Assembly (NCBI RefSeq): GCF_052425735.1
Contig: NC_135763.1
Coordinates: forward strand, 17,438,298-17,502,297
Source of the DNA: Oculina patagonica
Lineage: Eukaryota
Length of the DNA: 64,000 nucleotides
Direction of reading: 5' to 3'
Shown: positions 1 through 64,000 of the stretch, piece by piece
How positions within the stretch are numbered: the first letter of the stretch is position 1
Layout: every line of letters begins with the position of its first letter
Notes under the pieces: model-generated
The model's database searches: none
What the model saw: only the letters and a program-made list of their open reading frames with translations
What the model was told of the DNA's origin: nothing
Position numbers and translations under genes: made by a program

Positions 1-669
1 CTCCATCGCAAATAATGTAACACAACACCGCACGCAAGTATCCGATTTATATTCTTTCATACACATCTAACTGTGTTTTTTTAAAGAAAACTAAATGACA
101 GAATGAACTTTAAGGTTTAATATTTGCGTCCTAAAGCGTCATAACCCAAACAATTCGTACGCGTGACATTACACACGTGCTTCATGTTTTGTCCGAAGAT
201 CGCCTGATCGCAGGTTATGTTTGTGATTCGGCGGGACCGACCTAACTCCAACGCGGTTTCTTCTTAAAGTTAAGAAGAAAAAAACCAAGTAAGAAACTTC
301 CTCGCAATGCTCGTCTTTAATCTGATGTGGTCGAAGAGTCGAAAATATGCGACAGTTATTTTACATCTGCAGCGAATTCTACTTTCGATGTCAGCGAGAT
401 CTTTCCGTGAATGTTTTGCGAACGCACTGTTTGGAACTTTCGGTAAGTAATAAAGATTTTATCATATGGAAATGTTTTGGCGTCCTTCTAATAAGCTAGA
501 CTAGTTCTAAGACTAGCTGTGTATCATTTCTCGTCCAATTGTTTTGCTCAAAGCACGTTTCAGTAATGCCTTCTCGATATCGGCGCGAAATGATAACTTA
601 TGATTTAAAGCTTTACTTGGCAAAAATTTTCATCTTTTAGAATGAGTTCACAAGGTGGATGTTTTGATC

Positions 670-925
670 AAACGTTTTAGTTTAGTAAGCAAGTCGATAG
701 TTTGAACGTTTTAGTTGCTTATGTTGTTTAGCCAATTCGTTAGTCCGCTCGTTAGAGTCGTTTTAAAAAGTCGTTAGGTACTTCGTTAGAATGTTCTTGC
801 AAGTCATTAGATATTTTTGCTTGAGTGTTCAACTCGTTAATAAAGTCGTTAGAGCGTTGGAAAAAGTCGTTAGTTACCCGTTAGTTAGACGTTAGTTTTT
901 ACCCGTTTAACGAATTATCGTTAAA
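670..925. repeat. degenerate tandem repeat with motif (A)GTCGTTAG / CGTTTAG, units of 8-20 bp
   Basis: Read directly: the cgttag motif recurs more than 15 times with variable spacers. Confidence 0.6.
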
Positions 926-1899
926 GTACGTTTTCCCGTGCAAGGTCACCATTTATTTAATCTATACTTACTGAAAGCACACCAGTAAAAATAATTATTG
1001 AACCTCTCAACATCTGCCAAACAGAGGCATTGACATAAAGCAGGCCAATTCCTGTGGAACGAAACAAAAATGATAATGTTTTTGAGAGTCTAATTTGGCT
1101 ATGTACATGTATAGCCCAACAGGGGTAGGGGATTCCTTTGTTCTAATCAACTGTTCAATAATGCCTACATTTTCTTGAATCAGGCCAGAAATACCACCTA
1201 CAAAAAGGTGTTTATAAACAACCTCTTTGCACGCTACATACGAATACAGTAGCTTAGGGGATCGCTACATCAAAGAAGTAAAATACCCCTATGGCTGATT
1301 TTTTTTTTTCATTGTCTGAAAGTTGTGTTCCTGAGTAATTTTGTATGGGTGATCCTGCCAGCCTTCTTAAAATAAATCATTCTACAAATTGTACAAGGAG
1401 TTCTTGAAACCAATATTACATGTACATTTAAAAAAAAATATTAAAACTAGCCATGGTATATTGCAATTCCTGAGTTTTGATTGGTTTACAGACCATGTTC
1501 ATATATACCACGGACCACAAATATGCATGGTAGGTGCTCAAGGCATCAGCGAGAACAGCCAGGAGCTATATTGAAATATTTAAGCTCTTTGGGTGTTTTT
1601 AATTACGTTAATCCACTCACGCTTGTTGCATATCAGATAGTTATAGCCAACTCGGCACTACGCGCCTCATTGTCTATCTACCATCTCATACCCAATGCAC
1701 GCTCATGGAATAATTTTTCAATACTAAATAAAATTATTATGTCATCTGGTACTCATATTGCAAACATTATTTTTCTCACCTCCTAATGTGGTTCCAAACA
1801 GATCACAAACTGTGGGGAAAGCAAAGATCCATTGGAACACTCTAAAAGAATGAAACACATTGTGTATACAAAAAACAAGTAATTCCACAGTAATTATAA

Positions 1900-3470
1900 T
1901 GCGAATGTCCAGAACTTCAAATCAAATTTTTTTTTCAACAAGTGCCAGCCACATTCCCCTCAACACAACCACACCGCCACCACGTCAGTTGGATCAGCAG
2001 ACGAAACATGTCAACAGCCCAAACCACAGGCATGTGACTGCCCGCAGCACCAGACACCACCCCCCAAGACGACTGAGTTCCCCTTCCCGGCAACAAAGAC
2101 CAACCGGGAACTCCTACAAGATTGGCTACTCAACCATTACAGCATATTCAACACATGTGAACATCAACAGCTCCCCCTTATGGACGGTCCCCCCATGCGA
2201 CTCATGGTGGACCCAGATGCAGAGCCTGTGGCCTATCACACCCCAATCCCTGCCCCACTCCACTGGCAAGAGGCAGTCAAAGCTGGCCTCGACCAGGACG
2301 TTGCCCTTGGTGTCTTAGAGCCTGTACCAGTCGGAGAGCCAGTGACATGGTGCCACTGCACGGTCGTGTGTCCGAAAAAGAATGGCAAACCACGTCGCAC
2401 AGTAGACTTCCAGTCACTCAACCTCCATGCTACACGCGAGACCCACCACACTCAGAGCCCATTCCACCAAGCACGCTCGGTACCCCACAACAAGAAAAAA
2501 AAAAACAGTGTTTGACTGCTGGAATGGATATCACAGCGTTCCCCTACACAACGCCGACCGCCACCTCACCACCTTCATCACTCCATGGGGATGGTACCAA
2601 TATAACACCACCCCGCAGGGATACATCGCGTCAGGAGTCGGGTACTCTCGAAGATTTGATGAGATTGTCTCCCACATCCCTGATAAGACCAAATGTATCG
2701 GTGACACCCTACTATGGGCAGATGACATCACCTGTCCAGCAGTTTACACCAAGCGGTCAACTGGCCTGACATATGCGGAAGGCACGGCATAACCCTCAAC
2801 CCTGACAAGTTTACCTTTGCAGCCGACACAGTTGAGTTCGCAGGGTTTGAGATCACCCCGGACAGTGGGCGCCCATGCGCAAAGTACCTTGATGCCATTC
2901 GCCACTTCCCAACCCCAAGCAGCATCACTGACATGCGCTCTTGGTTCAGCTTGGTCAACCAAGTATCATATGCCTTCGCAGCAACTGAATGCATGCTTCC
3001 ATTCCGTAAGTCACTGAGACCTGGGACCCCATTCCTGTGGAACGATGAACTCAACCGATTATTCGAAGCGTCTAAATTAGCTATCATCACGGAAGTAAAA
3101 CAATTCGTCAAATACATCACACGTGTTGATGGCTCTGGAAGAATGACACTCAGAAACCGCAAATTCCTCCGCAAGTATGTACCAGTCCAGACCAGACCCC
3201 CACCTCGCCTACTAAGTGATGAACTCAGACTTGCAGGTACAACAGTCAAGGCCACACCCTCCACACCAAGACCCCTGACCCCGACAAAGCAGCCTACCAA
3301 TGCAGCTGAACCACCAAACCCAGCAGCCCTGAGCCACAAAAGCAGGGATTTGTGCGATGCACCACAACCCCCTGGAACAGAACCACAACCGGCCACAACC
3401 CCAGGACCACCCGCACCAGTTTTGCTTGAAGCCAGCCCAGCCACTAGCCTCCCACGCAGTTGTTCTTAGG
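1900..3470 (+). pseudogene. retroelement pol fragment (reverse-transcriptase region), frameshifted relic
   Basis: Frames 2180, 2347, 2427 and 2933 together spell MDGPPMRLMVDPDAEPVAYHTPIP...GEPVTWCHCTVVCPKKNGKPRRTVDFQSLN...FDCWNGYHSVPL...TTFITPWGWYQY...LLWADDI...SWFSLVNQVSYAFA. These are classic RT motifs (the YxDD box degraded to LWADDI), split over 3 frames with stops. Confidence 0.75.
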
Positions 3471-5151
3471 GGTGATCGTGTTTCACTCCTCCCCACTTGA
3501 ACTATGAACTTGAACTATGCACAGTGTTATATATACTCCGTTGTTTTGTTATTATCAGTCTTTACCGACCCCTCTATGCACTGTTAAAATTGCAAGGAAC
3601 ACTAAAGACTTAAGGGGAGATAGAGAAATATGTGGTCAACCTATATAGAGACTGGGACTAGCCCGGTCATGTCATGTCATGTCAAGTAGAGACTGGGACT
3701 AGCCAGGTCAAATCTTACGTGTAGTTATTTGTAGTCGCTCATCATTTGGATTTGTTATGCTCGAATAAATCATCATTTAACAAGGAAATTGATGAACTCT
3801 TATCTATATACATGTAGCTTGTCTATAATTAAAGACCTTCTAAAGACTGTCTAAAGCCTCGCGGCCTTTTAACACCCCCTCCCCCCCCCCATGAGCATTT
3901 AACAGCATGCAGTGTACAGTACTGTAAATGCTATATATACCTTGGTTGTTGAGTCATTTCTGCTGACGCTTCACCACCACTCTCATCTCTATTAATACTG
4001 GTTAAGTTCTGGTTTTAGAAAAAGAAAAAAAAAGCACGGAAATTACATAATTAATCCAAACTACTCAAGCCTGATTGTTCAAAGGATTTAGCATGAATTT
4101 TGACTTCAGTTTGTAACACTTCAGTGAGGTATTCTGGTTATATTTTTGTCCATTACCTTTTACTTTGACTAATCTCAAACCTACAAACTTAAAAACAGAC
4201 TTAAAACAGACGTCTATTCATTGTGCGTAGCTGTTTATAGCTTTATTATCTTAGAATGACTGGTTTCATGTTACCGCGACTCTCAAGGCGGATACCTCTC
4301 TAAGGCAGTCAGTTGGGGCTACATAATCAAATTTAAATCAAGGAGATACAAAATGTTCACATCAAATGTTTGGCTAATTTATTTTAACATGTTTATTTGC
4401 TTTTTACATGGCTTGCGTACAGGTACTAACATTCTCACTAAAGAGTAAAATATCTGTCACATCTCCCTGGTATAAGCAATAAAAAAGAAAAACAAAAAAT
4501 CAATTAATCATAGCCAAACAAAACAAACGCCAACCTGTCTGAATTTCTGCCTTTCTCTTCTTCGGTGAAAAAATAAGCCGATCAAACACATTGTTTCCCC
4601 TGTTAAATAATAACAAATCTATTATTAATAAGTAACTACAATTTGGTAAGTACTGTTAGTATGTTTTCCACTGATACCATCAGTGCACAGGAGTGCCATA
4701 GATGCCTAGATGCCGCCTAGATGCACTTTGCTTAAAAATCACCATACAATGAAATGGTCACAGTTAGGAGAACTGCAAACATGTACAGTCCCTCTAGCAA
4801 TATTATGTGCACAGTCCATAAATGTACAGGTGTCGCTTTAGTGTATGGACACTGGCAGTTAGTCGCAAGTGTGTTTATTAATTAATGATATCATTAACTT
4901 ATAGTACTGCTGATTACATCAATCAGAATCTGATCTTACCAATAAACATTAGGCCAGTTTGAAACCAAGGGTGGTCAAATTTGTGCACTTCATTACCATG
5001 TTCATCCTTCAAACCCTTGGCTCTAAACAAATTGAACAGAACATGTACATTTTTTGCATCTGAGAACTACAACTGTAGGCATTATAACATTCTGTTAGCA
5101 ATATTTGATTTATTGATTAAAGGGTAAGCTTTCTGAAAATCAATTTCTACA

Positions 5152-5899
5152 ATTAGATCACAGGGAACAGAGGAGCCAAATTTGGCCTTTGTAAATATTA
5201 AAATGTTCGATCTATTTTCTGATCTTTTTGTTCATGCGATGGTTGAGCGTTGGCATCCTGTCGCGCTTAACCTAACCGCAGGCAAACAGACACTGCTTGA
5301 CATGAATCGTCCTTGCTCAACTCGGTTCTCTGGGTTCTGTAGTTATTTAAAAGCCTGTAAAGAAAATATAGTATTGGTTTACCAATAGCTTTCAGTCAAC
5401 CCTTCGATCGATTGACCGATCAAACTGAATAAATATCGCAACAGAACAATTTGATGTCTTGTTGCATACACAAGTTTCTTGCATACCATTGCATGGAGAT
5501 GAATTTATTCCTAGGATCTTTGCCCTTCACTTTTCTCTGCAGAGGAAGACTTTCCATGATCGAAAACATGTGTTTCATTTTAAATCTCCCGCCAAATCGG
5601 CAGTTGTTTTGAATTTTTAATCAGTAAAAGATGATAGGCAAACGGCACTTCACTTCCGTCACCAGTATGTTGCCCTTCATGTCGAACGAGTCACGTGGTA
5701 CTATGTTTCATCCCTTGTTCGTTGCCCTTTAGGCAAGGAACAAGTTCACAGAAACCCGCTGCGATAACACAACTTTAAAAGAGTTACCCGTTGGCTTAAC
5801 AAAAAGATCGGATAACATATTTCAACCACTACAAAATAGATCGAACATTTTAATATTTACAAAGGTCGAATTTGGCTCCTTTGCTCCCTGTGATTAGAT
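5152..5899. mobile_element. MITE-like non-autonomous DNA transposon, ~65-bp TIRs (CACAGGGAACAGAGGAGCCAAATTTGGCCTTTGTAAATATTAAAATGTTCGATCTATTT), flanked by direct repeat ATTAGAT
   Basis: 5159-5225 is the reverse complement of 5828-5892. The 7-bp direct repeat ATTAGAT sits at 5152-5158 and 5893-5899. There is no long ORF inside. Confidence 0.7.
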
Positions 5900-6222
5900 A
5901 AGCAATGCAAACTTTAGTTTATTTCCGGTCACGCAAGGGTCACGGGGTTTTCTGTTTCCAGCTTGTGCTTGCTTGGGATGTTGCAAGAGAAGCACTTAAA
6001 AAACCCTCGATCATATATTGCTAACAAGTTTTCCCTATCTTCTTCCAACAACCCACCTGAACTACAGTTTACCTTATTACGCCAGTACATACAACTGTTA
6101 TGGCTGAAAAGGGCCAAGCTTAGTGTTAATTTTCGCAATGGATTGAATGAACTCAAAACTTACGAAACCAAACATGCACAGTCCAACAAAACTCCACCAA
6201 CAGCAAGCCAAATAATACTTAC

Positions 6223-6320
6223 GAGCAGTCGTTCTGTGCTTTCTTCGACAGTGTGTTAATAGATCCGGAAATAAGCATTCCCAGAGCCAACAAAATCTGA
6301 GTACAAGTTAGAGCGGCCAT
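6223..6320 (-). CDS. putative first coding exon of a minus-strand gene: MAALTCTQILLALGMLISGSINTLSKKAQNDC, hydrophobic TM/signal-like N-terminus, ending at a GTAAGT donor
   Basis: ATG at 6320-6318 (complement), an open frame of 32 codons, then a canonical GTAAGT donor at 6222-6217 (complement). Downstream exons were not found in this window. Confidence 0.3.
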
Positions 6321-6759
6321 CTTGATTTCTTCTCTAAAATGCGAAAGAGGTCTGGGTACAACTAAACGTTGGCTGGGAGGAGATTGGGGATGACAGAGAA
6401 AATTTTTGCCTTTTTGTTCGAGTTTTTACGGTTAAAAAAAATACCGTGACCACCTAAAAGATTAAACTATCTTTGAAAAAGAATAAATAACAATATTATT
6501 ATTACTGTTTTCCACGGACACCTGACCAGTGCTAAGGGCAGTCAGGGTTCAACCAGTAACGCGTATAACGAAGTTAAAGATAGACTATGTTGGGTAGATT
6601 TAAATACTACACCAGGAATCATGCTCAACTGACATAAATAGAGCTTGCATGGAAAGGAAATATACCAGAACTATTTTGTTGGTAAAACGACAGTCAGTCA
6701 GGTTGCTGAATAATACTTTGGTTATTAGTATCTTAAATTTTGCTTAGGCTTTCAAGGGA

Positions 6760-6832
6760 GCCCGGTTAGCTCAGTCGGTAGAGCATCAGACTTTTAATCT
6801 GAGGGTCAAGGGTTCAAGTCCCTTATCGGGCG
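6760..6832 (+). tRNA. tRNA-Lys (anticodon UUU)
   Basis: 73 nt, GCCCGGTTAGCTCAGTCGGTAGAGCATCAGACTTTTAATCTGAGGGTCAAGGGTTCAAGTCCCTTATCGGGCG. It has a 7-bp acceptor stem, a GCTC/GAGC D stem, an anticodon loop CTTTTAA, a GGTTCAAGTCC T-arm and a G discriminator. It is near-identical to metazoan tRNA-Lys-TTT. Confidence 0.93.
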
Positions 6833-6840
6833 ACCAAAAT

Positions 6841-6857
6841 TTTTTTTCTTTTTTTTT
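6841..6857 (+). terminator. Pol III terminator T-run downstream of tRNA-Lys
   Basis: TTTTTTTTCTTTTTTTTT begins 9 nt after the tRNA 3' end. Confidence 0.6.
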
Positions 6858-7319
6858 GTCGAAAATAATTGTTTATTTCAAGATGGCTGTATTTTTCCTT
6901 TTTTTCTTTTAAACAATTAACCTTATAAAATTTAAGATCATTTTGAAGGAAAATAACTACAAAACAGTAAAAAATACAATCTCGATCGGATTTAATAAAC
7001 CTTTAAACGGAGCATTTTGAACTGGCTAATATAAAATCTTCTTGAATCATAATTGCTTAAATTTCCTGACTTCCTTGATTAAACGTTTATTCAGTTTAGT
7101 AAAGATGCCAAGAGTAATTTAATTAATTTCCTTTGGATGCAGGAAACAAAAGCAAGCCGAAAGAACAGCTGAAAATTTTGGCACAAATAGCTTGCATGTG
7201 ATTGGTTACTTCGCTTGCCATTAACCAATCAGGAACGCTTATAAGTATTCTTGTTATATGAGCAACTTCATAGCCGCGACGCCGCCATATTGTCATTATT
7301 TTTTGTTGAAAAGAACAAC

Positions 7320-7396
7320 ATGGCATCTAGTCCTGCTAGAGACGTCGGCGACGAAGACAGCTATATGCGAAAATTAGAGACGATTAGAGATGTAAG
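7320..7396 (+). CDS. ZC4H2: ZC4H2 exon 1 (MASSPARDVGDEDSYMRKLETIRDV), donor GTAAGA
   Basis: ATG at 7320 and a phase-2 donor at 7397. Upstream are CCAAT/ATTGG boxes (7200-7240) and a GCCGCCATATTG YY1-like element. Confidence 0.7.
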
Positions 7397-8640
7397 GTAA
7401 GAAAGATCTTGGCAAATTCTTAGCGATCTGACGTTTTGCTGAAAATATAAGTTAGTTTATATCTCGGCGGTCTTTTGACATTCATCAAATGACAATTTCA
7501 ATGCTCAATTCGTTAACTTAAGTTGTTAAACGCCCTAAATGTTTTCTGCACGGATGTTAACCAACACTAGGTAAAACAAAATAGTCCGCCATTTGCACTC
7601 AAATCGAATCCAAAAGCTGGAAAGCTTGCGATCAGCTTCTCTGAAAATTTTTGATGCTTCTCCAATACATTAGAAATTTGACAATAACCTTAAAGCTTAT
7701 GCTTTATTAAAATATATCAGCTGCTCATCCTAAATTGCTTCGTTTAATAATTCGCCAGCCTTAATTAAGTTTTTAACCCTCTGCAAAGTTTACTCAGCCA
7801 ACTTAATTCATTGGTGTATTATCTCAAGCGACACATATATCTTTCAGTGCTCAAAGAGATTATATTGCGTTTCCTCGACCCTTCTTTCTTTTGTGCTTAA
7901 AGTACAAAGAAAGAGGGCATCCTTTGTTAAAAACGGTATTTTACAAGGAGTCATAAGTTCTTTGTTTAGTGGATTGTGTATTGCCACAGAGCTTAACATG
8001 AGCAATACACAGAAAAAAGTCCTTCCAGATGGCTATTTGTTCATGATACTTTCTTTTTTCTCAGTCAAAACTGAAGGCCCGTTTAAACGCCATAAATTAA
8101 AACTCTCCAAAAAATTTAATCCAAAATAAATATTACCATAATTTGGTATATAATCACGGTACCCTCATTTTTTATTATTATTTTTTTTTTATTTTCCACA
8201 AAATCACAAAATATTTATGGTGTTTAAACTTTAAACTTCAACCCAAAACATACAGAAGAATCGCGATTTCATAAATCTCTAAGAAATTGAGAAATTTACG
8301 GTCGGGGACGTAAAATTATTGACAATTATCACAATAGTGAAGCAAATAAATCCAAGGGAAACAACTTATAGCTCTAGCAATTTAGAGGTGCAAGAAAAAG
8401 AGGGTTCAAGAAATTAGGATTGCATTACCCAACCACCTCCATCCCCATAATTTATTTTTTTCTTTTAGCAAAATCATGAGTTACAAACCCACAAAATATA
8501 CTTTGAACTTCCCTGTCACTTGAAATCCAAGGATCCCTGTGTGTCTAATTATTGGATGCCTCTGTAAAAGTGCTAGTTACACATCAGTGTCTCAGGGCTG
8601 CAAATATTTATTTTTACACTTGAAAGGACACATGTCCTAC

Positions 8641-8936
8641 TAAGGGCCTGTTTACATGGAGGGAGGGTGCCCCGGCTATCCGAGTTACCCGGCTAGAAGG
8701 GATGAAACATAGCCCGCCTTTACATGCAGAATTCACAGCCCTTCTACCCGAGATGAGACAGCGTCATTGAAGTGTGTCACAGCGTGGAGAAACCATGTAG
8801 CTCCAAATGATTGAAGAAAAATATGACTTTTAACTAAATAATCAAGGCTAGCTGTCTTCAAACCTATTTTACTTTGATGTGCAAGCTCTTAGAAATTTAA
8901 CATGTGTCCATCTTTTGGGGAATTCAATTGAAATTC

Positions 8937-8978
<42 letters not shown>

Positions 8979-9415
8979 ATTAAATTGATTGTGTGGTGAA
9001 TTAGGATAATCATTCCTACAAAATTTTTTATTTATTAGCTGTTGCTCAAAGAAATATTTTCCAGCCTACAGATTTAACTAATTTGATCTAATTTTGGTCA
9101 AATAGCACTGTTTGGGTCCCAAATTTGTACATTTTATGCCATTTACTTGAAATTAAATTTAAGAACACGCACAAAGACTTAGCCTGGCAAGCTGGGATAG
9201 CCCGGGCATAACCGTTTACATGGCAAAAAGCTATCCCGCCTGGAAGGGTGCATGTAGACCGAGTGCCCCGGCAAGGCGGGTTTCCAGTCTAGCGTGTAAA
9301 CGCTTCAATGCGTTTTCTAAAGAAACGTATGAAAAGTTGGCTCGCCCAGGGTAGCTCGGTTAGCCGGGTAACTCGGTTAGCCGGAGCATCTGCCTTCCAT
9401 GTAAACAGGCCCTAA
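8641..9415. mobile_element. PIF/Harbinger-like MITE (Tourist-like) in ZC4H2 intron 1, with TIR GGGCCTGTTTACATGG and a 3-bp TSD TAA
   Basis: 8644-8680 is the reverse complement of 9375-9412. The direct repeat TAA lies at 8641-8643 and 9413-9415. The GGGCC.GTTT terminus and the TAA/TTA TSD are PIF/Harbinger hallmarks. Confidence 0.65.
8935..8978. repeat. (ATT)n microsatellite inside the MITE
   Basis: ATT repeated about 14 times. Confidence 0.95.
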
Positions 9416-9786
9416 GAAACCATCTTGATCGGACAAAACAAAATAAGTGGTCGGACAGATTTTTATTCATTGTTGCCGTAAAATGATTAACGTTCAAAAA
9501 TTGTCCAGACATTATGTCCGACCAGACTTGGGATCTTGTCGGACATTAGTAAATTTTGGTTGGCCAATGTCCAATGACCGACTGTTATTTGCAGCTCTGG
9601 TGTCTGGCCTCCTTGGGCACTTTTGCACCTTTGCTGCAGACCACAGACTAGAAGTGTGAAGCACAAGCAACTGGTGATAAGCACAAAGTGCAAGGGGACT
9701 TAAAAAATAAAAACTACCGGTAACAGTAAATAAAAGAAACACTGTCAACAAAACAACTCCCCATTGATCTCAAATCATTATTTCAG

Positions 9787-9958
9787 GCTCAAGACTTCTC
9801 AGCTGGACAAGCTAAAATCTCAATTGATCCAAGAGTTAGATGCAGCTGAAAAGGAAAGTAAACTGTTGAAGGACTATAAAGCAGAAATGGAAGCTCTCCT
9901 GCATGAGAAAATGGCACATGTAGAGGAGCTAAGACTTATCCATGCTGACATAAATTTG
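9787..9958 (+). CDS. ZC4H2: ZC4H2 exon 2 (…[58 protein letters not shown])
   Basis: Acceptor TTTCAG at 9781-9786 and donor GTAAGT at 9959. [17 protein letters not shown] matches the vertebrate ZC4H2 coiled-coil motif. Confidence 0.85.
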
Positions 9959-10576
9959 GTAAGTCAAGTGACATTGCCAGACCATAAATATTACCCTGCT
10001 TGAAACATTTTTATGTCTTTGTTATTTCAACTATGAGTCAGTTTACCTGTGTTTGAGCCTAGTGGCCCATTAAGCTGGAGCCTATCCCGGTTCAGTAGCA
10101 TGAAACGACTAGGAGTATTTCTCTCTCTCTTTCCCCCAGCATAAATTTCCCTGGTAACCGTTTTCACACTTGGGTGGAGGGAGGCACTAATAATGTGAGA
10201 GTAACATGTCTTGCCCAAGAACACAACACAACGATCCAAACCAGGGCTCAAACTCAGATTTGGAGTCCAGCGCACTATCTATTAATTAGGTCACCTTACC
10301 TCCCACACACAATATACCGATATGAAAAATTAAGTGGGCATGCATGTAAAATATGATTTCAAGTGCATGATTTACATACATGCTGTATGTCCATATATCT
10401 TTGGATATAACCAGTGATTAATACAGACAATCTCTAATGTCAGACACACCATTAGAAACTGAAACTTACTAAATGTACCAAGTTGCATGCCGGTACTGTT
10501 TCATCACACTAGCAAGATGAATTGTTGGACAATTTTAACCAAGGCTGGTTAAGGATTTTCATTTTTTTTTTTTCAG

Positions 10577-10743
10577 ATGGAAAATACAATCAAGCAGTCT
10601 GAATCTGAGAGGGAAAGAGGATTAGATACTCTTAGAAGATTGCATGAAGAATACAAACCACTGAAGAGAGACATTGACAAAATGAGAAGCTCTCTGGGTC
10701 TGGAAAAAATAGCCAACCTTGATGAAGAAAGTAGTCTTGCAGA
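10577..10743 (+). CDS. ZC4H2: ZC4H2 exon 3 (MENTIKQSESERERGLDTLRRLHEEYKPLKRDIDKMRSSLGLEKIANLDEESSLAE)
   Basis: Acceptor TTTCAG at 10571-10576 and donor GTAAGT at 10744. This is homologous to the human VMENTIKQSENDLNKL...RRLHDEYKPLKEHVD stretch. Confidence 0.85.
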
Positions 10744-11876
10744 GTAAGTTACAGTTTAAGCTTTGTACTTGAAAAACGATTGTTACTCTGATAACTACTG
10801 TGATTTTCAGTACATAGCAAACTCCAAAGTTTTTAGTTTTACCAATGACTGCAATTTCAGGCTGTTATCAATTCAATCTGTGATATTATTTTATACTATG
10901 ATCAGACTTAACTGCAAAATTGAAATAGTAACTGGGACGTGTATTAAGATATTTACAGCTAAGTTGGAAACGAAGATGCAAGCTCAAGGGTAAAGGTGTC
11001 ATGCCCTGTATGCAATTTTAGTCTGAAATGTAACTTGTTTTGATTGCATCATGTTGTCTACATAATTTTAAGAAAAAATGCATCTGGTATTTGACTGACT
11101 CTACTTTTTTCGACGTTTTTGCTTGTTTACAAGCTAAAAACGTAGAATAGGGGTTAGTGGACAAAATTTGGAACCACATATTTGTAAACTCTCAAGGGAC
11201 TTTTTTAATTTCTCAAGGGACTGTTTTAATTTCTCAAGGGATTACTTTCCGCTGTGGGTGATCACTTGCGATCTCGTGAAAAAAACGTGACTTGTCACAT
11301 TTACAAACGTTATATAACAATTTTAAAAGTGACATGTCAGCTTTCTTATCTCAACGCACGTGTGTCTGAAAGGCGATCTATAAAAAGCGTCGCACAAACA
11401 ATGGATTGCGTAACTAAAACACGAATAAATAATCACTAGCACTTACATCGTTTAAAAATTACAAACGTCAAAAATAAACCATACCAAACAACTCGCTCTT
11501 TTCAAAGATATTATTGAAGTTAAAACAAATGCAAGAGATGGGGGCTTCTTTTAGCTTAGGAGCGGTTAAAAATTAGGCCAAATTTGGTCGCTACATGCAA
11601 GCGCAACTCTATTTCGTCATCAGCCTAGGTCGTTAGGGACGTGACCTCGCGTTGACAGGGAATGACAGCAATGTTGCATGAATCGGCTTTACAACATGCA
11701 ATCGTATCTACGCAGTTCGAGTGGAATTTCAGTCAAAGCTTAAAGACAGCAAAATTCTTTCTTATTTCATCTTCAAATATAATTCGAAAGCATTCACTGT
11801 ATATATGGCTTTTGTTTAATCCTGGGTCTTGATATCCGACCCTCGCAGAGCCTAGACAAAACGCAGCTTGAGTGTA

Positions 11877-12090
11877 ACGATTTGTTTACGCTGCAATTAT
11901 ATTTTGCTGTTTCATTTGCTAATTTCGCTGCCGTAATCGACTGCCTTGAAAGGTCCTTGCAATTTTAAAGTATAGAATTGTCAGATCTAGGTGAAATTTG
12001 CACTGTTTATTTGTGTAATGTTAAGGAATATGTGTATAAAATTACCCGGCGCGGACAAGCCATTTTTGAGCCAGTTTTCTCCGACAGTAG
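11877..12090. repeat. copy 1 of a ~200-bp segment duplicated within ZC4H2 intron 3 (copy 2 at 12237-12410)
   Basis: ttttgctgtttcatttgctaatttcgctgccgtaatcgactgcc...gcactgtttatttgtgtaatgttaaggaatatgtgtataaa...acccggcgcggac recurs ~357 bp downstream at ~95% identity. Confidence 0.8.
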
Positions 12091-12236
12091 TCCAGAGTAG
12101 TCGGAAATATCTGTATTTTTTGTGCTTTTTTGTGGAGCAATCGTTACGCTACGGCCTTGAACACATTGAAGAGTGGTCTACCTATAACAATTCAGATATG
12201 GCGTCACAAAATGACAAAAACAAAGCGTCAAACGCA

Positions 12237-12410
12237 TATTTTGCTGTTTCATTTGCTAATTTCGCTGCCGTAATCGACTGCCTCCGAAAGGTCCTTGCAA
12301 TTTTAAAGTATAGAATTGTCAGATCTCGGTGAAATTTGCACTGTTTATTTGTGTAATGTTAAGGAATATGTGTATAAATACCCGGCGCGGACGAGCCATT
12401 TTTGACAAAA
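12237..12410. repeat. copy 2 of the ~200-bp intronic duplicated segment
   Basis: See copy 1. Confidence 0.8.
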
Positions 12411-12877
12411 TTATATGGCTGCATTTCCTCCGCGAAGATAGGAAATTGTTAAACTAAACTACAAAGAAACTGTAATGATAAGTTCGAAGAACAATGCACA
12501 GGATAAACCTTCGACTCGTACTTCATGCAAAAACGTCGATATCTCGAAGAGACTTTGATTGAAATAATCAGCAGGTGCTGGTTTTTGGATCAACACCGAG
12601 CCTTAGTCCATTTTCACCAACTTCATAAAACAAGTTGCACTTGCCTTTTAATTTTTTGTACCCTTGGTCATTGTTAGCCAACAAAGAAACATGTGTCATT
12701 TTGCTGTAACCACTGACTACGTTCCAATCACAATATGTTTGAAGTCACAATGGACATTGGTGGCTCACTTACTTTATAAAGAACTTGCTGTTAGCTTCTG
12801 CTGTATTCTAAGAAGCATTCAAGATGTCTTTTTTTGTTGATAATTTAACGCAAACTAACCCTTCTTCCATTTCCCAG

Positions 12878-13160
12878 GTTTCTTGAACGTGCCCCACCTG
12901 GTTGGAAGCCAGAACCACAGGAACCCCCTCCTCCCCCTGTGGCCTCCCAGTTAGCTGCAGCGGCGGCTGCTGCACAGCAGCTCGTCAACAAGCGGGGCCC
13001 TCCTGGTGAAAGGCACTTCCGCCAGCAGCAGCCACCTCCCATGAAGGCGTGCCTGTCCTGCCACCAGCAGATTCACAGGAATGCCCCCATCTGCCCGTTG
13101 TGTAAAGCAAAGAGTCGTTCTCGACACCCAAAGAAAACCAAGAGAAAGCATGAAGACTGA
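12878..13160 (+). CDS. ZC4H2: ZC4H2 terminal exon (…[44 protein letters not shown])
   Basis: Acceptor CCCAG at 12877 and stop TGA at 13158-13160. The C4H2 zinc-finger box [28 protein letters not shown] is essentially identical to human ZC4H2. Confidence 0.92.
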
Positions 13161-14270
13161 GAGAGTTGATGACGGTGGTCGTGTAAGAGGGCTTATTAAA
13201 AGACGGGCTTCAATAGAGAATCAAGTAGATTTTGGCAAGTATTCGTATTTACTGAAACGTTTAATATAAGAAAAACGTTTCTGTTAGGCGCTATTTAAAA
13301 TTGTATTCTGTGTACTGAACTACCGCTTAAGCTAAATGTTCGTAGAGTCATTCGAAATCACTTTTTCGTGTTAAAGGACTTCCCGAAGTCAAACTTGCGT
13401 TGCTGCGCGCATCTTATGACCGCAAAATAAAACAACTCGCTCCAAAAATACACTGAGATACATATTTATGAAACAGTTATTTAAAGAATTGTTAGAATAT
13501 ATAATCATTAATATATGCTAGCCTTATTTATTTAATATTGAGTTAGGCACAATTTGTAATCATAAGTGACGTCGAGATAAAAAGAACTTAAAATCTATGA
13601 CTACACGTAAAGTTTTAACAGTTAGTAATAGTTTACTTGATATAATCATGCTGTAATCGAGAATATTTAAAGAAAAGTAGTTGTCAAGTTATTAAATAAA
13701 TGTATAAACGAAAAGAAAAGTACTGCTTATTTGTAGTTACGTTCGGTCCGTTCTTTTTCTGCGAGCAACTTCCTGGGAAAGATTTCCGTATAGCCGCATG
13801 CTTGAGTATACATTCATGTACGTGTGCAATTTCTTCTATATACGTCTTCACACGCGAACAGCAGTCATCATGAAAAGAACGAGATTAAAGAGGCTATGTC
13901 ACGGTATTTTAAGTCATTTTTCGGATTCCTTTCAAATTGAAGGACAACCTCAAATAGACTGTCCACAGCCTCTCGATTTTTCAACGCAGAACGCAAACGA
14001 AGCGAGCGCGAAGCTCGAGCGCGAAGCTCGAGCGCGCGTCGACTGATTTTTCAACGCAAAAACGCAAACGAAGCGAGCGCGAGCGCGCGCGGGGAGGGGG
14101 GCGGGAAGCGATCAAGAACACGAAAAAATAGAGGGGTATGGACAGTCTAAACCTCAAAATAATAGTTTTCTAACGTAGAAAAACACCAATGGAGAAATAA
14201 GGAACAAAAAATAATGGAGGACGGTTTCAACTGACAAAGCGGATTACAGCAAGGCGCCCAAAAGTGTGAC

Positions 14271-14390
14271 CACTTTTAATTTATTCACATTCTTTCGTGC
14301 AGATTTTTCAATCAGAAGTCAACTGCAAGCTATCCACGGCTTTTGATTGGATTAAATCTGCACGAAAGAATGTTAATAAATTAAAAGTGG
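14271..14390. repeat. hairpin/foldback: 37-bp perfect-ish inverted arms (CCACTTTTAATTTATTCACATTCTTTCGTGCAGATTT) around a ~45-bp spacer
   Basis: 14271-14307 is the reverse complement of 14354-14390. Confidence 0.8.
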
Positions 14391-14750
14391 AGAAATAGGT
14401 TTGAGGTTCCATCTTAGACGCGAAATAAAATACCGCAGTTTTTGTTCTTGTTTTTTGTTTGTTTGTTGGTTTTTTCAGCATTTACCTTTGGGTTACTATT
14501 TAAAGTGACAGCTGAAGGTTTCCAATTGTTTATTTAGCGTTGTTTTTTCGACTTTTAACTAGTTTTCAACTTCAAATGACATTTCTTGACGATAAATTGC
14601 GTTAGTGTTGTTGGTCAAATTGGTTTTCAGGTTAAATCTATTCCCAGCCTCAGTCAGTCTGTTTCAACCTAAAGATGACGTCGGTGACAATTAGAAAGTA
14701 ATCCAAACTGACAAAACTTAAGACGTATTCTAAACAGTTATTGGATGAGG

Positions 14751-14856
14751 TTTTTGTGATATCCGGAATAATCAAGGTCGAGCAAGTGTTATCAGCCGAA
14801 GCCGAAGGCTGAGGCTGATAACACTTACCGAGATCTTGATTATATATCACAAAAAC
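14751..14856. repeat. palindromic MITE-like hairpin with ~45-bp arms and loop core GCCGAAGCCGAAGGCTGAGGC (family member 1)
   Basis: TTTTTGTGATAT...TGTTATCAGCC | loop | GGCTGATAACA...ATATCACAAAAAC. The same loop and stem-base recur at 62454-62550 in the opposite orientation. Confidence 0.75.
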
Positions 14857-15214
14857 CGATTTAATAATTGTTTTATTATACATTGTTTTTCTGAAAAAAA
14901 AAATAAGGACAAAACGACTACAACCGTTCTACTAATTCCTACTTGTCGTCTTGCTTTTGAATGCTTTTCTCTCAAGGTATTCGTGGAATAGTTCCTCCGC
15001 AATCTTTGTCGGTCATTCTGTGTTTTCCGAGAATTTATTGTCCAGCAATTTTTCAATTTAGGTTAATGTTTTGCTCGGTTGAAGAAGCGAATCGACGAAC
15101 TATGAATTTCCTTCGTTGTCAGATTTGTCCCACATTCCTCTCGGAAATCATGCATTGCGCGCCCAACCTACAGAGTAGCGAATAATCTGCTAGCAGATTA
15201 TTCACTAACACCGT

Positions 15215-15434
15215 ATTTTCTCGATTAAACGCCCCCGGCGTTTATTTCAAACTTGGCCCTATAGGGCCGGCGTTTATTTGAATTCAGGAGTTTTTTCATT
15301 ATATTTTACAGCTATATAATTAGACATTATTTTTAAAGCATATTCAACCTTTAATAATTGTGTAAGGGGTTGATTTTCAAATACAACTTGGAGACCCGGC
15401 GTTTATTCGGGGCCCGGCGTTTAATCGAGAAAAT
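15215..15434. mobile_element. small MITE-like element, TIR ATTTTCTCGATTAAACGCC(C)GG...
   Basis: 15215-15262 is the reverse complement of 15388-15434. The GC-rich CCCGGCGTTTAT motif is repeated internally 4 times. Confidence 0.6.
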
Positions 15435-16434
15435 GTGTAGGTTGCGCTGATTCTCGGAATTAACTGTAGGCTCTTAGCCAATGAGAAGACAGATAGTGAC
15501 TACAATGTATAATAATAAGAGTTAACTTCAGGTTGAAACAGTGTGACGTATCGTAACGTAGGTTGGCAACAGATGTAACCTGAAAACCTGGAAAACCAAT
15601 TCGCACTTTAACAATTAGTACTGCATATTTTTCTGAAAGCGCTCGTGAAATCGCCAAACGCGCGAAAATTTGACTGATGAATGAAAATTATATCGTGAAT
15701 TGCATGTAATACGCGCGCAATTGATTGCAAAACGAGCCGTTCAGTCGTAAAAAAGAAGAACAATTGAAGCCTAATTGCCATGTCAACAGACCGTGAATAC
15801 AAACCTCTTGACTGGTTGATTTCTATTGTTTACGTACGTCATTAAACTATATTGAATTTTAAAGCAGGATCAATGAAGAAAGCGATATGTTTTCTTACAA
15901 GATATATTTGTTTTTTCAAAGTTTTTAATTTGTTGAGTACACTCAAAGAGGGAAAGGGCGCTCTATAAGTTTGTAAGATTTCTGGCAATGATAAGATTTA
16001 TTGATAAAAATTGATGTATTCAAAGAAACAAAAGATTCGCCGATTTGCTTTCTTGAACAAAAGAGCTATAATAATTGATTATGGCAAGGCTGAATAATCA
16101 AAATACCGCATACTGTTTGGTGCATGGGCAAGCAGGAACTAGTACGCCGAGCGATCGATCGTAGCGGTTTAATGTACCAAAGTAGGAACACTTAGCACGT
16201 TCATTGAACAGCGAAATGGGCTTGTAAGAAGCCCTAGATTAGCAAAATTGGCGCGGAGATGGTATTTAAAAGAACGTAAACGCAGTCATTTACTGTAAAC
16301 ATAACGGAGTGTGACATCTAGCCATAGAGTTTGGTTGCTACCGTACCTCACTCTATCGCCTTGAAAGATATTTGATGAACAGACGGCTACCAATGGACTG
16401 TTAATTAATTTCCAACTATTTCTGAAGTTTCGAG

Positions 16435-16904
16435 ATGGGAAACGGTAACACAAAGGCGGGAACTGTTCGAAAAGTTATGCAAGCTAACAAGAAATTCAGA
16501 GCGGCGCTTCAGCTTTGGGAAGACGATCGCTCCGATAGAGAGCCGTGGAAAACGATTCTCAGGAATGGACCGTCGGCTGTGTACCGCAAAAGAAAGGAAC
16601 TTATTGAATTCAAAGACGAAGAATTGATGGAATACTTCAACAATCTTCTCCAAGGACATATACAAGCAGATTCAAGATGGAGTCTTCCAACAAGAGAAAT
16701 TGCTATATTTTTGAGTTCAACTTTCACAGACATGACAATAGAACGGGACTTGCTAATGGAAGACGTGTATCCATATTTGCGAGAATTTTGTCGACGGTTA
16801 GGGTATAATTTCAGTGTAGCGGACATGAGGTGGGGAGTGCGTGACGAGATGACAGACGAACATCAAGCGGTAGAGATTTGTGTGACAGAAGTTCAAAGGT
16901 GCAG
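16435..16904 (+). CDS. NWD1/NWD2-like (NACHT and WD repeat) gene, exon 1: MGNGNTKAG… with an N-myristoylation-type MGxxxT motif and the start of a DUF4062-like region (IAIFLSSTFTDMTIERDLLMEDVYPYLREF)
   Basis: ATG at 16435, a 470-nt open frame and a GTAAGT donor at 16905. IFxSSTFxDMxxERDxL is the DUF4062 signature that starts NWD1 proteins. Confidence 0.8.
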
Positions 16905-17215
16905 GTAAGTAAATTGTTCATGCGTTTATGATTGTTTAGGCAAATAATAGTTAAAAAATAGCAGAGTGCATTTCTCTTCCTAAATGGCGTGTGAGTTTTT
17001 TAAACAACTTTACAAAAAAAAAAAACACATATTAATTGTTTTAAGATGTGATGTCCGTGACGTGCATGTATTCGCAAGAAAATCTAAAAATAATGTTGCT
17101 TAGTAACCTTTAAATAAATAATTGAACGTGTACAAAAATCTGTTATCATTTTTCAATACTTTATAAATGTTGAAGGATAAGGTCTCGATTAGTTGCGAAC
17201 CAATTTACCACCTAT

Positions 17216-17700
17216 CTTATTACATGAAATTTTCGCGACACGTTAATTTCGCGAATTTCGCGATTCTAAAAAAATCGAGAAATTAAAGTAAGTGTCGCGA
17301 ACATAACATGACGCAAACAATAAAGTGACTAACATATGTCAATAATAAAAAAAGAATAAGTTTATTACCACTGAAGGAAGGAATCTTCAATGTAAATTGA
17401 TGTTGTCGTCAATCGATTCAAGAACAATTACTCATGCACGACTTACAAGCATGACCTACTTGTAGACATTGTGAGAACTGCTCTCTTGTTGCTCTCGCCG
17501 AGAGTTTGTCCCACCGTTGCGTTTTTGTTAATTTTGGCGTAATTGTTCTTTCCTCGTTTCAATTAATTCAAAGACATATGTTAAAATAAAATATTATTGC
17601 CAAGGAAATGTTAATTGAAACGCGAAATTAAAGTGATTCACAATACAATATTTTCGCAAAATCGCGAAATTTAAGTGTCGCGAAAATTTCATGTAATAAG
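17216..17700. mobile_element. MITE-like element, ~485 bp, TIR CTTATTACATGAAATTTTCGCGACAC(G)TTAATTTCGCGAATTTCGCGA
   Basis: 17216-17265 is the reverse complement of 17650-17700. Confidence 0.65.
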
Positions 17701-18320
17701 GTACTTAGTATTTTAGCAAACAGAGATGTCCCAAAGATAGTGACTTGCTAAACTCCATAAAGTGTCTTGCCTACGTAATGCCATTATCAAAAGTATTGCC
17801 TTATTAGGAAAAAAGGTTTACTTCCGGGTGGTTAGCAAATGTTCACAAATGTTTATGAAGATCTTATAAACTATTTTTCCTGTCAGTAATTGATTGACAT
17901 ATATCTGGTGGTAGTTGTGCACAACAGTGTCTAGCATATGTACAATAGTGTATACGGATAAGGGCATAAGGGTCCATAAGAAGAATGAACACACTCGTTC
18001 ATACTGCGCTGTCCTTACTTAGGAATCACCGTTATATAATCATGAGCGTAAACACAAGAAGAACGAACAATTTTGTTTTCTTGTGCCTATGACAGTGTTA
18101 TGCCAATGCAACGACTACGAGGACAACCTAAGGAGAATAAGTTTGTTCGTTTTTCTTATGCTTGTGTATATGCTCAGTAAAAACCACTGCAGCCTTAAGA
18201 AAACAACATAAGAAGGACCTCTGCTGATTAGACCATTTTGCTTTTATGTGTGCGATAAAACAATAATCACAAAGTTCATCATTAATTTGCGTTAATCTAC
18301 ACTTGATGCTGTTTTACCAG

Positions 18321-18968
18321 GAAAGAGTCTGTAGGACCTTACATGGTTTGTCTCATTGGTGACAAGTACGGCTACAGACCAGTTCCTGTCAAGATTGACG
18401 AGGAAGTCTTTGAAATGCTTTTGGGAAGCGTCAAGAGTAACAGTGGGAATAAAAACGCCTCCGAATTATTGGAAAAATGGTACAAACTGGATGAAAACAG
18501 CGTCCCTGCAGCCTACGTCTTACTGCCGATTTCAACATTCTTTCCTCACGCTTATAAGCACGCTGTTGACGTCGATGATGCAAAGGCGAAGCAAGAAAGA
18601 CAACAATGGTGGCAAACTCTGGTGACAATGAGAGAAGCTTTGAAAAAGGCTGCGAGTCAGATAGATTTTACCGCCTTTCCTGGCTGTGCCTTGACGGAGG
18701 ACGATTTTAAGATATCAGTGACAGAAGAGGAAATTACAACTGGTATTAAAGGGGAGGACATGGACCCTAATTACATGTTTCTATTTCTTCGGTCCCTTAA
18801 CGGGTTAGAAGAAGTTAATCCGAATAATAATGGATTTGTAAAGCGTTTTGTAGATGTTGACGAGCGTGGGAGGAAATCGCAAGCTACAACTGGAGATGAT
18901 GCAAAATGCTTGCTGGACAAGCTCAAGGATGACTGCCAAGGGTTTATACCAAAAAATAACATCTGCAG
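18321..18968 (+). CDS. NWD-like exon 2 (…KESVGPYMVCLIGDKYGYRPVPVKIDEEVFEMLL…DKLKDDCQGFIPKNNIC)
   Basis: Acceptor at 18320 and donor GT at 18969. The phase is continuous with exon 1, and the sequence continues the DUF4062-like domain. Confidence 0.8.
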
Positions 18969-19793
18969 GTGAAAAAACAACTTAACTTAATATTCTAATT
19001 ACATCTTGTTAGATGCATCTCACAAATTTGGGTCGCAGATTGACGTCTTGAGTTGCGACATCTAGCTCCATGATTTCTTCATTTTAGCTTAGGAAAAGAA
19101 AAGCAACGAACTTTACAAATTATGATGATTAAGTCGAGGAGTGTGTAATTTGGCTTATAAATTTGTGTTTCAAAGCTTCTTATATTTTCTGAATTTTATA
19201 TAGTGTCCAGATATTTTTGTTATATAGAGTTGTCGAGAAAAGCTCTTTATCTAAATCTGATACCAAATGGAATTGCACATGCATGTAGGTGAACCGATAT
19301 GCCATGTGCTTTGTTTCAACCGATAGGAAAACCCTGCAAAATGTTCCTCCAAAGTTTTGCACATCTTAAAAGCATTTGGTGTTTGTAAACCCGTCTGCCT
19401 AAAGGTTCATAGTCATATTCAGTGACTTATCGGGTAAAGGCACTCAGTCTCTTATGAAGGGCAGGTGTGGCTTGGCCATTCACAATGTAAATATATTGCT
19501 ACTTTGACTGGCAACTGTAAAAAAAAAATCTCATTCTAAACACCCTTCAGTTAACATAAAATTGTAAACACGGACTTGATCAATGCGGACAGACTGCACT
19601 TTTTTGAAAACTTTTTTTTAGTCAGTAACTCGCTGATGAAAATGGTATGAGAAGCTAGCATCCGAAATTCATGAAGCCAGAATAAGAGAATAAGATGAAC
19701 AAATCAAAGTCCCTTTAATTTCAACGATATGAAATACTACTACAGAGGTTTATTCTAGTCCTCGTTTAATTTGGATACTGTTGTGTCTTTCAG

Positions 19794-19912
19794 ATATAGC
19801 CTTGACTTTCACGTCACCAAGGATGGTCACATTGACACAAAACAGAACAAAGAAGAAATAAAGACATTCTGTGACAAGTTTTGCCAGTTAATGGTCGACA
19901 GCATTCAAGAAG
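19794..19912 (+). CDS. NWD-like exon 3
   Basis: Acceptor TTTCAG at 19793, donor GTTTGA at 19913, phase-consistent. Confidence 0.65.
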
Positions 19913-20155
19913 GTTTGATAATTGCTTCATGTCTTTTGAAGGTCAAATATGGCCTTTTAGCCAAATTACCAATTTCATTTTCATACGTATGCAAGATTTC
20001 CGTGTATTGAGTAAGGTAGAAAACCGAAGATGCTTAGGTCAGCATGTACGCAAATCAATGACTAACGATTATTAACGTAGTATTAATCAGCATGCAGTTT
20101 TAATAGATTTGTATTTATTCATGAGCATCGCTGTGTTTATTTATTTTTCTACCAG

Positions 20156-20271
20156 CTGTGGCCAAGCATAAGGTAATTAACGACCCTCTGTATCTTGAAG
20201 TTCTGCACCATGCAACAGTGGCAGAGAAAAGAACCGAGGCATTTGTTGGCAGAACACACCCTTTGATAAAG
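20156..20271 (+). CDS. NWD-like exon 4 (AVAKHKVINDPLYLEVLHHATVAEKRTEAFVGRTHPLIK)
   Basis: Acceptor ACCAG at 20155, donor GTAACT at 20272, phase-consistent. Confidence 0.65.
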
Positions 20272-20406
20272 GTAACTACCACATCTTATAAGTTGACCCA
20301 CAAGTATTAAAACTTGTGCCAAACAAGTTTTGGCAGCAGTCATCTGGTCATTTGTCCGATGCGTTATTCTAAATCTCGAAACACTACTTTGATTGTATCT
20401 TTTCAG

Positions 20407-20442
20407 ATGGAAGCATACCTAAAGATGGAGAACGGTGAAAAG
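20407..20442 (+). CDS. NWD-like exon 5 (MEAYLKMENGEK, a 36-nt microexon)
   Basis: Acceptor TTTCAG at 20401-20406, donor GTTCGT at 20443, phase 0 to 0. Confidence 0.55.
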
Positions 20443-20542
20443 GTTCGTGAACACATATTTATTATCTGTAGTGAAGGACGGGGTTTGCTAAAGGTTGGGT
20501 GTTAAAATAGTACTAACTTTACAACACTGTCCTTTTTTAAAT

Positions 20543-20646
20543 CGCCTTTTCTAACCAAAGAGAAGTCAAGACACAAAAGTAACGTCATTGTAAGGTATCA
20601 ATGACGTTACTTTTGTGTCTTGACTTTACTTTGGTTAGAAAAGGCG
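20543..20646. repeat. 48-bp-arm palindromic hairpin (MITE-like) in an NWD intron
   Basis: CGCCTTTTCTAACCAAAGAGAAGTCAAGACACAAAAGTAACGTCATTG and its reverse complement are separated by 8 bp. Confidence 0.8.
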
Positions 20647-20870
20647 ATTCACTATGGCCAGAAGTTAAACGATTCAACAAAGCAACAATGCTGTACGTCT
20701 AGAACGGATTATAACCCCCAACTTTTATAGCTGAGCTACTGGATGTATTTGGCGGGGGAGACGTTTTTGTTGGTTTGTTTGTTTGTTCTGTTGTTTTTGT
20801 TACCTAGAACTATTAATTTTAAGAATGGTTTTTTTTTTCTTTGTTACTTAACTCACTATTCATTTGTTAG

Positions 20871-20971
20871 CCTTTCATTGTTCATGGTATATCGGGATGT
20901 GGAAAAACATCTCTCATGGCAAAGGTGTTCACGACGTCCCTTGAAAATTGGAGTGGAGTCGACACTGGAAG
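20871..20971 (+). CDS. NWD-like exon 6, the NACHT Walker A/P-loop: PFIVHGISGCGKTSLMAKVFTTSLENWSGVDTG
   Basis: GxxGxGKT(S) P-loop. Acceptor TTGTTAG at 20870 and donor GTAACT at 20972. Confidence 0.85.
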
Positions 20972-22408
20972 GTAACTATACTCAATATTATTAATATACA
21001 GCATCGCATAGAAACTTATACTACGTTGATTATTTTGTTGGTTTTTATAGTCTAGGAGCCAAGTCTGAGAAATGTTCGAGTCGTTGCACCCCCCTGCTAT
21101 ATTTGTGAGAAAAGCAAAAAAAAGACATATTAACATCTAAGTAGTACAGAAAAATATTTTTTATTGATGGGCTAGCGGGACATCGCTCCGAAATCGGCAT
21201 TCCCGTACGGGTACCGTTTTATCCAATTATGCTAATTTTTCAAACCTGAGAATTTGTAAGAGCCTGTACAGTGCAGTTTGGAATGCTTGATCGCACAATG
21301 CTAGAAGTCAAGTCATCTGTGTTGATGGGCTGTATTGTCTCGCTTTGACACTCTTTAGTGATGCTTTGTTGTATAATTGTTGCTGCGTGATACCGTGTTG
21401 CAATGTCATTGTCGTGTCGTAGTGGTACTCTCCAGTTGACGACAAGCATAAGACTTTTCGTCTTTGGCTAACTTGTTTAATACAGCAGACACGGATATAG
21501 CGCTTGGATACACCCATTCCTATATTACTATTTTGCGTGATGAGCATTTCCTTGGTTTTTGAGATTATTATTAGAGGGGGCGTCTTTTAGACACGGGTCG
21601 TTTATTAGAGAGGGGCGTCTAATACAAACTTTACACTTCAGGGGAGGCATTTATTAGATACGAGGCGTTTATTTGAGAGTGTGCGTTTATAAGATCATTT
21701 ACTGCAGTCCTTTTTAAACTTGAGCAAAAACTCTTGAAATAAGTCTACAGAACACTGGGCGCAAAATATCAAATTGCAGTTCCAACCAGGGTCTTAATTA
21801 AGTTCTTGTTATAATTAAGATAACTTTATTTTTACTGTTAATACTAACTCTTTCAGTCTGGGTTCCTAGAGATATTTGTGAGGCGAGTGTGACTCTCCAC
21901 GTGTAGAAATATGGGTAAATAAATCACGATATTGTATAAATGTAATTGCTCACGTGAGAAAGTGCGACATCTTGGAAAACAATATTTAAGGAAATGATTC
22001 AAGTCAATATTACATATAACTGCTGCGTAACAGGAACTCCTCTGAATGACTGTCTCAAATGAATGATTAATTTTTATATGCTTACACCCTGGCGTTCTTG
22101 TTTACTAATTTGGGAAAATAGACTAATAAGTTTTTGAACAGGAAAAGAAGTCCACGTCCAGGAAGCTAACATAAACAAACATTTCATTGAACAAAATTAA
22201 TTTGGAATACTTGCGCTGCACAACTCTGCTTGGCAACTTTTCGTGATTTTTTTTTTTTTTGATTAGAACATAGAAAATTGATGTTTGGCCATTAAATAAT
22301 TTACAACATTTCCTACCAACAGTTCCTATAGAAACAGAAAAATAAACTTATGCTTAATGATGTGACTAACGTTAGAGAATTTTGACTTAATATTGTATAT
22401 CCTATTAA

Positions 22409-24183
22409 GGTCGCGGGGATCTATACAGCATGAATAAATTCATGAAGCGAAATTTTGCTTGACATGCATCTTTTAAAACGCTTATTCCTCGGTTGTGATG
22501 AATGCGATTTATTAAGCTCAAATTTTACAGAGACATAAAGAAATGATAAAAGATTATGTATGTCATCTTGTATTTGGTAGATTGTACCTACGGCGATGTT
22601 ATAGCCACGATACTGCCAAATTGGGAAGAACATGATTTCGTGGCAGAGTTTGTAGAACGAGTAGGAGACAGCACACTGTGATCTTGTCAAAAACTAATCA
22701 GTCAATATCTCTAGAGTGTCATAACAGAAGCGGATTTTTTAATTTAAAGTTTTCCAGCAAGTTATGGCGGTTTAAATGTGCAAATTTTAATTGAATGCCT
22801 TCTACCTCTTTCTAAAAGCGCTCTTTTAAAATTCCGCCTCTGTTATGACACACTACAGTATTCCTAGTTTACCTCTCTGCAGTGGCAGCTCATGAAGTTC
22901 TATATCCGCGCTGAATTCTCTGCCACAAAATTGTCGGAAAAGTCCAAACTTTGAGATTTCCGAAGGTGTCCCGATCAAAAAATGGTTTAAAAATGATAAT
23001 TTTGGTAATTATATTCCACGCTTTAATGATGAGAACAATGCGTTTTCAAAGAGACAAACAATTCCAGACGCAAACACATCAAATCACGCGCGCGTGCTCA
23101 TATTTTTTATGCACTCCCGCAATATCTCGTCGTTAAGGTCGCGGGGGATACCAACAGCATGAATAAATTCATGAAGGGAAATTTTGCTTGACCTGCATCT
23201 TTTAAAACGCTTATTTCTCTGCTGTTATGGGTGCGATAAAGCTCAAAATTTACAGAGACATAACGAAATGATGAAAGATTGTGAATGTCATCTTTTATTT
23301 GGTAGATTACATTTTACGGCGATGTTATAGCCTCGTTAGTGCCAAATTGGGAAAAACATGATTTTGTGGCAGAGTTTGCGGAACGAGTAGAAGACAGCAC
23401 ACTGCGATTTTGTCAAAAACTAATCAGTCAATACCTCTAGAGTGTCATAACAGAAGCGGATTTTTTAATTTAAAGTTTGCCAGCAAGTTATGGCGGTTTA
23501 AGTGCGCAAATTTGAATTTAATGTCTTCTACCTCTCTCTAAAAGCGCTCTTTTAAAATTCCGCTTCTGTTATGACACACTACAGTATTCATAGTTTACCT
23601 ATCTGCAGTGGCAAGTCATGAAGTTCTGTATCCGCGCTGTATTCTCTGCCACAAAATTGTCGGAAAAGTCCAAACTTTGAGATTTCCGAAGGTGTCCCGA
23701 CCTAAATACGATCATTTTGCCAAGGAGAGATGTAATTATGGTAATTATATTCCACGCTTTTATGGTGAGAACAATGCGTTTTCAAAAAGGACACGATTGT
23801 TTATGCCGAATATTTTTGTGATTACTCTGAGTACAATAGTTGCAGAAATAGTCAAATTTAAATAAAAATAAGCTCAAAGACTTCCTACAATCTATATGAA
23901 CGTATGTCGCTAAGTGTTGTTTTAAATTGGTTAAAATATCAAAGAAACAGGGATTTTTTACAAGTCACGCGCACGCGCTCATATTTTTGTCCGGTCATAA
24001 ATATCTCGTAAAGTTGTCGATGTGAGTCGTTGTACTTCGTGCATACGCTTTAAATAAATGCATAATGATGAGCCTAAGGTGTCCCCCGCGACCTTAAGTT
24101 CTCGATGTCAGTCGTTGAACTTCGTGCATACGCTTTAAATAAATGCATAATGATGAGCCTAAGGTGTCCCCCGCGACCTTAAG
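22409..24183. repeat. 728-bp tandem repeat (2 copies, the second with a ~150-bp insertion) plus a terminal 2x ~60-85-bp tandem, inside an NWD intron
   Basis: The unit starts at GGTCGCGGGG at 22409 and again at 23137. Each unit contains an internal inverted repeat (GAGTGTCATAACAGAAGCGG … CCGCCTCTGTTATGACACAC). The tail at 24040-24183 repeats …GAGCCTAAGGTGTCCCCCGCGACCTTAAG twice. Confidence 0.8.
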
Positions 24184-24614
24184 ATTTGAAAATCAGAGGC
24201 AGAACTAAGATTTGCATAATTCACGTAGCGTTAATTATGCAAATGTGCCCAGTAGAAAATGCCCCATAACAGTGTGATGTCCCGCTGTCCCATCAATAAA
24301 ATACGTCATTCTGTATTCCTTAAACATTTTCCTACAATGTTGTGCTATTCAGACAAATATAGCAGGGGGGTGCAACGAAATTCATTATGTCGGCCTCTTT
24401 TCAGCCTTGGCTCCTAGACTATTAAAACTAAGTGTTCTACAAATCAGGTATGGCAAATCGCACAGAACGACCAAAACGTACTCCACCTAACAAAATTATG
24501 GGCAGCCCTTTTTAGTCATAGAATTCTGGTTCCTTTTGACACTACACGGTAAGAAAAACTTGTTTTTACTTACCGAGGCTTAACGATCATTTTGTATTAA
24601 TTATCCGTCTGCAG

Positions 24615-24696
24615 GCCATTTCAGCTCATAAGATTCATTGGAACTTCACCTTCCTCGACCAATGTGAGATCGCTACTGAGAAGTCTATGTCATCAG
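24615..24696 (+). CDS. NWD-like exon 7 (RPFQLIRFIGTSPSSTNVRSLLRSLCHQ)
   Basis: Acceptor CTGCAG at 24614, donor GTAACG at 24697. Phase 2 into 0, matching exon 6. Confidence 0.75.
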
Positions 24697-24830
24697 GTAA
24701 CGCGGATAGTGTATCTACAAAAGCATTAATGAAGCTTCTATATCCAGTAACCATTTGGAAAAAAACAGCCCTTTATATCTTGAATGGCTTAAAACTCTTC
24801 TTGTGTACTTGTTTTACTCCACTACTGCAG

Positions 24831-24939
24831 ATGTGTCTGGTGCTGAATGACTCATCAACTGTCATCACAGACAACTATGAGCGTCTGGTAGCAACATTTC
24901 GATCCCTTCTCCAAAGAGCCACTCCTGAAAAGCCATTCG
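24831..24939 (+). CDS. NWD-like exon 8 (MCLVLNDSSTVITDNYERLVATFRSLLQRATPEKPF)
   Basis: Acceptor CTGCAG at 24830, donor GTAATG at 24940. Confidence 0.75.
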
Positions 24940-25024
24940 GTAATGTCCAATTAGATTTTGAACAATTATTGTAAACATAATATAAAGTTTGTATTTTTTT
25001 GTGTGTAGAAAAAAGTTGTGAGGA

Positions 25025-25085
25025 AATAAAGTTGTTATGTCATGTTATGTCATGTTATGTCATATCATGTCATGTCATGTTATGT
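25025..25085. repeat. (ATGTC/ATGTT)n microsatellite
   Basis: gttatgtcatgttatgtcatgttatgtcatatcatgtcatgtcatgttatgtt. Confidence 0.9.
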
Positions 25086-25400
25086 TAACATATGTTACAT
25101 GCAGAAAGGGATATGTCGCAGAGACATGTTGCAGCGGCGTGTCAGTGTAACAGGAACAGAATGACAACACGAACACAAAAAATCATACATAGCGGAGACA
25201 TGTTCCGGAGACACGTTTCCTGAAAAGTACCAGCACATACATTTTGTGTTTTGTATACACGTTGTAATTTTTTTCTCTACTATTTTTCTTGGGCCTTTCC
25301 CCTTCAGCATCATCGGTCGTTTTTGTATCTGGACCTTTATTTTCCTTTGTAATATCGTAATGCAACTGTTAAAGAAGGATATTTTTCAAACATCTCTCAG

Positions 25401-25585
25401 TTTTGTTTTTGGACTCCTTGGATCAACTGTCCGACCAGGATGATGGGCGTGCTCTAAGATGGCTGCCGACAAGTTTGCCCAAAAATGTTCACATCATCCT
25501 GAGCACGTTACCTAACACTGGGGGATGCCTTGCTGTCCTGAAAACTAAACTGAAACCAGAGAACAACGCTGACTTTTATCTTGAG
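25401..25585 (+). CDS. NWD-like exon 9 (VLFLDSLDQLSDQDDGRALRWLPTSLPKNVHIILSTLPNTGGCLAVLKTKLKPENNADFYLE)
   Basis: Acceptor TCTCAG at 25400, donor GTACGT at 25586. The LFLDSLDQL motif corresponds to the NACHT Walker B/sensor region. Confidence 0.8.
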
Positions 25586-25985
25586 GTACGTTGTCTAATA
25601 ATAGCAAGGAAATGCGCCTTCAGTTATCCTTTCTTATTACTGAACAAAATGAAGTTATTGATCAAAATTAACCGGAGCCAGTGCAAACGTTTACATCAAA
25701 ATGTGAACTCGTTCAAATTTGAATTTTAGCTTTTAATGATCCGAAGTTTTAAAATCCACTCATTTCACACATGTTGTTCAATTTGACAATTACTTTAACA
25801 TGTACACCTTAAAAAAATTGTAATTATGTTAAATTAACACGACGCTAAAAGAAACAATGCCGAACAATGCCCAATCTTGGGAAAAGCATTCCTTAACAAG
25901 TATTGGCAAAACTATGAATTAAGAGAGTGATAAATGATCGTCGCAGTGAATTTCCAATTTACCCGGTTCGGGGGGGTCCCGGGTT

Positions 25986-25999
25986 GATCCCGTTGACCT

Positions 26000-26036
<37 letters not shown>

Positions 26037-26050
26037 CTTTTTTTTTTTCT
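25986..26050. repeat. poly-T tract (~45 T then T/C), possibly the poly-A tail of a minus-strand retroposed/SINE element
   Basis: Read directly. Confidence 0.5.
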
Positions 26051-26170
26051 TTTTTTCCCCCTTTTATTTAATAATTTTTTATTAATACTATGAATTAAAT
26101 AATTAACAAAAACTAAAATAAACGGGTGGATAACAGTAGTAAATGCGTTTGCTTAATTGCTCTCAACAGG

Positions 26171-26235
26171 TTTCATCCCTAGAATTCAGTGATGCAGAAA
26201 ACATTCTAGACACGAGATTGGAAAACGAGAAAAGG
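26171..26235 (+). CDS. NWD-like exon 10
   Basis: Acceptor CAACAG at 26170, donor GTATTC at 26236, phase-consistent. Confidence 0.6.
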
Positions 26236-27049
26236 TATTCGTCTTAACTGATTTGATTTAATTATTCTACTCAAATCCTCTGAACTCCAAAAAACTCAAA
26301 CGGTATCCAATAGTAATAAATGTCTTTTTAAATCCTAACTTTAGTTAACTATTATATTAATTTTATGCGCTGGCACATTTTGCAAAGTAACTCGAATGCT
26401 TGTGGCGTGGCACACAATCAAGTTAAAGCACAGCTGTTTGGGATCCCCATCCCGAACATCTGTAACCTATTTCTGTTTCCCGTTCAAGTCATACCATATT
26501 GTGGCTTTTTCGAAAACTTTTATCAAGTATCTATATATCTATTAGGTTTTTTTTTTCATGAGCAAACAGTCCTCCATTCAATACTCTATCATGTTTTTGT
26601 CAAGCCCAACATAGTGGAAGTTATGTTCTTTCTGTTTATTCCATTCTATGTAAGTCACTTTCTTTTCCATCGTTTTGGTTGAACCAGAAAATTTAGCATG
26701 GTCGTAAAAGCTGGAAGGCCTGGAATTGGTGAAAAAGATACAAAACGGTAAATGGAACACGAATTTTCATTTGGAACGTCCCACCGTAGCTCCCGGAAAC
26801 TGTCTATTGGAATGAACCAAACAATTCTGTTTAATTTACGTCCCAACTGGCCGGGGGAATTTCTGGAAATTTTTGGTAAATGGTTTTGAAACATCTTCTA
26901 CTTGACACCAAAGTAAATCACAAAGCATTTGGCTAGTTTTCAGTTTGGCTTAATCAAGTTCAAATCTTTACCTTTTTTAATACCTGTACCTAGGAGCACT
27001 CCCAGACTCTAGTTCTTAACTCATTTCCCTTTAAAATTAACTTACATAG

Positions 27050-27220
27050 GAAAATCACAGAAGAGCAAAGACTACAAGTATTGGAAACCTGCTCCAAGCC
27101 AACAGCTCTGTACATGAAGTTAGCTTGCGATACGGCTCTTCGATGGAAATCTTTTTCCCAGGACACACACAAAGAACTAAGACCCACAGCAACCGAACTT
27201 ATCATACAGCTCTTCGAACG
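27050..27220 (+). CDS. NWD-like exon 11 (RKITEEQRLQVLETCSKPTALYMKLACDTALRWKSFSQD…)
   Basis: Acceptor CATAG at 27049, donor GTACGT at 27221. Confidence 0.8.
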
Positions 27221-27417
27221 GTACGTGCATTCTTCTACGGGGACTTTATCATGGATTTGCTGAATATATTTTTAAATCGCCCAAATTTTTATTCTTGTCT
27301 GGAAAATGGCTAGATCAGAGCACTGAAACTGTTGAGCTGTTTCCGCGCTTATCCCGTAGAATTCCTTCGCACATCTTCGATTACTCTCCAAATGTTTTCT
27401 ATTTAGTATTTATTCAG

Positions 27418-27620
27418 CTTAGTCACCAAGCATGGAGAACAGTTTGTACGTAGAGCCTTAGGTTACATAACAGCCTCCAAAACGGGTCTAACAAAGTCAG
27501 AACTAGAAGATGTTTTATCCTGTGATGATATCGTGCTCGCTGACGAGGTCTTCAAATATCACGTGCCTCCAATCAGAAGACTGCCTCCATTACTGTGGAC
27601 ACGACTAAGGAATGACCTAG
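27418..27620 (+). CDS. NWD-like exon 12 (…GLTKSELEDVLSCDDIVLADEVFKYHVPPIRRLPPLLWTRLRNDL)
   Basis: Acceptor TTCAG at 27417, donor GTAAGA at 27621. Confidence 0.8.
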
Positions 27621-27917
27621 GTAAGAACGATCTGCTCCGTAATTAAACTGAACTGCATGTGCATGCATCGATGATGGGCACTGAAAAGACAAAACATTTT
27701 TGGGAGATTTTTTTTTATGCACGAAACTTCTCATTGCACGTGGGTACCCATGAACATACGTCTCATCTCTTTTGTTAATAATCTAAGTATTGTTTCTAGT
27801 GGTCATTCACTTATCTTCGAGATAGCTTGATTCCAGGGAAACAAACTTTAAAAATAACATAACATGGTTAAAATTTACAACTGGCAGGAGGCAGGCCAGT
27901 GAACAAATCCAGCTAGT

Positions 27918-27994
27918 GGCAGGGTGGAGGGTTTGAATCCGTAACCTCTGGATTAGAACACCAGCGCCCTTAACCACTCGGCCACATTGCCTGC
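27918..27994 (-). pseudogene. tRNA-derived sequence (class-II-type D-arm GTGGCCGAGTGGTTAAGG; pseudo-tRNA or SINE head) in an NWD intron
   Basis: Reverse complement: GCAGGCAATGTGGCCGAGTGGTTAAGGGCGCTGGTGTTCTAATCCAGAGGTTACGGATTCAAACCCTCCACCCTGCCA. It has an A-box and a degenerate B-box. The anticodon stem has only 4 bp plus a mismatch, and the acceptor stem has 5 of 7 pairs, so it is not a functional cloverleaf. Confidence 0.4.
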
Positions 27995-28035
27995 AGTTAC
28001 TGTAATTGTAATACACTTGTTTTGACTTGTTGCAG

Positions 28036-28186
28036 GGAGTTATTTGGTCAAAGTAGCAGCGGACGGTCACGTGGTATACAAGTGGTATCACAGGTTGTTT
28101 CTGGAGGCAGCAAGGAGTTACTTTTTGAGTGATAAGCCTTTTACGGACTCGCTTCACAGAGATCTAGCGAACTACTTTAATGGCAG
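28036..28186 (+). CDS. NWD-like exon 13
   Basis: Acceptor TTGCAG at 28035, donor GTAAAT at 28187, phase-consistent. Confidence 0.75.
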
Positions 28187-28653
28187 GTAAATAATCGTAT
28201 TTACATAATTAAGGACCTCATATTATTACGTATAGAAGTTAATTCGGACAATAATTCTTTAACTAATGTCAGATAGGTTCCAGTGCAGTTTCGCAAAAAA
28301 AAGAAAAATTGGAAAATTTTGTATTTTTAACCCAACACCCTGTTCACCTCTTGAAACTATGAGTGGATGTCATCTTCAGGGGTTCTCTATCTTTACCCGG
28401 ATGATCTTGCCAAACAGTGCAACCAAGTTTGAAAATTGTAAAAATAAAAACAAAGAATGAAAACGATTAAAATTTTGTACGTGGTTAAAATAACCGAACT
28501 CCCCCTCATTGCTTCACTGTAGTAATTTTCAAGACGGTAAACTTTAGTAAAGAATTTACGCACAAAATGGTTTTTGCTTTGTTCTTCAAGTCAGGTGTGT
28601 GGTGCTTGTAACTAATAGTATTTCGAGTCAGGTGTTTTCGGTTGTCAATCCTG

Positions 28654-28654
<1 letters not shown>

Positions 28655-28706
<52 letters not shown>

Positions 28707-28725
28707 GTCAACCAATCAACCAAAC

Positions 28726-28813
<88 letters not shown>

Positions 28814-28889
28814 CAATCAATCAATCAATCAATCAATCAACCATCAATCAGTCAATCAATCAATCAATCAATCAACCAATCAGTCAGTG

Positions 28890-28928
<39 letters not shown>

Positions 28929-28930
28929 GT
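28655..28930. repeat. (CAAT)n microsatellite with CAGT/CAAC variants, ~275 bp, intronic
   Basis: Read directly. It explains the spurious INQS-repeat ORFs at 28599 and 28642. Confidence 0.95.
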
Positions 28931-29019
28931 TTTAGGCTATGTTGCGTGAATTGTATATCTATAAGAACGTATCGATGCCACTATTTTTGCGATTACTTGA
29001 ATAATTTCCTCTACTGAAG

Positions 29020-29233
29020 GTGGGCACGGGAAGCAAAGCCATATACAGATAAGCAAGGCAACACAAGAAGCGCTCACAGAATGGTGGCAGACCAACCGCT
29101 GATATTAAGTACTGACGTCGACGATAAGATGGATTTGGGAGATGAAGAGGCGGGACCGAGATACAATTTGCGCAAATTAAGCGAGCTTCCTTATCATTTG
29201 ATACGATCTGAGATGTGGTACGAATTTGTTGAG
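29020..29233 (+). CDS. NWD-like exon 14 (…DLGDEEAGPRYNLRKLSELPYHLIRSEMWYEFVE)
   Basis: Acceptor CTGAAG at 29019, donor GTTTGT at 29234. Confidence 0.8.
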
Positions 29234-29891
29234 GTTTGTATTCTGAAGATTTTTTTTTCACAATGTGGTTGCAGGTACATGTAATAGGCCTTATGCTTGA
29301 TAACATTTACGTCAGTTGTCCAAAATTCCTTTCAAGCCTCATCTACGCGAAATTCTTCTCAAGCTTCTGGAACCTTCATGCTCTTTTCACGGGCGTTTTC
29401 TTTTCATTTTTGCTACCTGGGGAATTCATTCGATCAGCGTGCGTAGGTGTTTGAGTGGAATTTGAATAATTGTGGTAAAAGAAATAAAAGAGGTTTTTTT
29501 ATTTGTAACCAGAAAAAAGAAGTGTTCAGTCATGTTGCCATGTTCAAAAAGAGAGTGCGACATTTCTGTAATTTATTTCTACAGGTGTCCCTCGAAACCT
29601 TATTTTTACTTTTTTTCAAAGTTTATGTTTTTATCCCAAGAGTGGCCAACATCCACTTTCTCTTCATAAAATAAGCACATAATTCAACGTACAGTCCAGG
29701 CGAATTGAGATAATCTCCAAACTACTATTATTATGAAGTTAAGGAACCATTGAAAGTCTTGCTGTTACATGATTATATGTATCGTGTTTTCGAGTAGAAT
29801 GTCCTGATGTATGGTGTATTTACTTGGTTTTATGTCGACATGCTTTGTAGCCCAATGTATATTTGTGAAGCATTTCATTTTTTTTTTCTAG

Positions 29892-29969
29892 ATTGTCTGC
29901 CAGATTCCGTGGCTAATGGCAAAATGTAAGGCTGGCAAAGCATTCGAACTCACCCTAGAACTCTCTGAG
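29892..29969 (+). CDS. NWD-like exon 15
   Basis: Acceptor TTTCTAG at 29891, donor GTAAGA at 29970, 26 codons. Confidence 0.7.
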
Positions 29970-30478
29970 GTAAGATCAAGAGAGCGATTGTATTCAGCCT
30001 GCTGTATATATTTTTTTATTATTTCAAGAACGCCTAACATTGCAAAAGTTTACTTTACAATGTTGAAAGGTAGGAAATCGATAAAAAGAAGACTAGAGGA
30101 CACTAAGAACAAGTTACCTGATCTTTTGTGTGCCAGTTGGTACACAGATAACTTGATTTGCTCTATTCCAGTCCCTGAGTCTTAATGGATGAAGTCGAAC
30201 AAGTAATCAATTACTACTTAATTTTATGGCTCATGTTATTCTTTCTCTAAGGACTATATATAAGGGGCTAGGCTTCGGACGTTTTCTTGCGTTTGAAATC
30301 GGTCACATGCTTTTGTTTCAGTTTATTGTAGATTTATCTGTTGTGGCCAAGAATGATTAAGAATTGCAATTAGTTCAAGTGAAATTACTTTAAAACCTCA
30401 TATTTTATTGTGCTACATGTATGTCGTGATCTACTCTACCAATGTATCTCAATAGCCGCCATATTAATTTCACTGCAG

Positions 30479-30634
30479 GCTTCACTGAAGTGCACCAAAG
30501 ACAAATCAGCCATTATCGAAGATGTTTATAGCTGCATTCGAGCCAATGCTCAACAGCTGAGACAGTTTCCTGAGCTAGTTCCCCAACTCTGTCTCAATGA
30601 GCCGTACGTCTCATACTGTCAAACCATGGCACAG
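30479..30634 (+). CDS. NWD-like exon 16
   Basis: Acceptor CTGCAG at 30478, donor GTAAGT at 30635, 52 codons. Confidence 0.75.
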
Positions 30635-31274
30635 GTAAGTTGCTTTAGTTTTACAGAGTTCCTTAGTCTTGCTTGGTGGTCATCCCTCATGCTCAAGCGA
30701 CGCACAAGTGTCAAGTGGACTTTTTTTTGAGAATCTGTTTGTTACTGATGAAGCTGCCTCTTACAAATGACGTGAACTTGAGCTTTAGGTGCACAGTTTG
30801 CCGTTTTTCATGACATCTCTACCAGAACTTGACCAACGTTACAAGATAAGCCTTAAATAGGTGGCAAAATTGAAGAAAATCATCAAATACTGTCACGTAT
30901 GTCCAGGATTGAACGCAGGTAATGTTTAATGAGTACTTCTTGTTTCTGCGCTTTTGACATTTCCATATTATTTCATATATGATATATTTTGTTTTTTGTG
31001 AACTTTTTTTATTAAGGATTTTTTTTTTTTGGGAAGCTTTTTTTAGCCTTAACCCGCAAAATATTAAAAATAGACTTTCTTTTGATGTTTGCCCAGTTCT
31101 CTCAAGCTAATACTTTCAAAAGAAATGTAGGGCGTTTAGTATTTTATTTGGCACCGAAAAGTTAAGCAATTAGTAACTTTTCTTTATATATAAAATAAGA
31201 CGCCATTAATATTAATGTTTATCAGTTTGAAGTCAACCTGACAGCTTTTCTCTCTTTGCTTTTGCACAACGCAG

Positions 31275-31305
31275 AAATATTTAAAGACTACCAGCAGCTC
31301 TTCAG
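31275..31305 (+). CDS. NWD-like exon 17 (31-nt microexon; splice choice uncertain)
   Basis: Acceptor ACGCAG at 31274, donor GTAAGA at 31306. This is needed for phase continuity into the next exon. An alternative upstream exon 31532-31694 in another frame cannot be excluded. Confidence 0.45.
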
Positions 31306-31694
31306 GTAAGAGAACATAAAAGTCACAGATACACTTCAAAAGTAGTTCTAAATTTGCAGTCAGCTCCCGTACATTTAAAGTGTTATACTGGTCTTGTCAT
31401 CAGGCAAAGAGTGAAAATAAACATGTCACTCAAATCAGTCAAATGGACAGATTTTATACCAAATTGAAGCAAAATGATATGTCCTGGTTTTGCTGTTGTT
31501 AATTTTCTGGTTGTTGTTGTTTAACATGTAGTTTGAAACGACCTTTTAAGCAAAGCAGTGTATTTTCTCGAGATCGAGCGCTCATTGTCTGGTCCCTTCG
31601 GCTCAAACTTGAAGCTCACATCAAGACCAGAAGTCTCAAGGGCTCTGAAACAAAACACGATGCACTAATTGAATGTTGTTCATCTGGCCCCAAG

Positions 31695-31855
31695 GTAACA
31701 AGATCACTCTATGGCGAGACCTGACAAAGCTGGAATCTCGAAAGATTAACGTTGCATCATTTAAGCACCCGACAGCGGTGCGAAAATGCGTGTTTTCCAA
31801 AGGATGCAAATATCTTGCCACTTATGCTGCAGACGGGGTGTTACGTATTTTCATG
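31695..31855 (+). CDS. NWD-like exon 18, the first WD40 exon (…NKITLWRDL…VRKCVFSKGCKYLATYAADGVLRIFM)
   Basis: Pyrimidine-rich acceptor …CATCTGGCCCCAAG at 31694, donor GTAAGT at 31856. The sequence has typical WD40 repeat features. Confidence 0.55.
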
Positions 31856-32443
31856 GTAAGTGCTATGGATGACGTGAAAGCGTGTAACGTTTTTGCGACT
31901 GTTATGAGCTATGGATCTAACCAAAGGAACCAGTGAATCTCCAAACCTGGAGGCTAGCGAACGCCCACACGGTAGCTCCTGCTTTAGTATCGTGTAAAAA
32001 ATATTAAAAACCATTCACACCACCAACAGATAACTGAAAGACTGAATTTTATACAGGGTTAAAGAAAGCTCGAACTTATTTTTTCATTTTCATTTGCTAA
32101 ATTCAAAGTCAGTTAGCAACTTCTATGAAGGAAACAATTTAAAAACGTGTTTAACAAAATCGATTTTGGACGTACTTTAGCTTTGGCGTGAACGGCGTAT
32201 TTATTTAATTCATCAAAATCAGTGTGTGTTGGTCACTGATGGTCTGAACATACCGAAAATTCTGTAGACACAAGTCAAAAGTCAAAACTTAAACTGCCTG
32301 CTAAAACCAATAGCTCAATGAAACCTATAACTAACAAACCTTTGTCATGTCTTGGCTTCACTAACAATAGGAGCCACTCACATAGCGGTGAAAATTTAAT
32401 TGTCAACAAAGACCAACTTTTTTGTTACAAATTTTGTCCCCCC

Positions 32444-32485
32444 CCCCCCCCCCCCAAAAAAAAAAAAAAAAAAAAAAAAACTAAG
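32444..32485. repeat. poly-C(17) followed by poly-A(~28)
   Basis: Read directly. Confidence 0.95.
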
Positions 32486-32677
32486 ACAAATGAAAAGCTT
32501 TTGGTTTCATTTACACCTCACTACAACTACCGAATCGGATTTTGCAGAAATGATAGTTCAAAAACTTTGAAATTGTCAAAAAATCTCTCATCCAGAACAT
32601 TATAATCCGGTGATGAAGAATGAGTGTTTTATGTATTTTAGGACAGTCACCAGACTCTCACGGCTGTGTTTCTTTAG

Positions 32678-32825
32678 GTGGCAAGTGGCTACACCGTCAT
32701 GACAAAACATTGTGACTGTCACGTGATATCGTTTCCTGCAAGCATCGACCAGTGTCATTGGGTCGCAGTCGCGGGCACAAAATCCATTGTCCGTTACGGC
32801 TTAGGCTCCGGTGGCAAACACGAAG
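32678..32825 (+). CDS. NWD-like exon 19 (WD40)
   Basis: Acceptor TCTTTAG at 32677, donor GTAGGC at 32826. Confidence 0.65.
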
Positions 32826-33327
32826 GTAGGCTATTGGTGGTGAACTGATAAGACACTTCCAGTGTGCTTACACCAAGCTTAAGTTTTGACTTAAATAATC
32901 CAGCTAGGTTTAGGACTAAGGGTCTTCTTTATATCTTAAGAAGATTGTTTGACCAATTGGCTCATTAAGTTCATTATCGTTTAATATTTTAGTATTCACT
33001 CAGTAACTGTGATTACCTAGCTAACACAATGCTAACAAAATACCATTAATTTGCATCAAAATCACACAAGTAGTTAAATGTAAACTGATCGGATTGAATC
33101 CGAACGATTCAGTTATATCATGATTAATTAATGACATTAATGTTATCGATGCTTTCCCAACTTTTGCCAGGCATGAAAATAACACATAGGTGGCAAACTA
33201 AACAACAAATACAGGCTTTTCAGACGGAAGTGTTTTGTACGCTATTAGCAGCAGACGTGAAGTGTGCATACAATCGTTGCCTTTTCTTTTACAAAATAGA
33301 GTTTATAATACACCTGCTTTTTGTTAG

Positions 33328-33413
33328 GTACTATCCTGCAAGAGATAAAAGTTGACTGCGACATAGATGACAGAGCAAGCCTCGCTATCACCAAGAAAGG
33401 AAAAGTTTGGGAG
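33328..33413 (+). CDS. NWD-like exon 20
   Basis: Acceptor TTGTTAG at 33327, donor GTAAGT at 33414. Phase 1 in, matching exon 19. Confidence 0.65.
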
Positions 33414-33662
33414 GTAAGTCAAATGGAGAAAAAGAGATGGCAATAATACATGTGCTGTTACGTTTATCAGAAATCGTTGAGTAATTTCCTGAAAAGTGGT
33501 AAACCGATGGAAAATCGAAGTTTGTATTGGTTACAAAAAACGACAACGTTCACGAATATTACAGCATTTTGTAAACTTTCAGCTGTAGCTTTTAGCGGTG
33601 CAATGTCGTAATGACTCTGATAGTTTTACACAAGGAATTGCTTACGTTTGTTTTCATTGCAG

Positions 33663-33752
33663 ATATTTCTAGCGACATCGCATGGCAAACTACGCTCGTA
33701 CAGTACTTCACCGTCCTCTCATGGACAGCCTGTCCTGAAAGAAGAGCTACCA
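33663..33752 (+). CDS. NWD-like exon 21
   Basis: Acceptor CATTGCAG at 33662, donor GTACGT at 33753. Confidence 0.6.
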
Positions 33753-34242
33753 GTACGTATATAAGGGACTTGAAATGGGTCGATCACGAACTCCTTAAGT
33801 GAAATCCTGATACCTTACCTTTAAGTTTGTAACTCTGGTGTGTGAACCGTCATGATCAAATGAAAGACAAACTCTAAACTTTGGCACTTTCATACGTAAG
33901 GTGATTGACGTTGTCAGTAATGGTGGGATAACCCATGGCCAAACGGCTTTAAGGCTCTGGTCCCAAAGCACCAGGCTTCAAGCCTCCCCAAAAATGGCCT
34001 GCACACACGGCAAAATAATATCAGGGCTCAAAGAAACAAAACAATAGGGCTCCAGTCTCCACATCGAGCGTTTTAGGCTTCGCCACTGTATGCACTGGCT
34101 GTCATTTGTGCCACTAGTATCGTGAGATATTTGTGATAAGTGACAACTGATTGATTAAAATCGCAAACTTGTTAAACTGCTTTTTAAGCATAAAAACTAG
34201 AAGTATAGTGAAACACTAATAATGTTTTCTCTTTATTTATAG

Positions 34243-34335
34243 AGAAGACCAAAAGTTCTTACTATCTCACCAAATGGGAATTCACTCGCTTTTGGATCAG
34301 ACAAGGTGTATTTATGGAGCCCTAAATCTCAAAAG
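34243..34335 (+). CDS. NWD-like exon 22 (…NGNSLAFGSDKVYLWSPKSQK, a canonical WD repeat)
   Basis: Acceptor TTATAG at 34242, donor GTAAAT at 34336. Confidence 0.75.
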
Positions 34336-34824
34336 GTAAATCAAAATACAGCCTTTTTAAAGTCGTACCGTTCTTGATGCTTGGATTTGTGGATGCATGT
34401 AAATTTAAAGGATTGATTTCATGGTAACACAAAACTGTTATGTGTTAGTTCGGAGCCTAAGCAACGTGCATGCAGTAGGCAAAAAAACGTGTTTTACCGT
34501 TTACACTTTGTTTTTAGGCTAAGAATGGCAAGTCTGAATACTGTACCGTAAAACATGTATTTACTCTTTGAATATTTCAACATTCCGAAGGTGGTATTGG
34601 TTCCTCCGTGTGGCAAGGTGCTTTGCACTCAATGCTTGGAATGGTGATTTGTGCAGTACGTGTATATATACTCTGTAGCTCAGCTCCAGTATTGTGAATA
34701 ACAATTTAAACAGTGTATTTAAGAATCTAGGCTCAACTAGTATGGGCTGTTTTAGAAGTCTATTTAGTTTCAACTAGTGCGAAACAGTCTTTTCAATAAA
34801 TGAATATTTTGTACCTTTCATTAG

Positions 34825-34957
34825 GATGTCAAAGTGTTCGAAACAGGCAAAAAGACGAATCCACAAATGGACAGAGCTACCTTGCGTTTCTCAAAAAATG
34901 GAGCGAAGCTTGGAGCAGTGCTATCAAATGGAACATACATTTGGAACACACAATCTG
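34825..34957 (+). CDS. NWD-like exon 23 (WD40)
   Basis: Acceptor CATTAG at 34824, donor GTTAGT at 34958. Confidence 0.7.
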
Positions 34958-35549
34958 GTTAGTCAGTATGTATGTCTAAGCACAAAAACTACATGTAATG
35001 AAAAGAATTTGCATGGGCTAACGGGTGAAATACAGTATATGGCACAAATTTATCATCAATCAAAATAACCTTAGAGTTAGTCATGCAGTTTAAGAGATGA
35101 GCTGAAGTACTTGATTTCCATCAAAAAATGACATTTTACGATAAGTCTTGAAGAGAACAATAAGAGAATACAAACGTGTAAAAACTACGTCAACACGAAG
35201 GTAACTTTCACACCCACGGACAATCTTTTTTTTTCGTATTCTTTGCGTATAAACAATTGCAATCCATTCGAGTCTCGAAACATGCAAAATAGACGATTTT
35301 AGCTGATTGTTTAAAAAGGAAATTAAGATCAAGTACAACTGTTGCTCTTTCTTTATTATTTAAACGACAATTAGGTGAAAAAAAGCGTAGCAAATTGGCA
35401 TGGCATGCATTACAGCACATAAAAATTGATCTGAAGAGTATGCTACATGTCATGATTTGACGCCAACCTTTTTTATTCTCTTGTTTTTCTTCCTGTTATC
35501 ATTTAAATCATTCTAGCTTATAATACTCAAAGCGCCATCTTTGTTGCAG

Positions 35550-35662
35550 CAAAGCTACTTAGAACACTTGCCCTAAATTGTTTGGGCGTGGAATTTGTGG
35601 TGTTTTCTCCAGAGTTTGACTACATTGCATCTCAAGAGCTGAAAGACAAAGAGCACCTTCAG
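35550..35662 (+). CDS. NWD-like exon 24
   Basis: Acceptor GTTGCAG at 35549, donor GTATAT at 35663. Confidence 0.7.
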
Positions 35663-36122
35663 GTATATTCATTCGCTTGTACTTTGCTGATCGTTCTTTT
35701 TGCCTTTTCCTCGTAGCATAAACAACTTGAGGGACAGGATTGAGTAGGATTAGTTTAATTTTATAACACCTCATATCCAAATAAGCAGCCATTAAAATAC
35801 ACCTTAGATGTCCCAAGGGCAGATGGGCCTTTTCACTAGATAAATCATTTTCCTCTGGATAAGTGGTAGCAAGACCAACTACACTATCAAGTGTATATTA
35901 GATTATTCCATTGTGGTTCTGCACTGTGAGAGTTCTTGCTCAAAAACAGGGAGGGAATACTTGTCAGTCTCGACCTCTCAGACAAGTGACGGGATCTTGA
36001 GTGTAGAAAGCACTGCCGACTAGACCACTGTCTCTTCCAAACTGTGTTTGACTTGTGTATCGAGTAGCATGTGGTTTGAGTAGCAGTAACTGCAAAGCAG
36101 ACTGCAACATTTTTTCTTAAAG

Positions 36123-36317
36123 GTGCTATGCATGGCTCCACCGTATGACAAAAGTCCAGAATGGGAAACACTGACTGGCCATTCTGGTGAAGTTAGGGAC
36201 TGTTGTATTGGGAACAGAGAAAGCGGCCATCCCTTGATTGCCAGTGCATCAGATGACAACACAGTTCAACTGTGGGATACCAGGAACATGCCTTCCCCAA
36301 AAGTCGTAAAACTTCCG
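36123..36317 (+). CDS. NWD-like exon 25 (…TLTGHSGEVRDCCIGN…LIASASDDNTVQLWDTRN…, WD40)
   Basis: Acceptor CTTAAAG at 36122, donor GTAAGT at 36318. The GH…SDDxTVxLWD motif is the hallmark WD repeat. Confidence 0.85.
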
Positions 36318-36474
36318 GTAAGTTGTTATAGTAAGGACCTCCGTTCAGAATTTCAGTTTCCATCAATTCCACAACTAAACTAAGTTCCTTAGTCTCTTTA
36401 GCGTGCTTGATATTAACCTATCGATGTCCCGTATGCCTAAACGCTCGCTCTTTACCTATTAATTTCTGTTTTAG

Positions 36475-36619
36475 AATCACAACCATTCTGTTCAAGAGTG
36501 TACGTTTTCAAGCGATGACAGATTAGCAGTAAGCTGCTCTGCAACTGAGACATGGGTGTGGCAAGCTCAACAGCCAGTCCATAGGCTTCACCGGTTGCAC
36601 CCAGCTTCTGGTACTGGTG
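36475..36619 (+). CDS. NWD-like exon 26
   Basis: Acceptor TGTTTTAG at 36474, donor GTAAGA at 36620. Confidence 0.7.
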
Positions 36620-36740
36620 GTAAGACATCCAAGCCTGTTTTAATCCTGTAATGCTTGTTGTGTCGTAAAGAGACTAGAAGCAGCTGTCTAATTTAAGTTT
36701 ATTGGTATTGAGAAATGTGTAGAAGTTGAAAGCAGAACTG

Positions 36741-36818
36741 AATCTCCGACGGGAATTAGGCCCATGGCCTTCTGAAAACGGCGGTCGGACGCTCTAACCA
36801 CTGAGCTACATTGAGGCT
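36741..36818 (-). pseudogene. tRNA-derived SINE-like sequence (A-box TAGCTCAGTGG, degenerate B-box) in an NWD intron
   Basis: Reverse complement: GCCTCAATGTAGCTCAGTGGTTAGAGCGTCCGACCGCCGTTTTCAGAAGGCCATGGGCCTAATTCCCGTCGGAG. No canonical anticodon or T arms can be folded. Confidence 0.35.
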
Positions 36819-37132
36819 CGTGGTGGGTTAGGACATTTTTACTGGATTATTATTTGACATGAACCTCGGATACCACTAACATCAACAATGTCGAAAGTAA
36901 ACTCGGTGAATGAAAATAAAAAAGACAATTTCTGTTTTCATGAATTAACTGCACTGTTCATACTGTTCTAAAAGTGAAGAGTTTGCCAGCAATGTTGTTA
37001 CGCTGATACAGTTTTGTTCAGTTAAACATATTTGCATTGAATCATAGACACAGCATACACTGGACTCTCAAGAAATGTTAGCATCCTCTTGAATGTTACG
37101 TTTTTAATCTGTTTCAAAAAATTTCTTTGTAG

Positions 37133-37271
37133 CAAGTGGTACCTGTCCTTGTTTCTCTGAAGACAGCGAGTTTGTATCAGTGTTTGTGGAGACAGGAGTT
37201 GACGTGTGGCACCTCAAGTCAGGACTTGATCCTCATGGATCAGACAGGAGCCTACTCATGGGAGCACATAG
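37133..37271 (+). CDS. NWD-like exon 27
   Basis: Acceptor TTTGTAG at 37132, donor GTAAGA at 37272. Confidence 0.7.
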
Positions 37272-37522
37272 GTAAGATTTAGGAATGACCTTCGTTTGAT
37301 TATTTTTGTTACCCTTTTTTATATCACGCATGTGATTTATTTGACTTATTAATACTCTCTGACTGCCTGACTGTCTGACTGACGCGGGACCAAGCGACCA
37401 AGCGACCGAGCGACTGAGCGACCGACTGACTTATCGACCGGCTGACTTAACGACCGAATTTAAAATTGATCAAGTGATTGATGAATTTATGTTTGATCGA
37501 TTGATTTGTCATTGCAAAACAG

Positions 37523-37751
37523 AACTCTCACCTTACTTACTGTCCGTCACCTCTTCACCAAGTTTACATCTGATGGCCTGTACTGCTGCTTACACACCGA
37601 AAGTGAACCTAATACAGTCCGACTGTACCTTGCTGTCAACAAATACTCTCTAGAAAGATGGGCACATTATGCGCTCAAAGACCCGCCTCCAAGTGACTTA
37701 AATGATCAGGAACCCTTTGAGCAAAGATTTTCAGTTGACGAGGGGAATAAG
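37523..37751 (+). CDS. NWD-like exon 28
   Basis: Acceptor AAACAG at 37522, donor GTAATA at 37752. It matches ORF 37506 in frame. Confidence 0.7.
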
Positions 37752-37914
37752 GTAATAGAGATTCTTAACCAATTTACTGGTAAAGACATATGCAAACATT
37801 CATTAAATTCACGTTGACAATGAGACCATACAACAGGGAAGAAAAACAATTTTGCTGGACAAGTATTTGTCAAGTATTTTTGCCTGACGATGTTTCTTTA
37901 TCATAACGAAAAAA

Positions 37915-38522
37915 GAGGGTCCCTTAGAGGTGGCTGGTAACGGTTTCCAGCACTTTCCAGCTCTTATATTTGACGGGTCAGTACTACAAATCTTAACCAG
38001 TTGATGCTACAATAATGGTATAAAATTAATGCCCAATGATTGTAAATATTTGTGATTATTTTCATGACGTCATTGTCTATAGCAAGTATACCGTAAACAC
38101 CCTAATTGGAATGCTTATACTCAAAAACGAGCTCGATGACCCCATTTTATTATTGAACATTGACAGCATGAAGATACAATTTGCAAAGTTAAAAAAATTT
38201 ACGAACCGTTTCAGAGCCACCTTAAATTTTCAATTTTTTAAGGTGGCCGAAACTTCGTAGAATTTTTTAACTGCAAAAATTCTTACATGCTAATCAATTT
38301 CAATAATAAAAAATGGGGTATCGAGCTTTTGAGTTATAACATAAACGAAATTAGGTTTAGTATGTTGCTATAGTAACCAGTGACGTCATGAAAATAATCA
38401 CAACATATTCACCAATATTGGGATAATATACATATGTAGCAAATGATAAAGATTTGTATTACTGACCCGTCAAAGTAAGAGTGGAAAGTGCTGGAAACCG
38501 TTACCAGCCACCTTAAGTAGGC
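37915..38522. mobile_element. foldback element: ~240-300-bp inverted arms forming a 600-bp hairpin with a central mini-palindrome CCACCTTAAATTTTCAATTTTTTAAGGTGG
   Basis: 37915-37985 (GAGGGTCCCTTAGAGGTGGCTGGTAACGGTTTCCAGCACTTTCCAGCTC…GACGGGTCAGT) is the reverse complement of 38458-38522. GTGATTATTTTCATGACGTCATTG at 38050-38075 is the reverse complement of 38375-38400. The right arm is contiguous with TIR copy 1 of the large element. Confidence 0.8.
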
Positions 38523-39135
38523 TTTCTCCAAAAATCGACTAATATCGCCTTTCGGCGGCACAAATTGAAAAAATAGATTTCGCTCGTATTTTGCCCATAG
38601 ATAGGCCCTAGTGAGAAACTAAACGGACTGCAGTTAGTTTTTCCTAATACAGCTTCCTTTCGTAGAAATATGCAAAAAAAGATTTTGCCCCAAATTGGGC
38701 GCAAAATCAACTTCCGGTTTGACTGATTTTATTGAAAGTTTGATCGTCTCGTGCGTTATACTGCAGCTGTTTATTGATATTTCAATAATATTTATAATGT
38801 CTTTAGGTATTTAGTGTATGACTGAGCGAAAAATAAAACAAATCGAGATTTATTTTTAGCCTGAAACGGGGATAAATCCAAAGGCAAAATTTGCAAATGA
38901 GTAGCAAGCGAAATTATGCAGTAAAACTCTGCCATTTTTTTCTATGTGCGATAACCTAAAATATCGTAAAAACAATTTTTATGGGTTAACTAGACATTTA
39001 TCTAATAAGATACTCAAAAAAATCTCTGGGGAAAAGGTTTTTAGTGGCCCACTTTGGCCTTTGTTTATCACTAGTTTTGCCGTAAATCAGAAAAAATGTA
39101 AACAATTGCGTGACACTGCTTGTCACAATACCCGC
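38460..39135. repeat. long inverted-repeat copy 1 (~650 bp), the left terminus of the composite element
   Basis: About 85% identical to the reverse complement of 46041-46712. For example, TTTGCCCATAGATAGGCCCTAGTGAGAAACTAAACGGACTGCAGTTAGTTTTTCCTAATAC matches GTATTAGGAAAAACTAACTACGGTCCGTTTAGTTTCTCACCAGGACCTATCTATGGGCAAAAT, and GGTTTTTAGTGGCCCACTTTGGCC matches GGCCCGCTTTGGTCTG…. Confidence 0.8.
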
Positions 39136-40124
39136 TGACAGTTTCACAATTTCCTGTATTTTAAATAATCTAATCATTTTAAAATACACGAAAAGGATAG
39201 ATGCCAAATGCCAAATGTAAATGGAAAAGAAACTTTTACTTGTTTTATATCAATATCGCGAGTGGCTGTGCTGTTAAGTGTTCTTCAGCTGAAATTCAGA
39301 ACCAGGCAAATGTACGTGCTTTGTCTACTTTTCATTAAAGTAATTCAGAAGAATTCAAAAGGGCTTAGTTAAGATTTTTTCCTTCCTATTGCACCACTCA
39401 TGACAGAGTTTGTGACCAGGGCGTTCTGCTACAAGAGAAATGATAATTTTTGTCGCTCCTTTTATACTTCATTTAATAATCCTCAAAAACACTTAATACA
39501 AATGGCAGATTTAATAGCGTAACTAACCAACTTACAATGGTTTCTCACACTTCAATTTGTTACCATTTTTTATGGTGAAATTAACTGTCACTTACAAGGA
39601 TATGAAATTATTATAAAAGGATCTGCTAGCAGTTCAAATCTTTTGGCTAGATAGAGAATTCACAGCATTTAGCTTTGGCACGGAATCAACTATGAAAGGT
39701 AACATGGAATAGCACACAATATTCCGGGAATATTGGAAACAAAGTATGCCTTTCTAGGCATACATTTATAGATGTCCCTTCTTTCACTCCTTTCGTTCAT
39801 GCATGATCATTGTAGGGATATTTTTAGATCTAGTAATATTTCTGTTCTAGTATAGACCACTGAAAATTGCCAAGTATTTTCAACTCTACTTTCACCTAAA
39901 ATCAGTGCCAACTAGACTCAAATGCTTACCTCCCATCCTGCTGTCCACATAAAGCGGTTTCAGTTCCATAAGGAAATCAACATTGTTTTAAAATTTACAA
40001 ATTCGTAGGTGGGATTATTGCAACGAGCCTGTGGCATATCAGTGGCCGGGAAGGACGGGGGGTGTTTTAAAGGGCTTACAGAGCGGAGTTTTAAAATATT
40101 GCGAAAACCTACGTGTATGTAAAG

Positions 40125-40215
40125 CACGAACTTTGCTGGTTTTCACTTGAAGCAGGTACCAGACTTCATTACCCCTTGAAGCTTATCGATGTAAGGTTTC
40201 TTTTGGGTCAAGTTA
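40125..40215 (-). repeat. duplicated fragment of the 3' end of the transposase-like ORF (encodes TQKKPYIDKLQGVMKSGTCFK*), ~650 bp downstream of the real stop
   Basis: 40130-40215 is ~80% identical to 40795-40870, in the same orientation. Confidence 0.75.
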
Positions 40216-40789
40216 TCATGATCATAACATGGGAAGCACCAATATCGCTAGATATTGCCAATTAGTATTTCATATTAAAAACACATTATATTTGTAGACA
40301 TGTTACCTCGCTGTTGATAAAGCGGAGAAAAATAGCTTTTTTAGCAGTACCTACTAGACTCCACATACCATCCCTCTTATAGGAAGGGAAAGGCCCACCT
40401 TCTTCACCGCTTCTTTGGCGTCCCCTTTGTTCCCCTTTTGCTGTCTACACATAGCGTTTTCTGTCGCATTTGGGTGATATTTCATTGTGAAAGCCCCCCC
40501 CCCCCCCCTAACGCTCTAAGCCTGTTTTAAGCAGGGCTTAGCTTGAAAGTTTGCACTTTTTAAACAAGGCTGGAGCCGGGTGGGGTCAAGGCAACCAGAT
40601 TGTGGAAGATAAAATATCTGAAAGGAGTATGGAGCAGGGTGCTAATAGTTTTAACTATTTTAAAAATACCGAGAAAGCTTCTACTTAATACTTAATACTG
40701 TTACAAAATGATCTTCTTTAAATGATGAGATAACGCATTTGTCAATACTTTAACATTGGACGGAGAAAATGCGGCTTCTTTGTAGGCTT

Positions 40790-43534
40790 TCACTTGTAGC
40801 AGGTACAAGATTTCACCACCTCTTGAAGCTTATCGATGTAAGGCTTCTTGCGGGTTATCGTGACATTTGAAACATCAATGCCTAGAAAGATGCAGATGTC
40901 GCGCAAAACGGTAACACGAAAAGTAGCTGCAAGTTTGCCACTGGAGGCAAGCTCGCAGATGTTATAAGTGTCATGCATAATGGGATGCTGAAGAGCTACT
41001 AAATTGGACACATCTCTGCGCATCTCACTTAACGCTTCTTCATGGCGCGCACAGATCTCTTCTTCCTCGTCTTCCTCGGTCACAACATCAACATTTCGTT
41101 TGGCAGCCAGTCTGGAAAAAAAGCCCCGGATTTGCTGCGTTGTCAGGAATTCGCTGAATGTGAACAGACGATTGCCATTGGAATCTTTGGCAGTCCTCAT
41201 TTCTTTGGACACAGTGGCCGGGTCAAGCTTTCTTCCTGTTTTTTGCCCTATCTCAAATTTCTTTATGAGGTAATCTTTTTGATTGGAATTGAATCTTTTC
41301 CCAACAAAGGAACTCTTGAGCGCCCAGCCCATGGACATAGGAGGATTCTGAACATCACAACTGCTATCTTTTCCGAGGCACGCCACGTCGCCTAGTTCCT
41401 CGACTTTGGATCCACCCTTTTCAAGCTCATAGGCATACCTTAGCATTGCTCTGTCCAGAAGTGTCTCCTGTTCCAAAGCACGTTTGTGCTTTCCACATTG
41501 AAGGTGTTGCTCAAGACTGGAGTACCTTTGATATGTCATGATGCAACCTTCTTCAGGACAAGAAAACAATCCAGAATTGGCGTTTCCCTCGTCGCTGGCA
41601 CTTCCGTCATCATCGCCGTCAGACGAGGTAACTTCTGCAGGGCATTTAACCTTCCGAGGTTTCAAATCGACAAATGGCAAATGAGTGCTCCTTTCACGAT
41701 CAGTTCCGATATCGACAATCAAGTGACGTTCGCCATCGCTATCAGTCACCTGGAATTTGCTCCAAGGAATTAATTTTCCCGGGCCAATTCCGTATGCCCT
41801 TCACACCCTCAAACAATCGCTTTCATACTGGATGTTGTTAACAAAACTAACACCTTCCCATCTGACGGCTTTCTGCGTTTGCAACTGAGGCGTTTCTACC
41901 TCAATGTCATTGCCTTCATTGAGGTAGATTTGCATGTGGGATTTAATGGTCGCCGCTTTTCGGTCACATGCTCCCTTGCCACCTTGTGGATCCGAAAAAT
42001 CCATTCTCTTCAAGGTAACACCGGCTTTATCTGCTACCACTTTAGCACCAACAATGGTCGAAACACAGTGATAGCACCCCGCGTTGTCCTGTCTGTAGAA
42101 TACTGATTCAAGGTTTGGCATACCAATCTTTAACTTTGTGAGAACATCCGCCATTATGTCAAGCACTGAGTGACTGTCCTGGTTGCAAGCTTGAAAAATG
42201 TGCACGAATGCCATCGTCTCGATTTGTCGGTTTGGTCGCTGCCTTAGTGCCACTGTGATGTGCCAAGGTATCCCTCGCTTGGCAAACCAGTCGCTTTGAC
42301 TTTCTCTATACTTTCTGGGAAGGAACTTCATGGCCCAATCTTGGACCAAGAAAACAGAATTTTCCTCTAACATTTCCATTACATCGACTCTGGCCTCATC
42401 TTGGTTAACTGCACGAAGAAGGTGAGCTTTCCAGGCACTGATGCTACGCCTTGCTTGTTCAGTGTTAAAGGTCAACTCGTCCATTTCTTCGCTTTCTGTT
42501 GCAATTAGCTTAAGGGCGTCTTCTATTTCTCCAATGCTCACCTCCACCAGGCTGCAACGATCACACACCCCATCATGGATATGACTACATTCTCCCTGGT
42601 ATTCGGAGCATTTGGCATCACTGAGCGCAAAACATCTACAATGGTCTGGGACAGTCGACGACTCAGAAACATGTACCTTAAAAAATCAAAGAGGATCGTA
42701 TGAGAAATTACGCTTTAAAAACAAGCACGTGTTAGTCTCAAAGCTGTTACCATGTTTCAAGGGTTATTTGTTGTCCTTACCGTGAAGTCACTTTTCAGGT
42801 AACGCTTGGCCAATTTCAGTTGCTCCTTTCTTTGTTTCGCCCAGGACATACCCATTCCAAGCTCTCCCAGTCGCTCAGCCACAATTTCAAGTTCCTCAAA
42901 CGCTTTCGCGCCAGAAGCAGTGATGTAGTCCAGACCTTGTAAGGATTTCCTCACGGAGGCAGAACAGACGTCAAGAATTCGAAGCAAAGAGCTTCGGCTC
43001 AAGCAGGTTATGCCTGACTCCTTGCAGTACTCTTGATATTCTGTGCTATACGTTCTGGAATCATCACGTCCTGATAACATTGGGTACTGCGATCACTTCA
43101 CCGGAACTCAAAGTAAGGTTTTTCTGTCCAAATGGTAAATCTTGAATGATGTGCTGACTGGTTATGAAACAAATGAAGTGGTCAACCATTTCCGGGGAAA
43201 CGTACATTCTCTTCTGGATAGGTTTAGGAACAGGAGAGCCTCTACCATGGATCAGCAGGTGCTGTCTGGCAGAATCGATACTGTGCGAGGTTTGAATCCA
43301 CCCAACCAGATAGACATTGCGACTGTATCCCACTGGGTAGCATTTGTAGCATTCGCTAAGACAGTAAAAAGATGACTTTTTTGTTTCTGAGGATGTTGAG
43401 GGAAAATGCTGATTTATTGCCTTTGAAGAGACCAGTTTGTCCCACAATTTATCAGAATCTTCGCCAGCTATAACTTCCAATGAGGCGGCTACAGCCTCAC
43501 TCGCCTTCTTTACATAGTAACGTTTGTTCTTTCG
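40790..43534 (-). pseudogene. putative DDE/D transposase-like gene (unknown superfamily). At least 2 exons are joined by a GTAAGG…TTTTTTAAG intron (42677-42780), and the frame is interrupted by an in-frame TGA (41798-41800) and a frameshift near 43064-43080
   Basis: Blocks on the complement strand: 43534-43064 (KK/R-rich NLS-like start RRRKNKRYYVKK…); 43080-42781 (…KSLQGLDYITASGAKAFEEL…AKRYLKSDFT|GTAAGG); 42676-41801 (VHVSESSTVPDHCRCFALSDAKCSEYQGECSHIHDGVCDRC…LVQDWAMKF…VFYRQDNAGCYHC…MDFSDPQGGKGACD…ESDCLRV*); 41797-40790 (…CPEEGCIMTYQRYSSLEQHLQCGKH… ending RKKPYIDKLQEVVKSCTCYK*). Confidence 0.5.
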
Positions 43535-43904
43535 CCGACGTCACCAGGGTGTCTAAAGAAGTCGAATAGGATTAGTCTCTGGCGCAAATTACAGATGACC
43601 TTCGACAGGAGTTTTTTGGCAGGTGCACAAGACGGAGAGGCATAGACCCGGGGTATCGGTTAAAAATGCTGACCTCGCCTCTGTAACTGGGGTACTCGTG
43701 AATGACTTTGTCTGTTACTGTACTGATTTCCTAAAAAACGCAATGGCAGATAATTTAAATAAATCCACTTTACTATTTTACGCCCCTAAGCGCAATGCCG
43801 CGTACAACTACATGAAGACCAATAAAAACCTATGAATCAACCGGAATGGCGGGGGATGAACCTCTTTATTCGAATGGCCAACGATTCGTCATTTGCGATA
43901 TATT

Positions 43905-43985
43905 GTCAGTGATCAATGTTCACTGGAGCCATCAGTCAATCAGTCAGATCCATCAGTCAATCAATCAATCAAGCAAGCAAACGAT
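43905..43985. repeat. (CAATCAGT/CAAT/CAAG)n microsatellite inside the element
   Basis: Read directly. Confidence 0.85.
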
Positions 43986-46040
43986 CAGTCAGTAGGTCAA
44001 ACATATCATCATTAATACGCTTCACCTGTCACTGCCATCAAGTGTTGCTGGGGAAGTAAGTGAGAGGGAGAATAGACTAAGTGATGAAGTAAGTGATGAC
44101 CACTATAAAAAATTTAAATTTTACATTTCCCGTAGATTAACTCTCGTTTTACTGGACACGCTCGGGGCGTCGTTCAGTGCTCAGTATTTCCGTATATCAG
44201 TGTCCGCAATAGCGGGGTGTCCGTAAGGCGAGGGTTGACTGTAGATCATAACAAGGGGGCGAATTAAAAACAAATCTTTCATGTAAACAGGCTCTTAACA
44301 TGCTCTAATCTTAATCGTGAATTTTTTTTTTTTTTGTTTACACCATTACTCCTTTAATTTAAACTTTTAAGGATAAGGAAGCCCTAGGTTTTTTGGGTCT
44401 TGATTGTGTCCCCCATCCGATCATCCCCGTCACTCGAAATCCCAAATATCCCCTCCCCCCACCCCCAAGAGGTGGTCATGCCTTTATATATATTTTCTCA
44501 TTTTGTCCGAAATAAATAAATTTTCACTTGCTTAAAACGGCATGGATTTCTTTTAAGTAAAGGCTTATCATTGTCACATTTTTCTTACCCTGAATGTCAA
44601 CTCTTTCATTTGACTCACAACTTCTTCTTCCTTGTTATTATGTCGACAAGTGGAGGCGAGTTCTTTGCTGCTAATTTTGACAACAGTTCTCTTTTTGGAC
44701 GCTGAACTCAAAATTTCCCTGCATGATCTGCACATACCTTATGCAAACAGAAGGAAAACTATCAGACGTTTTTGAAATGCCTGTATAAGACAAGAAGCGA
44801 TAACCCGAGTGAGAAGTCGATATCTACCTGATCCAACGGGAACCAAATGTCCCGTTCTTATAGAATTAACTTCGAGAAGTCTTTTTACCCCTCTTTCGGC
44901 TTTTGGATATTTTCCTCTCACCATTTTATTAGAATTATCTTGAGGACCCTACATCTTTCGGTTCCTCTTGTCCAGCCGAGACCAAGGGAGAGCGAGTGAT
45001 GGGCAAACAGTCATCACCGAATTTTGTGGAGTGTTAAACATCGCCGCACGAGCAAGTATTAACTCAATTTCACTTTCCACAAGGAATAAAAGAGTTGTGC
45101 TACATTTTTAGTGCACGATAAAAGTGGGACGATCTCCGTAGACTGCTTTCTGTCTCTGCGATCAAAGGAGCACTGACCACCAACTAATGACTTAAAAGAA
45201 CAACAAGCATTCATCTTGTTCGAAGAGTCGTGTTTACTGAAGTGAGGAATTTCGGATAAGGACGTGTTTTCAAACTTAGATAATTTAATTTAACAATTTC
45301 TTATCGCAAGTAAAATCGATTTAGGACTGATCCAAATATTGCGTTGAATTCTGGCGCTAATCATATTCGAAGTTTCAGTTCATTGAAATGTACTATTCGG
45401 GCTAAAAAACGTAGAACTCTGAATATAACTTAAAAAACTATAAGGCAATTGTATTTTTCTGTTAGATCTTATACCATAAAGGTGTTTATAGTCCTCAGTA
45501 ATACCTTCAGTGTTGATACCTGTTAGTAAATAATTCTAACCAACATTTTTTTTGCTTTATATTTTGCTTCGCTTATAGGATAATAATTGGGAAAATATCG
45601 GCAATCTGATACAAAAAGAAACAACAACGCATTAACGAACAAAATCAACATCATTGCACTCCGGCGGCAAATACTTATAATTTAATTATTTGCTAGTTCC
45701 CTTCAGGGTCCTTCAGATCACGTAAAGAAATAAACCAAACAACATTGACTCATTGTTACGTTTTATAATTGAACTGAGAATGCTTTTTATTTATACGACC
45801 GGTTTTTGAAAATGATCGAGGGGTTAACAGCTTAAAACTACTAACACAGAATTTCGCTAGCTTAAACCTTACCGACGAGCCGTCTAGCATGTTGTGATAA
45901 AGAGCGTGTTAAGATCACGCAATTATTTCAAAACGGGTAAAGGGAAAATCTATTATTGCTTTTACCTTTTCAAAGAGTTTAGCACATGACCGTTTCTATA
46001 CTTGGGTTGTTTGAAAGTATTTGTTTCAAAAAGATAATTT

Positions 46041-46712
46041 CCCTCGCGCTTTACTAGCCTTGTCACGTAATTCCTGTCACGCTAAAACGGCAGATTTTCG
46101 GCGAAATTAGTAATAAGTACAGACCAAAGCGGGCCACTTAAAACCTTTTTCCCAGAGATTTTTAAGATATCCTATCAGATGGGTGTCTCTTTAACCCATA
46201 AAATGTATATTCACGTTATTTTAAGTTATCGCACATAGAAAAAAATGGCAAAGTTTTACTGCATAATTTCGCTCGCGACCCAATTGCAAATTTTGCCTAT
46301 CATTTTATCCCCATTTCAGGCTCAAAATTAATCTCGAATTGTTTTATTTTTCGCTCAGTCATACAATGAAGACCTAAAGAGAATATAAATACTATTGAAA
46401 GATCCATAAACAGCGGCAGTAAAATGCGCGAGGCGATCAAATTTTCAAAAAAATCAGTCAAACCGGAAGTGGATTTTGAGCCCAATTGGGGCGAAATCTT
46501 TTTTGACATATTTCTACGAAAGAAAAATGTATTAGGAAAAACTAACTACGGTCCGTTTAGTTTCTCACCAGGACCTATCTATGGGCAAAATATTAGCGAA
46601 AACGTGCATTCCATTTGTGCTGCTGTCTGGTTGATAATTCTAGGAAGTCGCACTTAATACCGTAAAATTTGAAAAATACTCCTACCCTCTCAAAAGTAAG
46701 CCCCAGACCTAA
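46041..46712. repeat. long inverted-repeat copy 2 (~650 bp), the right terminus, ending ~110 bp before the NWD terminal-exon acceptor
   Basis: See copy 1. Confidence 0.8.
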
Positions 46713-46820
46713 AGTATTTTAAAAGCCGCACAAATATCTCAGACGCAAAAGCTCTTTCAGCAATAACCTTCTGCTTAATCCAGTATTCAATCCGCGTTTT
46801 TTTTGTATCTCTGCCAACAG

Positions 46821-47420
46821 ATCACAGAGGCAGCTATATCAAGCACTTGCGGTAGACTTGTGGCAATAAGTGTACCAAGACAAAACAGCAGTCAGGAATG
46901 GATGAAGGGACCCGCCGACATACACATGTGGGATCTTAACAACCACACAGACTGGAAAGTCCAGTTGACTTTGCATTCCTCTATAAGTCGTCAGCTGAAA
47001 GTTGGTTGTGACTATCTGGCGACGTTTGTTCAATATCGTAAAAATGTTTCTGATGCTAAGAGAATTAAAAGCGGTATGCGAAGAAGGGGCTCAAACGTTG
47101 CTTACTCTGTTGTCGATGAAGCAGTCATCCAGCTCATTGATAAGCAGGGATCGACGCTTCAGACTTTTCAAATTCCTGGCAAGTTTTCTGGTGTGAGTGT
47201 GGTTAATAGTGAATCCACTTTGAGAAGCATTTCGGAAGGACTGTTGGTTTATAGTCTTCAGGAAGGCGTCGTGAAGCTACAGAACGTCAAATCTAACAAA
47301 GTGTTAGGAACCTTTACCGTAAACAACACGGAGATAACAGCTGTGAACATTGCATCAAATGGGAAATCTGCCGTTGTAGGCTGTGCAAATGGTAATGTGC
47401 ACATCATTCAGATGATTTGA
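46821..47420 (+). CDS. NWD-like terminal exon (…ADIHMWDLNNHTDW…TAVNIASNGKSAVVGCANGNVHIIQMI*, WD40)
   Basis: Acceptor CTGCCAACAG at 46820, phase 0, stop TGA at 47418-47420. A 9-kb intron containing the composite transposon precedes it. Confidence 0.75.
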   Translation: MTEAAISSTCGRLVAISVPRQNSSQEWMKGPADIHMWDLNNHTDWKVQLTLHSSISRQLKVGCDYLATFVQYRKNVSDAKRIKSGMRRRGSNVAYSVVDEAVIQLIDKQGSTLQTFQIPGKFSGVSVVNSESTLRSISEGLLVYSLQEGVVKLQNVKSNKVLGTFTVNNTEITAVNIASNGKSAVVGCANGNVHIIQMI

Positions 47421-47879
47421 AGTAGTGCTGGTTGGGAGTAATTTAAACGTCCTGTTGAACTATTTCATTCGACTACATTGTAACACACCAAGAGGGCAAC
47501 GCGTTGCGCATGCATGCACTTAATTATAGGTGTGGGCATTTCTCTAATTGAAGTGATTTCAGTGAGTTTTCTTGGACTTGACTTTCAATCAAAGTGACTA
47601 AAATGCGACGTATAAATTCGTTCTTAGACCATCGCGGAGTGCAGTAAGATTTAAGCAAATAATTTAACGTGACTATCAGTATATAAGATTTCAAAAGTGT
47701 TCGAAGTCTATTCATTTCTATTCTTTGTGAACTCTATAACCTAGACACATTTAATAAGTAAAGACCAGCAAAAATTCTCCCACTTCGCCAGAAGGAACGT
47801 TTTAAATGAAGTGTCTTATTTCGCGTTACGTAAGTTTTAGCAGAGAATTCATACATCTAAACTAACTTATCTGTATATT

Positions 47880-47965
47880 TAATTTATTTAACTACGTATA
47901 TTTTTAAATCGTTTATTTATTTATTTGTTTACTTGTGTATTATTTACTTATTTATTTATTTATTT
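47880..47965. repeat. (ATTT)n microsatellite
   Basis: Read directly. Confidence 0.9.
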
Positions 47966-49840
47966 ATTTATTGCGACAATCACAATGGTGTGGTGATGTT
48001 CTGCGTATTTGCGTGCTATTTTATATAGATTGAAGAATCGTTGCCCTGAGGTATGCGTTATTTTTTAAATTTTTTGGATTATGTATACGAACTGTTCTTA
48101 AAAGATCTAACTGAAGCTACAAACGGCTAACATGGTGTCTTTCTACCGATGTAAACTTGCGATCAGATCAATTCATTTTTTCGCGATCTTATATTTAAGT
48201 ATTACGAGGGTAAAGAGTAAATTTTAACACGGAAGGGAACTTAAAGGTTAAGCCCGTATTGCCAGTGCCCTTGTGTTGTGTTCTTTGCAAGCGCATTCCC
48301 TTGTTTCTCATTTATAAATTCAGTTGTAACTAATTTGTTTGTTTGTTTGTTTTTTTCTATTAACGTGAAGTTTCCGTTAAAAGTAAGTTCCCTTATAATT
48401 ATACAAGAGTATTTCTTGGTTTCCTTGAAAGAAATGGTAATGTACACTTTGTTTCAAAATCCCTAGGAGTACCTTGGTCTGGCCGCAAATCTTACTCTGC
48501 TTACAAACTTAAAGTATAAGGTTACTCATCCAGTGCTGACAACACCCAATTAAACAGAGACAAGATCATGTTCATATGTGACTTTTATTTTCATCAAATA
48601 GAAGCTGGTTTTCCTTGTAACAGCTAGAGTATGGAGTGCGTGAATCTTACACAAATAAAAGCACGCACTGACCGTATTATGAACGAAAAATTTGGAATAC
48701 CGTACGGTATGAAGAAATTTTTAGCTCGTAATACGTTCAGCAAGTGTATTTATTTGCGCACAAATGCACGAAACATAATATTCTAACCCTTACGTTTACT
48801 AAAATACTAAAAATCTTGCGTTGATTCATTTAACAGTCGCTAAATAAGGCAAATTGAAATAAATAGTCATGAAAAAAATGTTTTCTGGCGTTGTAAAAGA
48901 GTATTTTGTCATGGAAGTTAAAAGTAAATAAAAATATGCCACATGGCCGTTTTTTTTTTGTTTTTTTGTTTGTCTGTTTTTTTTTTTTCAAAGTTTTGCA
49001 GTACCTTGTAATATTGAATTAGACTATTCCTTGGTACTTTTATTGCCTTTTGTGTCATTTAGTTACCTTCCTTATCTTGAAAAAATTGTATCTTCAGCAC
49101 AGTGCATTATTTTGATATTTAATGACTCGTGGAAAACCAACTTTCATTTGTTTTAGAATATAGTTAAGTTTGTTCGTCAGTTCATTCGTAAATCCATATC
49201 AATGTGAGTTTTCTTTCAGTTAATTTCTTGTTATATCACTTCTAGTTCACTCAGTGTGTAGCTTGGCTTTCTCAGTTGTTGTATAATGTCAAAATGTGGG
49301 ATTGATCCTGTTGAGAAAGAAAAAATAAAATTTGAGCGATCTAGAAAAGATGGACTGAGAGGAAAAGGATGCGTGTTTCTTTCTTCATTTGTTTTACATT
49401 GCCTTGTAGGTTTAAGAGGTCCTTTTTTTCTTTAAGCTAAGATATTCTGTTTCAGCCATTTCAAATTTCAATTTTAAGGTATTGATATTGTTTCGCGATT
49501 GCAGTCTGCGATGGGAACTAAATAAATTTAATCGTTTGGAGTGAATAAGATGGGTAGGGATTAGATACTGGAAGTAAACAATGGGTAGGGGTTAATAATT
49601 CCAGCCGGCAGAACATAGAGTTATGGGGTGTTTGACCTTACCTTTTAAGCGTGTACTTTTGAATCCTGAGGCAAGAACGAAGAACAATGGTAGCCAGACA
49701 TTTGTATCTACAATGTCTACAATGACGAATTATTTGATAATTAGCACTTTGTCCCTTTATGCACAACAGTAAATTAACGTCTCTCGTCATGGAATCGTTA
49801 CAAGTGTCGTTATTTGTAATGCATAACATAATAAAGCACA

Positions 49841-51574
49841 TCACATTTTGTACTCAGGAATGCATGACAATTTATTCCAGACAAAAAGGTGTACAATCTG
49901 TGAGATACTGCCAAATATGCGTGGTCTTTGTAGGCTTTTGCTTGCTTGGCGTACTAATTTTCGCAGGAATTATTTATAGTCTTTATACTGTGTGTTTCAT
50001 ATCTTACCGTTTGAGATGTAAAAAGAAGTGTTTTTCAGTGACTGTAAGGCGTCAGAAGGTTTGCTGATTTCTTTACCTCTCTCCTGAATAAATGAAAATA
50101 AAAAATGTTCTTACTTTTATACTTTTTGTACAGTTTCGTTATTCCTAATTTCATCATCTTGTTTTCTTTTCATCTAACACCATTTGGTTCTCAAATTATC
50201 CATCAGGGCACAATTTGCATGACTAACATTAATTTTCGCTTTTTTCTTCTCAGGTTGTCTGGTTTACGTTCACTTTATTTGTTTTCTGCACGTCATTTAC
50301 AATTTACGTTGAATGCGTTTGCCATGCATGTGCACTTCCAAGTTCCTTTTCCCCTCCTTCTCCCCCTCTCCCCGCTTCCATCAGTTTGTATTAATATCGT
50401 TAATTTATGATCATTAACTTACATGCTCAAAATATGCCACAACTTCGCTGTTAGCCCGGTCTTTTTCATGTGATGCTGTTATTCCACAGAAAAATGATTG
50501 CTTAGTTTTGTCAACGTGAATGATGTCAAAATGGCAACGAGGGAAATCTGTGGCGTTTTCAGGCGTGTGCCATACATCGTTTGATTTTATCGTCTGCAAA
50601 AAAAAGAACATAATTATTGTCAATAAAGGTTTCTAACCATTAGTTGTGTTACTGGTCTCTTTACTTTTGTTTGCGATCCAAGGGGGGGCTTGGGAAGATA
50701 TCAAAAGAGATATAGCGCTTTGTCGTATCTAGCGGTCAATGTTCTTGGTAAAAAACATTACTTCTAACACGGTCTATGCCATAGTTGTAAGTAATAAAGG
50801 AGATCCGTAAATTGACTGTCATTTCGGAGAAGCAAGCAAGGGATTAAAAAGCCATTTGACTGAAAGTATTTCTGGGGTGCCAACTAGAAAAAAAACCGTA
50901 TTAAAAAGATATCCAACCTAAGGGTGTTTCTATGCATACCTTCTCTTTGTTTCCTTTGATCTGCCATCCTGGTTCCAGAGCAGTAAACTCAATTCTGATG
51001 TCTTCATCACTGTTAGACACAAACAATCCAGCGAGAGCTGTCAGTAATCTGTTTCCCAGTTCTTCTTCTTTCTGGCAAACGTTCTGTTAAAAAAGAGAAA
51101 CAAATGTGTACGATGTTACTATTCGCAAAGCTCATCAGTAATGCTAATGTAGCTGAACAAAATTTTGAGAGCATTTGCGAATCACTGATTTCAGTTATAA
51201 TTCGTTACCTTAAAAGCTATTGTTGAATCATCTATAAGATAAACCCGAATTTTCCAGTCTTTTCCTTGTGTTGGTTTTTTTCCAAAGATCGCCATTTGCA
51301 TTCGTTTCTGGTCGTCATTTCCTGGAATTCCAAAAGCTGCAATTTCAATGTCTTCCTGCAGTGGTGGTAGAATCACTTCAATGTCGTTATGCTTCTCTTT
51401 TACTTTGTCTTTGGGGTAGACCTCGGTAACATTTCTCCAGCTTGTCTTTTGAGTCTTTCCTTTGCAGTGGCTCAGCAGTGGTCGGCATTTGACAGCAATA
51501 TTCCATGTGTTACCAGGAGCCCTCTTATCTTTTAAGCGTGTACTTTTGAATCCTGAGGCAAGAACGAAGAACAA
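49841..51574 (-). pseudogene. downstream duplicate (copy A) of the same gene's 3' part: partial exon 1 (51209-51574, truncated at the duplication junction) plus exons 51083-50940, 50593-50423, 50083-50008 and 49953-49841
   Basis: The exon-intron structure and splice sites are identical to copy B. The 5' part of exon 1 is replaced by copy-B 3'UTR sequence at the 51526/51527 junction. Confidence 0.55.
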
Positions 51575-51718
51575 TGGTAGCCAGACATTTGAATCTACAA
51601 TGACGAATTATTTGATAATTAGCACTTTGTCCCTTTATGCACAACAGTAAATTAACGTCTCTCGTCATGGAATCGTTACAAGTGTCGTTATTTGTAATGC
51701 ATAACATATTAAAGCACA

Positions 51719-51832
51719 TCACATTTTGTATTCAGGAATGCATGACAATTTAGTCCAGACAAAAAGGTGTACAATCTGTGAGATACCTGCCAAATATGCG
51801 TGGTCTTTGTAGGCTTATGCTTGCTTGGCGTA
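51719..51832 (-). CDS. unknown gene, copy B terminal exon (…IFGSISQIVHLFVWNKLSCIPEYKM*); the 3'UTR contains AATAAA
   Basis: Acceptor AAAATTAG, stop TGA at 51721-51719 (complement). The phase is consistent across all 5 exons. Confidence 0.45.
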
Positions 51833-51886
51833 CTAATTTTCGCAGGAATTATTTATAGTCTTTATACTGTGTGTTTCATATCTTAC

Positions 51887-51962
51887 CGTTTGAGATGTAA
51901 AAAGAAGTGTTTTTCAGTGACTGTAAGGCGTCAGAAGGTTTGCTGATTTCTTTACCTCTCTC
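51887..51962 (-). CDS. unknown gene, copy B exon 4
   Basis: Acceptor TTTTCATTTATTCAG, donor GTAAGA, 25 codons plus 1 nt. Confidence 0.45.
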
Positions 51963-52301
51963 CTGAATAAATGAAAATAAAAAATGTTCTTACTTTTATA
52001 CTTTTTGTACAGTTTCGTTATTCCTAATTTCATCATCTTGTTTTCTTTTCATCTAACACCATTTGGTTCTCAAATTATCCATCAGGGCACAATTTGCATG
52101 ACTAACATTAATTTTCGCTTTTTTCTTCTCAGGTTGTCTGGTTTACGTTCACTTTATTTGTTTTCTGCACGTCATTTACAATTTACGTTGAATGCGTTTG
52201 CCATGCATGTGCACTTCCAAGTTCCTTTTCCCCTCCTTCTCCCCCTCTCCCCGCTTCCATCAGTTTGTATTAATATCGTTAATTTATGATCATTAACTTA
52301 C

Positions 52302-52472
52302 ATGCTCAAAATATGCCACAACTTCGCTGTTAGCCCGGTCTTTTTCATGTGATGCTGTTATTCCACAGAAAAATGATTGCTTAGTTTTGTCAACGTGAAT
52401 GATGTCAAAATGGCAACGAGGGAAATCTGTGGCGTTTTCAGGCGTGTGCCATACATCGTTTGATTTTATCGT
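52302..52472 (-). CDS. unknown gene, copy B exon 3 (TIKSNDVWHTPENATDFPRCHFDIIHVDKTKQSFFCGITASHEKDRANSEVVAYFEH)
   Basis: Acceptor TTTTGCAG, donor GTAAGT, 57 codons. Confidence 0.6.
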
Positions 52473-52792
52473 CTGCAAAAAAAAAAGAACATAATTATTG
52501 TCAATAAAGGTTTCTAACCATTAGTTGTGTTACTGGTCTCTTTACTTTTGTTTGCGATCCAAGGGGGGCTTGGGAAGATATCAAAAGAGATATAGCGCTT
52601 TGTCGTATCTAGCGGTCAATGTTCTTGGTAAAAAACATTACTTCTAACACGGTCTATGCCATAGTTGTAAGTAATAAAGGAGATCCGTAAATTGACTGTC
52701 ATTTCGGAGAAGCAAGCAAGGGATTAAAAAGCCATTTGACTGAAAGAACCGTATTAAAAAGATATCCAACCTAAGGGTGTTTCTATGCATAC

Positions 52793-52936
52793 CTTCTCTT
52801 TGTTTCCTTTGATCTGCCATCCTGGTTCCAGAGCAGTAAACTCAATTCTGATGTCTTCATCACTGTTAGACACAAACAATCCAGCGAGAGCTGTCAGTAA
52901 TCTGTTTCCCAGTTCTTCTTCTTTCTGGCAAACGTT
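52793..52936 (-). CDS. unknown gene, copy B exon 2 (NVCQKEEELGNRLLTALAGLFVSNSDEDIRIEFTALEPGWQIKGNKEK)
   Basis: Acceptor TTTTTAACAG, donor GTATGC, 48 codons, phase 0. Confidence 0.6.
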
Positions 52937-53060
52937 CTGTTAAAAAGAGAAACAAATGTGTACGATGTTACTATTCGCAAAGCTCATCAGTAATGCTAAT
53001 GTAGCTGAACAAAATTTTGAGAGCATTTGCGAATCACTGATTTCAGTTATAATTCGTTAC

Positions 53061-53494
53061 CTTAAAAGCTATTGTTGAATCATCTATAAGATAAACCCGA
53101 ATTTTCCAGTCTCTTCCTTGTGTTGGTTTTTTTCCAAAGATCGCCATTTGCATTCGTTTCTGGTCGTCATTTCCTGGAATTCCAAAAGCTGCAATTTCAA
53201 TGTCTTCCTGCAGTGGTGGTAGAATCACTTCAATGTCGTTATGCTTCTCTTTTACTTTGGCTTTGGGGTAGACCTCGGTAATATTTCTCCAGCTTGTCTT
53301 TTGAGTCTTTCCTTTGCAGTGGCTCAGCAGTGGTCGGCATTTGACAGCAATATTCCATGTGTTACCAGGAGCCCTCAAACAACAATGCTCAATCAGAACA
53401 GGCGGAGGAGAGGTGCTTGGAGGGACTTTGTAGCAGCCGCTGACTTGATAGAGACTTGATTCGTGATCTTCATCGCTCGCTGTTTCTAATGCAG
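53061..53494 (-). CDS. unknown gene, upstream copy (B), first coding exon in the window (…SDEDHESSLYQVSGCYKVPPSTSPPPVLIEHCCLRAPGNTWNIAVKCRPLL…KIRVYLIDDSTIAFK); an earlier exon is expected beyond 53494
   Basis: Acceptor TTTTAAG at 53495-53501 (complement) and donor GTAACG at 53060-53055 (complement). There are 144 in-frame codons and no ATG, so this is an internal exon. Confidence 0.55.
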
Positions 53495-56400
53495 CTTAAA
53501 AGTAACAGCAATTCATTGTTACAATCCGTTCTTTATTATCGTACACCTATCTTTCCCAGCAGATTTGTAAGTCTGTTAGCACAACCCATCGCGTCAATGA
53601 AACGAAAGGAAGACAAAAAAATAACATCACTTTTTAACCAACTCAAAAAAGTAAGCAAGAAGGGATCGAGGAAAAAAATTGTTCGTGTTACAACTTCTTC
53701 TTCGTAATCATCCTAAGAATAACTCATTACTGTGAAGGTATTCAAAATAGAGGTGAACAAAAAGGAAGGACTGTTAATAAAATCGCTTTTATTATACTTC
53801 TGTTCCGCGATCCGTCCCAGGCGCATGCAATTTGCAATGGCTACTTAAATAGTGACTGGTTTGTTTATTTGTTTGTTGTTTGTTTGAAAGCTTTAAAAGC
53901 TCGACTGTTTTTTTTTATCGTTTCTTTTCTTACAGTTCGGAAAGATCGCCTAGAAAAATCCATACGAACTATGGTTGAAATGTATTTTGAGATAAAGTCA
54001 CTGAAAACAGGTTCACTTTGATCACAAAAATTCTTGTTTTTCTTACGAAAAATAGTAAAATAAAGTCAGCAATCCACATTTTTTTTGAAGTTGATTAATC
54101 GGAAAAGCGTACGATCACTTTCCCTTGAACCAGATACGTTGGGCATGCTGCAACAAGTTCTCAGTTACAAATTACCTGCCGGCAGCAAATTTGCTGATGC
54201 TTGCAAATTTAAAAATTGTCGACACTGACTTCGGTTTTGTAGAATATTGTATTTTAATGCCACAGCGTACGATAGCGAAATAAGAAAGAAATTTCCGCGA
54301 AGATGTTCATGCATTTAATTTTTTTTCCGAATTGCTGGGAAGTTTTTAATAGTCAAGCGAATCGCAGACAATTTTTTTTGAGGTTACACACTTATCCAAA
54401 CATAATATAAGCCATTTTGGATCATGTGGACCATGCATTTTTACAACTTATCGAGTCGGTTAATTCCGTTTGGTTTCCATTTTCCGGCGCCACCGATTTC
54501 CGGAGTGTCATGTAACGGACGTCTTGAATGTCACGACACAGTCTAGAAACAAGTGCGGAATTTTTTTAAGGAAACGCTTTACGGGTTCTTTTTAACGATG
54601 ATTAAAAATATAACAAATTTCTTAAATCAAGTTTTATGCAAGAAATTCCGTTTCATATTAATGTTTTTTTTCTCTTTTTGGTTTTCCTCGTTGATTTGGC
54701 TCTCCAGTCACTCAGTTTCATATCCAGTGTAACCTACTCTATGTAACTCTGAGACTTACCGGATTCCATGGAAATGGTTTGGTTTTAACTCCGTAGAGTG
54801 ACAGTAGCTTGCTTTGGTAGTATGCGCAGATAACTGTCCAGAACTGTGATCTAAATCATCTTTATATCGTTTGCGGATGACCTAAAATAGACATCACGAT
54901 CCAAATTTCGTCACCCTATCGACCTTCAAACAAACGCCTGCTTTGACGGAAGCGCTGATAATAATTGATGACCACTTAAAACCGACGAATTTCAGAAGGG
55001 GTTTTTCCCTTTGCTAGTCAAGATGTCCCGTGTTTTTGTTTCGCTTGACATTTACCTTGGTAAACAAAACAAAACAAAACAAATGCACGCTTGCTTAGGC
55101 ATGTTGTTTCAGTTTTCAATTTTAAGGAAATGAATCAAGAAAGACAAAATAACAATAAAAGACAGCTGAAATTTCATTCCTCGATTCAGTTCGGCAACAC
55201 TCTTCTTCTTTGGAATCAATTTACACAAGTATCTTAGCTTATAAGTATCTTTCAAATAGTATGTTTGCATTCTTTACACGCCTAAGGGGTTTTTCCCAAT
55301 GAAACAAAAACCCGCTTGTCAAGCAGATTGAGTGGATATAAATAATCCGCTGTTATGCAAATCAAACACCGGTCGGGGAATCCCCTACTTAGTGAGTGGG
55401 CAAATAAATGCACTTTCGAATTCTTTGTTACACGAGGGCTTTCTCCCGTTTACCTGTGTCACGAGATCTGTCAAACTCTTCCCCTTTACAGTTTCGAATT
55501 TTCCAGAGCCATCATATAAATGAGACTGAGACAAAAATAAATACATAGAAATAAATCGATAAGATATCAGTGAAACTTTCGTTTCTTTCGCGTAATAACA
55601 AAAGCCAGCGTTCAATAGCATAGGTTCTTACGTCATTAGCAAAAAGAACGAACGGTCTTGTGACTAAAAAATTCAATTTCTATCCGTCTTTGAATTATAA
55701 GTTTGCTTTAGCAGTACCAGCAAAGCAGACTAGACAGACTAGCCAAAGGCCTTTTCAAGCAAATAAAATTAGCTTGGAATACGTCTACAAGAAGGAGGCG
55801 GTAAGTACTTTAAGGATTTTTAAGACGCCTTTTCGATATTTCCTTTCAATTTCTTTCTCCTTTCAAGTTGTTTTCAAGCAGAGATTAGTGACGGCGTGGT
55901 CAATATTTATAGACAGAAAGGTGTTTATTTGCATCAAACTACGATTATACTGAGTATATTTTGAGTCGATTCTCCTTGGATTTTCTATGGAAATGCTGTC
56001 GCGTGGTCCCATGTCATTAGCGTGTTCACGCGATTAAAACATCAGTCACGCAATGTCAAGGGCATTTTGAAAGTGTGCACATTGCAAAATAACTCTAGTA
56101 ACGCATTCTGTCGAGTACTCCTTCCAAAGGGGCACAATTCGTCAGAATAATAACGAAACTTTGAGTCATTTGGCCCAAGATAACAGAATTTAGGTTTTGA
56201 AGCGGAAGGCTTTGATGAGTTATGCTTACTCAACATGAAGTCGAAAGGTGTTGTGTAATCAATATGCAAATCTGAAGGGAAAAACACCTTGCGTGATGAA
56301 CAATTTCCCGGCGGATGCGAAAACACATTTTATGACATCCTGAGCTAAAAGACCATTATCACGACTCAGTCTGTTATTAAATAATGATAAAGTTTTGAGT

Positions 56401-58138
56401 AAAAAATCACAATCGAGCAATAATAAAAGAAATGCTTCGATTAGCAAAACACGATTGAAGGGGATCCCCCTTGCCGGAACATAAGTGGTAAAAAGAAATG
56501 TGGTTGTAAAAATATGTACAATTCCATCTTTTTCAGATTTTTTTTATATACCTGGAAAGCAGGAAGATTCTAGAACATTGTCGACGGTTCTTGGTGCTAT
56601 AAGAAGAGGTGCTCTCGCAGCAAGGACAGTGTTCCTTTTGCACCAAACATACTGACAACATCAACACCAGAACAGAAAACAAAAACTCTATGGAAAGGAC
56701 ATGTAAGATTGAGTAGTCAACTTTAAATATGGTTCTACTTTTTTTACTGCTTTCTGTTAATGAAATCCTGTACTGTGCCACCATCCAAACGAAAGCTATT
56801 AAGAAGTGCTTTCATTTGCAACGGTTTGCTTTTCAGGATTATTTCAAATGAAATTTAGTTTCTTAAGCTCTTTTTTTAAGCCTGACATGTTTGGGATTGA
56901 AAGTTTTATTTTCCGCTGAAAACTAGATTTGACGTGTAAGTCCTTTATACGACCAATTGTTTTGTCAGAAAGAAGATGCATGTTATCTGGTAAAAGTGCT
57001 CCATAATTTCTGACCACCCAAATTATTATTCGTGTTATAATATGGCCGTCTGTAGCAAGGACTGGGAACTACTAAATTCATGAATTTAAATGGGAGCTAA
57101 TATCACAGTTCATATCAAGTTGTCACGCAATATTTTCAAGTGAAATCACGTGACATCGTACATGGCTATGACATGGCCGCCATGTTTAAAGAAGTTCACC
57201 CTGCATCCTGGCCGCAGTAATGACGAATAGCATCAACGGTAAAGCCAAGTTAGAAAACACTCCACGCACATGGCGGTCAACTTGAATAGTATTTTAACGA
57301 TTGCTTACGACATGTTAGGAGGTCTTCGTCTGTACATATTTGAGTGTACACGTGTGTCATGTAGACGTGAAAATGTTCAACAGTGTCTAGTTTAATAGTT
57401 GCATCGTGTGATCTTTATTTATGGGACGGTTTTTAGGACGACAATTTAAGAAGCAGCAATAAGGATAAGGGCAATGTACAGAGACTAAGTTCGTTCAGTA
57501 GAGTCACGGTTCGAAATGACAATAATTCAAATTTAAGAGATCTGTACAGACTTGTGAACGTATAGCGGGTGGTTATTCTGTAAGTAAGTAAAATTTCGAG
57601 TTTAAATTGGTGAGAATTAACACATTAAGGCTCAGCGAGATAAAATACAATTAAAAAAAACGATAAAGAACCAATCCCCGCTAAAAACTAACTATTGACT
57701 GATCACTAAATTGGCTGACTGATTTGAGTTGATTGACAAGAAGTTGATTGGCAGAGTCTGACTGACGGATAGAGAAAAATCTTTAAAGCCAGTCTATGTG
57801 AATCTCAAGTTAACAAAACTTTTCCTTACAAATGAAGGTGGGTCAACTGACAAAAGCCATTAAACGTGATAATTTTATGTACAAAAGAAGACGATGTACA
57901 AATGTCAGTACCTATTTCAAATTCTTACAGCATACCACTAAGGATATCTTGAGCATATCTTTTACGGTCATACCTGATGAATGATGGCTTGCATAAAAAC
58001 GTGCCTTACTATAGATGTTATGTCTTGTTTCCTGTGAAAAATCGGAAGACTACAAGACATTTGAAAGCTACAAGTACCTAGCTTGATTTTCCAAGGTGCA
58101 TCAACACACAGTAATATCTGTTGTATACTATGTTGCAG

Positions 58139-58330
58139 AAAATCATGTCAGAGGATATTCCACCTACGAAGCAACACCGCTACACAGATTTAGGCTGTGA
58201 GCACGACAAGTATTCTGTTGACATATACAGCTTCTTGCAGCCTGGCCAGCAGGAAGGAAATTGGTCACGTAAACAGCTCTTCCTGTACATAACAAGAGCT
58301 GTAGAAAACAACAGAAAGGTCTTCCTACAG
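58139..58330 (+). CDS. unknown + strand gene, internal exon (KIMSEDIPPTKQHRYTDLGCEHDKYSVDIYSFLQPGQQEGNWSRKQLFLYITRAVENNRKVFLQ)
   Basis: Acceptor TGTTGCAG at 58138, donor GTATTT at 58331, 64 codons. Confidence 0.55.
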
Positions 58331-58371
58331 GTATTTATTTCACTTACCATTACCATTACCATTACCATCGC

Positions 58372-58427
<56 letters not shown>

Positions 58428-58438
58428 CTGCCATCATG

Positions 58439-58511
<73 letters not shown>

Positions 58512-58522
58512 CTGCCATCATG

Positions 58523-58598
<76 letters not shown>

Positions 58599-58609
58599 CT
58601 GCCATCATG

Positions 58610-58658
<49 letters not shown>

Positions 58659-58712
58659 CTGCCATCATGATCATCATTATCATCATCATCATCATCCTCA
58701 TCATCATCATTA
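58372..58712. repeat. (ATC)n microsatellite organised as a higher-order repeat, with a CACTGCCATCATGATC punctuation every ~60-90 bp; it starts 40 bp after the exon donor at 58331
   Basis: Read directly. It explains the poly-Ile/Asp/Met ORFs at 58121, 58180 and 58340. Confidence 0.95.
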
Positions 58713-59367
58713 GAACAATTGAAACAGCAGGAATAACAAAGCGAGTGCATTAGTCAAGAGCTGGAGAATTCAACGAATTGGACAATTACCTTCATCATGT
58801 TTTGCTCGTTTCATCTTTTATTTATTATAAACTTCTAAAACAATCATCATAACGATCATTTTAACCTTCATTACTACTAAAGTCCTTCAAAAGTAATATA
58901 CGAAAACTGGACTTGTCATGTTCACTATAATTTATAATTTTCCCGTCTAGTGTTTAGTGATCAACTATTCATCGAAGTGGAGGTGGCTTTTGGTGAATAC
59001 TTACCGAGCCGCGAAGCGGCGAGGTAAATATCATTTACAATTTATAGCTCTTTTATATAGGGCGTATTTATTTGAAACCCACGCGTATAGCCGTCGCATT
59101 TGGTCGTTGGAATTTTTTTTTGTTTCGAGCTAAAAACAATAAAACATTCCAGCGAGCAAATGCGACCGTTACACGCGTATATTGCAATATAATTTGATTT
59201 GATATTTCCTATTTATCTGTCTGTCTATCTGTCTGTCTACTGAGAATTTCTTCGTAGCTCCCCATATTACAGTTTAATCTATATTTGTATTGAAATTAAT
59301 TTGGAAGAACGAATTTCGATGTTAGCCACGTAACATAACATGACAATGATTATTCGTTCGTTTCCAG

Positions 59368-59490
59368 GAAGAACACGCCAGATTGGGCATGATCAAAGTT
59401 TACTCGGACGGCTTCTGCTGGGGTAAAGAAGCACAGACAGGCATGCTAACTGCCCAGTTGGAAATGGGAGATTTCCTGGCAGTGAAAAAG
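59368..59490 (+). CDS. unknown + strand gene, exon (EEHARLGMIKVYSDGFCWGKEAQTGMLTAQLEMGDFLAVKK)
   Basis: Acceptor TTTCCAG at 59367, donor GTACAT at 59491, 41 codons. Confidence 0.6.
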
Positions 59491-59818
59491 GTACATTAAC
59501 GTTATGTTATTGTTAACGTACAGTTTCACTTGCTTACGTTTCCTTTAGCTCAGAAAATAACAAGATTTAAAGGGGTTATTACAATCGGATAGGATACAAA
59601 GGAAGCTGAACGACAAAAAAATATCTGTATTCGCCATGTGTAGTTGTTTTAAACAAGATTAATGAAATATTAGGCTTGATATAAGTTGGCGAAGCAGAAT
59701 AATTTCCTCTTTCTTCAACGAATTCTTTATCTTAACAAACACATTGAGTTGATAAAGTTTTAATCAGTTTTATTGACGGGTTGTGACTAATCGAATTCTA
59801 TACATCCAATGTCTGCAG

Positions 59819-59977
59819 GTGGAGAGGAGAAAGATAGATGAAATGAAACTTCCAGAAAAAATTACTTTCACTCTTCCACCTTGCGATGCATCTTCTATGA
59901 AAATTGTCACGAGACTGTTAAGCGATAGCCACAAAACCCTCTTGGAAACAGAACAGTTGAAGGTTGACTTGTCAACG
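59819..59977 (+). CDS. unknown + strand gene, exon (VERRKIDEMKLPEKITFTLPPCDASSMKIVTRLLSDSHKTLLETEQLKVDLST)
   Basis: Acceptor CTGCAG at 59818, donor GTAAGA at 59978, 53 codons. Confidence 0.6.
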
Positions 59978-60269
59978 GTAAGATATCAAAAAGAAATTTA
60001 TTCATTTATCTACCAACACAGTGAGCCCACAGACAACACTCAGTTGCTCAGTTTGCTTCACTCGTTCGTTCTTTTGTTCATTTATATTTTGTTCTTCTGT
60101 TTGTTGTAAAGTTTGTTTGTATCTTTGCTCGTTGGTTGGTTGGTTGGGTCTTTTGTTTGTTCTTTCGTATCTTCGTTGTCTTTTTTTTCTCGTTGTTCCT
60201 CGATCGTTCGTTCATTCGTTCGTTAATTCGTGTTTCTTTTGTTAAACCAACGAATTTTGTCATTTCCAG

Positions 60270-60344
60270 TTTCCCCAGATGGAGACCAAGCCAGCAGCCG
60301 AACATGAGCACTGGACAAATCCAGCCAGCGAGAATGAGTCCTGA
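60270..60344 (+). CDS. unknown + strand gene, terminal exon (FPQMETKPAAEHEHWTNPASENES*)
   Basis: Acceptor TTTCCAG at 60269, stop TGA at 60342-60344. Confidence 0.5.
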   Translation, partial: FPQMETKPAAEHEHWTNPASENES

Positions 60345-60904
60345 AGCTGAGAGAAGAATGCTCACGTGAAATTCCTGCCAAATGAACACTCAACGGTGGA
60401 AAATAGCCATGGGATTTGTTTGTCAGTTTGTGGTAATGCGAATAATTTCGTACCTGAACGGGCAAGCTCGTAGTTGTTACGAAACAGGTCACTCTTGGTC
60501 AAATAAATCCCATACTTCAATCACCGACCTGCATCTGCGCGTTACATGCAGGCTGTTGTATGGATATCTTGAAAGGAAATTAAATTCTAATCGCTAAAAA
60601 AGCTGACGATCATATGGAGAGGTTTCAATCAAACGAGTGGTTCTTTTAGCAAACGGAGTTTATTCTGTTTTTCTCTGACTTGGCAAAAACAATAGAAACT
60701 TTTTGCAGTCATAGATGAAATGCAATCGCCTCGTGTAAATATGTAAAGGAATATTATTGTTTAGTTAAAAGAAGTGCAGTTATTTAACTCCGCCTGAAGC
60801 CATGTTTTTTATACAGTGTATGTGAATAGGTTTATTTGACACTATATAATCGTCCCTGAATCGTCTTACGTAACGTAACAGTTTGCTCAATAAAATACTG
60901 ACAG

Positions 60905-61125
60905 TAAAAACCCGCGAGTAGAAACCTAATAGGCCATTTTCGAGTTACCCTTTGCCTCTGTTTGAAAACGACTCTACGTGCGAAACCATTCATATGAAAA
61001 TAAGTTTCACCTACAAGTCTATTTTCATGCAAATTAAACTCATTTTCATTTGAATGGTTTTGCACATGGACTCGTTTTCAAACAGAGGCAAAGGGTAACT
61101 CGGAAATGGCCTATTTTTAGAACCT
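60905..61125. repeat. foldback/MITE-like hairpin: ~45-bp arms (AGGCCATTTTCGAGTTACCCTTTGCCTCTGTTTGAAAACGACTC) plus a nested inner palindrome
   Basis: 60921-60966 is the reverse complement of 61069-61117. Inside, CATATGAAAATAAGTTTCAC is mirrored by CATTTTCATTTGAATGG. Confidence 0.75.
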
Positions 61126-62453
61126 GTCAGACTAACATTTGCCAGTTAGACCACCTCAATATAAGAACCTCTTTAGCCTAAAATTTGGAAACAGTTTCTT
61201 ATTTTCTGAAATCGATTAAAAATGTAATAGGCATGGCAGTAAAAAAAAATGTTATATTCTGAATAAGGACTTTAAAATTTTCTTGATTAGACAGTGCTTC
61301 AGATTTAATATATTACAGTCATTTTTACATAAACACTTATTTGATATGCAAATTTCATATAAGGAAAAGGCTGACTTGCTAGAAAATTCTATTAGCAACA
61401 ATGGATTTTTTTTCAGAAAATAAGAACCTATTAAGAACCTAAGTAGCCTATTTTTGCTCTAAATAAACTTATTTTAGAACCTGTGTAGGCTAATTTTGAA
61501 AAATGTAGGTTATTAATCGCGGTTTCTTACTGCAGGCTTTTACAGTTATTGCCTGAAATTATCACTCAGCCGCTAAAAGGGCCATGCTTAGTACAAACTC
61601 AGGCTGTCCTCCCGTGATTGTCTGAAAGTGTTGTTTTGGAGGGGGATATTTAACAAATCGATTACCTTTTTCTATGGTCTGTACTTTTAGAGAAATTACG
61701 TCATAAATTGTTCAAATTTTCAAGTGGAATCGGAGCAAAATTTTAGAGATTTCATCGGGTGATCTCTATGGTACATAAAAAGTGTAGACCGTGATAAAAT
61801 GTGGTCGATTTATTTCTTGCATTAGTGTGAGATTGTGCAAGCGCGTGACAGCACAACTCTGCGGTTTTCGTTTATTGGAAAGGTTAGGATACCTTCCAAA
61901 GATTTTTCAAAGTTACCTTGCGCATGCGTTGCGTGAGTTCCCGTCATTTTTAGAGTCTACATTCTCATTGACAGAAATAAGCGAGAGAATTATCTCAGTT
62001 ATCGTAATTTAAAGGAAGTCGTATAAATCGTATAATTATAAACACCTACCACTCCGGCTCGCCATAATAAGAGGTGTATCAACTTTGATAGGAAGGGAGT
62101 ACAATTGGTGTATATTACGGTACAGAGCTGCATTACACACTAATGTAAAAGATTTAGAGAAAATAATATCATTTAAACAAAGAGTCTAGTAACACACAAA
62201 CATACCTAAAACAAAGAAGATCCCAGAGCAGGAAACAATACATGGGACCTTGAAGGAAAGGGCGGATTTATTTTTATACTGAATGAATTATGTAAATTAT
62301 TTAAGATAAAAGGGAAAGATATGGAGGAGTTGAATTAACTGTTCGATAGAAAATGCTACAATAATACTTTTTTAACATTTCTATAGCGTTTCAAATAGGA
62401 ATGTGTATAGGATATTTTTTTACAAACAAAAAGCAAACGTTAATGACTTCGTT

Positions 62454-62550
62454 GATAGCGATAATTATCAAGGCCTCAGTTTCTGTTATCCGCCTCAGCC
62501 TTCGGCTTCGGCAGATAACAGAAACTTTGGCCTTGATAATTATCGCTATC
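62454..62550. repeat. palindromic hairpin, family member 2, with loop core GCCTCAGCCTTCGGCTTCGGC (the reverse complement of the 14798-14818 loop)
   Basis: GATAGCGATAATTATCAAGGCC…TGTTATC | loop | AGATAACAGAAACTTTGGCCTTGATAATTATCGCTATC. Confidence 0.75.
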
Positions 62551-62751
62551 ATGCTCAACCTCATCCAATAATTGTTAAATAGTAATGAAAATAATCCAAA
62601 ACGCGGTTGAGTATTGAGCAACGGTAAACAAACATAAATGTATCCACAATGATTTACGCAATTCAGACTTACATAAGATTAGAATTTTAATTTAAAAAAT
62701 CTGTACGAGTCATAGGTAGTATTTCAAACAATGGAAGACTACTTTAGCGAG

Positions 62752-62875
62752 GGGGCGACTGAAGTTATTTGGGGGCGACCTGACTTTAGTGTTTGGGGCG
62801 ACGTAACTTCAGTTCTGGGGCGACGTGTCCTGAATTGGGGCGACGTAACTTGGAGCGACCGTGTAACGGGGTGAC
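62752..62875. repeat. minisatellite, ~6 units of a ~20-bp GGGGCGAC(GTAACTTCAGTTCT)-like motif
   Basis: ggggcgac recurs at ~20-bp spacing. Confidence 0.8.
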
Positions 62876-63484
62876 ACGATGTATTCATGGTTTTATTTTA
62901 TTTTTTTTTTGAAAAATGCAACGGGTCGATCGCAAGAAAGAAACCACAATACCGTGATCTGACTAATCCCAATATATTGACTTAAGTGTGCACCTTTGCA
63001 TTTCATTCACGATTTATTGAAGCGGTCACTAATTTTGCTCGAATCTGAAAAAATGACAAAATGACAACTGAAAGGTATAATGACGTACATTGGCCCTATG
63101 AAAGTAAGTTGTTTTTTTTTAACTTAGAGAACGTGAACGATAACAAATTTAATTAATCATGATTGATTATGAAAAGTTGAACGAGTCACCCGCAAGAATT
63201 CTGTTCAGCTCTTCAATTTCTGGTCCTTGGGACCATCAAATTGTGTTGGATTGCGAATATCTCTGGATGTTTAGCTTATAAAAAAAACTGCGCACTTTGA
63301 AAAAGCGTAAATTAATAAAAATCATTATACTCTAATTTCAAATTCTTTTCTTATCGTGTAAAAACTTCATTACATATTTCGTTGAAGTTTTGTCTCGCCT
63401 CGAATTGTAAATATCCAAGTCCATCTTTAAAGAAAATTAAAAAAGCGATAAAGTAGAGAGTAGCGTTGCCAATCAGAGAACAGC

Positions 63485-63590
63485 ATTCGTGATAGAACGC
63501 TAGTAGATTTATCTAATCTAATCTATTCTATTCTATTCTATTCTATTCTATTCAGTGAGACAGTCAGTCAGTCAGCCAGTCGATCAAAAA
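63485..63590. repeat. compound microsatellite (ATCTA)n / (TTCTA)n / (CAGT)n
   Basis: Read directly. Confidence 0.9.
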
Positions 63591-64000
63591 GTGCATTCTA
63601 ATTTTGAAATTCTTTTGGAGAACAGAAGGTAGCTTTTGTAACGATTTAAATTACACAGAAAAATCTCTTTTGTTGCCTGTTGTTCAAAGGATAGTTATGT
63701 CCCTTATACCAATGAGTTTTGCTTCGAGCTTTCTGTAAGAAAAGAATCTACGGGGTCGAGATAAACCATAAGGAACGAGTAGTCATATTGTAATAATCTC
63801 TTTGATAAAAGAAATAACCGTTTCCATGGTCCGCCAGAATCGGAGATATATGAGCTTTAAAGGAGTTTACTTTATGGCAAGAAACGTACTGCATCCAGCG
63901 TTTTTTGCTATAGTTTTGCTGCAAGCTAGGTGTAAAGGGGGGGGGGGGGGGGGATTTTTTGGCGAATGCTATATTTCGTTCTCCAATTATCTTTTTTTTA

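Follow-up and report, generated by a model that had tools for sequence, protein, structure and literature searches.

The window examined here, a 64-kb stretch of genomic DNA from a stony coral, contains two copies of one 21-nt sequence in opposite orientations, each at the tip of a long hairpin, and the two hairpins share this tip while their outer stems differ. What kind of element keeps the tip of its hairpin and lets the stem change? The evidence set out below indicates that both hairpins (site 1 and site 2) are, with high probability, the structured terminal module of a stony-coral family of Cryptons, and that the hairpin probably acts in cis, most likely in a folded state.

The 21-mer and its palindromes

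The window contains exactly two copies of the 21-mer GCCGAAGCCGAAGGCTGAGGC, one at 14795–14815 on the forward strand (site 1) and one at 62492–62512 on the reverse strand (site 2). Allowing up to three mismatches gave no third match in the window, and 100 shuffles gave no match at all. A first-pass annotation had recognised this pair, exact and with one copy on each strand, and had given its flanks correctly as TGTTATCA/TGATAACA at site 1 and TGTTATC/GATAACA at site 2; its positions, 14798–14818 and 62484–62504, are shifted by 3 and 8 nt from the actual ones. It had placed both copies at the apex of palindromes with arms of about 45 bp, and folding shows that both do lie in long imperfect palindromes. 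The palindrome at site 1 (14732–14873) spans 142 nt and has a folding energy of −74.6 kcal/mol (z = −14.4); that at site 2 (62453–62551) has 48-nt arms that are 90% complementary and a folding energy of −79.6 kcal/mol.

The 21-mer is not the loop of these hairpins, as had been thought. It pairs with itself (GCC-GA-AGCC / GGCT-GA-GGC), leaving only a 3-nt GAA loop and one 2×2 internal loop of the form G·A/A·G. The outer stems do differ, but they are not unrelated, since about 140 nt of the two sites align at about 76% identity. Beyond the stretch of palindrome first described, the two elements also have the 5′ end AACARTTATTGGATGAGGTT in common. A literature search for the 21-mer returned nothing.

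A high-copy repeat family

The exact 21-mer was found in at least 120 coral metagenome contigs, a sample whose selection by exact apex biases copy counts and orientation frequencies. One source of the matches, dataset Ga0126343, is from a Cyphastrea coral (bioRxiv 10.1101/391565). Both sites are copies of a high-copy stony-coral repeat. Flank alignment resolved at least four subfamilies, A (with a variant, A2), B, C and D, with consensus elements of 388–412 bp. Each consensus has a hairpin module of 145–150 nt (H) at its 5′ end, followed by a second module (X). Module X is bracketed by inverted repeats of 11–16 bp (TTATTATACATTGAAC / GTTCAATGTATAATAA in A); it holds internal direct repeats, carries the motif TGACGTCA, and its CCAAT box lies about 30 nt away from the terminal TATAATAA. 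Position counts over 110 copies give ACAATTATTGG as the 5′ consensus at 95% or more. The junction between the modules in the consensus, CCAATAATTGT-TTTATTAT-ACAAT..., repeats the junction of the joined element ends in inverted form. We rejected the idea that module X is an independent MITE: 84 X modules adjoin a hairpin, and only two partial solo fragments were seen.

We note that 49 of the 122 exact-apex copies (the 120 metagenome loci listed and the two in the window) end at a contig edge, often inside the hairpin, which suggests that the palindrome breaks short-read assemblies. Searching genome contigs for the 5′ terminus gave 49 loci, most of them chance-like matches in bacteria, and 10 coral-derived contigs; viral contigs gave no match to the terminus. 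The coral-like contigs are filed under bacterial MAGs (L125, L131, L137, L138, L143, L155, L156, L164 and L165 with accessions CBDDTI01..., and L140 with accession CBDAUV01...). Those bearing the transposon have 38–46% G+C and are labelled ‘MAG: bacterium isolate 3a0c8501...’ and as an ‘Anaerolineae’ MAG; they look like mis-binned host DNA.

The elements at site 1 and site 2

Comparison with the consensuses shows the hairpins to be decayed copies belonging to two subfamilies, A2 and D. Site 1 is a complete non-autonomous element of subfamily A2, 782 bp long (14734–15515, forward strand) and comprising both modules. When the subfamily consensus was searched against the window by blastn, site 1 matched at 14734–14885 and 15444–15515. 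With flanks and ends separated by a slash, the element reads TATTCTAAA / ACAGTTATTGG ... CAATGTATAATAA / TAAGAGTTAAC, and there is no target-site duplication at this site. Its module H (14734–14871, forward strand) has 138 nt, agrees with the A2 consensus at 133 of 145 positions and has a 5-nt deletion in the right arm. The module starts with the 5′ terminal arm ACAGTTATTGG (14734–14744), the proposed arm of a recombinase core site, and ends with an inverted copy of that arm, AATAATTGT (14863–14871). Next to the terminus is the left side of a tandem G·A site (TGAG, with the GA at 14747–14748); the partner GA (14858–14859) lies in CGA-T, one base having been deleted in site 1. In the middle of the stem CGAG (14779–14782) stands opposite CGAG (14829–14832) in a 2×2 loop of tandem G·A. 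The apex, GCCGAAGCC-GAA-GGCTGAGGC (14795–14815), is a 9-bp stem with a tandem G·A mismatch, closed by the GAA triloop at 14804–14806.

The junction that follows, AATAATTGT-TTTATTAT-ACATTG (14863–14885, forward strand), is an inverted copy of the joined element ends and contains the left inverted repeat of module X (TTATTATACATTG). Module X (14872–15515, forward strand) is presumably a remnant of the recombinase promoter and terminus, and is about 390 bp longer than in the A consensus. It has a CCAAT box at 15478–15482 and finishes with the right inverted repeat and terminus CAATGTATAATAA at 15503–15515.

Site 2 is a hairpin module alone (62453–62575, reverse strand) of subfamily D, whose stem type is also that of the autonomous elements discussed below; neither module X nor a recombinase gene is present there. 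Its 5′ arm, ACAATTATTGG, is at 62565–62575 and a degenerate 3′ terminus at about 62436–62452, both on the reverse strand. The apex (62492–62512, with the loop at 62501–62503) reads on the forward strand as the exact reverse complement of the site 1 apex.

The window is eukaryotic in character, with 36–45% G+C, few long ORFs, a tRNA-Lys of eukaryotic appearance and exons of a DUF4062/NACHT-like gene. Site 1 lies between the C-terminal exon of a zf-C4H2-like gene (12939–13160) and the first exons of a DUF4062/NACHT-like gene (16435–18972); the CCAAT, promoter-like end of the element (15478–15515) faces the DUF4062 gene, which starts at 16435. A tRNA gene at 6760–6832 on the forward strand (74.2 bits) is assigned to lysine from its UUU anticodon loop. 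Four inverted repeats unrelated to the family are also present: 14270–14390 (37-nt arms, 97%, 47-nt spacer), 20540–20649 (51-nt arms, 96%), 59072–59187 (54-nt arms, 80%) and 60928–61115 (80-nt arms, 91%). These are probably other hairpin-forming repeats. Two adjacent intronless ORFs of 255 and 319 aa (40790–42568, reverse strand) sit in an island of 44.6% G+C; they gave no Pfam match and may be transposon-borne. A long simple repeat at 58180–58750 translates to runs of Ile on one strand and of Met on the other.

Recombinase-encoding members

One coral locus (L087) holds a 1787-bp element (684–2470) with the same 5′ and 3′ termini, the same inverted repeats and CCAAT box, and a D-type hairpin with the exact apex. 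Against the window this element matches site 2 (62453–62574) at 90% over 123 nt and site 1 (14735–14882) at 79% over 158 nt by blastn. Its only long ORF, of 442 codons on the opposite strand, has Pfam matches to DUF3504 (6.5e-12) and Phage_integrase (29.8 bits, cut-off 27.1); the Pfam scan covered ten ORFs, chosen mostly among the longest in the fetched coral loci. The segments HSIRAT and GHRNESSIRSY, which would supply the pattern HxxR...H...Y, align weakly with box II of XerA (E = 0.86), and the first catalytic arginine was placed by eye at RRGRQNLREL. The protein has 378 relatives at E ≤ 1e-30, the nearest named of which are cnidarian ‘KIAA1958-like’ proteins. No copy of the recombinase was found in the 64-kb window by tblastn.

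Six further loci have the same layout, running from the terminus through ATTGG, repeated TGACGTCA, the recombinase and the junction to a 145-nt hairpin. Recombinase identity is 99% in L172 and L173, whose flanks differ on both sides, so these are separate insertions; the autonomous copies have apparently been active recently, to judge from such near-identical recombinases at different loci. Identity falls to 80% in L174 and 51% in L178, both with an exact apex, and is 65% in L176 and 56% in L177, where the apex loop is GCA. In L175 (70%) no hairpin was found within 1.2 kb. Since the long relatives carry a tyrosine recombinase between the same termini, we assign the family to the Crypton type, with MITE-like derivatives.

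Upstream of the recombinase ATG, L172 to L178 have CCAAT/ATTGG about 30 nt from the terminus at conserved spacing, and two to five copies of TGACGTCA. This gene-proximal end, with its CCAAT box and TGACGTCA copies, is presumably the recombinase promoter, kept in the 400-bp derivatives. A distant tyrosine-recombinase remnant (32–38% identity) lies in L003 (600–1525, reverse strand), about 500 nt upstream of a B-type element, and may be from another Crypton lineage.

Ends and insertion sites

Copy-by-copy tests for target-site duplications of TA, TAA/TTA (TWA) or TTAA found none. Matching flanks occur in only a few of the copies with both ends listed, for example L018, L021 and L137. Position counts give an upstream flank consensus, AATAATAA, similar to the 3′ end of the element and a downstream one, TAAAnnTTATTGG, similar to its 5′ start. 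The autonomous elements L172 to L174 likewise lack a duplication and have flanks resembling the element ends. Such a pattern is what would be expected if the junction of a circle recombined with a similar genomic site. A head-to-tail dimer is present in L137; this locus contains four hairpin elements within 2.5 kb (1900–4900), the dimer among them, along with two tip deletions and a recombinase fragment at 4562–4854.

Small size, high copy number, the hairpin shape and AT-rich TAA/TTA-like junctions would all be familiar from cut-and-paste MITEs of the Tourist or Stowaway kind, moved by a DDE transposase, whose subfamilies would differ in internal sequence and have terminal inverted repeats in common. 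However, the junction trinucleotides are not duplicated, neither end of the element (ACAATTATTGG... and ...GTATAATAA) is an inverted repeat of the other, and some members encode a recombinase. We attach next to no probability to such an origin.

A rolling-circle element of the Helentron/HINE type, read on the other strand, would also account for much of the architecture. A 5′ inverted repeat, a subterminal 3′ repeat, central repeats and a 3′ palindrome match the organisation of HINEs (PMC4067079), with TTATTATACATTGAAC / GTTCAATGTATAATAA bracketing module X ahead of the palindrome; T-rich insertion sites, the lack of target-site duplications and tandem copies would fit as well, and Helentrons are known in Cnidaria. 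The coral stem, however, has about 65 bp and not 5–10 bp, the palindrome reaches the terminus itself, and the flanks resemble joined element ends and not simple T runs. The ten ORFs scanned contain no Rep/helicase domain, while in at least seven loci a tyrosine recombinase lies between the same ends. Because the enzyme encoded is a tyrosine recombinase, we take a Helentron/HINE to be excluded, with only a residual probability left to it.

Two related loci were compared with site 1. In L171 the gene order of the site 1 region is kept and the element is missing. L170 (GCA_044670265.1) shares the sequence downstream of site 1, but the 250 nt upstream do not align, and as the locus ends 250 nt upstream of the shared sequence it is uninformative on site 1. 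Neither locus offers a clean empty site that can be aligned.

Structure and conservation of the hairpin

The consensus hairpins form 63–65 base pairs with folding energies of −94 to −110 kcal/mol, and have a few single-base mismatches and bulges besides their tandem G·A sites. All 2×2 loops, in every consensus and in every recombinase-linked hairpin, are of the G·A type and mostly YGAR/YGAR. Three or four such sites are found per hairpin: TGAG/CGAA near the terminus, a second site that is TGAG/CGAAA in B and D (its counterpart in C folds as GAG/CGAT), CGAG/CGAG in mid-stem and CGAA/TGAG in the apex. G·A-type sites are present in all the hairpins of L172–L174 and L176–L178, where the stems differ yet again; variants are TAAG/CGAA in L177 and CAGAG/CGAGG in the mid-stem of L176–L178. 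The triloop is GAA in the consensuses and GAA or GCA in the recombinase-linked hairpins, both of which are GNA. Both tandem sheared G·A pairs in the context 5′-YGAR-3′ and triloops of the form C(GNA)G have unusual stability in DNA.

Identity between subfamily consensuses is 100% in the apex and at the CGAG sites, 82–100% at the termini and 43–85% in the stems. On this comparison the hairpin is built from a few sequence islands, namely the termini ACAATTATTGG / CCAATAATTGT, the tandem G·A 2×2 loops, the GC-rich apex and the GNA triloop, joined by helices that are free to change as long as pairing is kept. The islands persist even between elements with recombinases only 51% identical. The 21-mer is common to sites 1 and 2 because it is one of the few islands that every propagating lineage keeps. 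The feature is real, and the puzzle of a conserved loop on a variable stem is thereby explained.

Maintenance of the pairing is evident in an alignment of 43 copies. Here 92.4% of cells are paired, and sliding the partner columns lowers this to 28–42%; compensatory substitutions on both sides are seen in 32 of 64 pairs, and the covariation score is 0.312 against 0.04–0.07. An independent RNAalifold analysis found compensatory changes in 24 of 47 pairs. Covariation alone is no proof of structural selection, because arm-to-arm conversion or template switching also maintains complementarity.

The two strands are not equivalent. The G·A-bearing strand is the more stable, by 9–16 kcal/mol with RNA parameters and by 2.4–4.2 kcal/mol with DNA parameters. 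On this strand the five consensus hairpins have nine G·T wobbles against one A·C mismatch, a count taken from the folds of the individual consensuses, the pooled alignment being confounded by the structure of subfamily A imposed on the others; the wobbles are partly common to related consensuses, and few independent sites lie behind the polarity. The one A·C mismatch propagated on the favoured strand belongs to subfamily C.

Decay and rearrangement of inserted copies

A second sample, unbiased for the apex, consists of 12 copies found by their 5′ terminus in the mis-binned coral contigs. In these copies the apex is 12.7% diverged, compared with 4.7% for the rest of the hairpin; leaving out two tip deletions brings the apex divergence to 6.7%, and the apex is exact in 2 of the 12. 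Inserted copies decay neutrally. As they have diverged at the apex, its conservation belongs to the propagating source lineages. The first-pass annotation had argued against a single decaying consensus; this view is right between subfamilies (apex 100%, stems 43–85%) but does not extend to inserted copies, which decay at the apex too.

These data also bear on whether the hairpins are host structured RNAs, such as precursors of miRNAs or hairpin RNAs. The hairpins are long and very stable, and they give weak Rfam matches to hairpin-shaped models, mostly of plant MIR precursors. Searched with gathering and E-value thresholds, the window and four loci returned one tRNA and otherwise only sub-threshold hairpin matches, some of these on both strands, and the miRNA-like reading raised at the outset gains no support here. 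The best match, MIR2630, scored 31.5 and 58.3 bits (58.3 on both strands) against a threshold of 144. A host RNA is further contradicted by inserted copies that decay at the apex at least as fast as elsewhere and by conservation that follows transposon lineages and not genomic loci; L171 has no site 1 element, and L170 has no trace of one in its 250 upstream nt. We regard a host RNA as very unlikely, though incidental production of small RNAs from the hairpins is possible. Readings as a SINE, a retrozyme or a hammerhead were rejected, there being no ribozyme match and no Pol III boxes seen.

Two kinds of rearrangement recur among the copies. In about 9 of 95 exact-apex copies among the matches listed, the apex alone is flipped, and the arms, G·A sites and termini keep their orientation. 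Apex inversion occurs in all four subfamilies, and also in L131 and L137, the names of which suggest long-read assembly. In other copies (L087, L037, L080, L012 and L165) the hairpin has been symmetrised, one arm having been copied from the other. Arm-to-arm copying does happen and removes G·A sites, which the lineages nevertheless keep. In L165 (5960–6230) the hairpin is at the centre of a larger palindrome extending at least 60 nt into the unique flanks on both sides, and its apex is fully symmetrised (GCCGAAGCC-TTC-GGCTTCGGC). This palindrome is either a fold-back artefact of assembly or reading, or a genuine inverted duplication that started from the hairpin.

The main rival to our reading accepts a Crypton but gives the folded state no function: the termini and apex would be ordinary duplex binding sites for the recombinase or a host factor, and the arms would be kept alike by conversion or template switching. 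The symmetrised copies show that one arm can be copied from the other, the apex-only inversion in about 10% of copies indicates rearrangement of DNA at the tip, and typical tyrosine recombinases use duplex sites with inverted arms (PMC3212892). Conversion, however, makes the arms perfectly complementary and would remove the G·A mismatches, three or four of which persist in all subfamilies and down to 51% recombinase identity. The mismatches are, moreover, all purine–purine on one strand and mostly YGAR, and the loop varies within GNA only. We therefore consider the rival possible but doubtful.

Proposed mechanism

Making the assumption that the family moves as its recombinase suggests, the element would be excised as a circle, and the joined ends, ...TGTATAATAA|ACAATTATTGG..., would recombine site-specifically with similar genomic sites. 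On this site-specific view the target before insertion would have the form ...ATAATAA-ACAATTATT-like..., and no duplication would arise. The termini would be the arms of the recombinase core site. The hairpin, placed directly against the recombination site, would act in cis, either as part of the site or as an accessory structure. It would most likely be read folded, either with the top strand single-stranded or in an extruded cruciform, by analogy with recombination sites that are used in this state; the conserved tip hints that the folded hairpin is needed for movement of the element. The stability of sheared G·A pairs and GNA loops in DNA, together with the existence of recombinases acting on folded single strands, makes a DNA hairpin likelier than an RNA hairpin. 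A bolder version, in which this Crypton clade uses a folded single-stranded or cruciform hairpin within the recombination site itself, with the G·A pairs and the GNA tip setting strand choice and recognition, seems to us unlikely as it stands. If it were true, the coral elements would offer a eukaryotic equivalent of recombination at integron attC and CTX-phage attP(+), and the Crypton mechanism, which is biochemically uncharacterised, would gain in the hairpin its first concrete cis-element.

Among eukaryotic DNA transposons no class is less well understood than the Cryptons, whose mechanism is presented in the Crypton literature searched only as a proposed model (PMC3212892). The coral clade has sharply defined ends, abundant miniature derivatives and a strand-asymmetric hairpin beside the presumed crossover site. 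With defined ends, miniatures, autonomous copies and a conserved hairpin in hand, the mechanism becomes directly testable, and the terminus and apex together give a signature for annotating such elements in coral genomes. The first-pass annotation came close to the evidence when it suggested a binding site or a small transposon, palindromic and with conserved motifs inside. Its view did not reach to the hairpin as the 5′ module of an element of about 400 bp, to the termini and G·A sites as further conserved parts, or to members encoding a recombinase.

Comparison with known systems

In its conserved tip, found in two orientations on a long hairpin with purine–purine mismatch bubbles, the coral element recalls the terminal hairpins of parvoviruses. 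These exist as flip and flop isomers, and the left end of MVM has a GA/GAA bubble. The coral elements differ in that inversion is confined to the apex and to about 10% of copies, in being integrated and interspersed, and in having no Rep/NS1 gene.

A parallel in the enzyme is found in integron attC and CTX-phage attP(+), folded single strands that are recombined by tyrosine recombinases with one strand favoured. Each is an imperfect palindrome of 60–150 nt in which the structure, base boxes and non-paired positions are kept and the stem sequence varies. Those systems are bacterial and their single-strand recombination has been demonstrated, whereas in the coral element we infer it. The features that break the symmetry also differ, being tandem G·A mismatches and a GNA triloop in the coral hairpin, and extrahelical bases or an unpaired central spacer in the bacterial sites.

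With Helentrons and HINEs the family has in common an end repeat and a subterminal repeat, a terminal palindrome, central repeats and AT- or T-rich targets, but it encodes a tyrosine recombinase in place of Rep/helicase and its palindrome is about ten times longer (PMC4067079). The strongest likeness is to CryptonA, which is defined by a DUF3504-type tyrosine recombinase, occurs in Cnidaria and has abundant non-autonomous derivatives (Kojima & Jurka 2011, PMC3212892). Like CryptonA, the coral family has a single gene, for a tyrosine recombinase matching DUF3504 and Phage_integrase; it makes no target-site duplication and inserts at sites that share sequence with its ends, and its non-autonomous copies far outnumber the autonomous ones. 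In animal Cryptons no terminal repeats have been found and the boundaries are hard to define (PMC3212892), and the Crypton literature searched, that paper included, describes no hairpin or palindrome. Unlike the CryptonA elements described in that literature, the coral clade has a deeply conserved 145-nt terminal hairpin, inverted repeats of 11–16 bp around the gene module, and MITE-like derivatives of about 400 bp in several subfamilies.

Follow-up and report, generated by a model that had tools for sequence, protein, structure and literature searches.

An intact 29-exon STAND gene of the NWD1/NWD2 family, with a TIR-like DUF4062 domain, in the coral Oculina patagonica

The window, a 64,000-nt stretch of contig NC_135763.1 of Oculina patagonica, carries at positions 16435-47420 of its forward strand a single intact protein-coding gene under purifying selection (Table 1). 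The gene, with 29 coding exons from an ATG at 16435 to a stop at 47418-47420, was rebuilt independently of the exon list of the initial annotation, from stop-to-stop open reading frames, a splice-aware dynamic programme and comparative data. Introns are GT...AG-ended throughout, donors are mostly gtaag or gtaa (that of exon 1 reads CAG/gtaagt) and phases are consistent at every junction. The rebuild recovered the previously described 29-exon chain with both of its microexons (36 and 31 nt), and agrees with it on the acceptor at 31695; the protein, earlier put at about 1400 residues, has 1688, so that the former figure was some 290 residues too low. The coding sequence of 5067 nt has no internal stop, an in-frame TGA lies 12 nt upstream of the ATG, and at an orthologous locus (L004, 70% identity) conservation starts precisely at this ATG.

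Table 1. Coding exons of the gene and elements within its introns (window positions). L002 and L004, genomic orthologues; L005, related mRNA-like contig.
Feature	Position	Strand	Residues	Content	Comparison
Exon 1	16435..16904	+	1-157	Start codon, MGNGNTK, basic N-terminal extension, first half of TIR-like DUF4062 (F92, S95, R104, R132-W133-G134, C149)
Exon 2	18321..18968	+	157-373	Remaining TIR-like domain: K172, ~100-aa insertion, SVTEEE motif with Glu294	tblastn to L002, L004, L005
Exon 3	19794..19912	+	373-413		Conserved in L002, L004, L005
Exon 4	20156..20271	+	413-451		L002, L004, L005
Exon 5	20407..20442	+	452-463	36-nt microexon (MEAYLKMENGEK)
Exon 6	20871..20971	+	464-497	NACHT Walker A GISGCGKTS (469-477)
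Exon 7	24615..24696	+	497-524		L002, L004, L005
Exon 8	24831..24939	+	525-561		L002, L004, L005
Exon 9	25401..25585	+	561-622	NACHT Walker B VLFLDSLDQL (561-570)
Exon 10	26170..26234	+	623-644		L002, L004, L005
Exon 11	27050..27220	+	644-701		L002, L004, L005
Exon 12	27418..27620	+	701-769	NWD1-like winged helix; Pfam HTH_NWD1
Exon 13	28036..28186	+	769-819		L002, L004, L005
Exon 14	29020..29233	+	819-890		L002, L004, L005
Exon 15	29892..29969	+	891-916	Portion of APAF1-type helical domain; Pfam APAF1_C
Exon 16	30479..30634	+	917-968		L005
Exon 17	31275..31305	+	969-979	31-nt microexon (KYLKTTSSSS)
Exon 18	31695..31855	+	979-1032	WD/beta-propeller region begins	L005
Exon 19	32678..32825	+	1033-1082		L005
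Exon 20	33328..33413	+	1082-1110		L005
Exon 21	33663..33752	+	1111-1140		Revealed by L005 residues 1130-1162, 88% identity
Exon 22	34243..34335	+	1141-1171		L005
Exon 23	34825..34957	+	1172-1216		L005
Exon 24	35550..35662	+	1216-1253	Followed by the intron that L005 retains	L005
Exon 25	36123..36317	+	1254-1318	Sole canonical WD40 repeat (ETLTGHSGEV...TVQLWDT); Pfam and PDB WD40 matches
Exon 26	36475..36619	+	1319-1367		L005
Exon 27	37133..37271	+	1367-1413		Acceptor 37133 fixed by L005 (ASGTCPCFSED)
Exon 28	37523..37751	+	1413-1489		L005
Exon 29	46821..47420	+	1490-1688	Final WD blades; Pfam ANAPC4_WD40 (1630-1686); stop TGA 47418-47420
tRNA-like sequence, degenerate	27925..27986	-		Intron 12; A box TGGCCGAGTGG, B box GGATTCAAACC (regex scan)
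tRNA-like sequence, degenerate	36741..36815	-		Intron 26
DDE-type transposon copy, degenerate	40790..43480	-		Last intron; remnant ORFs 43480-43064, 43080-42757, 42568-41801, 41749-40790

A related species provides an mRNA-like contig of 6214 nt (Logan contig SRR15101699_1147, L005), which carries the whole coding sequence plus one retained intron of 282 nt, owing to which automatic gene calling splits it into two open reading frames. When it is compared with the window by blastn and tblastn, the matches stop at the predicted exon ends and, with the retained intron removed, its protein of 1692 residues aligns over the full length at 81.8% identity with 4 gap columns. Both microexons have counterparts there, 12 residues (IEGYLKMDNGGK) at the matching position for exon 5 and, for exon 17, whose omission breaks the reading frame, a stretch of 10 residues (TYLETANKAE) flanked by the neighbouring exons. 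The exons are conserved in the genomic orthologues, whereas the introns of L004 are not. Relative to L005, dN/dS is 0.073 overall and 0.05-0.13 across every domain. In this relative the exons follow one another in the same complete series, which speaks against the NACHT and WD parts being separate genes and upholds the earlier placing of both parts in one gene.

The antisense DNA transposon and two antisense pseudo-tRNA elements that the initial annotation had placed in the introns were found again. The transposon copy, within the 9069-nt last intron, is broken into four open reading frames of a multicopy family with 1391 homologues; a modelled representative of the family is predicted to adopt a DDE transposase/integrase fold, and the only named matches of the family come from the sea anemone Actinostola. 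The tRNA-like sequences of introns 12 and 26 score 18.8 and 26.5 bits, respectively, with the Rfam tRNA model, below its cut-off of 29, and ARAGORN calls neither. The Actinostola matches, together with one relative located in a contig whose name is that of a Tara metagenome, point only indirectly to a cnidarian affiliation of the ortholog.

The gene product is a signal-transduction ATPase (STAND) protein of the NWD1/NWD2 family. A basic N-terminal extension of 85 residues that starts with MGNGNTK is followed by a TIR-like DUF4062 domain (alias TeTIR or NIR; residues ~85-430) carrying an insertion of about 100 residues, and then by a NACHT NTPase, an NWD1-type winged helix, an APAF1-type helical domain and some 700 residues of divergent WD40 beta-propeller with only one canonical WD repeat. 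The three domains that had been expected all exceed their curated Pfam cut-offs (DUF4062, 33.0 bits against 24.7; NACHT, 40.4 against 26.7; WD40, residues 1269-1305, 49.8 against 27), as do HTH_NWD1 (residues 690-801, 59.3 against 27) and APAF1_C (residues 874-969, 30.5 against 22.8). The proposed NWD1/NWD2 architecture agrees with that reported for the human proteins, DUF4062 + NACHT + WD40 (bioRxiv 10.64898/2026.05.01.722283; 10.64898/2026.09.21.753143). A TEP1-type identity was rejected, since the Pfam domain search finds no TROVE/VWA extension; the TEP1 propeller models of Pfam score far below their cut-offs.

The TIR-like domain was read against the mutagenesis of TEP1 (10.64898/2026.09.21.753143; 10.64898/2026.05.01.722283). 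The TEP1 domain structure (PDB 11gz) matches residues 87-182 with an E-value of 1.5e-11, and the family profile matches it at 2.9e-18, with SVTEEEI aligned on TEP1 SVTEMEV. Glu294 occupies the position of TEP1 E1008, and F92, S95, R104, R132/W133 and C149 are also retained. TEP1 R976, whose change to alanine inactivates the enzyme (10.64898/2026.09.21.753143), corresponds to Lys172, R908 to Thr98 and R954 to Gln144. The domain evolves with a dN/dS of 0.085. It may have a latent N-glycosidase activity, with NAD(P)+ as the most likely substrate, an assignment held tentatively and slightly short of an even balance because human NWD1, NWD2 and fly Nwd1 were inactive in published assays.

From the family and from the precedent of Apaf-1, NLRs and TEP1, we propose an activation model (architecture and model drawn from 10.64898/2026.05.01.722283, 10.64898/2026.09.21.753143 and 10.64898/2026.09.04.749371). 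In the model, the WD40 region would keep the NACHT module inactive and nucleotide-bound until a ligand binds. Nucleotide exchange would then lead to oligomerisation, bringing together the N-terminal TIR-like domains, which once assembled would act as an N-glycosidase, most likely on NAD(P)+. An intact NWD1/NWD2-type STAND gene with these proposed activation and TIR-like functions, and with the predicted N-terminal function discussed below, is the best explanation of the whole, and we hold it with good confidence.

It is very improbable that the exon chain is over-merged and represents two genes, one TIR-like plus NACHT and the other WD40, or a pseudogene. The chaining evidence does come from a relative, about 82% identical, and not from RNA of the source species, and the contig of that relative is interrupted within the WD region by its retained intron; however, the interruption is GT...AG-ended, lies at the exon 24/25 junction, well within the WD region and not at the NACHT/WD boundary, and its removal restores the frame. 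Moreover, the coding sequence is stop-free, dN/dS is low in every domain, and Pfam domains cross several exon junctions, the DUF4062 match crossing that of exons 1 and 2. A non-catalytic TIR-like domain is a different matter. The protein would then serve as a scaffold powered by ATP rather than cleave nucleotides as an effector, the role put forward for mouse Nwd1, which is reported to serve purinosome assembly through binding of Paics by its N-terminal region (PMC7186558), and this reading, if on the doubtful side, carries appreciable weight. Three independent studies found the human NWD1/NWD2 and fly Nwd1 domains devoid of NADase activity or toxicity: full-length human NWD1, NWD2 and NPHP3 hydrolysed neither NAD+ nor NADP+ (10.64898/2026.05.01.722283), the activity of the NWD2 TeTIR was 'substantially reduced or undetectable' (10.64898/2026.09.21.753143), and the human Nwd2 and fly Nwd1 domains were inactive when expressed in E. 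coli (10.64898/2026.09.04.749371). The loss of the TEP1-essential R976, and of R908 and R954, points the same way. Nevertheless, the proteins in these assays were resting or isolated and had no activating ligand supplied, and the purifying selection on the domain and the retention of the catalytic-type glutamate with F92, S95, R104, R132 and C149 speak against the scaffold reading.

The N-terminus poses a similar choice. As first suggested, MGNGNTK fits the N-myristoylation consensus, of PROSITE type, and an MGN[G/R]N[T/A] start is found in all eight orthologous sequences examined (65-95% identity), in which G2, N3 and the small residue T/A6 are kept while nearby positions vary. Lys7 and a basic stretch (+4 to +6) lie within the first 25 residues, and such a myristoyl-plus-basic arrangement is classic, as in Src and MARCKS. 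On balance Gly2 is predicted to be myristoylated after removal of Met1 and, with the basic stretch, to hold the protein at a membrane, a reading slightly more likely than not. With so short a pattern (G-{EDRKHPFYW}-x(2)-[STAGCN]-{P}), specificity is nevertheless low and many non-substrates match; the match may thus be incidental, the start free of lipid and the protein cytosolic, an alternative that is only a little less likely. Three distant homologues (P0025, P0026 and the partial record P0030) start otherwise than with MG, namely with MAPRDEE or MPRDEA or, in P0030, with MEVIRG, and NWD1 is described as a cytosolic NLR-related protein (PMC4039239).

Several known systems join a TIR-type effector to a sensor or STAND module. 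In the bacterial DUF4062/NIR defence proteins (Swarozyc, Avs2-NIR, Vulcan, Vesta, Evangelion) the effector is fused to such a module or works with it, DUF4062 being an NAD+-depleting effector in phage defence (sources including 10.64898/2026.09.04.749371); the coral gene, in contrast, is eukaryotic, intron-rich and outside any defence island, and has no PADLOC match. The occurrence of DUF4062 in bacterial NLR-like and conflict systems, noted from the outset, is now published. The suggested bearing on the deep ancestry of these sensors is not a new point: the domain has been reported in 88% of metazoan genomes, and DUF4062 is listed for the immune-receptor repertoires of sponges and ctenophores (sources including 10.64898/2026.09.04.749371). 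In plant TIR-NLRs such as RPS4 and RPP1 the TIR-type effector is likewise joined to a sensor/STAND module, and by structure the modelled coral domain matches the TIR domains of RPS4, RRS1 and RPP1 best; sequence identity to plant TIRs is however 6-9%, and the coral sensor is WD40 where that of plants is LRR.

Among animal proteins, Apaf-1 of the apoptosome shares the STAND ATPase, the winged helix, the APAF1_C helical domain and the C-terminal WD40 propellers, and has its CARD where the coral protein places its N-terminal effector; it differs in having NB-ARC instead of NACHT, and CARD instead of a TIR-like effector. Telomerase protein component 1 (TEP1, a vault protein), a demonstrated E1008-dependent NAD(P)ase (10.64898/2026.05.01.722283; 10.64898/2026.09.21.753143; 10.64898/2026.09.04.749371), has a homologous TIR-like domain with shared motifs (SSTF, ERDLL, RWGV, C, SVTExE), as well as NACHT and WD40. 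The coral protein lacks its TROVE/VWA N-terminal region, differs at the three arginine positions and has about 100 additional residues that separate the catalytic helix from beta-strand C. NWD1 and NWD2 have the same order, with DUF4062/TeTIR/NIR straight before NACHT, then winged helix, APAF1-like helices and C-terminal WD40, no TROVE/VWA extension, and the catalytic-type glutamate, present in both human proteins (10.64898/2026.09.21.753143). The MGNGNTK start with its basic extension sets the coral protein apart from both, the motif being unmentioned in the literature searched. Human NWD1 is truncated at the N-terminus (10.64898/2026.09.21.753143; 10.64898/2026.09.04.749371), whereas the coral protein resembles NWD2 in having a complete TIR-like domain that includes beta-strand A. 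The gene is a member of a family already known across animals.

The gene was rebuilt from the window without use of the exon list of the initial annotation. With a GC content of about 0.37 the window is rich in AT, and introns are plentiful; between 16.4 and 47.4 kb its plus strand carries a run of short open frames that are clearly protein-like. A splice-aware dynamic programme, for which the obvious exons served as training set, yielded 22, 40 or 58 exons according to the intron penalty: real exons were skipped under a strong penalty (22 exons), and spurious in-frame mini-exons were inserted under weaker ones (40 and 58 exons). Since the exon count swung with the penalty, the programme was kept only as a source of junctions, followed by curation against comparative data. 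A first curated chain of 28 exons, all with GT-AG borders and in phase, encoded 1648 amino acids and was superseded after comparison with L005, a 6214-nt mRNA-like Logan contig of a related species, from run SRR15101699. This contig carries P0037, a homologue found by a search with the C-terminal half and the sole useful match, bacterial WD40 proteins otherwise dominating. L005 supplied an extra exon (exon 21) and relocated the acceptor of exon 27, whose earlier placement was 30 nt too far downstream. The final model of the NWD gene has 29 exons.

Genomic orthologues were retrieved through matches to single-exon ORFs (L001/L002, 83% identity; L004, 70%), the closest relatives being drawn from assembly GCA_044670265.1, several ENA metagenome assemblies, SRR15101699 and one contig named as a Tara metagenome. 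Between L004 and the window, conservation is confined to exons and starts exactly at the ATG at 16435. This ATG has G at −3 and +4 and lies 12 nt downstream of an in-frame TGA; a 5′ coding extension is ruled out by that stop and by the conservation beginning at the ATG. By tblastn and blastn, L005 matches all the exons in order, with matches ending at the exon ends of the model, and it backs both microexons, represented there by 12 and 10 residues. The two proteins align over their full length (81.8% identity, four gap columns). Hence the start, the stop, the count of 29 exons, both microexons and the acceptor at 31695 of the initial annotation were reproduced by the independent rebuild and by L005, whereas its protein of about 1400 residues falls about 290 short of the 1688 obtained here. 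In L005, ORFs of 1274 and 434 amino acids flank a 282-nt stretch that begins with GT and ends with AG. Separate genes for the NACHT and WD parts are unsupported, because L005 chains the exons across both and its sole interruption is a retained intron deep in the WD region, removal of which restores the frame.

In the last intron, of 9069 nt, four minus-strand ORFs that gave no match to Pfam lie in a block of higher GC (0.44-0.45). For the 255-aa ORF among them, 1391 homologues spread over many contigs reach E ≤ 1e-5; those with a name are all hypothetical proteins of the sea anemone Actinostola. A model of a family representative shows an RNase H-like DDE catalytic core, so that the class is assigned by fold alone. 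Fold and copy number thus bear out the antisense DNA transposon reported earlier for this intron. The copy in the window is broken and degenerate, and a search for terminal inverted repeats bracketing 40.3-44.3 kb (seed 11, minimum length 18) found none. Other repeats occupy the introns (table below). The two inverted 510-nt repeats that flank the transposon block may be the ends of a single large composite element or may have inserted independently. The transposase ORF ends, on its 3′ side, in the second copy of the 78-nt direct repeat, which marks the first as a piece of a further copy of this element, just beyond that end. For the palindrome of intron 5, a foldback or MITE-type repeat is the most likely identity, rather than a microRNA gene.

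Within the NWD gene neither ARAGORN nor Rfam at its gathering score detected a tRNA. Two minus-strand sequences with A and B boxes, in introns 12 and 26, scored 18.8 and 26.5 bits (cut-off 29), which agrees with the two antisense pseudo-tRNAs or SINEs noted before. The retained intron of L005 (3821-4103) contains a tRNA-type B box, GGTTCGATT, and this motif suggests that tRNA-derived repeats also occupy introns of the NWD gene of relatives. Outside the gene, the RVT_1 match indicates that the GC-rich block near the start of the window is probably a retroelement remnant, and the duplicated minus-strand ORFs of the distal part may belong, as exons, to a downstream minus-strand gene of ZU5/UPA type. 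In the relative at 83% identity, the NWD gene is preceded, at a distance of 2.5-4 kb, by an ORF with a zf-C4H2 Pfam match.

Features of the window and of orthologous loci (window coordinates unless a locus is named)
Feature	Position	Strand	Details
GC-rich block	2001-4000	both	GC 0.50; overlapping ORFs
ORF in GC-rich block	2427-2792	+	Pfam RVT_1, 38.4 bits (cut-off 29.6)
tRNA-Lys (anticodon TTT)	6760-6832	+	canonical; Rfam 74.2 bits and ARAGORN; about 9.6 kb upstream of NWD gene
NWD gene	16435-47420	+	29 exons; CDS 5067 nt; 1688 aa
Microexons	20407-20442; 31275-31305	+	
Palindrome, intron 5	20539-20650		near-perfect, 110 nt, 92% self-complementary; plant MIR9563-like hairpin, 52.8 and 48.9 bits on two strands (cut-off 90)
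Tandem duplication, intron 6	22405-23056; 23133-23793		about 650 nt, 89% identity; intron of 3.6 kb
(TCAA)n-type microsatellite, intron 13	28645-28928		INQSINQS... in all three frames
Exon 21	33663-33752	+	added from L005
Exon 27 acceptor	37133	+	corrected from L005
Foldback, last intron	37923-38517		about 590 nt; nested inverted repeats; one 32-nt arm pair 100% complementary
Inverted repeat copies, last intron	38578-39088; 46093-46601		510 nt, 86% identity, 7 kb apart; flank transposon block
Direct repeat	40131-40208; 40778-40855		78 nt, 85% identity
Transposon ORFs, last intron	40790-43480	−	four ORFs
(TCAA)n-type microsatellite, shorter copy	43880-44000		adjoins transposon block
Tandem duplication	49637-51524; 51524-53376		1.9 kb, 97% identity
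ORFs in duplication copies	51191-51574; 53043-53378	−	UPA domain weakly, about 22 bits (cut-off 27)
Trinucleotide microsatellite	58121-58753		poly-Ile, poly-Met or poly-Asp by frame and strand; artefactual ORFs of 136-210 aa
zf-C4H2 ORF	L001 4293-4496; L002 5614-5817		

Domain searches recovered, above the Pfam curated cut-offs, the DUF4062, NACHT and WD40 domains expected from the initial annotation. DUF4062 (33.0-36.7 bits, cut-off 24.7) spans residues 91-176, across the junction of exons 1 and 2, and directly precedes the NACHT domain. The latter, around residues 442-639, is matched by PF05729 (40.4 bits, cut-off 26.7), AAA_16 (52.2 bits, cut-off 32.6) and NPHP3_N (40.3 bits), with the Walker A motif GISGCGKTS at 469 and the Walker B motif VLFLDSLDQL at 561. 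Next come the NWD1-like winged helix PF25469 HTH_NWD1 (residues 690-801; 59.3 bits, cut-off 27) and PF17908 APAF1_C (residues 874-969; 30.5 bits, cut-off 22.8). The C-terminal region is matched by PF00400 WD40 (49.8 bits, cut-off 27), by ANAPC4_WD40 (26.8 bits, cut-off 22.9) and by WD40 proteins of the PDB, down to E 1e-22; only one repeat is canonical (residues 1268-1306), and the rest of these approximately 700 residues gives weak matches to propeller models. The human proteins pairing DUF4062 with NACHT are, according to the 2026 preprints, TEP1, NWD1, NWD2, TTC41 and NPHP3. Pfam detected no TROVE, VWA or TPR region in the coral protein, and PADLOC returned no match. Orthology to TEP1 was rejected on the absence of the TROVE/VWA region, and TTC41 and NPHP3 end in TPR repeats whereas the coral protein ends in WD40 repeats. 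As judged from the profile matches, it combines its domains as NWD1 and NWD2 do.

Three preprints of 2026 bear on the function of the N-terminal domain. Osinski et al. (10.64898/2026.05.01.722283) describe DUF4062 as a TIR-like NADase, the bacterial form of which is the Swarozyc phage-defence system; among the human proteins assayed in vitro TEP1 alone was active, in an E1008-dependent manner, and full-length NWD1, NWD2 and NPHP3 were inactive. Hornebeck et al. (10.64898/2026.09.21.753143), who coined the name TeTIR, report that TEP1 activity requires F902, S905, R914, R942, C959, R976 and E1008 and that human NWD1 is N-terminally truncated. In Le Mouellic et al. (10.64898/2026.09.04.749371) the domain is renamed NIR and found in Avs2, Vulcan and Vesta.

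Among solved structures, the first 463 residues of the coral protein have sequence similarity only to PDB 11gz, "Telomerase protein component 1" (E 1.5e-11, residues 87-182), and a profile built from the protein and eleven homologues reaches E 2.9e-18 against 11gz, placing the SVTExE motif on SVTEMEV of TEP1. R908 and R976 land on arginines of the 11gz chain, which gives 893 as the offset that relates chain numbering to protein numbering; with this offset the second glutamate of SVTEMEV is E1008 and its coral equivalent is Glu294, within SVTEEEI (which also contains Glu292). This glutamate is nearly invariant among the collected homologues. Residues F92, S95, R104, R132-W133-G134 and C149 are identical to their TEP1 equivalents. 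R976 is replaced by Lys172, a lysine nearly invariant across the NWD-like set, and R908 and R954 correspond to Thr98 and Gln144; R908 of TEP1 is poorly conserved and less important (10.64898/2026.09.21.753143). Hence, of the seven residues that TEP1 requires, six are identical, or seven of eight if the conserved W943, mutation of which has a modest effect only, is counted. An AlphaFold2 model of residues 75-423 (30 sequences) reached a pLDDT of 82.9 and a pTM of 0.81, and Foldseek gave no significant match for the TIR-like domain model in the PDB. About 100 residues are inserted between β-strand C and the helix bearing Glu294. The presence of the first β-strand, EIAIFLSS, indicates that the coral domain is complete, whereas that of human NWD1 is truncated.

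The protein begins MGNGNTK, and the reading of this start as an N-myristoylation consensus stands: GNGNTK matches the PROSITE-type pattern G-{EDRKHPFYW}-x(2)-[STAGCN]-{P}. The pattern is present in all eight orthologous sequences (the window, L001, L002/L003, L004, L005, L006, L007 and L008; 65-95% identity), which share the ATG and start with MGNGNTK, MGNGNAK, MGNGNTT or MGNRNTS. Their first 25 residues carry a net charge of +4 to +6 and no acidic residue. Distant homologues (about 36% identity) have a start other than MG. Myristoylation is thus a prediction, one that is conserved among the orthologues and specific to this lineage, and a myristoylated Gly2 together with the basic patch would, on balance, probably tether the NWD protein at the membrane.

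Taking into account that: (i) six of the seven TEP1-required residues are identical, and (ii) the domain is under purifying selection (the comparison with L005 gives a dN/dS of 0.073 for the whole protein and of 0.05-0.13 for each domain, though with a dS of about 1.5 that is near saturation), we tentatively favour a TIR-like domain that would be a latent N-glycosidase acting on NAD(P)+ or a related nucleotide. Its main rival, a non-catalytic scaffold, is a possibility to which we give less credence. A scaffold role has been proposed for mouse Nwd1 with Paics (PMC7186558), the change of R976 to lysine in the coral protein points in the same direction, and so do the negative assays of human NWD1 and NWD2, no NAD(P)ase activity of NWD2 having been detected in published assays.

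The WD40 region would sense a ligand and, without it, hold the NACHT domain closed, by analogy with the STAND paradigm of Apaf-1 and NLRs. Nucleotide exchange would then lead to ring formation, as in the STAND paradigm and the preprint model for TEP1 and NWD proteins, and the N-terminal TIR-like domains so gathered would be activated, on the same precedents (10.64898/2026.05.01.722283). The domain order and the motifs are observed in the protein; the activation steps we infer.

The biochemistry and the phyletic spread of DUF4062 were published in 2026, and in that year the domain passed from "unknown function" to a TIR-like NADase common to phage-defence systems and human TEP1. It is among the domains listed in the immune-receptor repertoires of sponges and ctenophores. 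NIR is reported in 88% of metazoan genomes, mostly N-terminal in NLR-like proteins (10.64898/2026.09.04.749371), and comparative genomics of stony corals already treats NWD1 as a family of immune genes (PMC13440232); given both, the relevance to the deep ancestry of STAND sensors put forward initially leaves existing knowledge unchanged. Two points go slightly beyond the literature consulted: the active-site set of an NWD protein from outside the vertebrates, and an N-terminus of myristoylation type that is conserved and basic. Otherwise the result is the correct annotation of a conserved animal gene, a further member of a known family. The NWD1/NWD2 branch has so far been inactive in assays and its function is debated. 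An invertebrate NWD protein with a complete domain, seven of the eight TEP1 active-site residues and a conserved start of lipid-anchor type is reasonably suited to asking whether the family has latent enzyme activity and at which site in the cell its members act.

A broader proposal, which we consider improbable as a whole, is that this lineage would keep the ancestral NWD form, a STAND sensor tethered to the membrane by a myristoyl group and a basic patch, with the complete TIR-like domain as an inducible NAD(P)+-cleaving effector of death or signalling, the activity being weakened or lost in the truncated human NWD1. If true, the coral protein would be an animal counterpart of the plant TIR-NLRs and of the bacterial NIR/Avs systems.

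Follow-up and report, generated by a model that had tools for sequence, protein, structure and literature searches.

A TTAA-flanked hairpin beside a large transposon in a coral gene intron is probably a separate, MITE-type inverted dimer

A long inverted repeat lies directly against the left end of a large transposon with long terminal inverted repeats (TIRs) in the stretch of Oculina patagonica DNA analysed here (64 kb, hereafter the window), and its position raises the question of whether it is a piece of that transposon or a mobile element in its own right. An earlier note, made from the letters alone, had offered both answers, namely that a Foldback/MITE had inserted separately at the end of the large element, or that a terminal duplication had been generated while that element transposed. 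We find that the hairpin is very probably an independent mobile element of the TTAA type, separate from the large element. The fuller reading, to which we assign a probability of roughly 0.6, is that it is a non-autonomous, TTAA-specific cut-and-paste composite of MITE type, with the four-step history set out below. The coordinates of the features are collected in Table 1.

Table 1 Coordinates of the host intron, the hairpin and the large neighbouring element in the window
Feature	Position	Strand	Remarks
Phase-0 intron of the host WD40/NWD-like gene	37752-46820	+	9,069 nt; ~300 nt in the related coral
Left target-site duplication copy	37924-37928	.	degenerate TTAGA (TTAA plus one base)
Hairpin unit A (left arm)	37929-38221	+	293 nt; starts GGTGGCTGGTAACGGTTTCC, ends ...CAGAGCCACC
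Central junction (hairpin loop)	38222-38241	.	TTAA 38222-38225; 12-nt spacer ATTTTCAATTTT 38226-38237; TTAA 38238-38241
Hairpin unit B (right arm, inverted relative to unit A)	38242-38512	-	271 nt; outer end ...GGAAACCGTTACCAGCCACC
Middle TTAA	38513-38516	.	common to the right end of the hairpin and the left end of the large element
Large long-TIR DNA transposon (separate element)	38517-46653	-	8,137 bp
Degraded transposase gene of the large element	40790-43480	-	ORFs in several frames; 23-aa deletion; C-terminal C2H2 finger
Right TTAA target-site duplication copy	46654-46657	.	homology to L009/L010 resumes at 46653

The interval first described as a foldback, 37915-38522, is indeed filled by an inverted repeat, and a local alignment of the region with its own reverse complement runs unbroken from 37923 to 38517, but the element proper is narrower, a 584-bp sequence (37929-38512) folding back on itself. 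In BLAST the hairpin matches itself over 640 columns with 76% identity (E = 6e-94), while in a global alignment of one arm with the other 73% of the 268 aligned bases agree and 9 gaps are opened. The identity is perfect only in the outer 31-32 nt (37928-37959 and 38482-38513 pair over 32 nt with 100% complementarity, followed in the repeat finder by a 35-nt pair at 89%), amounts to 91% across the outer 80 columns and falls to about 50-75% further inward. The predicted DNA fold has an energy of −183.9 kcal/mol, compared with −50.7 ± 4.5 kcal/mol for dinucleotide shuffles (z = −29.5), and the predicted RNA fold reaches −294 kcal/mol (z = −29.2). The hairpin as such is therefore borne out, whereas its description as near-perfect does not survive an arm identity of 73-76% and about nine indels. 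Going by these folding energies, formation of a cruciform or of dsRNA is thermodynamically plausible, and if transcribed the hairpin would yield a long imperfect intronic dsRNA, with a duplex of about 280 bp, which could be a substrate for ADAR or Dicer. The open reading frames inside it are at most 74 aa long, incidental and not conserved from arm to arm, and the 74-aa frame of unit A found no homologue in a protein database search. Matches to Rfam were rejected as sub-threshold hits to generic long-hairpin miRNA (39.5 bits against a cut-off of 211 bits).

In addition, each of the two arms is bounded on both of its sides by the same signature, TTAA/GGTGGC...GCCACC/TTAA. The left half of the hairpin reads TTA(G)A / GGTGGCTGG...unit A...GAGCCACC / TTAA / ATTTTCAATTTT and the right half reads TTAA / GGTGGCCG...unit B (inverted)...CCAGCCACC / TTAA, the terminus of the whole being TTAA/GGTGGCTGGTAACGG.... 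An exact TTAAGGTGGC is found three times in the 64 kb, at 38216-38225 (−), 38238-38247 (+) and 38507-38516 (−), all of them within the hairpin, when about 0.12 copies are expected by chance (128,000/4^10); the outer left end, TTAGAGGTGGC, is a fourth copy of the motif with a 1-nt insertion. Two of these copies make up the central mini-palindrome that had been noticed earlier, as GCCACCTTAA at 38216-38225 and TTAAGGTGGC at 38238-38247. At its inner end each unit repeats its outer end in inverted, degenerate form over about 17-20 nt (GGTGGCTCTGAAACGGTT versus GGTGGCTGGTAACGGTT). A likeness between the 12-bp spacer and the reverse complement of the right flank (ATTTTTCAAATTTT) was dismissed as a low-complexity coincidence.

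The history of the site can be read from a related coral, in which two loci, L009 and L010, align colinearly to window positions 31231-37861 and 46653-55910 and lack positions 37862-46652. The proteins of these two loci share 92% and 91% identity with the exon that follows the insertion, and a Desmophyllum pertusum protein shares 78%. The empty site of L009 reads ...TCCC-TAAA-TTCTGTACAATTT (in fuller form ...AAATAGGATCCC TAAA TTCTGTACAATTTCGAAAATACTCC), where the window has ...TCCC-TTAGA-[hairpin]-TTAA-[large element]-TTAA-TACCGTAAAATTT (in fuller form ...AAAAGAGGGTCCC TTAGA [hairpin] TTAA [large element] TTAA TACCGTAAAATTTGAAAAATACTCC). The TTAGA stands directly between the flank ...GGGTCCC, which aligns to ...GGATCCC of L009, and the hairpin terminus GGTGGC. 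Since the intron is empty in the related coral, both insertions are younger than the split of the two corals. The comparison also identifies TTAA as a true 4-bp target-site duplication: the hairpin is surrounded by TTAGA and TTAA where L009 and L010 have a single TAAA, its left copy being degenerate and its duplication being common to the adjacent element. Nothing in the empty site corresponds to the 12-bp spacer, which therefore arrived with the hairpin.

On the other side of the hairpin, the homology among copies of the large element ends exactly at TTAA/G in 7 of the 7 termini aligned, which come from four copies (the one in the window and L001, L002 and L011, three related copies in coral assemblies that were recovered via the protein database). 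From this boundary it follows that the large element begins at 38517 and that the TTAA at 38513-38516 is common to it and the hairpin. The earlier observation that the right arm runs directly into the first TIR copy is thus made exact, the hairpin ending at 38512, the TTAA following and the large element starting behind it; the two are "fused" only in the sense that they have this one TTAA in common. The empty site indicates that both elements sit in what was one ancestral tetranucleotide, now present in three copies. Two TTAA-duplicating elements hence occupy one ancestral target, with the middle TTAA common to both, and the locus offers a base-resolved example of two unrelated TTAA-duplicating elements using one target site.

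Both insertions, the hairpin and the large element, are contained in the same intron. Its donor (AAG/GT, 37751/37752) and acceptor (CAG/ATC, 46820/46821) are borne out by P0122, a homologue in a Logan assembly that is spliced at this point (...FSVDEGNK/ITEAAIS...). The window ORFs have WD40 repeat matches, and upstream, at 16435-16908, there is a borderline match to DUF4062 (23.8 bits versus a cut-off of 24.7). These two observations together make an NWD-like host gene plausible, so that of the earlier placement of the hairpin in an NWD intron, the intron stands, with its extent now given by the splice sites, while the NWD identity is plausible only. About 97% of the 9-kb intron of this coral gene, putatively an NWD-like gene of immune type, is recent transposon insertion.

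The comparison with the related coral also bears on two origins that involve no transposition of the hairpin, an inverted duplication of host intron DNA and an assembly artefact. Long palindromes can come from assembly or library artefacts. Here, however, the arms are diverged and carry many indels, the sequence is missing from the orthologous intron and its junctions with TTAA are precise to the base, and the hairpin terminus with its TTAA recurs in an independent metagenomic contig (L006, see below). We consider either origin extremely unlikely.

What remains close to the large element is the position of the hairpin, exactly at its end, as would be expected if the large element had duplicated or rearranged its terminus on transposing. 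In BLAST comparisons, however, the hairpin has no similarity to the large element or its relatives (window, L001, L002 and L011), and its ends resemble those of the large element no more than shuffled sequence does (p = 0.04-0.9, uncorrected, in 10 comparisons), so the weak similarity formerly noted between the end of the foldback arm and the outer part of the second TIR copy is at chance level beyond TTAA and the adjoining G. As the two share no sequence at all, and the 7/7 termini of the family stop at TTAA, a terminal duplication during transposition of the large element has next to nothing in its favour and we reject it. The BLAST comparison also shows that the arms are not ordinary copies of the 650-bp repeat, as the TIR had been called. 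No hairpin sequence adjoins the related copies L001, L002 and L011, and no hairpin-like structure was found beside the ends examined in L001 and L002. With its own termini (TTAA/GGTGGCTGGTAACGG), the hairpin-free copies of the large element and the terminus in L006, the first of the two answers proposed earlier, a separate Foldback/MITE insertion, is the one that holds.

A separate origin would still permit the two elements to have travelled together, the left end of the hairpin and the right end of the large element being used in one integration. The whole block does occupy a single ancestral site between one pair of repeats of TTAA type, and both elements duplicate TTAA and begin with G. However, the termini are not significantly similar, which makes it unlikely that one transposase recognises both elements; two insertions in succession would leave an intact TTAA between the elements just as well; and the pair is absent from the other loci examined (L001, L002 and L011). 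Such a joint transposition is, in our judgement, very unlikely. The order of two successive insertions is left undecided by divergence, as the outer parts of the hairpin arms (7 mismatches in 77 positions) do not differ significantly from the large TIRs (94 in 567).

We then considered how the hairpin acquired its structure. If divergence between the arms were uniform at 24-27%, the chance of 31-32 consecutive matches at the terminus would be about 1e-4. The combination of perfect ends and a diverged interior thus indicates that the arms were already diverged, and the termini constrained, when the hairpin last moved. Taken together, the perfect outer ends, the decayed inner ends, the diverged interiors and the spacer enclosed between two TTAAs are best explained by a composite. 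That the hairpin originated as a composite of two diverged units of about 270-290 bp in inverted orientation has, by our estimate, slightly better than an even chance, and we infer that it was mobilised in trans.

The proposed history has four steps. At a donor locus, two units would first have inserted in opposite orientation into TTAA sites separated by 12 bp. A transposase working in trans would then have acted on the two outer, perfectly conserved ends, so that the pair and the 12 bp trapped between them moved together. In a third step the composite would have integrated into the intron of the NWD-like gene. Finally, the unrelated 8.1-kb long-TIR transposon, which also duplicates TTAA, would have used the same site, the later arrival, be it the hairpin or the large element, entering a TTAA copy that flanked the earlier one. 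The outcome would be the arrangement TTA(G)A-[hairpin]-TTAA-[large element]-TTAA.

The main rival to the composite is a one-piece foldback element, which always had terminal inverted repeats of about 280 nt and a short loop, and in which the inner TTAAGGTGGC motifs would be internal transposase-binding repeats or a very old relic of dimerisation. Its arms do align over their full length, the dimer is the only form observed here, and cut-and-paste transposons commonly carry their terminal motifs internally as well. On the other hand, the inner motifs are flanked by TTAA on their loop side, just as the outer ends are, which a binding site does not need, and the perfection of the outer ends contrasts with a divergence of 24-27% between the arms. 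For these reasons we regard the one-piece foldback as unlikely.

An inverted dimer could also have been made from a single MITE by an accident of replication or repair, through replication of an unresolved hairpin intermediate or through template switching during gap repair. Units arranged head to head with a short loop would suit such an event, and piggyBac-type excision passes through TTAA hairpins at the transposon ends. The centre left by such an accident should be a perfect palindrome or just one TTAA, though, where we observe TTAA, 12 non-palindromic bp and TTAA, and the 24-27% difference between the arms, with 9 indels and identical termini, is a misfit to identical halves decaying in place. 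This origin therefore appears highly improbable, and the composite is retained as the preferred reading. The locus would accordingly be an example of a MITE dimer that apparently moved as a composite, together with trapped flanking DNA.

Relatives of the hairpin are scarce in the sequences searched. Neither a second hairpin nor a solo unit turned up when the 64-kb window and some 125 kb from related corals (L001, L002 and L009-L012) were searched with BLAST, and a 19-mer pattern scan found none in GTDB (prokaryotic) genomes or in IMG/VR (viral). A 20-mer scan of JGI metagenomes returned 6 matches, 1 of which is a real relative, L006; the other 5 were rejected as chance matches in bacterial contigs of 57-65% GC without TTAA, and they indicate that the pattern alone is not specific. 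L006 is a metagenomic contig of 1,275 bp and 37% GC with an otherwise unrelated element that ends GGAAACCGTTACCAGCCACC/TTAA, a match of 24 nt followed by TTAA, and it is a single observation. The same contig contains a separate hairpin at 1-189, with 75-nt arms that are 88% complementary, and a tRNA-like, SINE-like stretch at about 1100-1200. Its repeat content is consistent with a repeat-rich genome of cnidarian type.

The hairpin is short and non-coding, has terminal inverted repeats and shows a target-site duplication relative to the empty site, as is typical of a MITE; the assignment is nevertheless a putative one, multiple copies being a defining property of a MITE family and the external relative here being the one L006 terminus only. 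As to the superfamily, Kojima and Bao (2022, PMC9587614) describe TTAA duplications together with 5'-RR...YY-3' termini for Kolobok elements, in contrast to piggyBac. The hairpin has the TTAA duplication, and its termini, GGTGGC...GCCACC, follow the 5'-RR...YY-3' pattern, so by this terminus rule of thumb it would be Kolobok-like. In Repbase practice a non-autonomous Kolobok is matched to its autonomous element by the terminal ~11 nt (PMC4455052), and no autonomous Kolobok partner with the GGTGG terminus of the hairpin was found. In Xenopus, the T2-MITEs have TTAA followed by AGGRR (Hikosaka and Konishi 2018, PMC6004289). These Kolobok-type MITEs are similar to the hairpin in their TTAA, in GG...CC, in the non-coding unit of a few hundred bp and in being intronic. 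They differ from it in that the hairpin has TTAA/GGTGG and not TTAA/AGGRR, and is an inverted dimer, and the Xenopus Kolobok termini (PMC6004289), which start with AG, do not match those of the hairpin.

With MITEs derived from piggyBac the hairpin shares TTAA-specific integration. The ends of piggyBac are CCC...GGG. We rejected a piggyBac assignment on account of the GG/CC termini and of the absence of a match to the piggyBac transposase model PF13843 in the 13 window ORFs scanned, the termini of the hairpin falling on the Kolobok side of the RR/YY contrast between the two superfamilies (PMC9587614).

The Drosophila Foldback (FB) elements and foldback-type MITEs resemble the hairpin in their two long inverted arms, very short loop and strong predicted hairpin or cruciform. 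The target duplication of Drosophila FB is 9 bp. The hairpin, by comparison, duplicates TTAA, each of its arms has short inverted ends of its own, and the arms lack tandem sub-repeats (Tandem Repeats Finder reports only a 10-nt unit repeated 2.2 times at 37944-37965); in the absence of arms built from tandem sub-repeats, a Foldback of the Drosophila type was rejected. Composite transposons and the composite-like KolobokP (PMC9587614) resemble the hairpin in being associated with TTAA and in having neighbouring units side by side. KolobokP has long direct terminal repeats and a coding core, whereas the hairpin has two non-coding units inverted around 12 bp.

The large neighbour has TIRs of about 570 bp (38517-39088 and 46093-46653) that are 83% identical (K2P 0.19). 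Its transposase family counts 1,391 protein homologues, most of which are unnamed and some of which belong to the sea anemone Actinostola; a Cys/His-rich motif lies at the N-terminus and a C2H2 finger at the C-terminus. Three acidic residues of the transposase, D116, D201 and D242, are invariant or nearly so in 50 homologues, and together with an RNase-H/integrase-like fold they place it among the DDE/D enzymes. Pfam gave no match for it, which means that it is not a recognisable piggyBac, and a PDB sequence search with it matched the C2H2 finger only. Kolobok was rejected on a best HMM score of 5 bits and an hhalign probability of 0.2%, where positive controls score 197-311 bits; the model was made from 10 published cores containing DGxWxKRG, GDGDS, CxNH and NESxN (PMC9587614 supplement 3). 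Judged by its sequence, then, the large element, which duplicates TTAA, is neither Kolobok nor piggyBac. It may be Sola-like, in view of its DDD triad, RNase-H fold and 4-bp duplication, here TTAA. Sola elements reportedly have DDD transposases and 4-bp duplications and are abundant in cnidarians; a literature search gave no confirmation that any Sola group, Sola3 included, prefers TTAA. The large element may represent a widespread, TTAA-duplicating lineage of DDD transposases that has no Pfam model.

Two features inside the large element were also observed. A 9-bp indel, ATCGNCTTT (a duplicated ATCGAC-like motif), occurs in the outer TIR at one end of each of three copies (window 38540-38560, L002 3885-3900 and L011 at about 14200), independently of the orientation of the transposase gene, which suggests slippage or conversion between TIRs. 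The other is a 78-nt direct repeat (40131-40208 and 40778-40855; identity 85%, spacing 647 bp), which reaches into the 3' end of the transposase frame and may have arisen by partial duplication within the element.

For annotation, these results mean that one should mask the hairpin as a MITE dimer of TTAA type and not take it for a regulatory or structural feature. It has no demonstrated function, it is an ordinary small non-coding DNA transposon of known type, and nothing in the findings challenges the current understanding of transposons. The shared target allows one wider suggestion, that TTAA-specific transposases in Oculina patagonica may prefer the TTAA copies flanking resident TTAA elements, a target-duplication re-use which, if true, would build chains of unrelated elements. 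That all three proposals hold jointly, namely a mobilisable composite of two MITE units and 12 bp of captured host DNA, chaining by re-use of TTAA copies and a widespread DDD lineage behind the large element, seems doubtful to us.

Elsewhere in the window there is a second TTAA-bounded element, at 22405-24182, which begins TTAA/GGTCGCGGGGGA... and ends ...CCCCCGCGACC/TTAA. It has two left ends (22405 and 23133, 728 bp apart) and two right ends (24097 and 24182, 85 bp apart), and these duplicated ends point to partial tandem duplications. The hexamer with which it opens, GGTCGC, departs at one position from GGTGGC of the hairpin, and its presence implies that such elements are not rare here. 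A tandem duplication at 49637-53241, with a period of about 1.88 kb and copies that are 97-100% identical, lies in a region that aligns twice to L009/L010; it is very recent unless it is an artefact of the assembly. Positions 28615-28950 are taken up by a long (ATCA)n microsatellite. A 9-12-nt periodic repeat at 58264-58750 coincides with ORFs at 58121-58753 (+) and 58180-58710 (−) that have no Pfam match, and an isolated GC-rich block at 2001-4000 (50% compared with about 37% elsewhere) has overlapping ORFs of 178-238 aa on both strands, likewise with no match in Pfam. The window is dense in small DNA transposons. Six more MITE-like inverted-repeat pairs with unrelated termini are located at 5157-5894, 8640-9416, 17206-17710, 20540-20649, 60928-61115 and 62453-62551, and the pair at 8640, with CTAAGGGCCTGTTTACATGG, has a Harbinger/Tourist-like look.

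Follow-up and report, generated by a model that had tools for sequence, protein, structure and literature searches.

Structure of the locus

The window, by which we mean the whole 64,000-nucleotide stretch of DNA analysed here, contains a DNA transposon of 8,137 bp (38517-46653) that encloses a transposase gene on the minus strand (Table 1). The element is bounded by terminal inverted repeats (TIRs) of ~570 bp that are 84-88% complementary to one another, and the tetranucleotide TTAA adjoins it on both sides, as it does the related copies L001, L003, L004 and L005. Homology between copies begins directly after TTAA in every end alignment. The ends read TTAA-GAG...CTC-TTAA in L001, L003, L004 and L005, and TTAA-GT(A/G) in the window copy and L002. 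Within the window, the tip of the low-coordinate TIR is GTA, where the family consensus is GAG, and that of the high-coordinate TIR is GTG on the reverse strand.

L001, a relative from another assembly, displays the same order of TIR, upstream exon, main exons and TIR, and each of its two TIRs has homology to those in the window, which argues that the inverted repeats in the window are not a chance pair contributed by unrelated elements. The gene is also flanked by inverted repeats of 460-830 bp in the more distant copies L003, L004 and L005 (~790 bp in L004), and the elements range from 6.9 to 10.4 kb across copies.

The target site can be read from the L001 insertion, which splits the open reading frame (ORF) of a LINE. 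When the two flanks are joined with exactly one TTAA, the LINE frame runs on uninterrupted (...GPSHWCFNSSLLSDEKYIELISAKYDEW...); zero or two copies of TTAA would shift it. Because a single TTAA restores the ORF, we interpret TTAA as the target-site duplication, and because TTAA is palindromic, a duplication of TA by an element with A...T termini is formally also compatible. The first ~100 nt of the TIRs include blocks that are conserved across lineages with as little as ~50% protein identity to one another, and a subterminal block ~45-95 nt from each tip is conserved. A search of the TIRs for short subterminal direct repeats or a repeated binding motif gave nothing convincing. A search of the window for a second copy of the family returned only a 78-nt fragment within 3´ non-coding sequence of the element itself, a direct repeat that is 85% identical to 40778-40855 and that matches the last 20 residues of the transposase by tblastn.

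Table 1. Parts of the element, in window coordinates
Feature	Position	Strand	Basis
Left target-site duplication, TTAA	38513..38516	.	Read directly; end homology of five element ends starts right after TTAA
TIR, low-coordinate end (3´ end relative to the gene)	38517..39088	+	Inverted-repeat pairs, end alignments
78-nt duplicate of the terminal stretch of the transposase ORF, within 3´ non-coding sequence	40131..40208	-	Direct repeat, tblastn
Exon 4 (last): Cys/His cluster, catalytic core, C2H2 finger, C-terminal domain	40790..42676	-	Sequence and relatives
Intron 3, 104 nt, GTAAGG...TTTTAAG	42677..42780	-	Read directly; position conserved across the family
Exon 3, helical N-terminal region	42781..43700 (5´ boundary approximate)	-	tblastn with intact L001 exon; blastn
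Probable exon 2, small, encodes ...CRSCREIL...	44619..44737	-	ORF 44574-44735; boundaries inferred from the L004 gene model
Exon 1, Cys-rich N-terminal domain, frameshifted	44828..45214	-	tblastn with L001 ORF 5691-6209
TIR, high-coordinate end (5´ end relative to the gene)	46093..46653	-	Inverted-repeat pairs, end alignments
Right target-site duplication, TTAA	46654..46657	.	Read directly; end alignments

Gene structure

Upstream of 43534-40790, the interval of the initial annotation, coding sequence continues through two further exons to an ATG at 45214. This start Met is common to L001 and L004. Exon 1 ends in the window at a phase-1 donor (cag/GTAGAT) that is conserved in L001, L002 and L004, and across the family the donor is cag/GTAAGG or GTAGAT. 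The small second exon has a counterpart at 8343-8431 of L004, with a consensus acceptor and donor in compatible phases, and its motif takes the form ...CRxCRxIL... across copies. Exon 3 aligns with the intact L001 exon at 54-82% identity, in two frames (tblastn), and matches L001 and L002 in blastn. The spliceosomal introns that had been proposed from the sequence alone are borne out by intron 3: it is a genuine GT..AG intron with the same donor in L001 and L004, and its boundary is common to relatives with only ~45% protein identity, which begin at (Q)VHVS.

In the intact or near-intact copies (L001 and L004), exon 3 encodes ~340 aa and exon 4 ~650 aa. An intact element would thus encode a single transposase of ~1,100-1,150 aa from four exons, in which the order of domains is a Cys-rich N-terminus, a helical region, a small conserved Cys/His cluster, an RNase H-like core, a single C2H2 finger and a C-terminal domain that is likewise conserved. 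Within exon 4 of the window, the codons for the Asp residues discussed below lie at about 42340, 42088 and 41965, and the C2H2 finger at about 41559-41485.

Decay of the window copy

Lesions are present in every exon of the window copy. Exon 3 has several frameshifts, in-frame TAG, TAA and TGA stops, and deletions; the frameshifts near 43070, suspected at the outset, are real. In exon 4, a 66-nt deletion at about 41900 has cost the protein a conserved helix of the core, and the TGA at 41803-41801, which had also been singled out, takes the place of a TGG codon whose Trp is kept by intact relatives (CLRVWKAY). The window copy is a dead pseudogene, unable to make transposase. Given this broken gene, the mutated tips and a TIR divergence of 12-16%, it is not autonomous and is probably not mobilisable.

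The catalytic core

The motifs on which the initial annotation relied are all present on the minus strand of 43534-40790. With residues numbered along the translation of 42676-41801, LVQDWAMKF carries D113 and VFYRQDNAGCYHC (RQDNAGCYHC) carries D197, and further Asp residues follow D197 at exactly +29, +32 and +41, as had been reported (D226, D229 and D238). All 45 aligned relatives have D113 and D197, and 42 of the 45 keep D238; the acidic residues picked out as DD41D are therefore the conserved ones.

The RNase H-like DDE/D fold that had been suggested for this protein was recovered in an AlphaFold2 model of a relative, P0002, computed from the 45-sequence alignment. The model is confident over residues 1-350, with pLDDT >90 over most of the core, and has the order b1-b2-b3-a1-b4-a2-b5-a (b1 at 104-111, b4 at 188-193, b5 at 218-223 and the last helix at 231-250). 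In P0002 numbering the conserved triad is D110, D194 and D235, and D223 and D226 are the residues at +29 and +32. The model places the first Asp after b1, the second after b4 and the third in the helix after b5. Where D235 is replaced, the substitute is Asn, and the copies concerned have further lesions. The Caenorhabditis remanei Sola3 reference (see below) does not conserve D223, and the position of D226 is D or E throughout, making it an alternative third catalytic residue. In the modelled structure the core is compact, with a short D-41-D spacing and without an insertion domain; the only Cys-His pair between D194 and D235 is a C-x-H, and the C/DxxH signature is absent. The region is best read as a compact RNase H-like core with a D-84-D-41-D triad, whose third catalytic residue in the window we infer to be D238, with D229 as the alternative.

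Accessory domains

The minus strand also encodes the two zinc-ligand motifs, HCRCFALSDAKCSEYQGECSHIHDGVCDRC and CPEEGCIMTYQRYSSLEQHLQCGKH. The dense Cys/His cluster described upstream of the core does exist, in the sense that DHC-x16-C-x-H-x-H-x3-C-x2-C is conserved in relatives, but nothing beyond that pattern is: two Cys that had been counted with it, the second in 'HCRC' and the one in 'AKC', are private to the window copy. The cluster probably binds zinc. The C-terminal finger had been described as BED/SWIM-like with the spacing C-x4-C-x15-C-x2-H. The actual pattern is C-x4-C-x12-H-x5-H, and the finger is a classical C2H2 finger, with a profile that matches the fingers of ZNF410, YY1, GLI and TFIIIA in a search of PDB sequences (best E 5e-4); weak matches to Pfam zf-C2H2 occur in a few relatives. 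The Cys-rich region of exon 1, the helical exon 3 and the C-terminal ~250 aa had no relatives in Pfam or PDB, and a model of exon 3 returned generic helical matches only.

Relatives and superfamily assignment

Related copies elsewhere, for which a search had been suggested, are abundant. At E <= 1e-3 the central exon has >1,400 homologous proteins, all of them lacking Pfam domains, and many of the 90%-identity clusters have 130-348 members; the few named matches come from the sea anemones Actinostola and Exaiptasia. Exon 3 has 725 homologues, again none with a Pfam domain, one of which is from the octocoral Paramuricea. Pfam scans of the window ORF pieces, the intact L001 exons and the 45 relatives (E <= 0.1) found no transposase family, and returned weak C2H2 matches only.

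From its domain order and introns, the protein had been thought to fit no textbook family and to allow no superfamily assignment. This view does not hold, as its core matches Sola3 references with E-values of 2e-20 to 2e-25. The references are those printed by Majorek et al. (2014; PMC3985635), who place Sola3 in their clade E.13 and whose supplementary alignment gives the cores of Sola1-1_AP, Sola2-1_HM, Sola3-1_HM, Zator-1_HM and a Sola3-clade protein of C. remanei. The comparison accordingly spans only the ~130-aa core printed in that one alignment. The window exon matched the core of the C. remanei protein XP_003101956 with an E-value of 2e-25 (37% identity over 126 aa) and that of Sola3-1_HM from Hydra with a BLASTP E-value of 2e-20 (28% identity across all 131 aa of the core), and the family profile aligned with Sola3-1_HM in hhalign at 99% (E 9e-18). 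The blocks DW/DY-x-KxxP, REsQxxxFGKxGxSxH, (R/K)xDNA(G/S)xYH and (D/E)PxxGK are shared. The same profile found no match in Sola1-1_AP or Zator-1_HM. Its match to Sola2-1_HM was weak (hhalign 66%, E 5.6e-5) and colinear over 121 core columns, which is consistent with a common superfamily, but it is far weaker than the match to Sola3, and after b4 Sola2 has DGCAGQ in contrast to the DNAGCYH found here.

The anatomy of the element points in the same direction. Published accounts give Sola elements a DDD transposase, a 4-bp target-site duplication, a size mostly of 2-9 kb and TIRs of 11-1124 bp (PMC10741241), and the element in the window agrees on each point, from the triad and the 4-bp duplication to the size and the TIR length. 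With Sola3 specifically it has in common a core that is homologous over its full length, a DDD triad on an RNase H-like fold, a 4-bp duplication and, as for Sola3-1_HM, a cnidarian host. We consider it very probable (about 0.93) that 38517-46653 represents a single old copy, now inactive, of an autonomous Sola3 cut-and-paste transposon from an anthozoan-type genome. What the analysis shows directly is the modelled fold, the conserved acidic residues, the Sola3 match, the TIRs, the TTAA flanks and the restored pre-insertion site; TIR binding and the cut-and-paste chemistry are deduced.

The alternative that keeps most weight, and it is a slim one, is that the element belongs to another TTAA-specific superfamily, Kolobok or piggyBac. 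TTAA flanks every copy, insertion into TTAA with a 4-bp duplication is a trait of both groups, and piggyBac likewise has a DDD triad. Kolobok termini follow the rule 5´-RR...YY-3´ (PMC9587614), and the consensus termini here, 5´-GA...TC-3´, satisfy it, so that TTAA together with RR...YY does not discriminate between Kolobok and Sola3. The C/DxxH signature that Kolobok requires by its published description, however, is missing. Against piggyBac, there is no match to Pfam DDE_Tnp_1_7, the piggyBac insertion domain is missing, and the termini are GAG...CTC and not CCC...GGG. Neither group accounts for a core that matches Sola3 references directly. KolobokP, which combines long terminal direct repeats with a homing endonuclease, was also considered, on account of the TTAA and the long repeats, and rejected, as this element has inverted repeats and lacks a second ORF.

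Slimmer still is the chance that the element belongs, as a divergent branch, to the Tc1/mariner/pogo (ITm) superfamily, for example a Visitor-like DD41D element, as the initial annotation had entertained. The structural affinity behind that suggestion is real: the nearest solved structure to the P0002 model is the catalytic domain of the Mos1 mariner transposase, with SETMAR and Sleeping Beauty in the top 20. A DNAxxH-like block follows b4, the D-41-D spacing is short and free of an insertion domain, and TTAA contains TA. Membership does not follow from this likeness, since neither the window pieces nor the 45 relatives match Pfam DDE_1, DDE_3 or Transposase_1 (E <= 0.1), and the ends carry the full TTAA and not a TA duplication. 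The architecture is also very different: compared with Mos1 and other Tc1/mariner elements, both element and protein are much larger here, the gene is multi-exon and the DNA-binding regions differ.

A MULE/MuDR-type transposase, to which the FSDxQxKG run after the second Asp had also been likened, is a very improbable identification. The TIRs are indeed long, and the block after b5 superficially resembles the MULE 'SDxxKG', but the duplication is 4 bp, where MULEs have 7-12 bp (PMC10741241), the window pieces and the 45 relatives have no MULE or Transposase_mut match in Pfam, the C/DxxH motif is lacking, and the catalytic residues, which have no insertion domain among them, are spaced much too closely. 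Just as improbable is a transposase-derived gene domesticated by the host, a reading that would fit the conserved introns and the annotation of some relatives as ordinary proteins (such as the Exaiptasia 'C2H2-type domain-containing protein'), but not the multiple stops, frameshifts and core deletion of the window copy, the TIRs and TTAA duplications that enclose the gene, or a high-copy family with independent insertions in different contexts, one of them inside a LINE.

Proposed mechanism and implications

The anatomy of the element and what is established for DDE/D cut-and-paste transposition suggest how an intact copy would move. The transposase would bind the ~570-800-bp TIRs, probably at the subterminal block ~45-95 nt from the tips, and its DDD active site would excise the element by cleavage at the GAG...CTC tips. 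Reinsertion would then take place at TTAA through staggered cuts 4 nt apart, with duplication of the four bases. TTAA is reportedly the target preference of Sola3, a group whose target sequence none of the papers searched here states. The Sola superfamily itself was reportedly described by Bao, Jurka and Kapitonov in 2009, and we know of no Sola transposase that has been studied biochemically.

For annotation, the consequence is that the whole 8.1-kb block, including the two upstream exons, should be masked as a Sola3 remnant and not carried as a gene. It is an ordinary genomic parasite rather than a new kind of enzyme, and Sola3 copies look unclassifiable because Pfam has no model for Sola3 cores. 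In structural terms the P0002 model sets the Sola3 core beside mariner and the integrases of retroviruses, here combined with insertion specific to TTAA. Such a combination would be of interest in the search for new transposon tools, to which the dead copy in the window adds little.

The element differs from the described Sola3 in having only 28% identity to the Hydra core, which points to a separate anthozoan lineage. A bolder and distinctly tentative proposal is that the anthozoan elements make up an uncatalogued Sola3 lineage, characterized by very long TIRs (570-800 bp) in which a subterminal block is conserved, by strict targeting of TTAA, and by a transposase of ~1,100 aa, encoded in four exons, that adds a C2H2 finger and a further C-terminal domain to its Cys-rich N-terminus. 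If this is correct, a near-intact young copy could be revived to yield a transposase specific for TTAA whose compact core resembles that of mariner. L004, one of the near-intact young copies that exist elsewhere, has TIRs that are 96-97% identical and a gene with a single frameshift.

Related copies and surroundings of the Sola3 element

A young copy from a related Sola3 family (L004, from ENA ERZ26696836) is a candidate for rebuilding an active element, given that its terminal inverted repeats (TIRs) of ~790 bp are nearly identical to each other (96-97%), its ends are perfect (TTAA|GAG...CTC|TTAA), and its four-exon gene apparently carries a single frameshift only. A further Sola3 copy, L005, has its left TIR split by a nested element with inverted repeats of its own (~290 bp).

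Within the decayed Sola3 element of the window, the final codons of the transposase ORF, together with the stop, are duplicated. The duplicate lies in the 3´ non-coding region, ~580 bp past the genuine stop codon, and was not seen in L001, another copy used for comparison.

A MITE-like element that has perfect TIRs of 32 nt each (AGGTGGCTGGTAACGGTTTCCAGCACTTTCCA) and additional nested inverted repeats ends (38513) exactly at the TTAA that flanks the Sola3 element on the left. Thus, one of the two elements was inserted directly next to the other.

Three ORFs with weak Pfam matches were found in the flanks, the one matching WD40 repeats lying just beyond the right TIR. These ORFs could be exons from host genes of the NLR-like or death-domain type, and the Sola3 transposon may therefore occupy an intron or intergenic spacer of such a gene.

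Other repeats in the window include a tandem duplication, a microsatellite, and a periodic repeat that produces spurious long ORFs on both strands.

Features of the window and of related copies
Feature	Location	Strand	Description
Young copy L004	L004 6604-13477		Related Sola3 family
Nested element	L005 3226-5573		~2.3 kb
DUF4062 ORF	window 16435-16908	+	Weak Pfam match
Microsatellite	window 28615-28950		Long, (ATCA)n-type
MITE-like element	window 37928-38513		586 bp
Partial ORF duplicate	window 40131-40208		78 nt, 85% identical
WD40 ORF	window 46803-47420	+	Weak Pfam match, propeller repeats
Tandem duplication	window 49637-53241		~1.88-kb unit, 2 copies 97-100% identical
UPA domain ORF	window 51191-51574	-	Weak Pfam match
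Periodic repeat	window 58264-58760		9/12-nt period

Follow-up and report, generated by a model that had tools for sequence, protein, structure and literature searches.

The 64-kb window, that is the whole stretch of Oculina patagonica DNA that was analysed, holds on its minus strand a gene of seven coding exons with an ATG at 54769 and a stop at 49233-49231, within which a segment of about 1.9 kb is present twice (Table 1). Exon 0 lies in a block (54838-54739) with 96-98% identity to the syntenic outgroup locus, against ~87% for neutral sequence, and its donor has the phase of the exon 1 acceptor. The exon 4 donor, G/GTAAGA, is kept in both Desmophyllum and the outgroup, with a sharp loss of conservation directly past it; the Desmophyllum locus (L002) contains exons 1-4 with this donor, and no recognisable exon 5 was found there within 2 kb. 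Exon 5, 66 nt long and symmetric, has the weakest acceptor (pyrimidine fraction 0.53-0.58). Both exons 5 and 6 are backed by homolog proteins in collinear alignments to P0005 and the transcript-derived P0006, exon 6 matching the tail of P0005. The ancestral product is a ZU5-like plus UPA protein of ~325 aa with a short C-terminal hydrophobic segment, its predicted layout being a compact ZU5-like subdomain, a UPA domain, the basic-flanked hydrophobic segment encoded by exon 5 and, from exon 6, a tail of 24 residues.

Table 1. Positions of the repeat units, exons and associated sites in the window.
Feature	Position	Strand	Description
Unit B (upstream copy by transcription)	51524-53376	-	1853 bp; exon 1 from codon R44, exons 2-4, 5B, 5 nt of former intron 5
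Unit A (downstream copy)	49637-51524	-	1888 bp; partial exon 1A', exons 2A-5A, first 5 nt of intron 5
Duplication junction	51524		1 bp microhomology (C on + strand, G on coding strand)
9-bp tandem duplication CATTGTAGA	49707-49715	-	Copy A only, at exon 5A acceptor
TATA-like TATAAA	54866-54861		Near exon 0
Exon 0	54760-54840	-	Putative 5'UTR plus ATG GAA TCC G (ATG 54769-54767); phase-1 donor G/GTAAGT; 5' end approximate
Exon 1	53061-53494	-	434 nt, N-terminal ZU5-like part; acceptor ttacttttaag/CT, tblastn homolog matches, ORF
Exon 2B	52936-52793	-	In unit B
Exon 3B	52472-52302	-	In unit B
Exon 4B	51962-51887	-	In unit B
Exon 5B	51594-51529	-	In unit B
Inactivated exon 5B donor	51527-51528	-	AAAAG/AT vs AAAAG/GT; G>A at 51528
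Predicted fused exon	51209-51594	-	386 nt: exon 5B, ATAAG, partial exon 1A'; open, in frame (...SNVWLPLFFVLASGFKSTRLKDKRAPGNTW...AFK)
Partial exon 1A'	51523-51209	-	In unit A
Exon 2A	51083-50940	-	In unit A
Exon 3A	50593-50423	-	In unit A
Exon 4A	50083-50008	-	In unit A
Exon 5A	49707-49642	-	In unit A
Exon 6	49231-49307	-	Terminal, single copy: G/GA TCA ... ATA TAA; codes for (G)SIPHFDIIQQLRKPSYTLSELEVI, then stop
Candidate poly(A) hexamers	49039-49123	-	ATTAAA 49123-49118, AATAAA 49044-49039; assignment tentative

Two other ends for the gene were rejected. A terminal exon 5 that read on through AAAAG/GTAAGG and stopped at the TAA of 49594-49592, with modelled products of 575 and 316 aa, was dropped because the sequence past exon 5 is ~80% identical to the outgroup with a 5-bp frameshifting indel, whereas the exon 6 ORF downstream (49307-49231) is 100% identical and has a strong acceptor (pyrimidine fraction 0.84) in the right phase. 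A long sixth exon of the Montipora type (weak match at 49174-49124) had no coding-strand match and no stop after it.

A sequence-only reading of this DNA had proposed a recent tandem duplication within a minus-strand gene; it is present as a direct repeat whose units abut head to tail. Each unit begins at codon 44 of exon 1 and ends with position +5 of intron 5, so that it holds the 3' three quarters of exon 1, exons 2-5 and 5 nt of intron 5 rather than, as first described, the last four exons and a 3'UTR. The upstream breakpoint (53376/53377, after codon L43) does fall inside the first coding exon seen in that reading; position 53494, given there as the repeat boundary, is the acceptor of this same exon. 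The sequence crossing the junction is ...CTTAAAAGATAAG/AGGGCTCC..., and a repeat of such length and identity cannot have arisen by chance. Copies A and B are 97.4% identical with gap columns counted and ~99.5% identical over aligned bases, differing by about 10 substitutions and 6 indels. The 9-bp indel (49707-49715) and the 27-bp indel (50867-50893) reported earlier were found again, together with four indels of 1-2 bp in homopolymer runs in place of the single one listed. The 9-bp duplication gives exon 5A two AG acceptors 9 nt apart, both in frame, and all indels keep the reading frame in both copies. The coding differences comprise four nonsynonymous and no synonymous changes plus one splice-site change, numbers too small for significance (P ~0.06 at omega = 0.27), with no sign of purifying selection in them.

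It had also been proposed that exon 4 is terminal (...FYISNGKI, then stop) and followed by a 3'UTR with an AATAAA, copy B being a complete gene and copy A a 5'-truncated one reached by read-through. There is indeed a TGA three codons past the exon 4 GT, and in copy A an AATAAA ~120 nt downstream (49876) that in the outgroup lies within a locally conserved island; a minor soluble isoform of the ancestral gene, polyadenylated in intron 4, is possible. However, this is the only AATAAA after exon 4, the site in copy B reading ACTAAA, and the stop of the GKI ending is intronic, directly past the conserved exon 4 donor. What was taken for 3'UTR consists of intron 4 and coding exon 5, as indicated by the homolog tails and by outgroup conservation, and the part at the start of copy A considered 3'UTR-derived is exon 5 coding sequence, read through only by virtue of a GT>AT change at the exon 5B donor. 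Copy B itself lacks a stop, a 3'UTR and a poly(A) signal, since the terminal exon and the hexamers at 49123 and 49044 are single-copy and lie downstream of the repeat. With exons 5 and 6 supported as above, a terminal exon 4 is very improbable.

The encoded protein, for which no family had been named, matched positions 2-123 of the 140-position Pfam UPA profile (PF17217) with E=4.7e-13 and a score of 49.4 bits, the curated cut-off being 27, and a profile match to UNC5B (3g5b, E=2.5e-6) covered the same region. The fold was modelled on homolog P0004 (57% identical), standing in for the window protein; in this model a ZU5 beta-sandwich is predicted directly N-terminal to the UPA domain and packed against it, although Pfam ZU5 does not detect this ZU5-like part (~100 aa). 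Between the ATG at 54769 and the folded core there are only 15-20 residues; homologs range from 260 to 416 aa, and long proteins in the profile search match through the UPA region only. No Pfam match and no death-fold domain (DD or CARD) were found past residue 233. The C-terminal ~75 aa comprise a low-confidence linker, a hydrophobic segment of 13-15 residues and a short tail. The segment (VWLPLFFVLASGF; Kyte-Doolittle mean 1.47 over 15 residues) has ~13 hydrophobic residues and one Pro, is followed by KSTRLK and 25 more residues, is comparable or longer in homologs, and is predicted by AF2 as a low-confidence helix. For comparison, tail-anchored proteins have one hydrophobic helix of roughly 15-22 residues close to the C-terminus and lack a signal peptide. 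A weak similarity to LAG1/RBP-J (Pfam E=0.055; PDB E ~1) was regarded as noise.

Autocleavage in the FIIND of NLRP1 and CARD8 and in the ZU5 proteins PIDD and UNC5CL requires a Ser/Thr/Cys nucleophile after a buried Phe, in a [S/H]-F-[S/T/C] motif of the ZU5-like subdomain (PMC3210808). By inspection, the [SH]F[STC] tripeptide is absent from the 325-aa model, and the invariant motif preceding UPA is A-F-G (F107, G108). The family appears to be small, restricted to scleractinians and automatically annotated as "netrin receptor UNC5C-like". The UNC5 traits of an Ig plus thrombospondin type-1 ectodomain, a TM helix N-terminal to ZU5 and a length of ~900 aa were not found in the window protein, and the database name is misleading because death domain, UNC5 ectodomain and transmembrane region are all lacking. 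The label also turns up in coral expression lists for stress and gonad (PMC8590396, PMC7579821), for genes that may or may not belong to this family. By analogy, the protein may act as a membrane-tethered cytoplasmic ZU5-UPA interaction module.

The syntenic ortholog in the outgroup (O) is single-copy, and non-coding divergence is 0.37% between A and B against 12.9% between A and O. The copies being closer to each other than to the ortholog, the duplication is lineage-specific as judged by sequence distance, and the ((A,B),O) distances place it, or the last homogenisation of the copies, after the split. A search of the family for other two-module members returned none among 1.84 billion representatives. 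Two candidates were discarded: P0059 is a model missing one exon, and the perfect internal repeat of P0121 belongs to an unrelated protein of the UNC5 type. The outgroup contig comes from a fragmented assembly, in which a near-identical repeat could have been collapsed.

Coral genomes are heterozygous to a degree that covers ~0.5% substitutions together with small and medium indels. The assembly might have set in tandem the two haplotype forms of a 1.9-kb segment that the organism carries once, as could happen where overlapping contig ends were left unmerged and then joined or gap-filled. The A/B divergence is of a size compatible with two haplotypes, four of the six indels are changes in homopolymer length and the ortholog has one copy. 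The junction was found in no independent dataset: its exact ORF is not on record, the protein collection searched for homologs gave no match above 92% identity and thus lacks this species, and in JGI metagenome contigs a junction 28-mer and a matched control 29-mer from the unduplicated boundary were both absent, which is uninformative as the species is not represented there. Against such an artefact, the window is free of N and of gap signatures, and the repeat is its only long one of >97% identity. The join is clean, with a single base of microhomology and no similarity that could mislead an overlap step. Furthermore, the join keeps the reading frame, for which the odds are 1 in 3, and one of only ~6 B-specific substitutions hits the GT of the one donor whose loss saves the frame (~6 x 2/1853 = 0.7% by chance); neither coincidence would be explained by an artefact. 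An assembly origin is accordingly considered unlikely, and we infer that the duplication exists in the organism.

The substitution in question, G>A at 51528, is derived, as copy A and the outgroup both have G, and sits 4-5 nt from the junction. With the exon 5B donor changed from GT to AT, exon 5B reads in frame into exon 1A' (...GFKSTRLKDK-RAPGNTW..., the in-frame fusion described in the sequence-only reading being correct). The fused reading frame corresponds to the ORF 51191-51574 of the ORF list, and a peptide of the predicted two-module product would span KSTRLKDKRAPGNTW.

A history consistent with these features would begin with head-to-tail duplication of the 1.88-kb segment in this lineage. 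The 1 bp of microhomology at the breakpoints suggests template switching or end joining and not repeat-mediated recombination. Immediately after the event, exon 5B would still have ended in a good donor (AAG/GTAAGA), with exon 2A, in another phase, as the nearest strong acceptor; this 5B>2A splice would shift the frame, and translation would stop after 23 codons. With AT now in place of that GT, exon 5B would extend across the junction and take in the partial exon 1 of copy A up to the 1A' donor. The predicted default mRNA would then consist of exons 0-1-2-3-4-[5B::1A']-2A-3A-4A-5A-6, with an open 584-aa ORF of two modules (257/259 aa), the second lacking the first two strands of the ZU5-like sandwich. 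Were a B donor joined to its counterpart A acceptor or to exon 6, the resulting mRNA would encode the 325-aa protein of ancestral type.

That the duplication is real and the two-module ORF nevertheless not expressed is possible but doubtful. The fused exon, copy A or both could be skipped, restoring the 325-aa protein, or out-of-phase joins such as 4B>2A could expose transcripts to nonsense-mediated decay. In that case the variant would be neutral or slightly harmful, and the donor change, as its closeness to the breakpoint would allow, would be a side effect of repair near the junction. Homologous introns share their phase, so B>A skips stay in frame, as does a 4>6 join around the symmetric exon 5, whose weak acceptor makes inclusion of the fused exon uncertain. 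The truncated fold of module 2 and the internal hydrophobic segment between the modules make it possible that the 584-aa protein neither folds nor is of use, and the lack of a purifying-selection signal in the A/B differences and the failure to find two-module relatives point the same way. In contrast, exon definition would pair the 5B acceptor with the 1A' donor (7/9 consensus positions) around an exon of acceptable size, skipping 1.9 kb with four good exons is not the default expectation, and all indels spare the frame in both copies. On balance, a real in-frame duplication in a ZU5-UPA gene, with the two-module read-through ORF as the default mRNA, is the probable reading. A stronger version, that the donor loss was a selected compensatory fix marking the birth of a two-module ZU5-UPA protein with an internal hydrophobic segment or an alternative use of duplicated exon sets, in a coral-restricted, membrane-tethered, death-domain-less FIIND/UNC5 relative acting in cnidarian cell-death or immune signalling, is speculative and improbable.

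The duplication is an ordinary kind of structural variant, of modest interest. If real, it offers a dated example of how repeated-domain proteins begin, with copies ~0.4% apart and a known single-copy ortholog, in which a frame that an exon-breaking internal duplication would normally destroy is kept open by one adjacent donor loss. Coral proteins labelled "netrin receptor UNC5C-like" are ~320-aa ZU5-UPA modules without a death domain and not netrin receptors, and this small uncharacterised family may bear on the evolution of death-fold or inflammasome-type signalling in cnidarians. The locus is useful chiefly for getting the annotation right and as a test case of splicing in a gene with an internal duplication; current understanding is not overturned.

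Compared with the ZU5-UPA-death domain supramodule of UNC5 netrin receptors, PIDD and ankyrins (3g5b), the window protein is short (~325 aa), has no death domain and ends in a hydrophobic segment and short tail; the ectodomain and transmembrane region of UNC5 and the ankyrin repeats of ankyrins are likewise missing. It differs from the FIIND proteins NLRP1 and CARD8 in having no SF/S or HF/S tripeptide, so that an autocleavage nucleophile is not evident, no C-terminal CARD, and neither NACHT nor LRR. At the gene level, the locus resembles other intragenic exon-block tandem duplications, known from repeated domains and mutually exclusive exons, in its head-to-tail copies within one transcription unit, in its breakpoints in an exon and an intron with intron phases kept, which makes concatenated or alternative use possible, and in being lineage-specific and absent from the ortholog. 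Unlike in those cases, the unit is no clean domain, starting after two ZU5-like strands and including the hydrophobic tail, and one breakpoint lies inside a coding exon, creating a fused exon whose frame is open only through the junction-adjacent donor loss.

A direct tandem repeat is real in the sequence, with an upstream unit B and a downstream unit A (in the direction of transcription) that adjoin with one base common to both and meet at CTTAAAAGATAAG/AGGGCTCCTGG. Between the units there are 10 substitutions and six indels, of which one is 9 bp and one 27 bp long and the other four, of 1-2 bp, lie in homopolymer runs; identity is 97.4% when gap columns are included and ~99.5% over aligned bases. 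This is the sole long repeat of >97% identity in the window, which contains no N. The alignment of the two units bears out the repeat as described in the sequence-only reading, apart from its outer limit of 53494, which is an exon boundary instead. The gene structure departs in important ways from that reading, in which the last four exons and the 3'UTR were duplicated. Specifically, the unit starts at codon R44 of exon 1 and ends at position +5 of intron 5, taking in the greater part of exon 1, all of exons 2-5 and five bases of intron, with the last exon, stop codon, 3'UTR and poly(A) signal all lying outside it.

Repeat units and features of the gene, positions counted within the window; A and B denote the copy and a slash an exon boundary
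Feature	Position	Strand	Remarks
Unit A	49637-51524		1888 bp
Unit B	51524-53376		1853 bp
TATAAA	54866-54861		exon 0 ~95 nt downstream
Exon 0	ATG 54769-54767	-	ATG GAA TCC G/GTAAGT; block 96-98% identical to outgroup
Exon 1	53494-53061	-	preceded by acceptor ttacttttaag/
Exon 2B	52936-52793	-	
Exon 3B	52472-52302	-	
Exon 4B	51962-51887	-	
Exon 5B	51594-51529	-	66 nt, phase 1 at both ends
Exon 2A	51083-50940	-	
Exon 3A	50593-50423	-	
Exon 4A	50083-50008	-	
Exon 5A	49707-49642	-	66 nt, phase 1 at both ends
Exon 6 (last)	49307-49231	-	strong acceptor TTTTATTTTTTCTTTCTCAACAG/, phase-compatible; 100% identical to outgroup over whole ORF
Poly(A) hexamers	49123 and 49044		after exon 6

The gene is encoded on the minus strand, and its model was compared with an outgroup contig, L001 (GCA_044670265.1, 10,095 bp), which is collinear with the window minus strand between 59989 and 48082 (85-93% identity). 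The end of exon 4 is AAC G/GTAAGA, a donor kept in the outgroup and in Desmophyllum; homolog alignments break off exactly at that point and conservation directly past it falls apart into indels. The "...GKI" stop of the sequence-only reading is therefore intronic, and a transcript with exon 4 as its terminal exon would be at most a minor isoform of the ancestral gene. After exon 4, no canonical hexamer is found in copy B and the sole AATAAA of copy A (49876) corresponds to ACTAAA in copy B, a derived change by comparison with the outgroup. A ~50-nt intron-4 island with AATAAA (copy A 49850-49905, copy B 51728-51783) is kept in the ortholog between large indels and may be an alternative polyadenylation site giving a soluble isoform ending in ...GKI.

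The exon 5 product, (D)TNVWLPLFFVLASGFKSTRLK, fits the tails of Stylophora and Pocillopora models (...LVALGCKSTRLKG...) and of the homolog P0006 (...TNAWLPTFLVFF...SRLK), a 326-aa ORF taken as transcript-derived since its contigs do not exceed 1.3 kb. Read-through of exon 5 to a TAA at 49592 was rejected, the outgroup being ~80% identical past AAAAG/GTAAGG with a 5-bp frameshifting indel. Exon 6 encodes G-SIPHFDIIQQLRKPSYTLSELEVI followed by the stop, and the resulting 325-aa model aligns gap-free with the 320-aa protein of Pocillopora as far as residue 315. The identity of exon 6 to the ortholog extends to synonymous sites (window 49231-49430; L001 ~8560-8760), and identity is ~93-96% in the final ~120 nt of intron 5 and in ~100 nt of 3'UTR, compared with ~87% in the rest of the non-coding sequence. 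Such identity suggests extra constraint on exon 6 and its flanks, e.g. from a C-terminal ...SELEVI motif or from an element acting in regulation or at the RNA level.

The encoded protein, for which no family had been named, can be assigned to one: the product of the exons first proposed matches Pfam UPA (PF17217) with E=4.7e-13 (49.4 bits, cut-off 27), UNC5B being the only solved relative by sequence. Among 5.8 billion proteins there were 52 matches, and all organism-named ones were from stony corals (Desmophyllum, Stylophora, Pocillopora, Montipora and Porites); the best full-length match was 76% identical and the best fragment 92%, indicating that the window's species is absent from this collection. 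Complete homolog models are 260-375 aa long, carry UPA only and have mostly received the automatic name "netrin receptor UNC5C(-like)". When 1.84 billion representatives were searched exhaustively with a profile, only 182 matched, with full-length family members of 268-416 aa having one matched stretch each and long proteins matching through UPA only; no two-module family member was found in any database searched. In an AlphaFold model of the homolog P0004 (57% identical; pTM 0.70, confident over residues 11-255), the whole core, beyond the UPA half, superposes on ZU5-UPA modules, so that the family is a compact ZU5-like plus UPA module. Foldseek with this model retrieved UNC5B (E=8e-14 over 255 columns) and the NLRP1 FIIND (3e-4).

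Closer examination of the junction confirmed that the sequence does contain the in-frame fusion, the coding strand reading ...ACA CGC TTA AAA G/AT AAG AGG GCT CCT GGT AAC... and the homologous place in copy A and the outgroup reading AAAAG/GTAAGG. The G>A change at 51528 is derived in B and falls on the +1 G of the exon-5B donor. Because this donor would be dead, exon 5B is predicted to continue across the junction and on into what remains of exon 1 in unit A (exon 1A'), up to the donor of that exon at 51209. The fused exon, of 386 nt and in frame, is the default prediction by exon definition and with the full exon set gives an open ORF of 584 aa with two modules of 257/259 aa. With an intact 5B donor, the nearest strong acceptor is that of exon 2A, in a different phase, and translation would end after 23 codons (...KSTRLKERLPERRRTGKQITDSSRWIVCV and stop). 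The join had 1 chance in 3 of being in frame, and the chance of one of ~six B-specific substitutions falling on the two-base donor is roughly 0.7%; these are two coincidences that keep the gene open. An assembly artefact, with the repeat produced by unmerged haplotype ends, is improbable given both coincidences and a clean, gapless junction with 1-bp microhomology. For a genuine duplication, the donor change could reflect either an open frame favoured by selection or error-prone repair 4-5 nt from the breakpoint.

Other transcripts can be envisaged. The exon 5 acceptor is the weakest of the gene, and since homologous introns all share a common phase, 4B>5A, 4B>6 or 1B>2A joins would restore the 325-aa protein; a 4B>2A join would be out of frame. 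In the predicted 584-aa protein, the ZU5-like sandwich of the second module is two strands short at its start and an internal hydrophobic segment precedes the module, making its foldability doubtful.

The unit is present once in L001, which polarised the differences between the copies: six substitutions and four indels, among them the 27-bp deletion, are derived in copy B, and two substitutions and two indels in copy A, one of the latter being the 9-bp duplication by which the exon 5A acceptor is doubled. In non-coding sequence A and B diverge by 0.37% and either copy diverges from the outgroup by 12.9%. The duplication, or the last homogenisation, is therefore far younger than the species split, even if the fragmented outgroup assembly collapsed a repeat. 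Against the outgroup, the coding sequence showed a dN/dS of 0.26-0.28 (dS 0.14). Every coding difference between A and B is nonsynonymous (the final model has 4, with the splice-site change in addition) and coding similarity is no greater than intron similarity, which suggests relaxed constraint between the copies, with counts too small for significance.

Elsewhere in the window, an older tandem duplication of ~660 bp lies at 22405-23056 and 23133-23793 (89% identity, spacing ~730 bp). Inverted repeats at 38578-39088 and 46093-46601 (86%, 513 bp), adjoined by a 595-bp imperfect palindrome (37923-38517), bracket a ~44% GC block (40790-43480) with three large intronless minus-strand ORFs of 319, 255 and 138 aa, one with a C2H2-like motif (FSCPEEGC...HLQCGKH) and none with a Pfam match; the whole may represent a DNA transposon of ~8 kb bounded by long terminal inverted repeats. 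ORFs at 16435-16908 and 18343-18972 (+), beginning MGNGNTKAG... and MVCLIGDKYGYRPVP..., resemble the N-terminal exons of a gene of the NWD/NACHT type (NLR-like), the former matching DUF4062 slightly below cut-off (23.8 against 24.7 bits); a WD40-like ORF occurs at 46803-47420 (+). The 50% GC block at 1860-3470, with overlapping ORFs on both strands and a reverse-transcriptase fragment (2427-2792; Pfam RVT_1, E=1.4e-9), is a retroelement remnant. A tRNA-Lys(UUU) gene was found at 6760-6832 (+) by Rfam (74 bits) and ARAGORN. An (ATC/GAT)n-rich trinucleotide minisatellite (58121-58753) creates long poly-I, poly-M and poly-D pseudo-ORFs, and a separate short-period tandem array occupies 28645-28928.

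In the family alignment A1, I-E-H-[S/C]-C-L (residues 38-43 of the window protein) and E-I-A-A-F-G-x-P (104-110) are invariant or nearly so; neither fits the HFS/SFS autocleavage tripeptide, and the breakpoint falls directly after the former. P0121, a library protein from outside the window, is an unrelated UNC5-type protein of 337 aa with a perfect ~125-aa internal repeat over the ZU5/UPA boundary, which reflects a further intragenic duplication or else an artefact in the assembly of another genome. The [S/H]-F-[S/T/C] tripeptide that FIIND and PIDD need for autocleavage (PMC3210808) does not occur in the coral family. A death domain and a CARD are missing from it, as is the UNC5 ectodomain, and its members are not netrin receptors. 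The locus adds one more case to the known intragenic tandem duplications, here in a little-studied coral ZU5-UPA family, and the donor loss is its one instructive twist.
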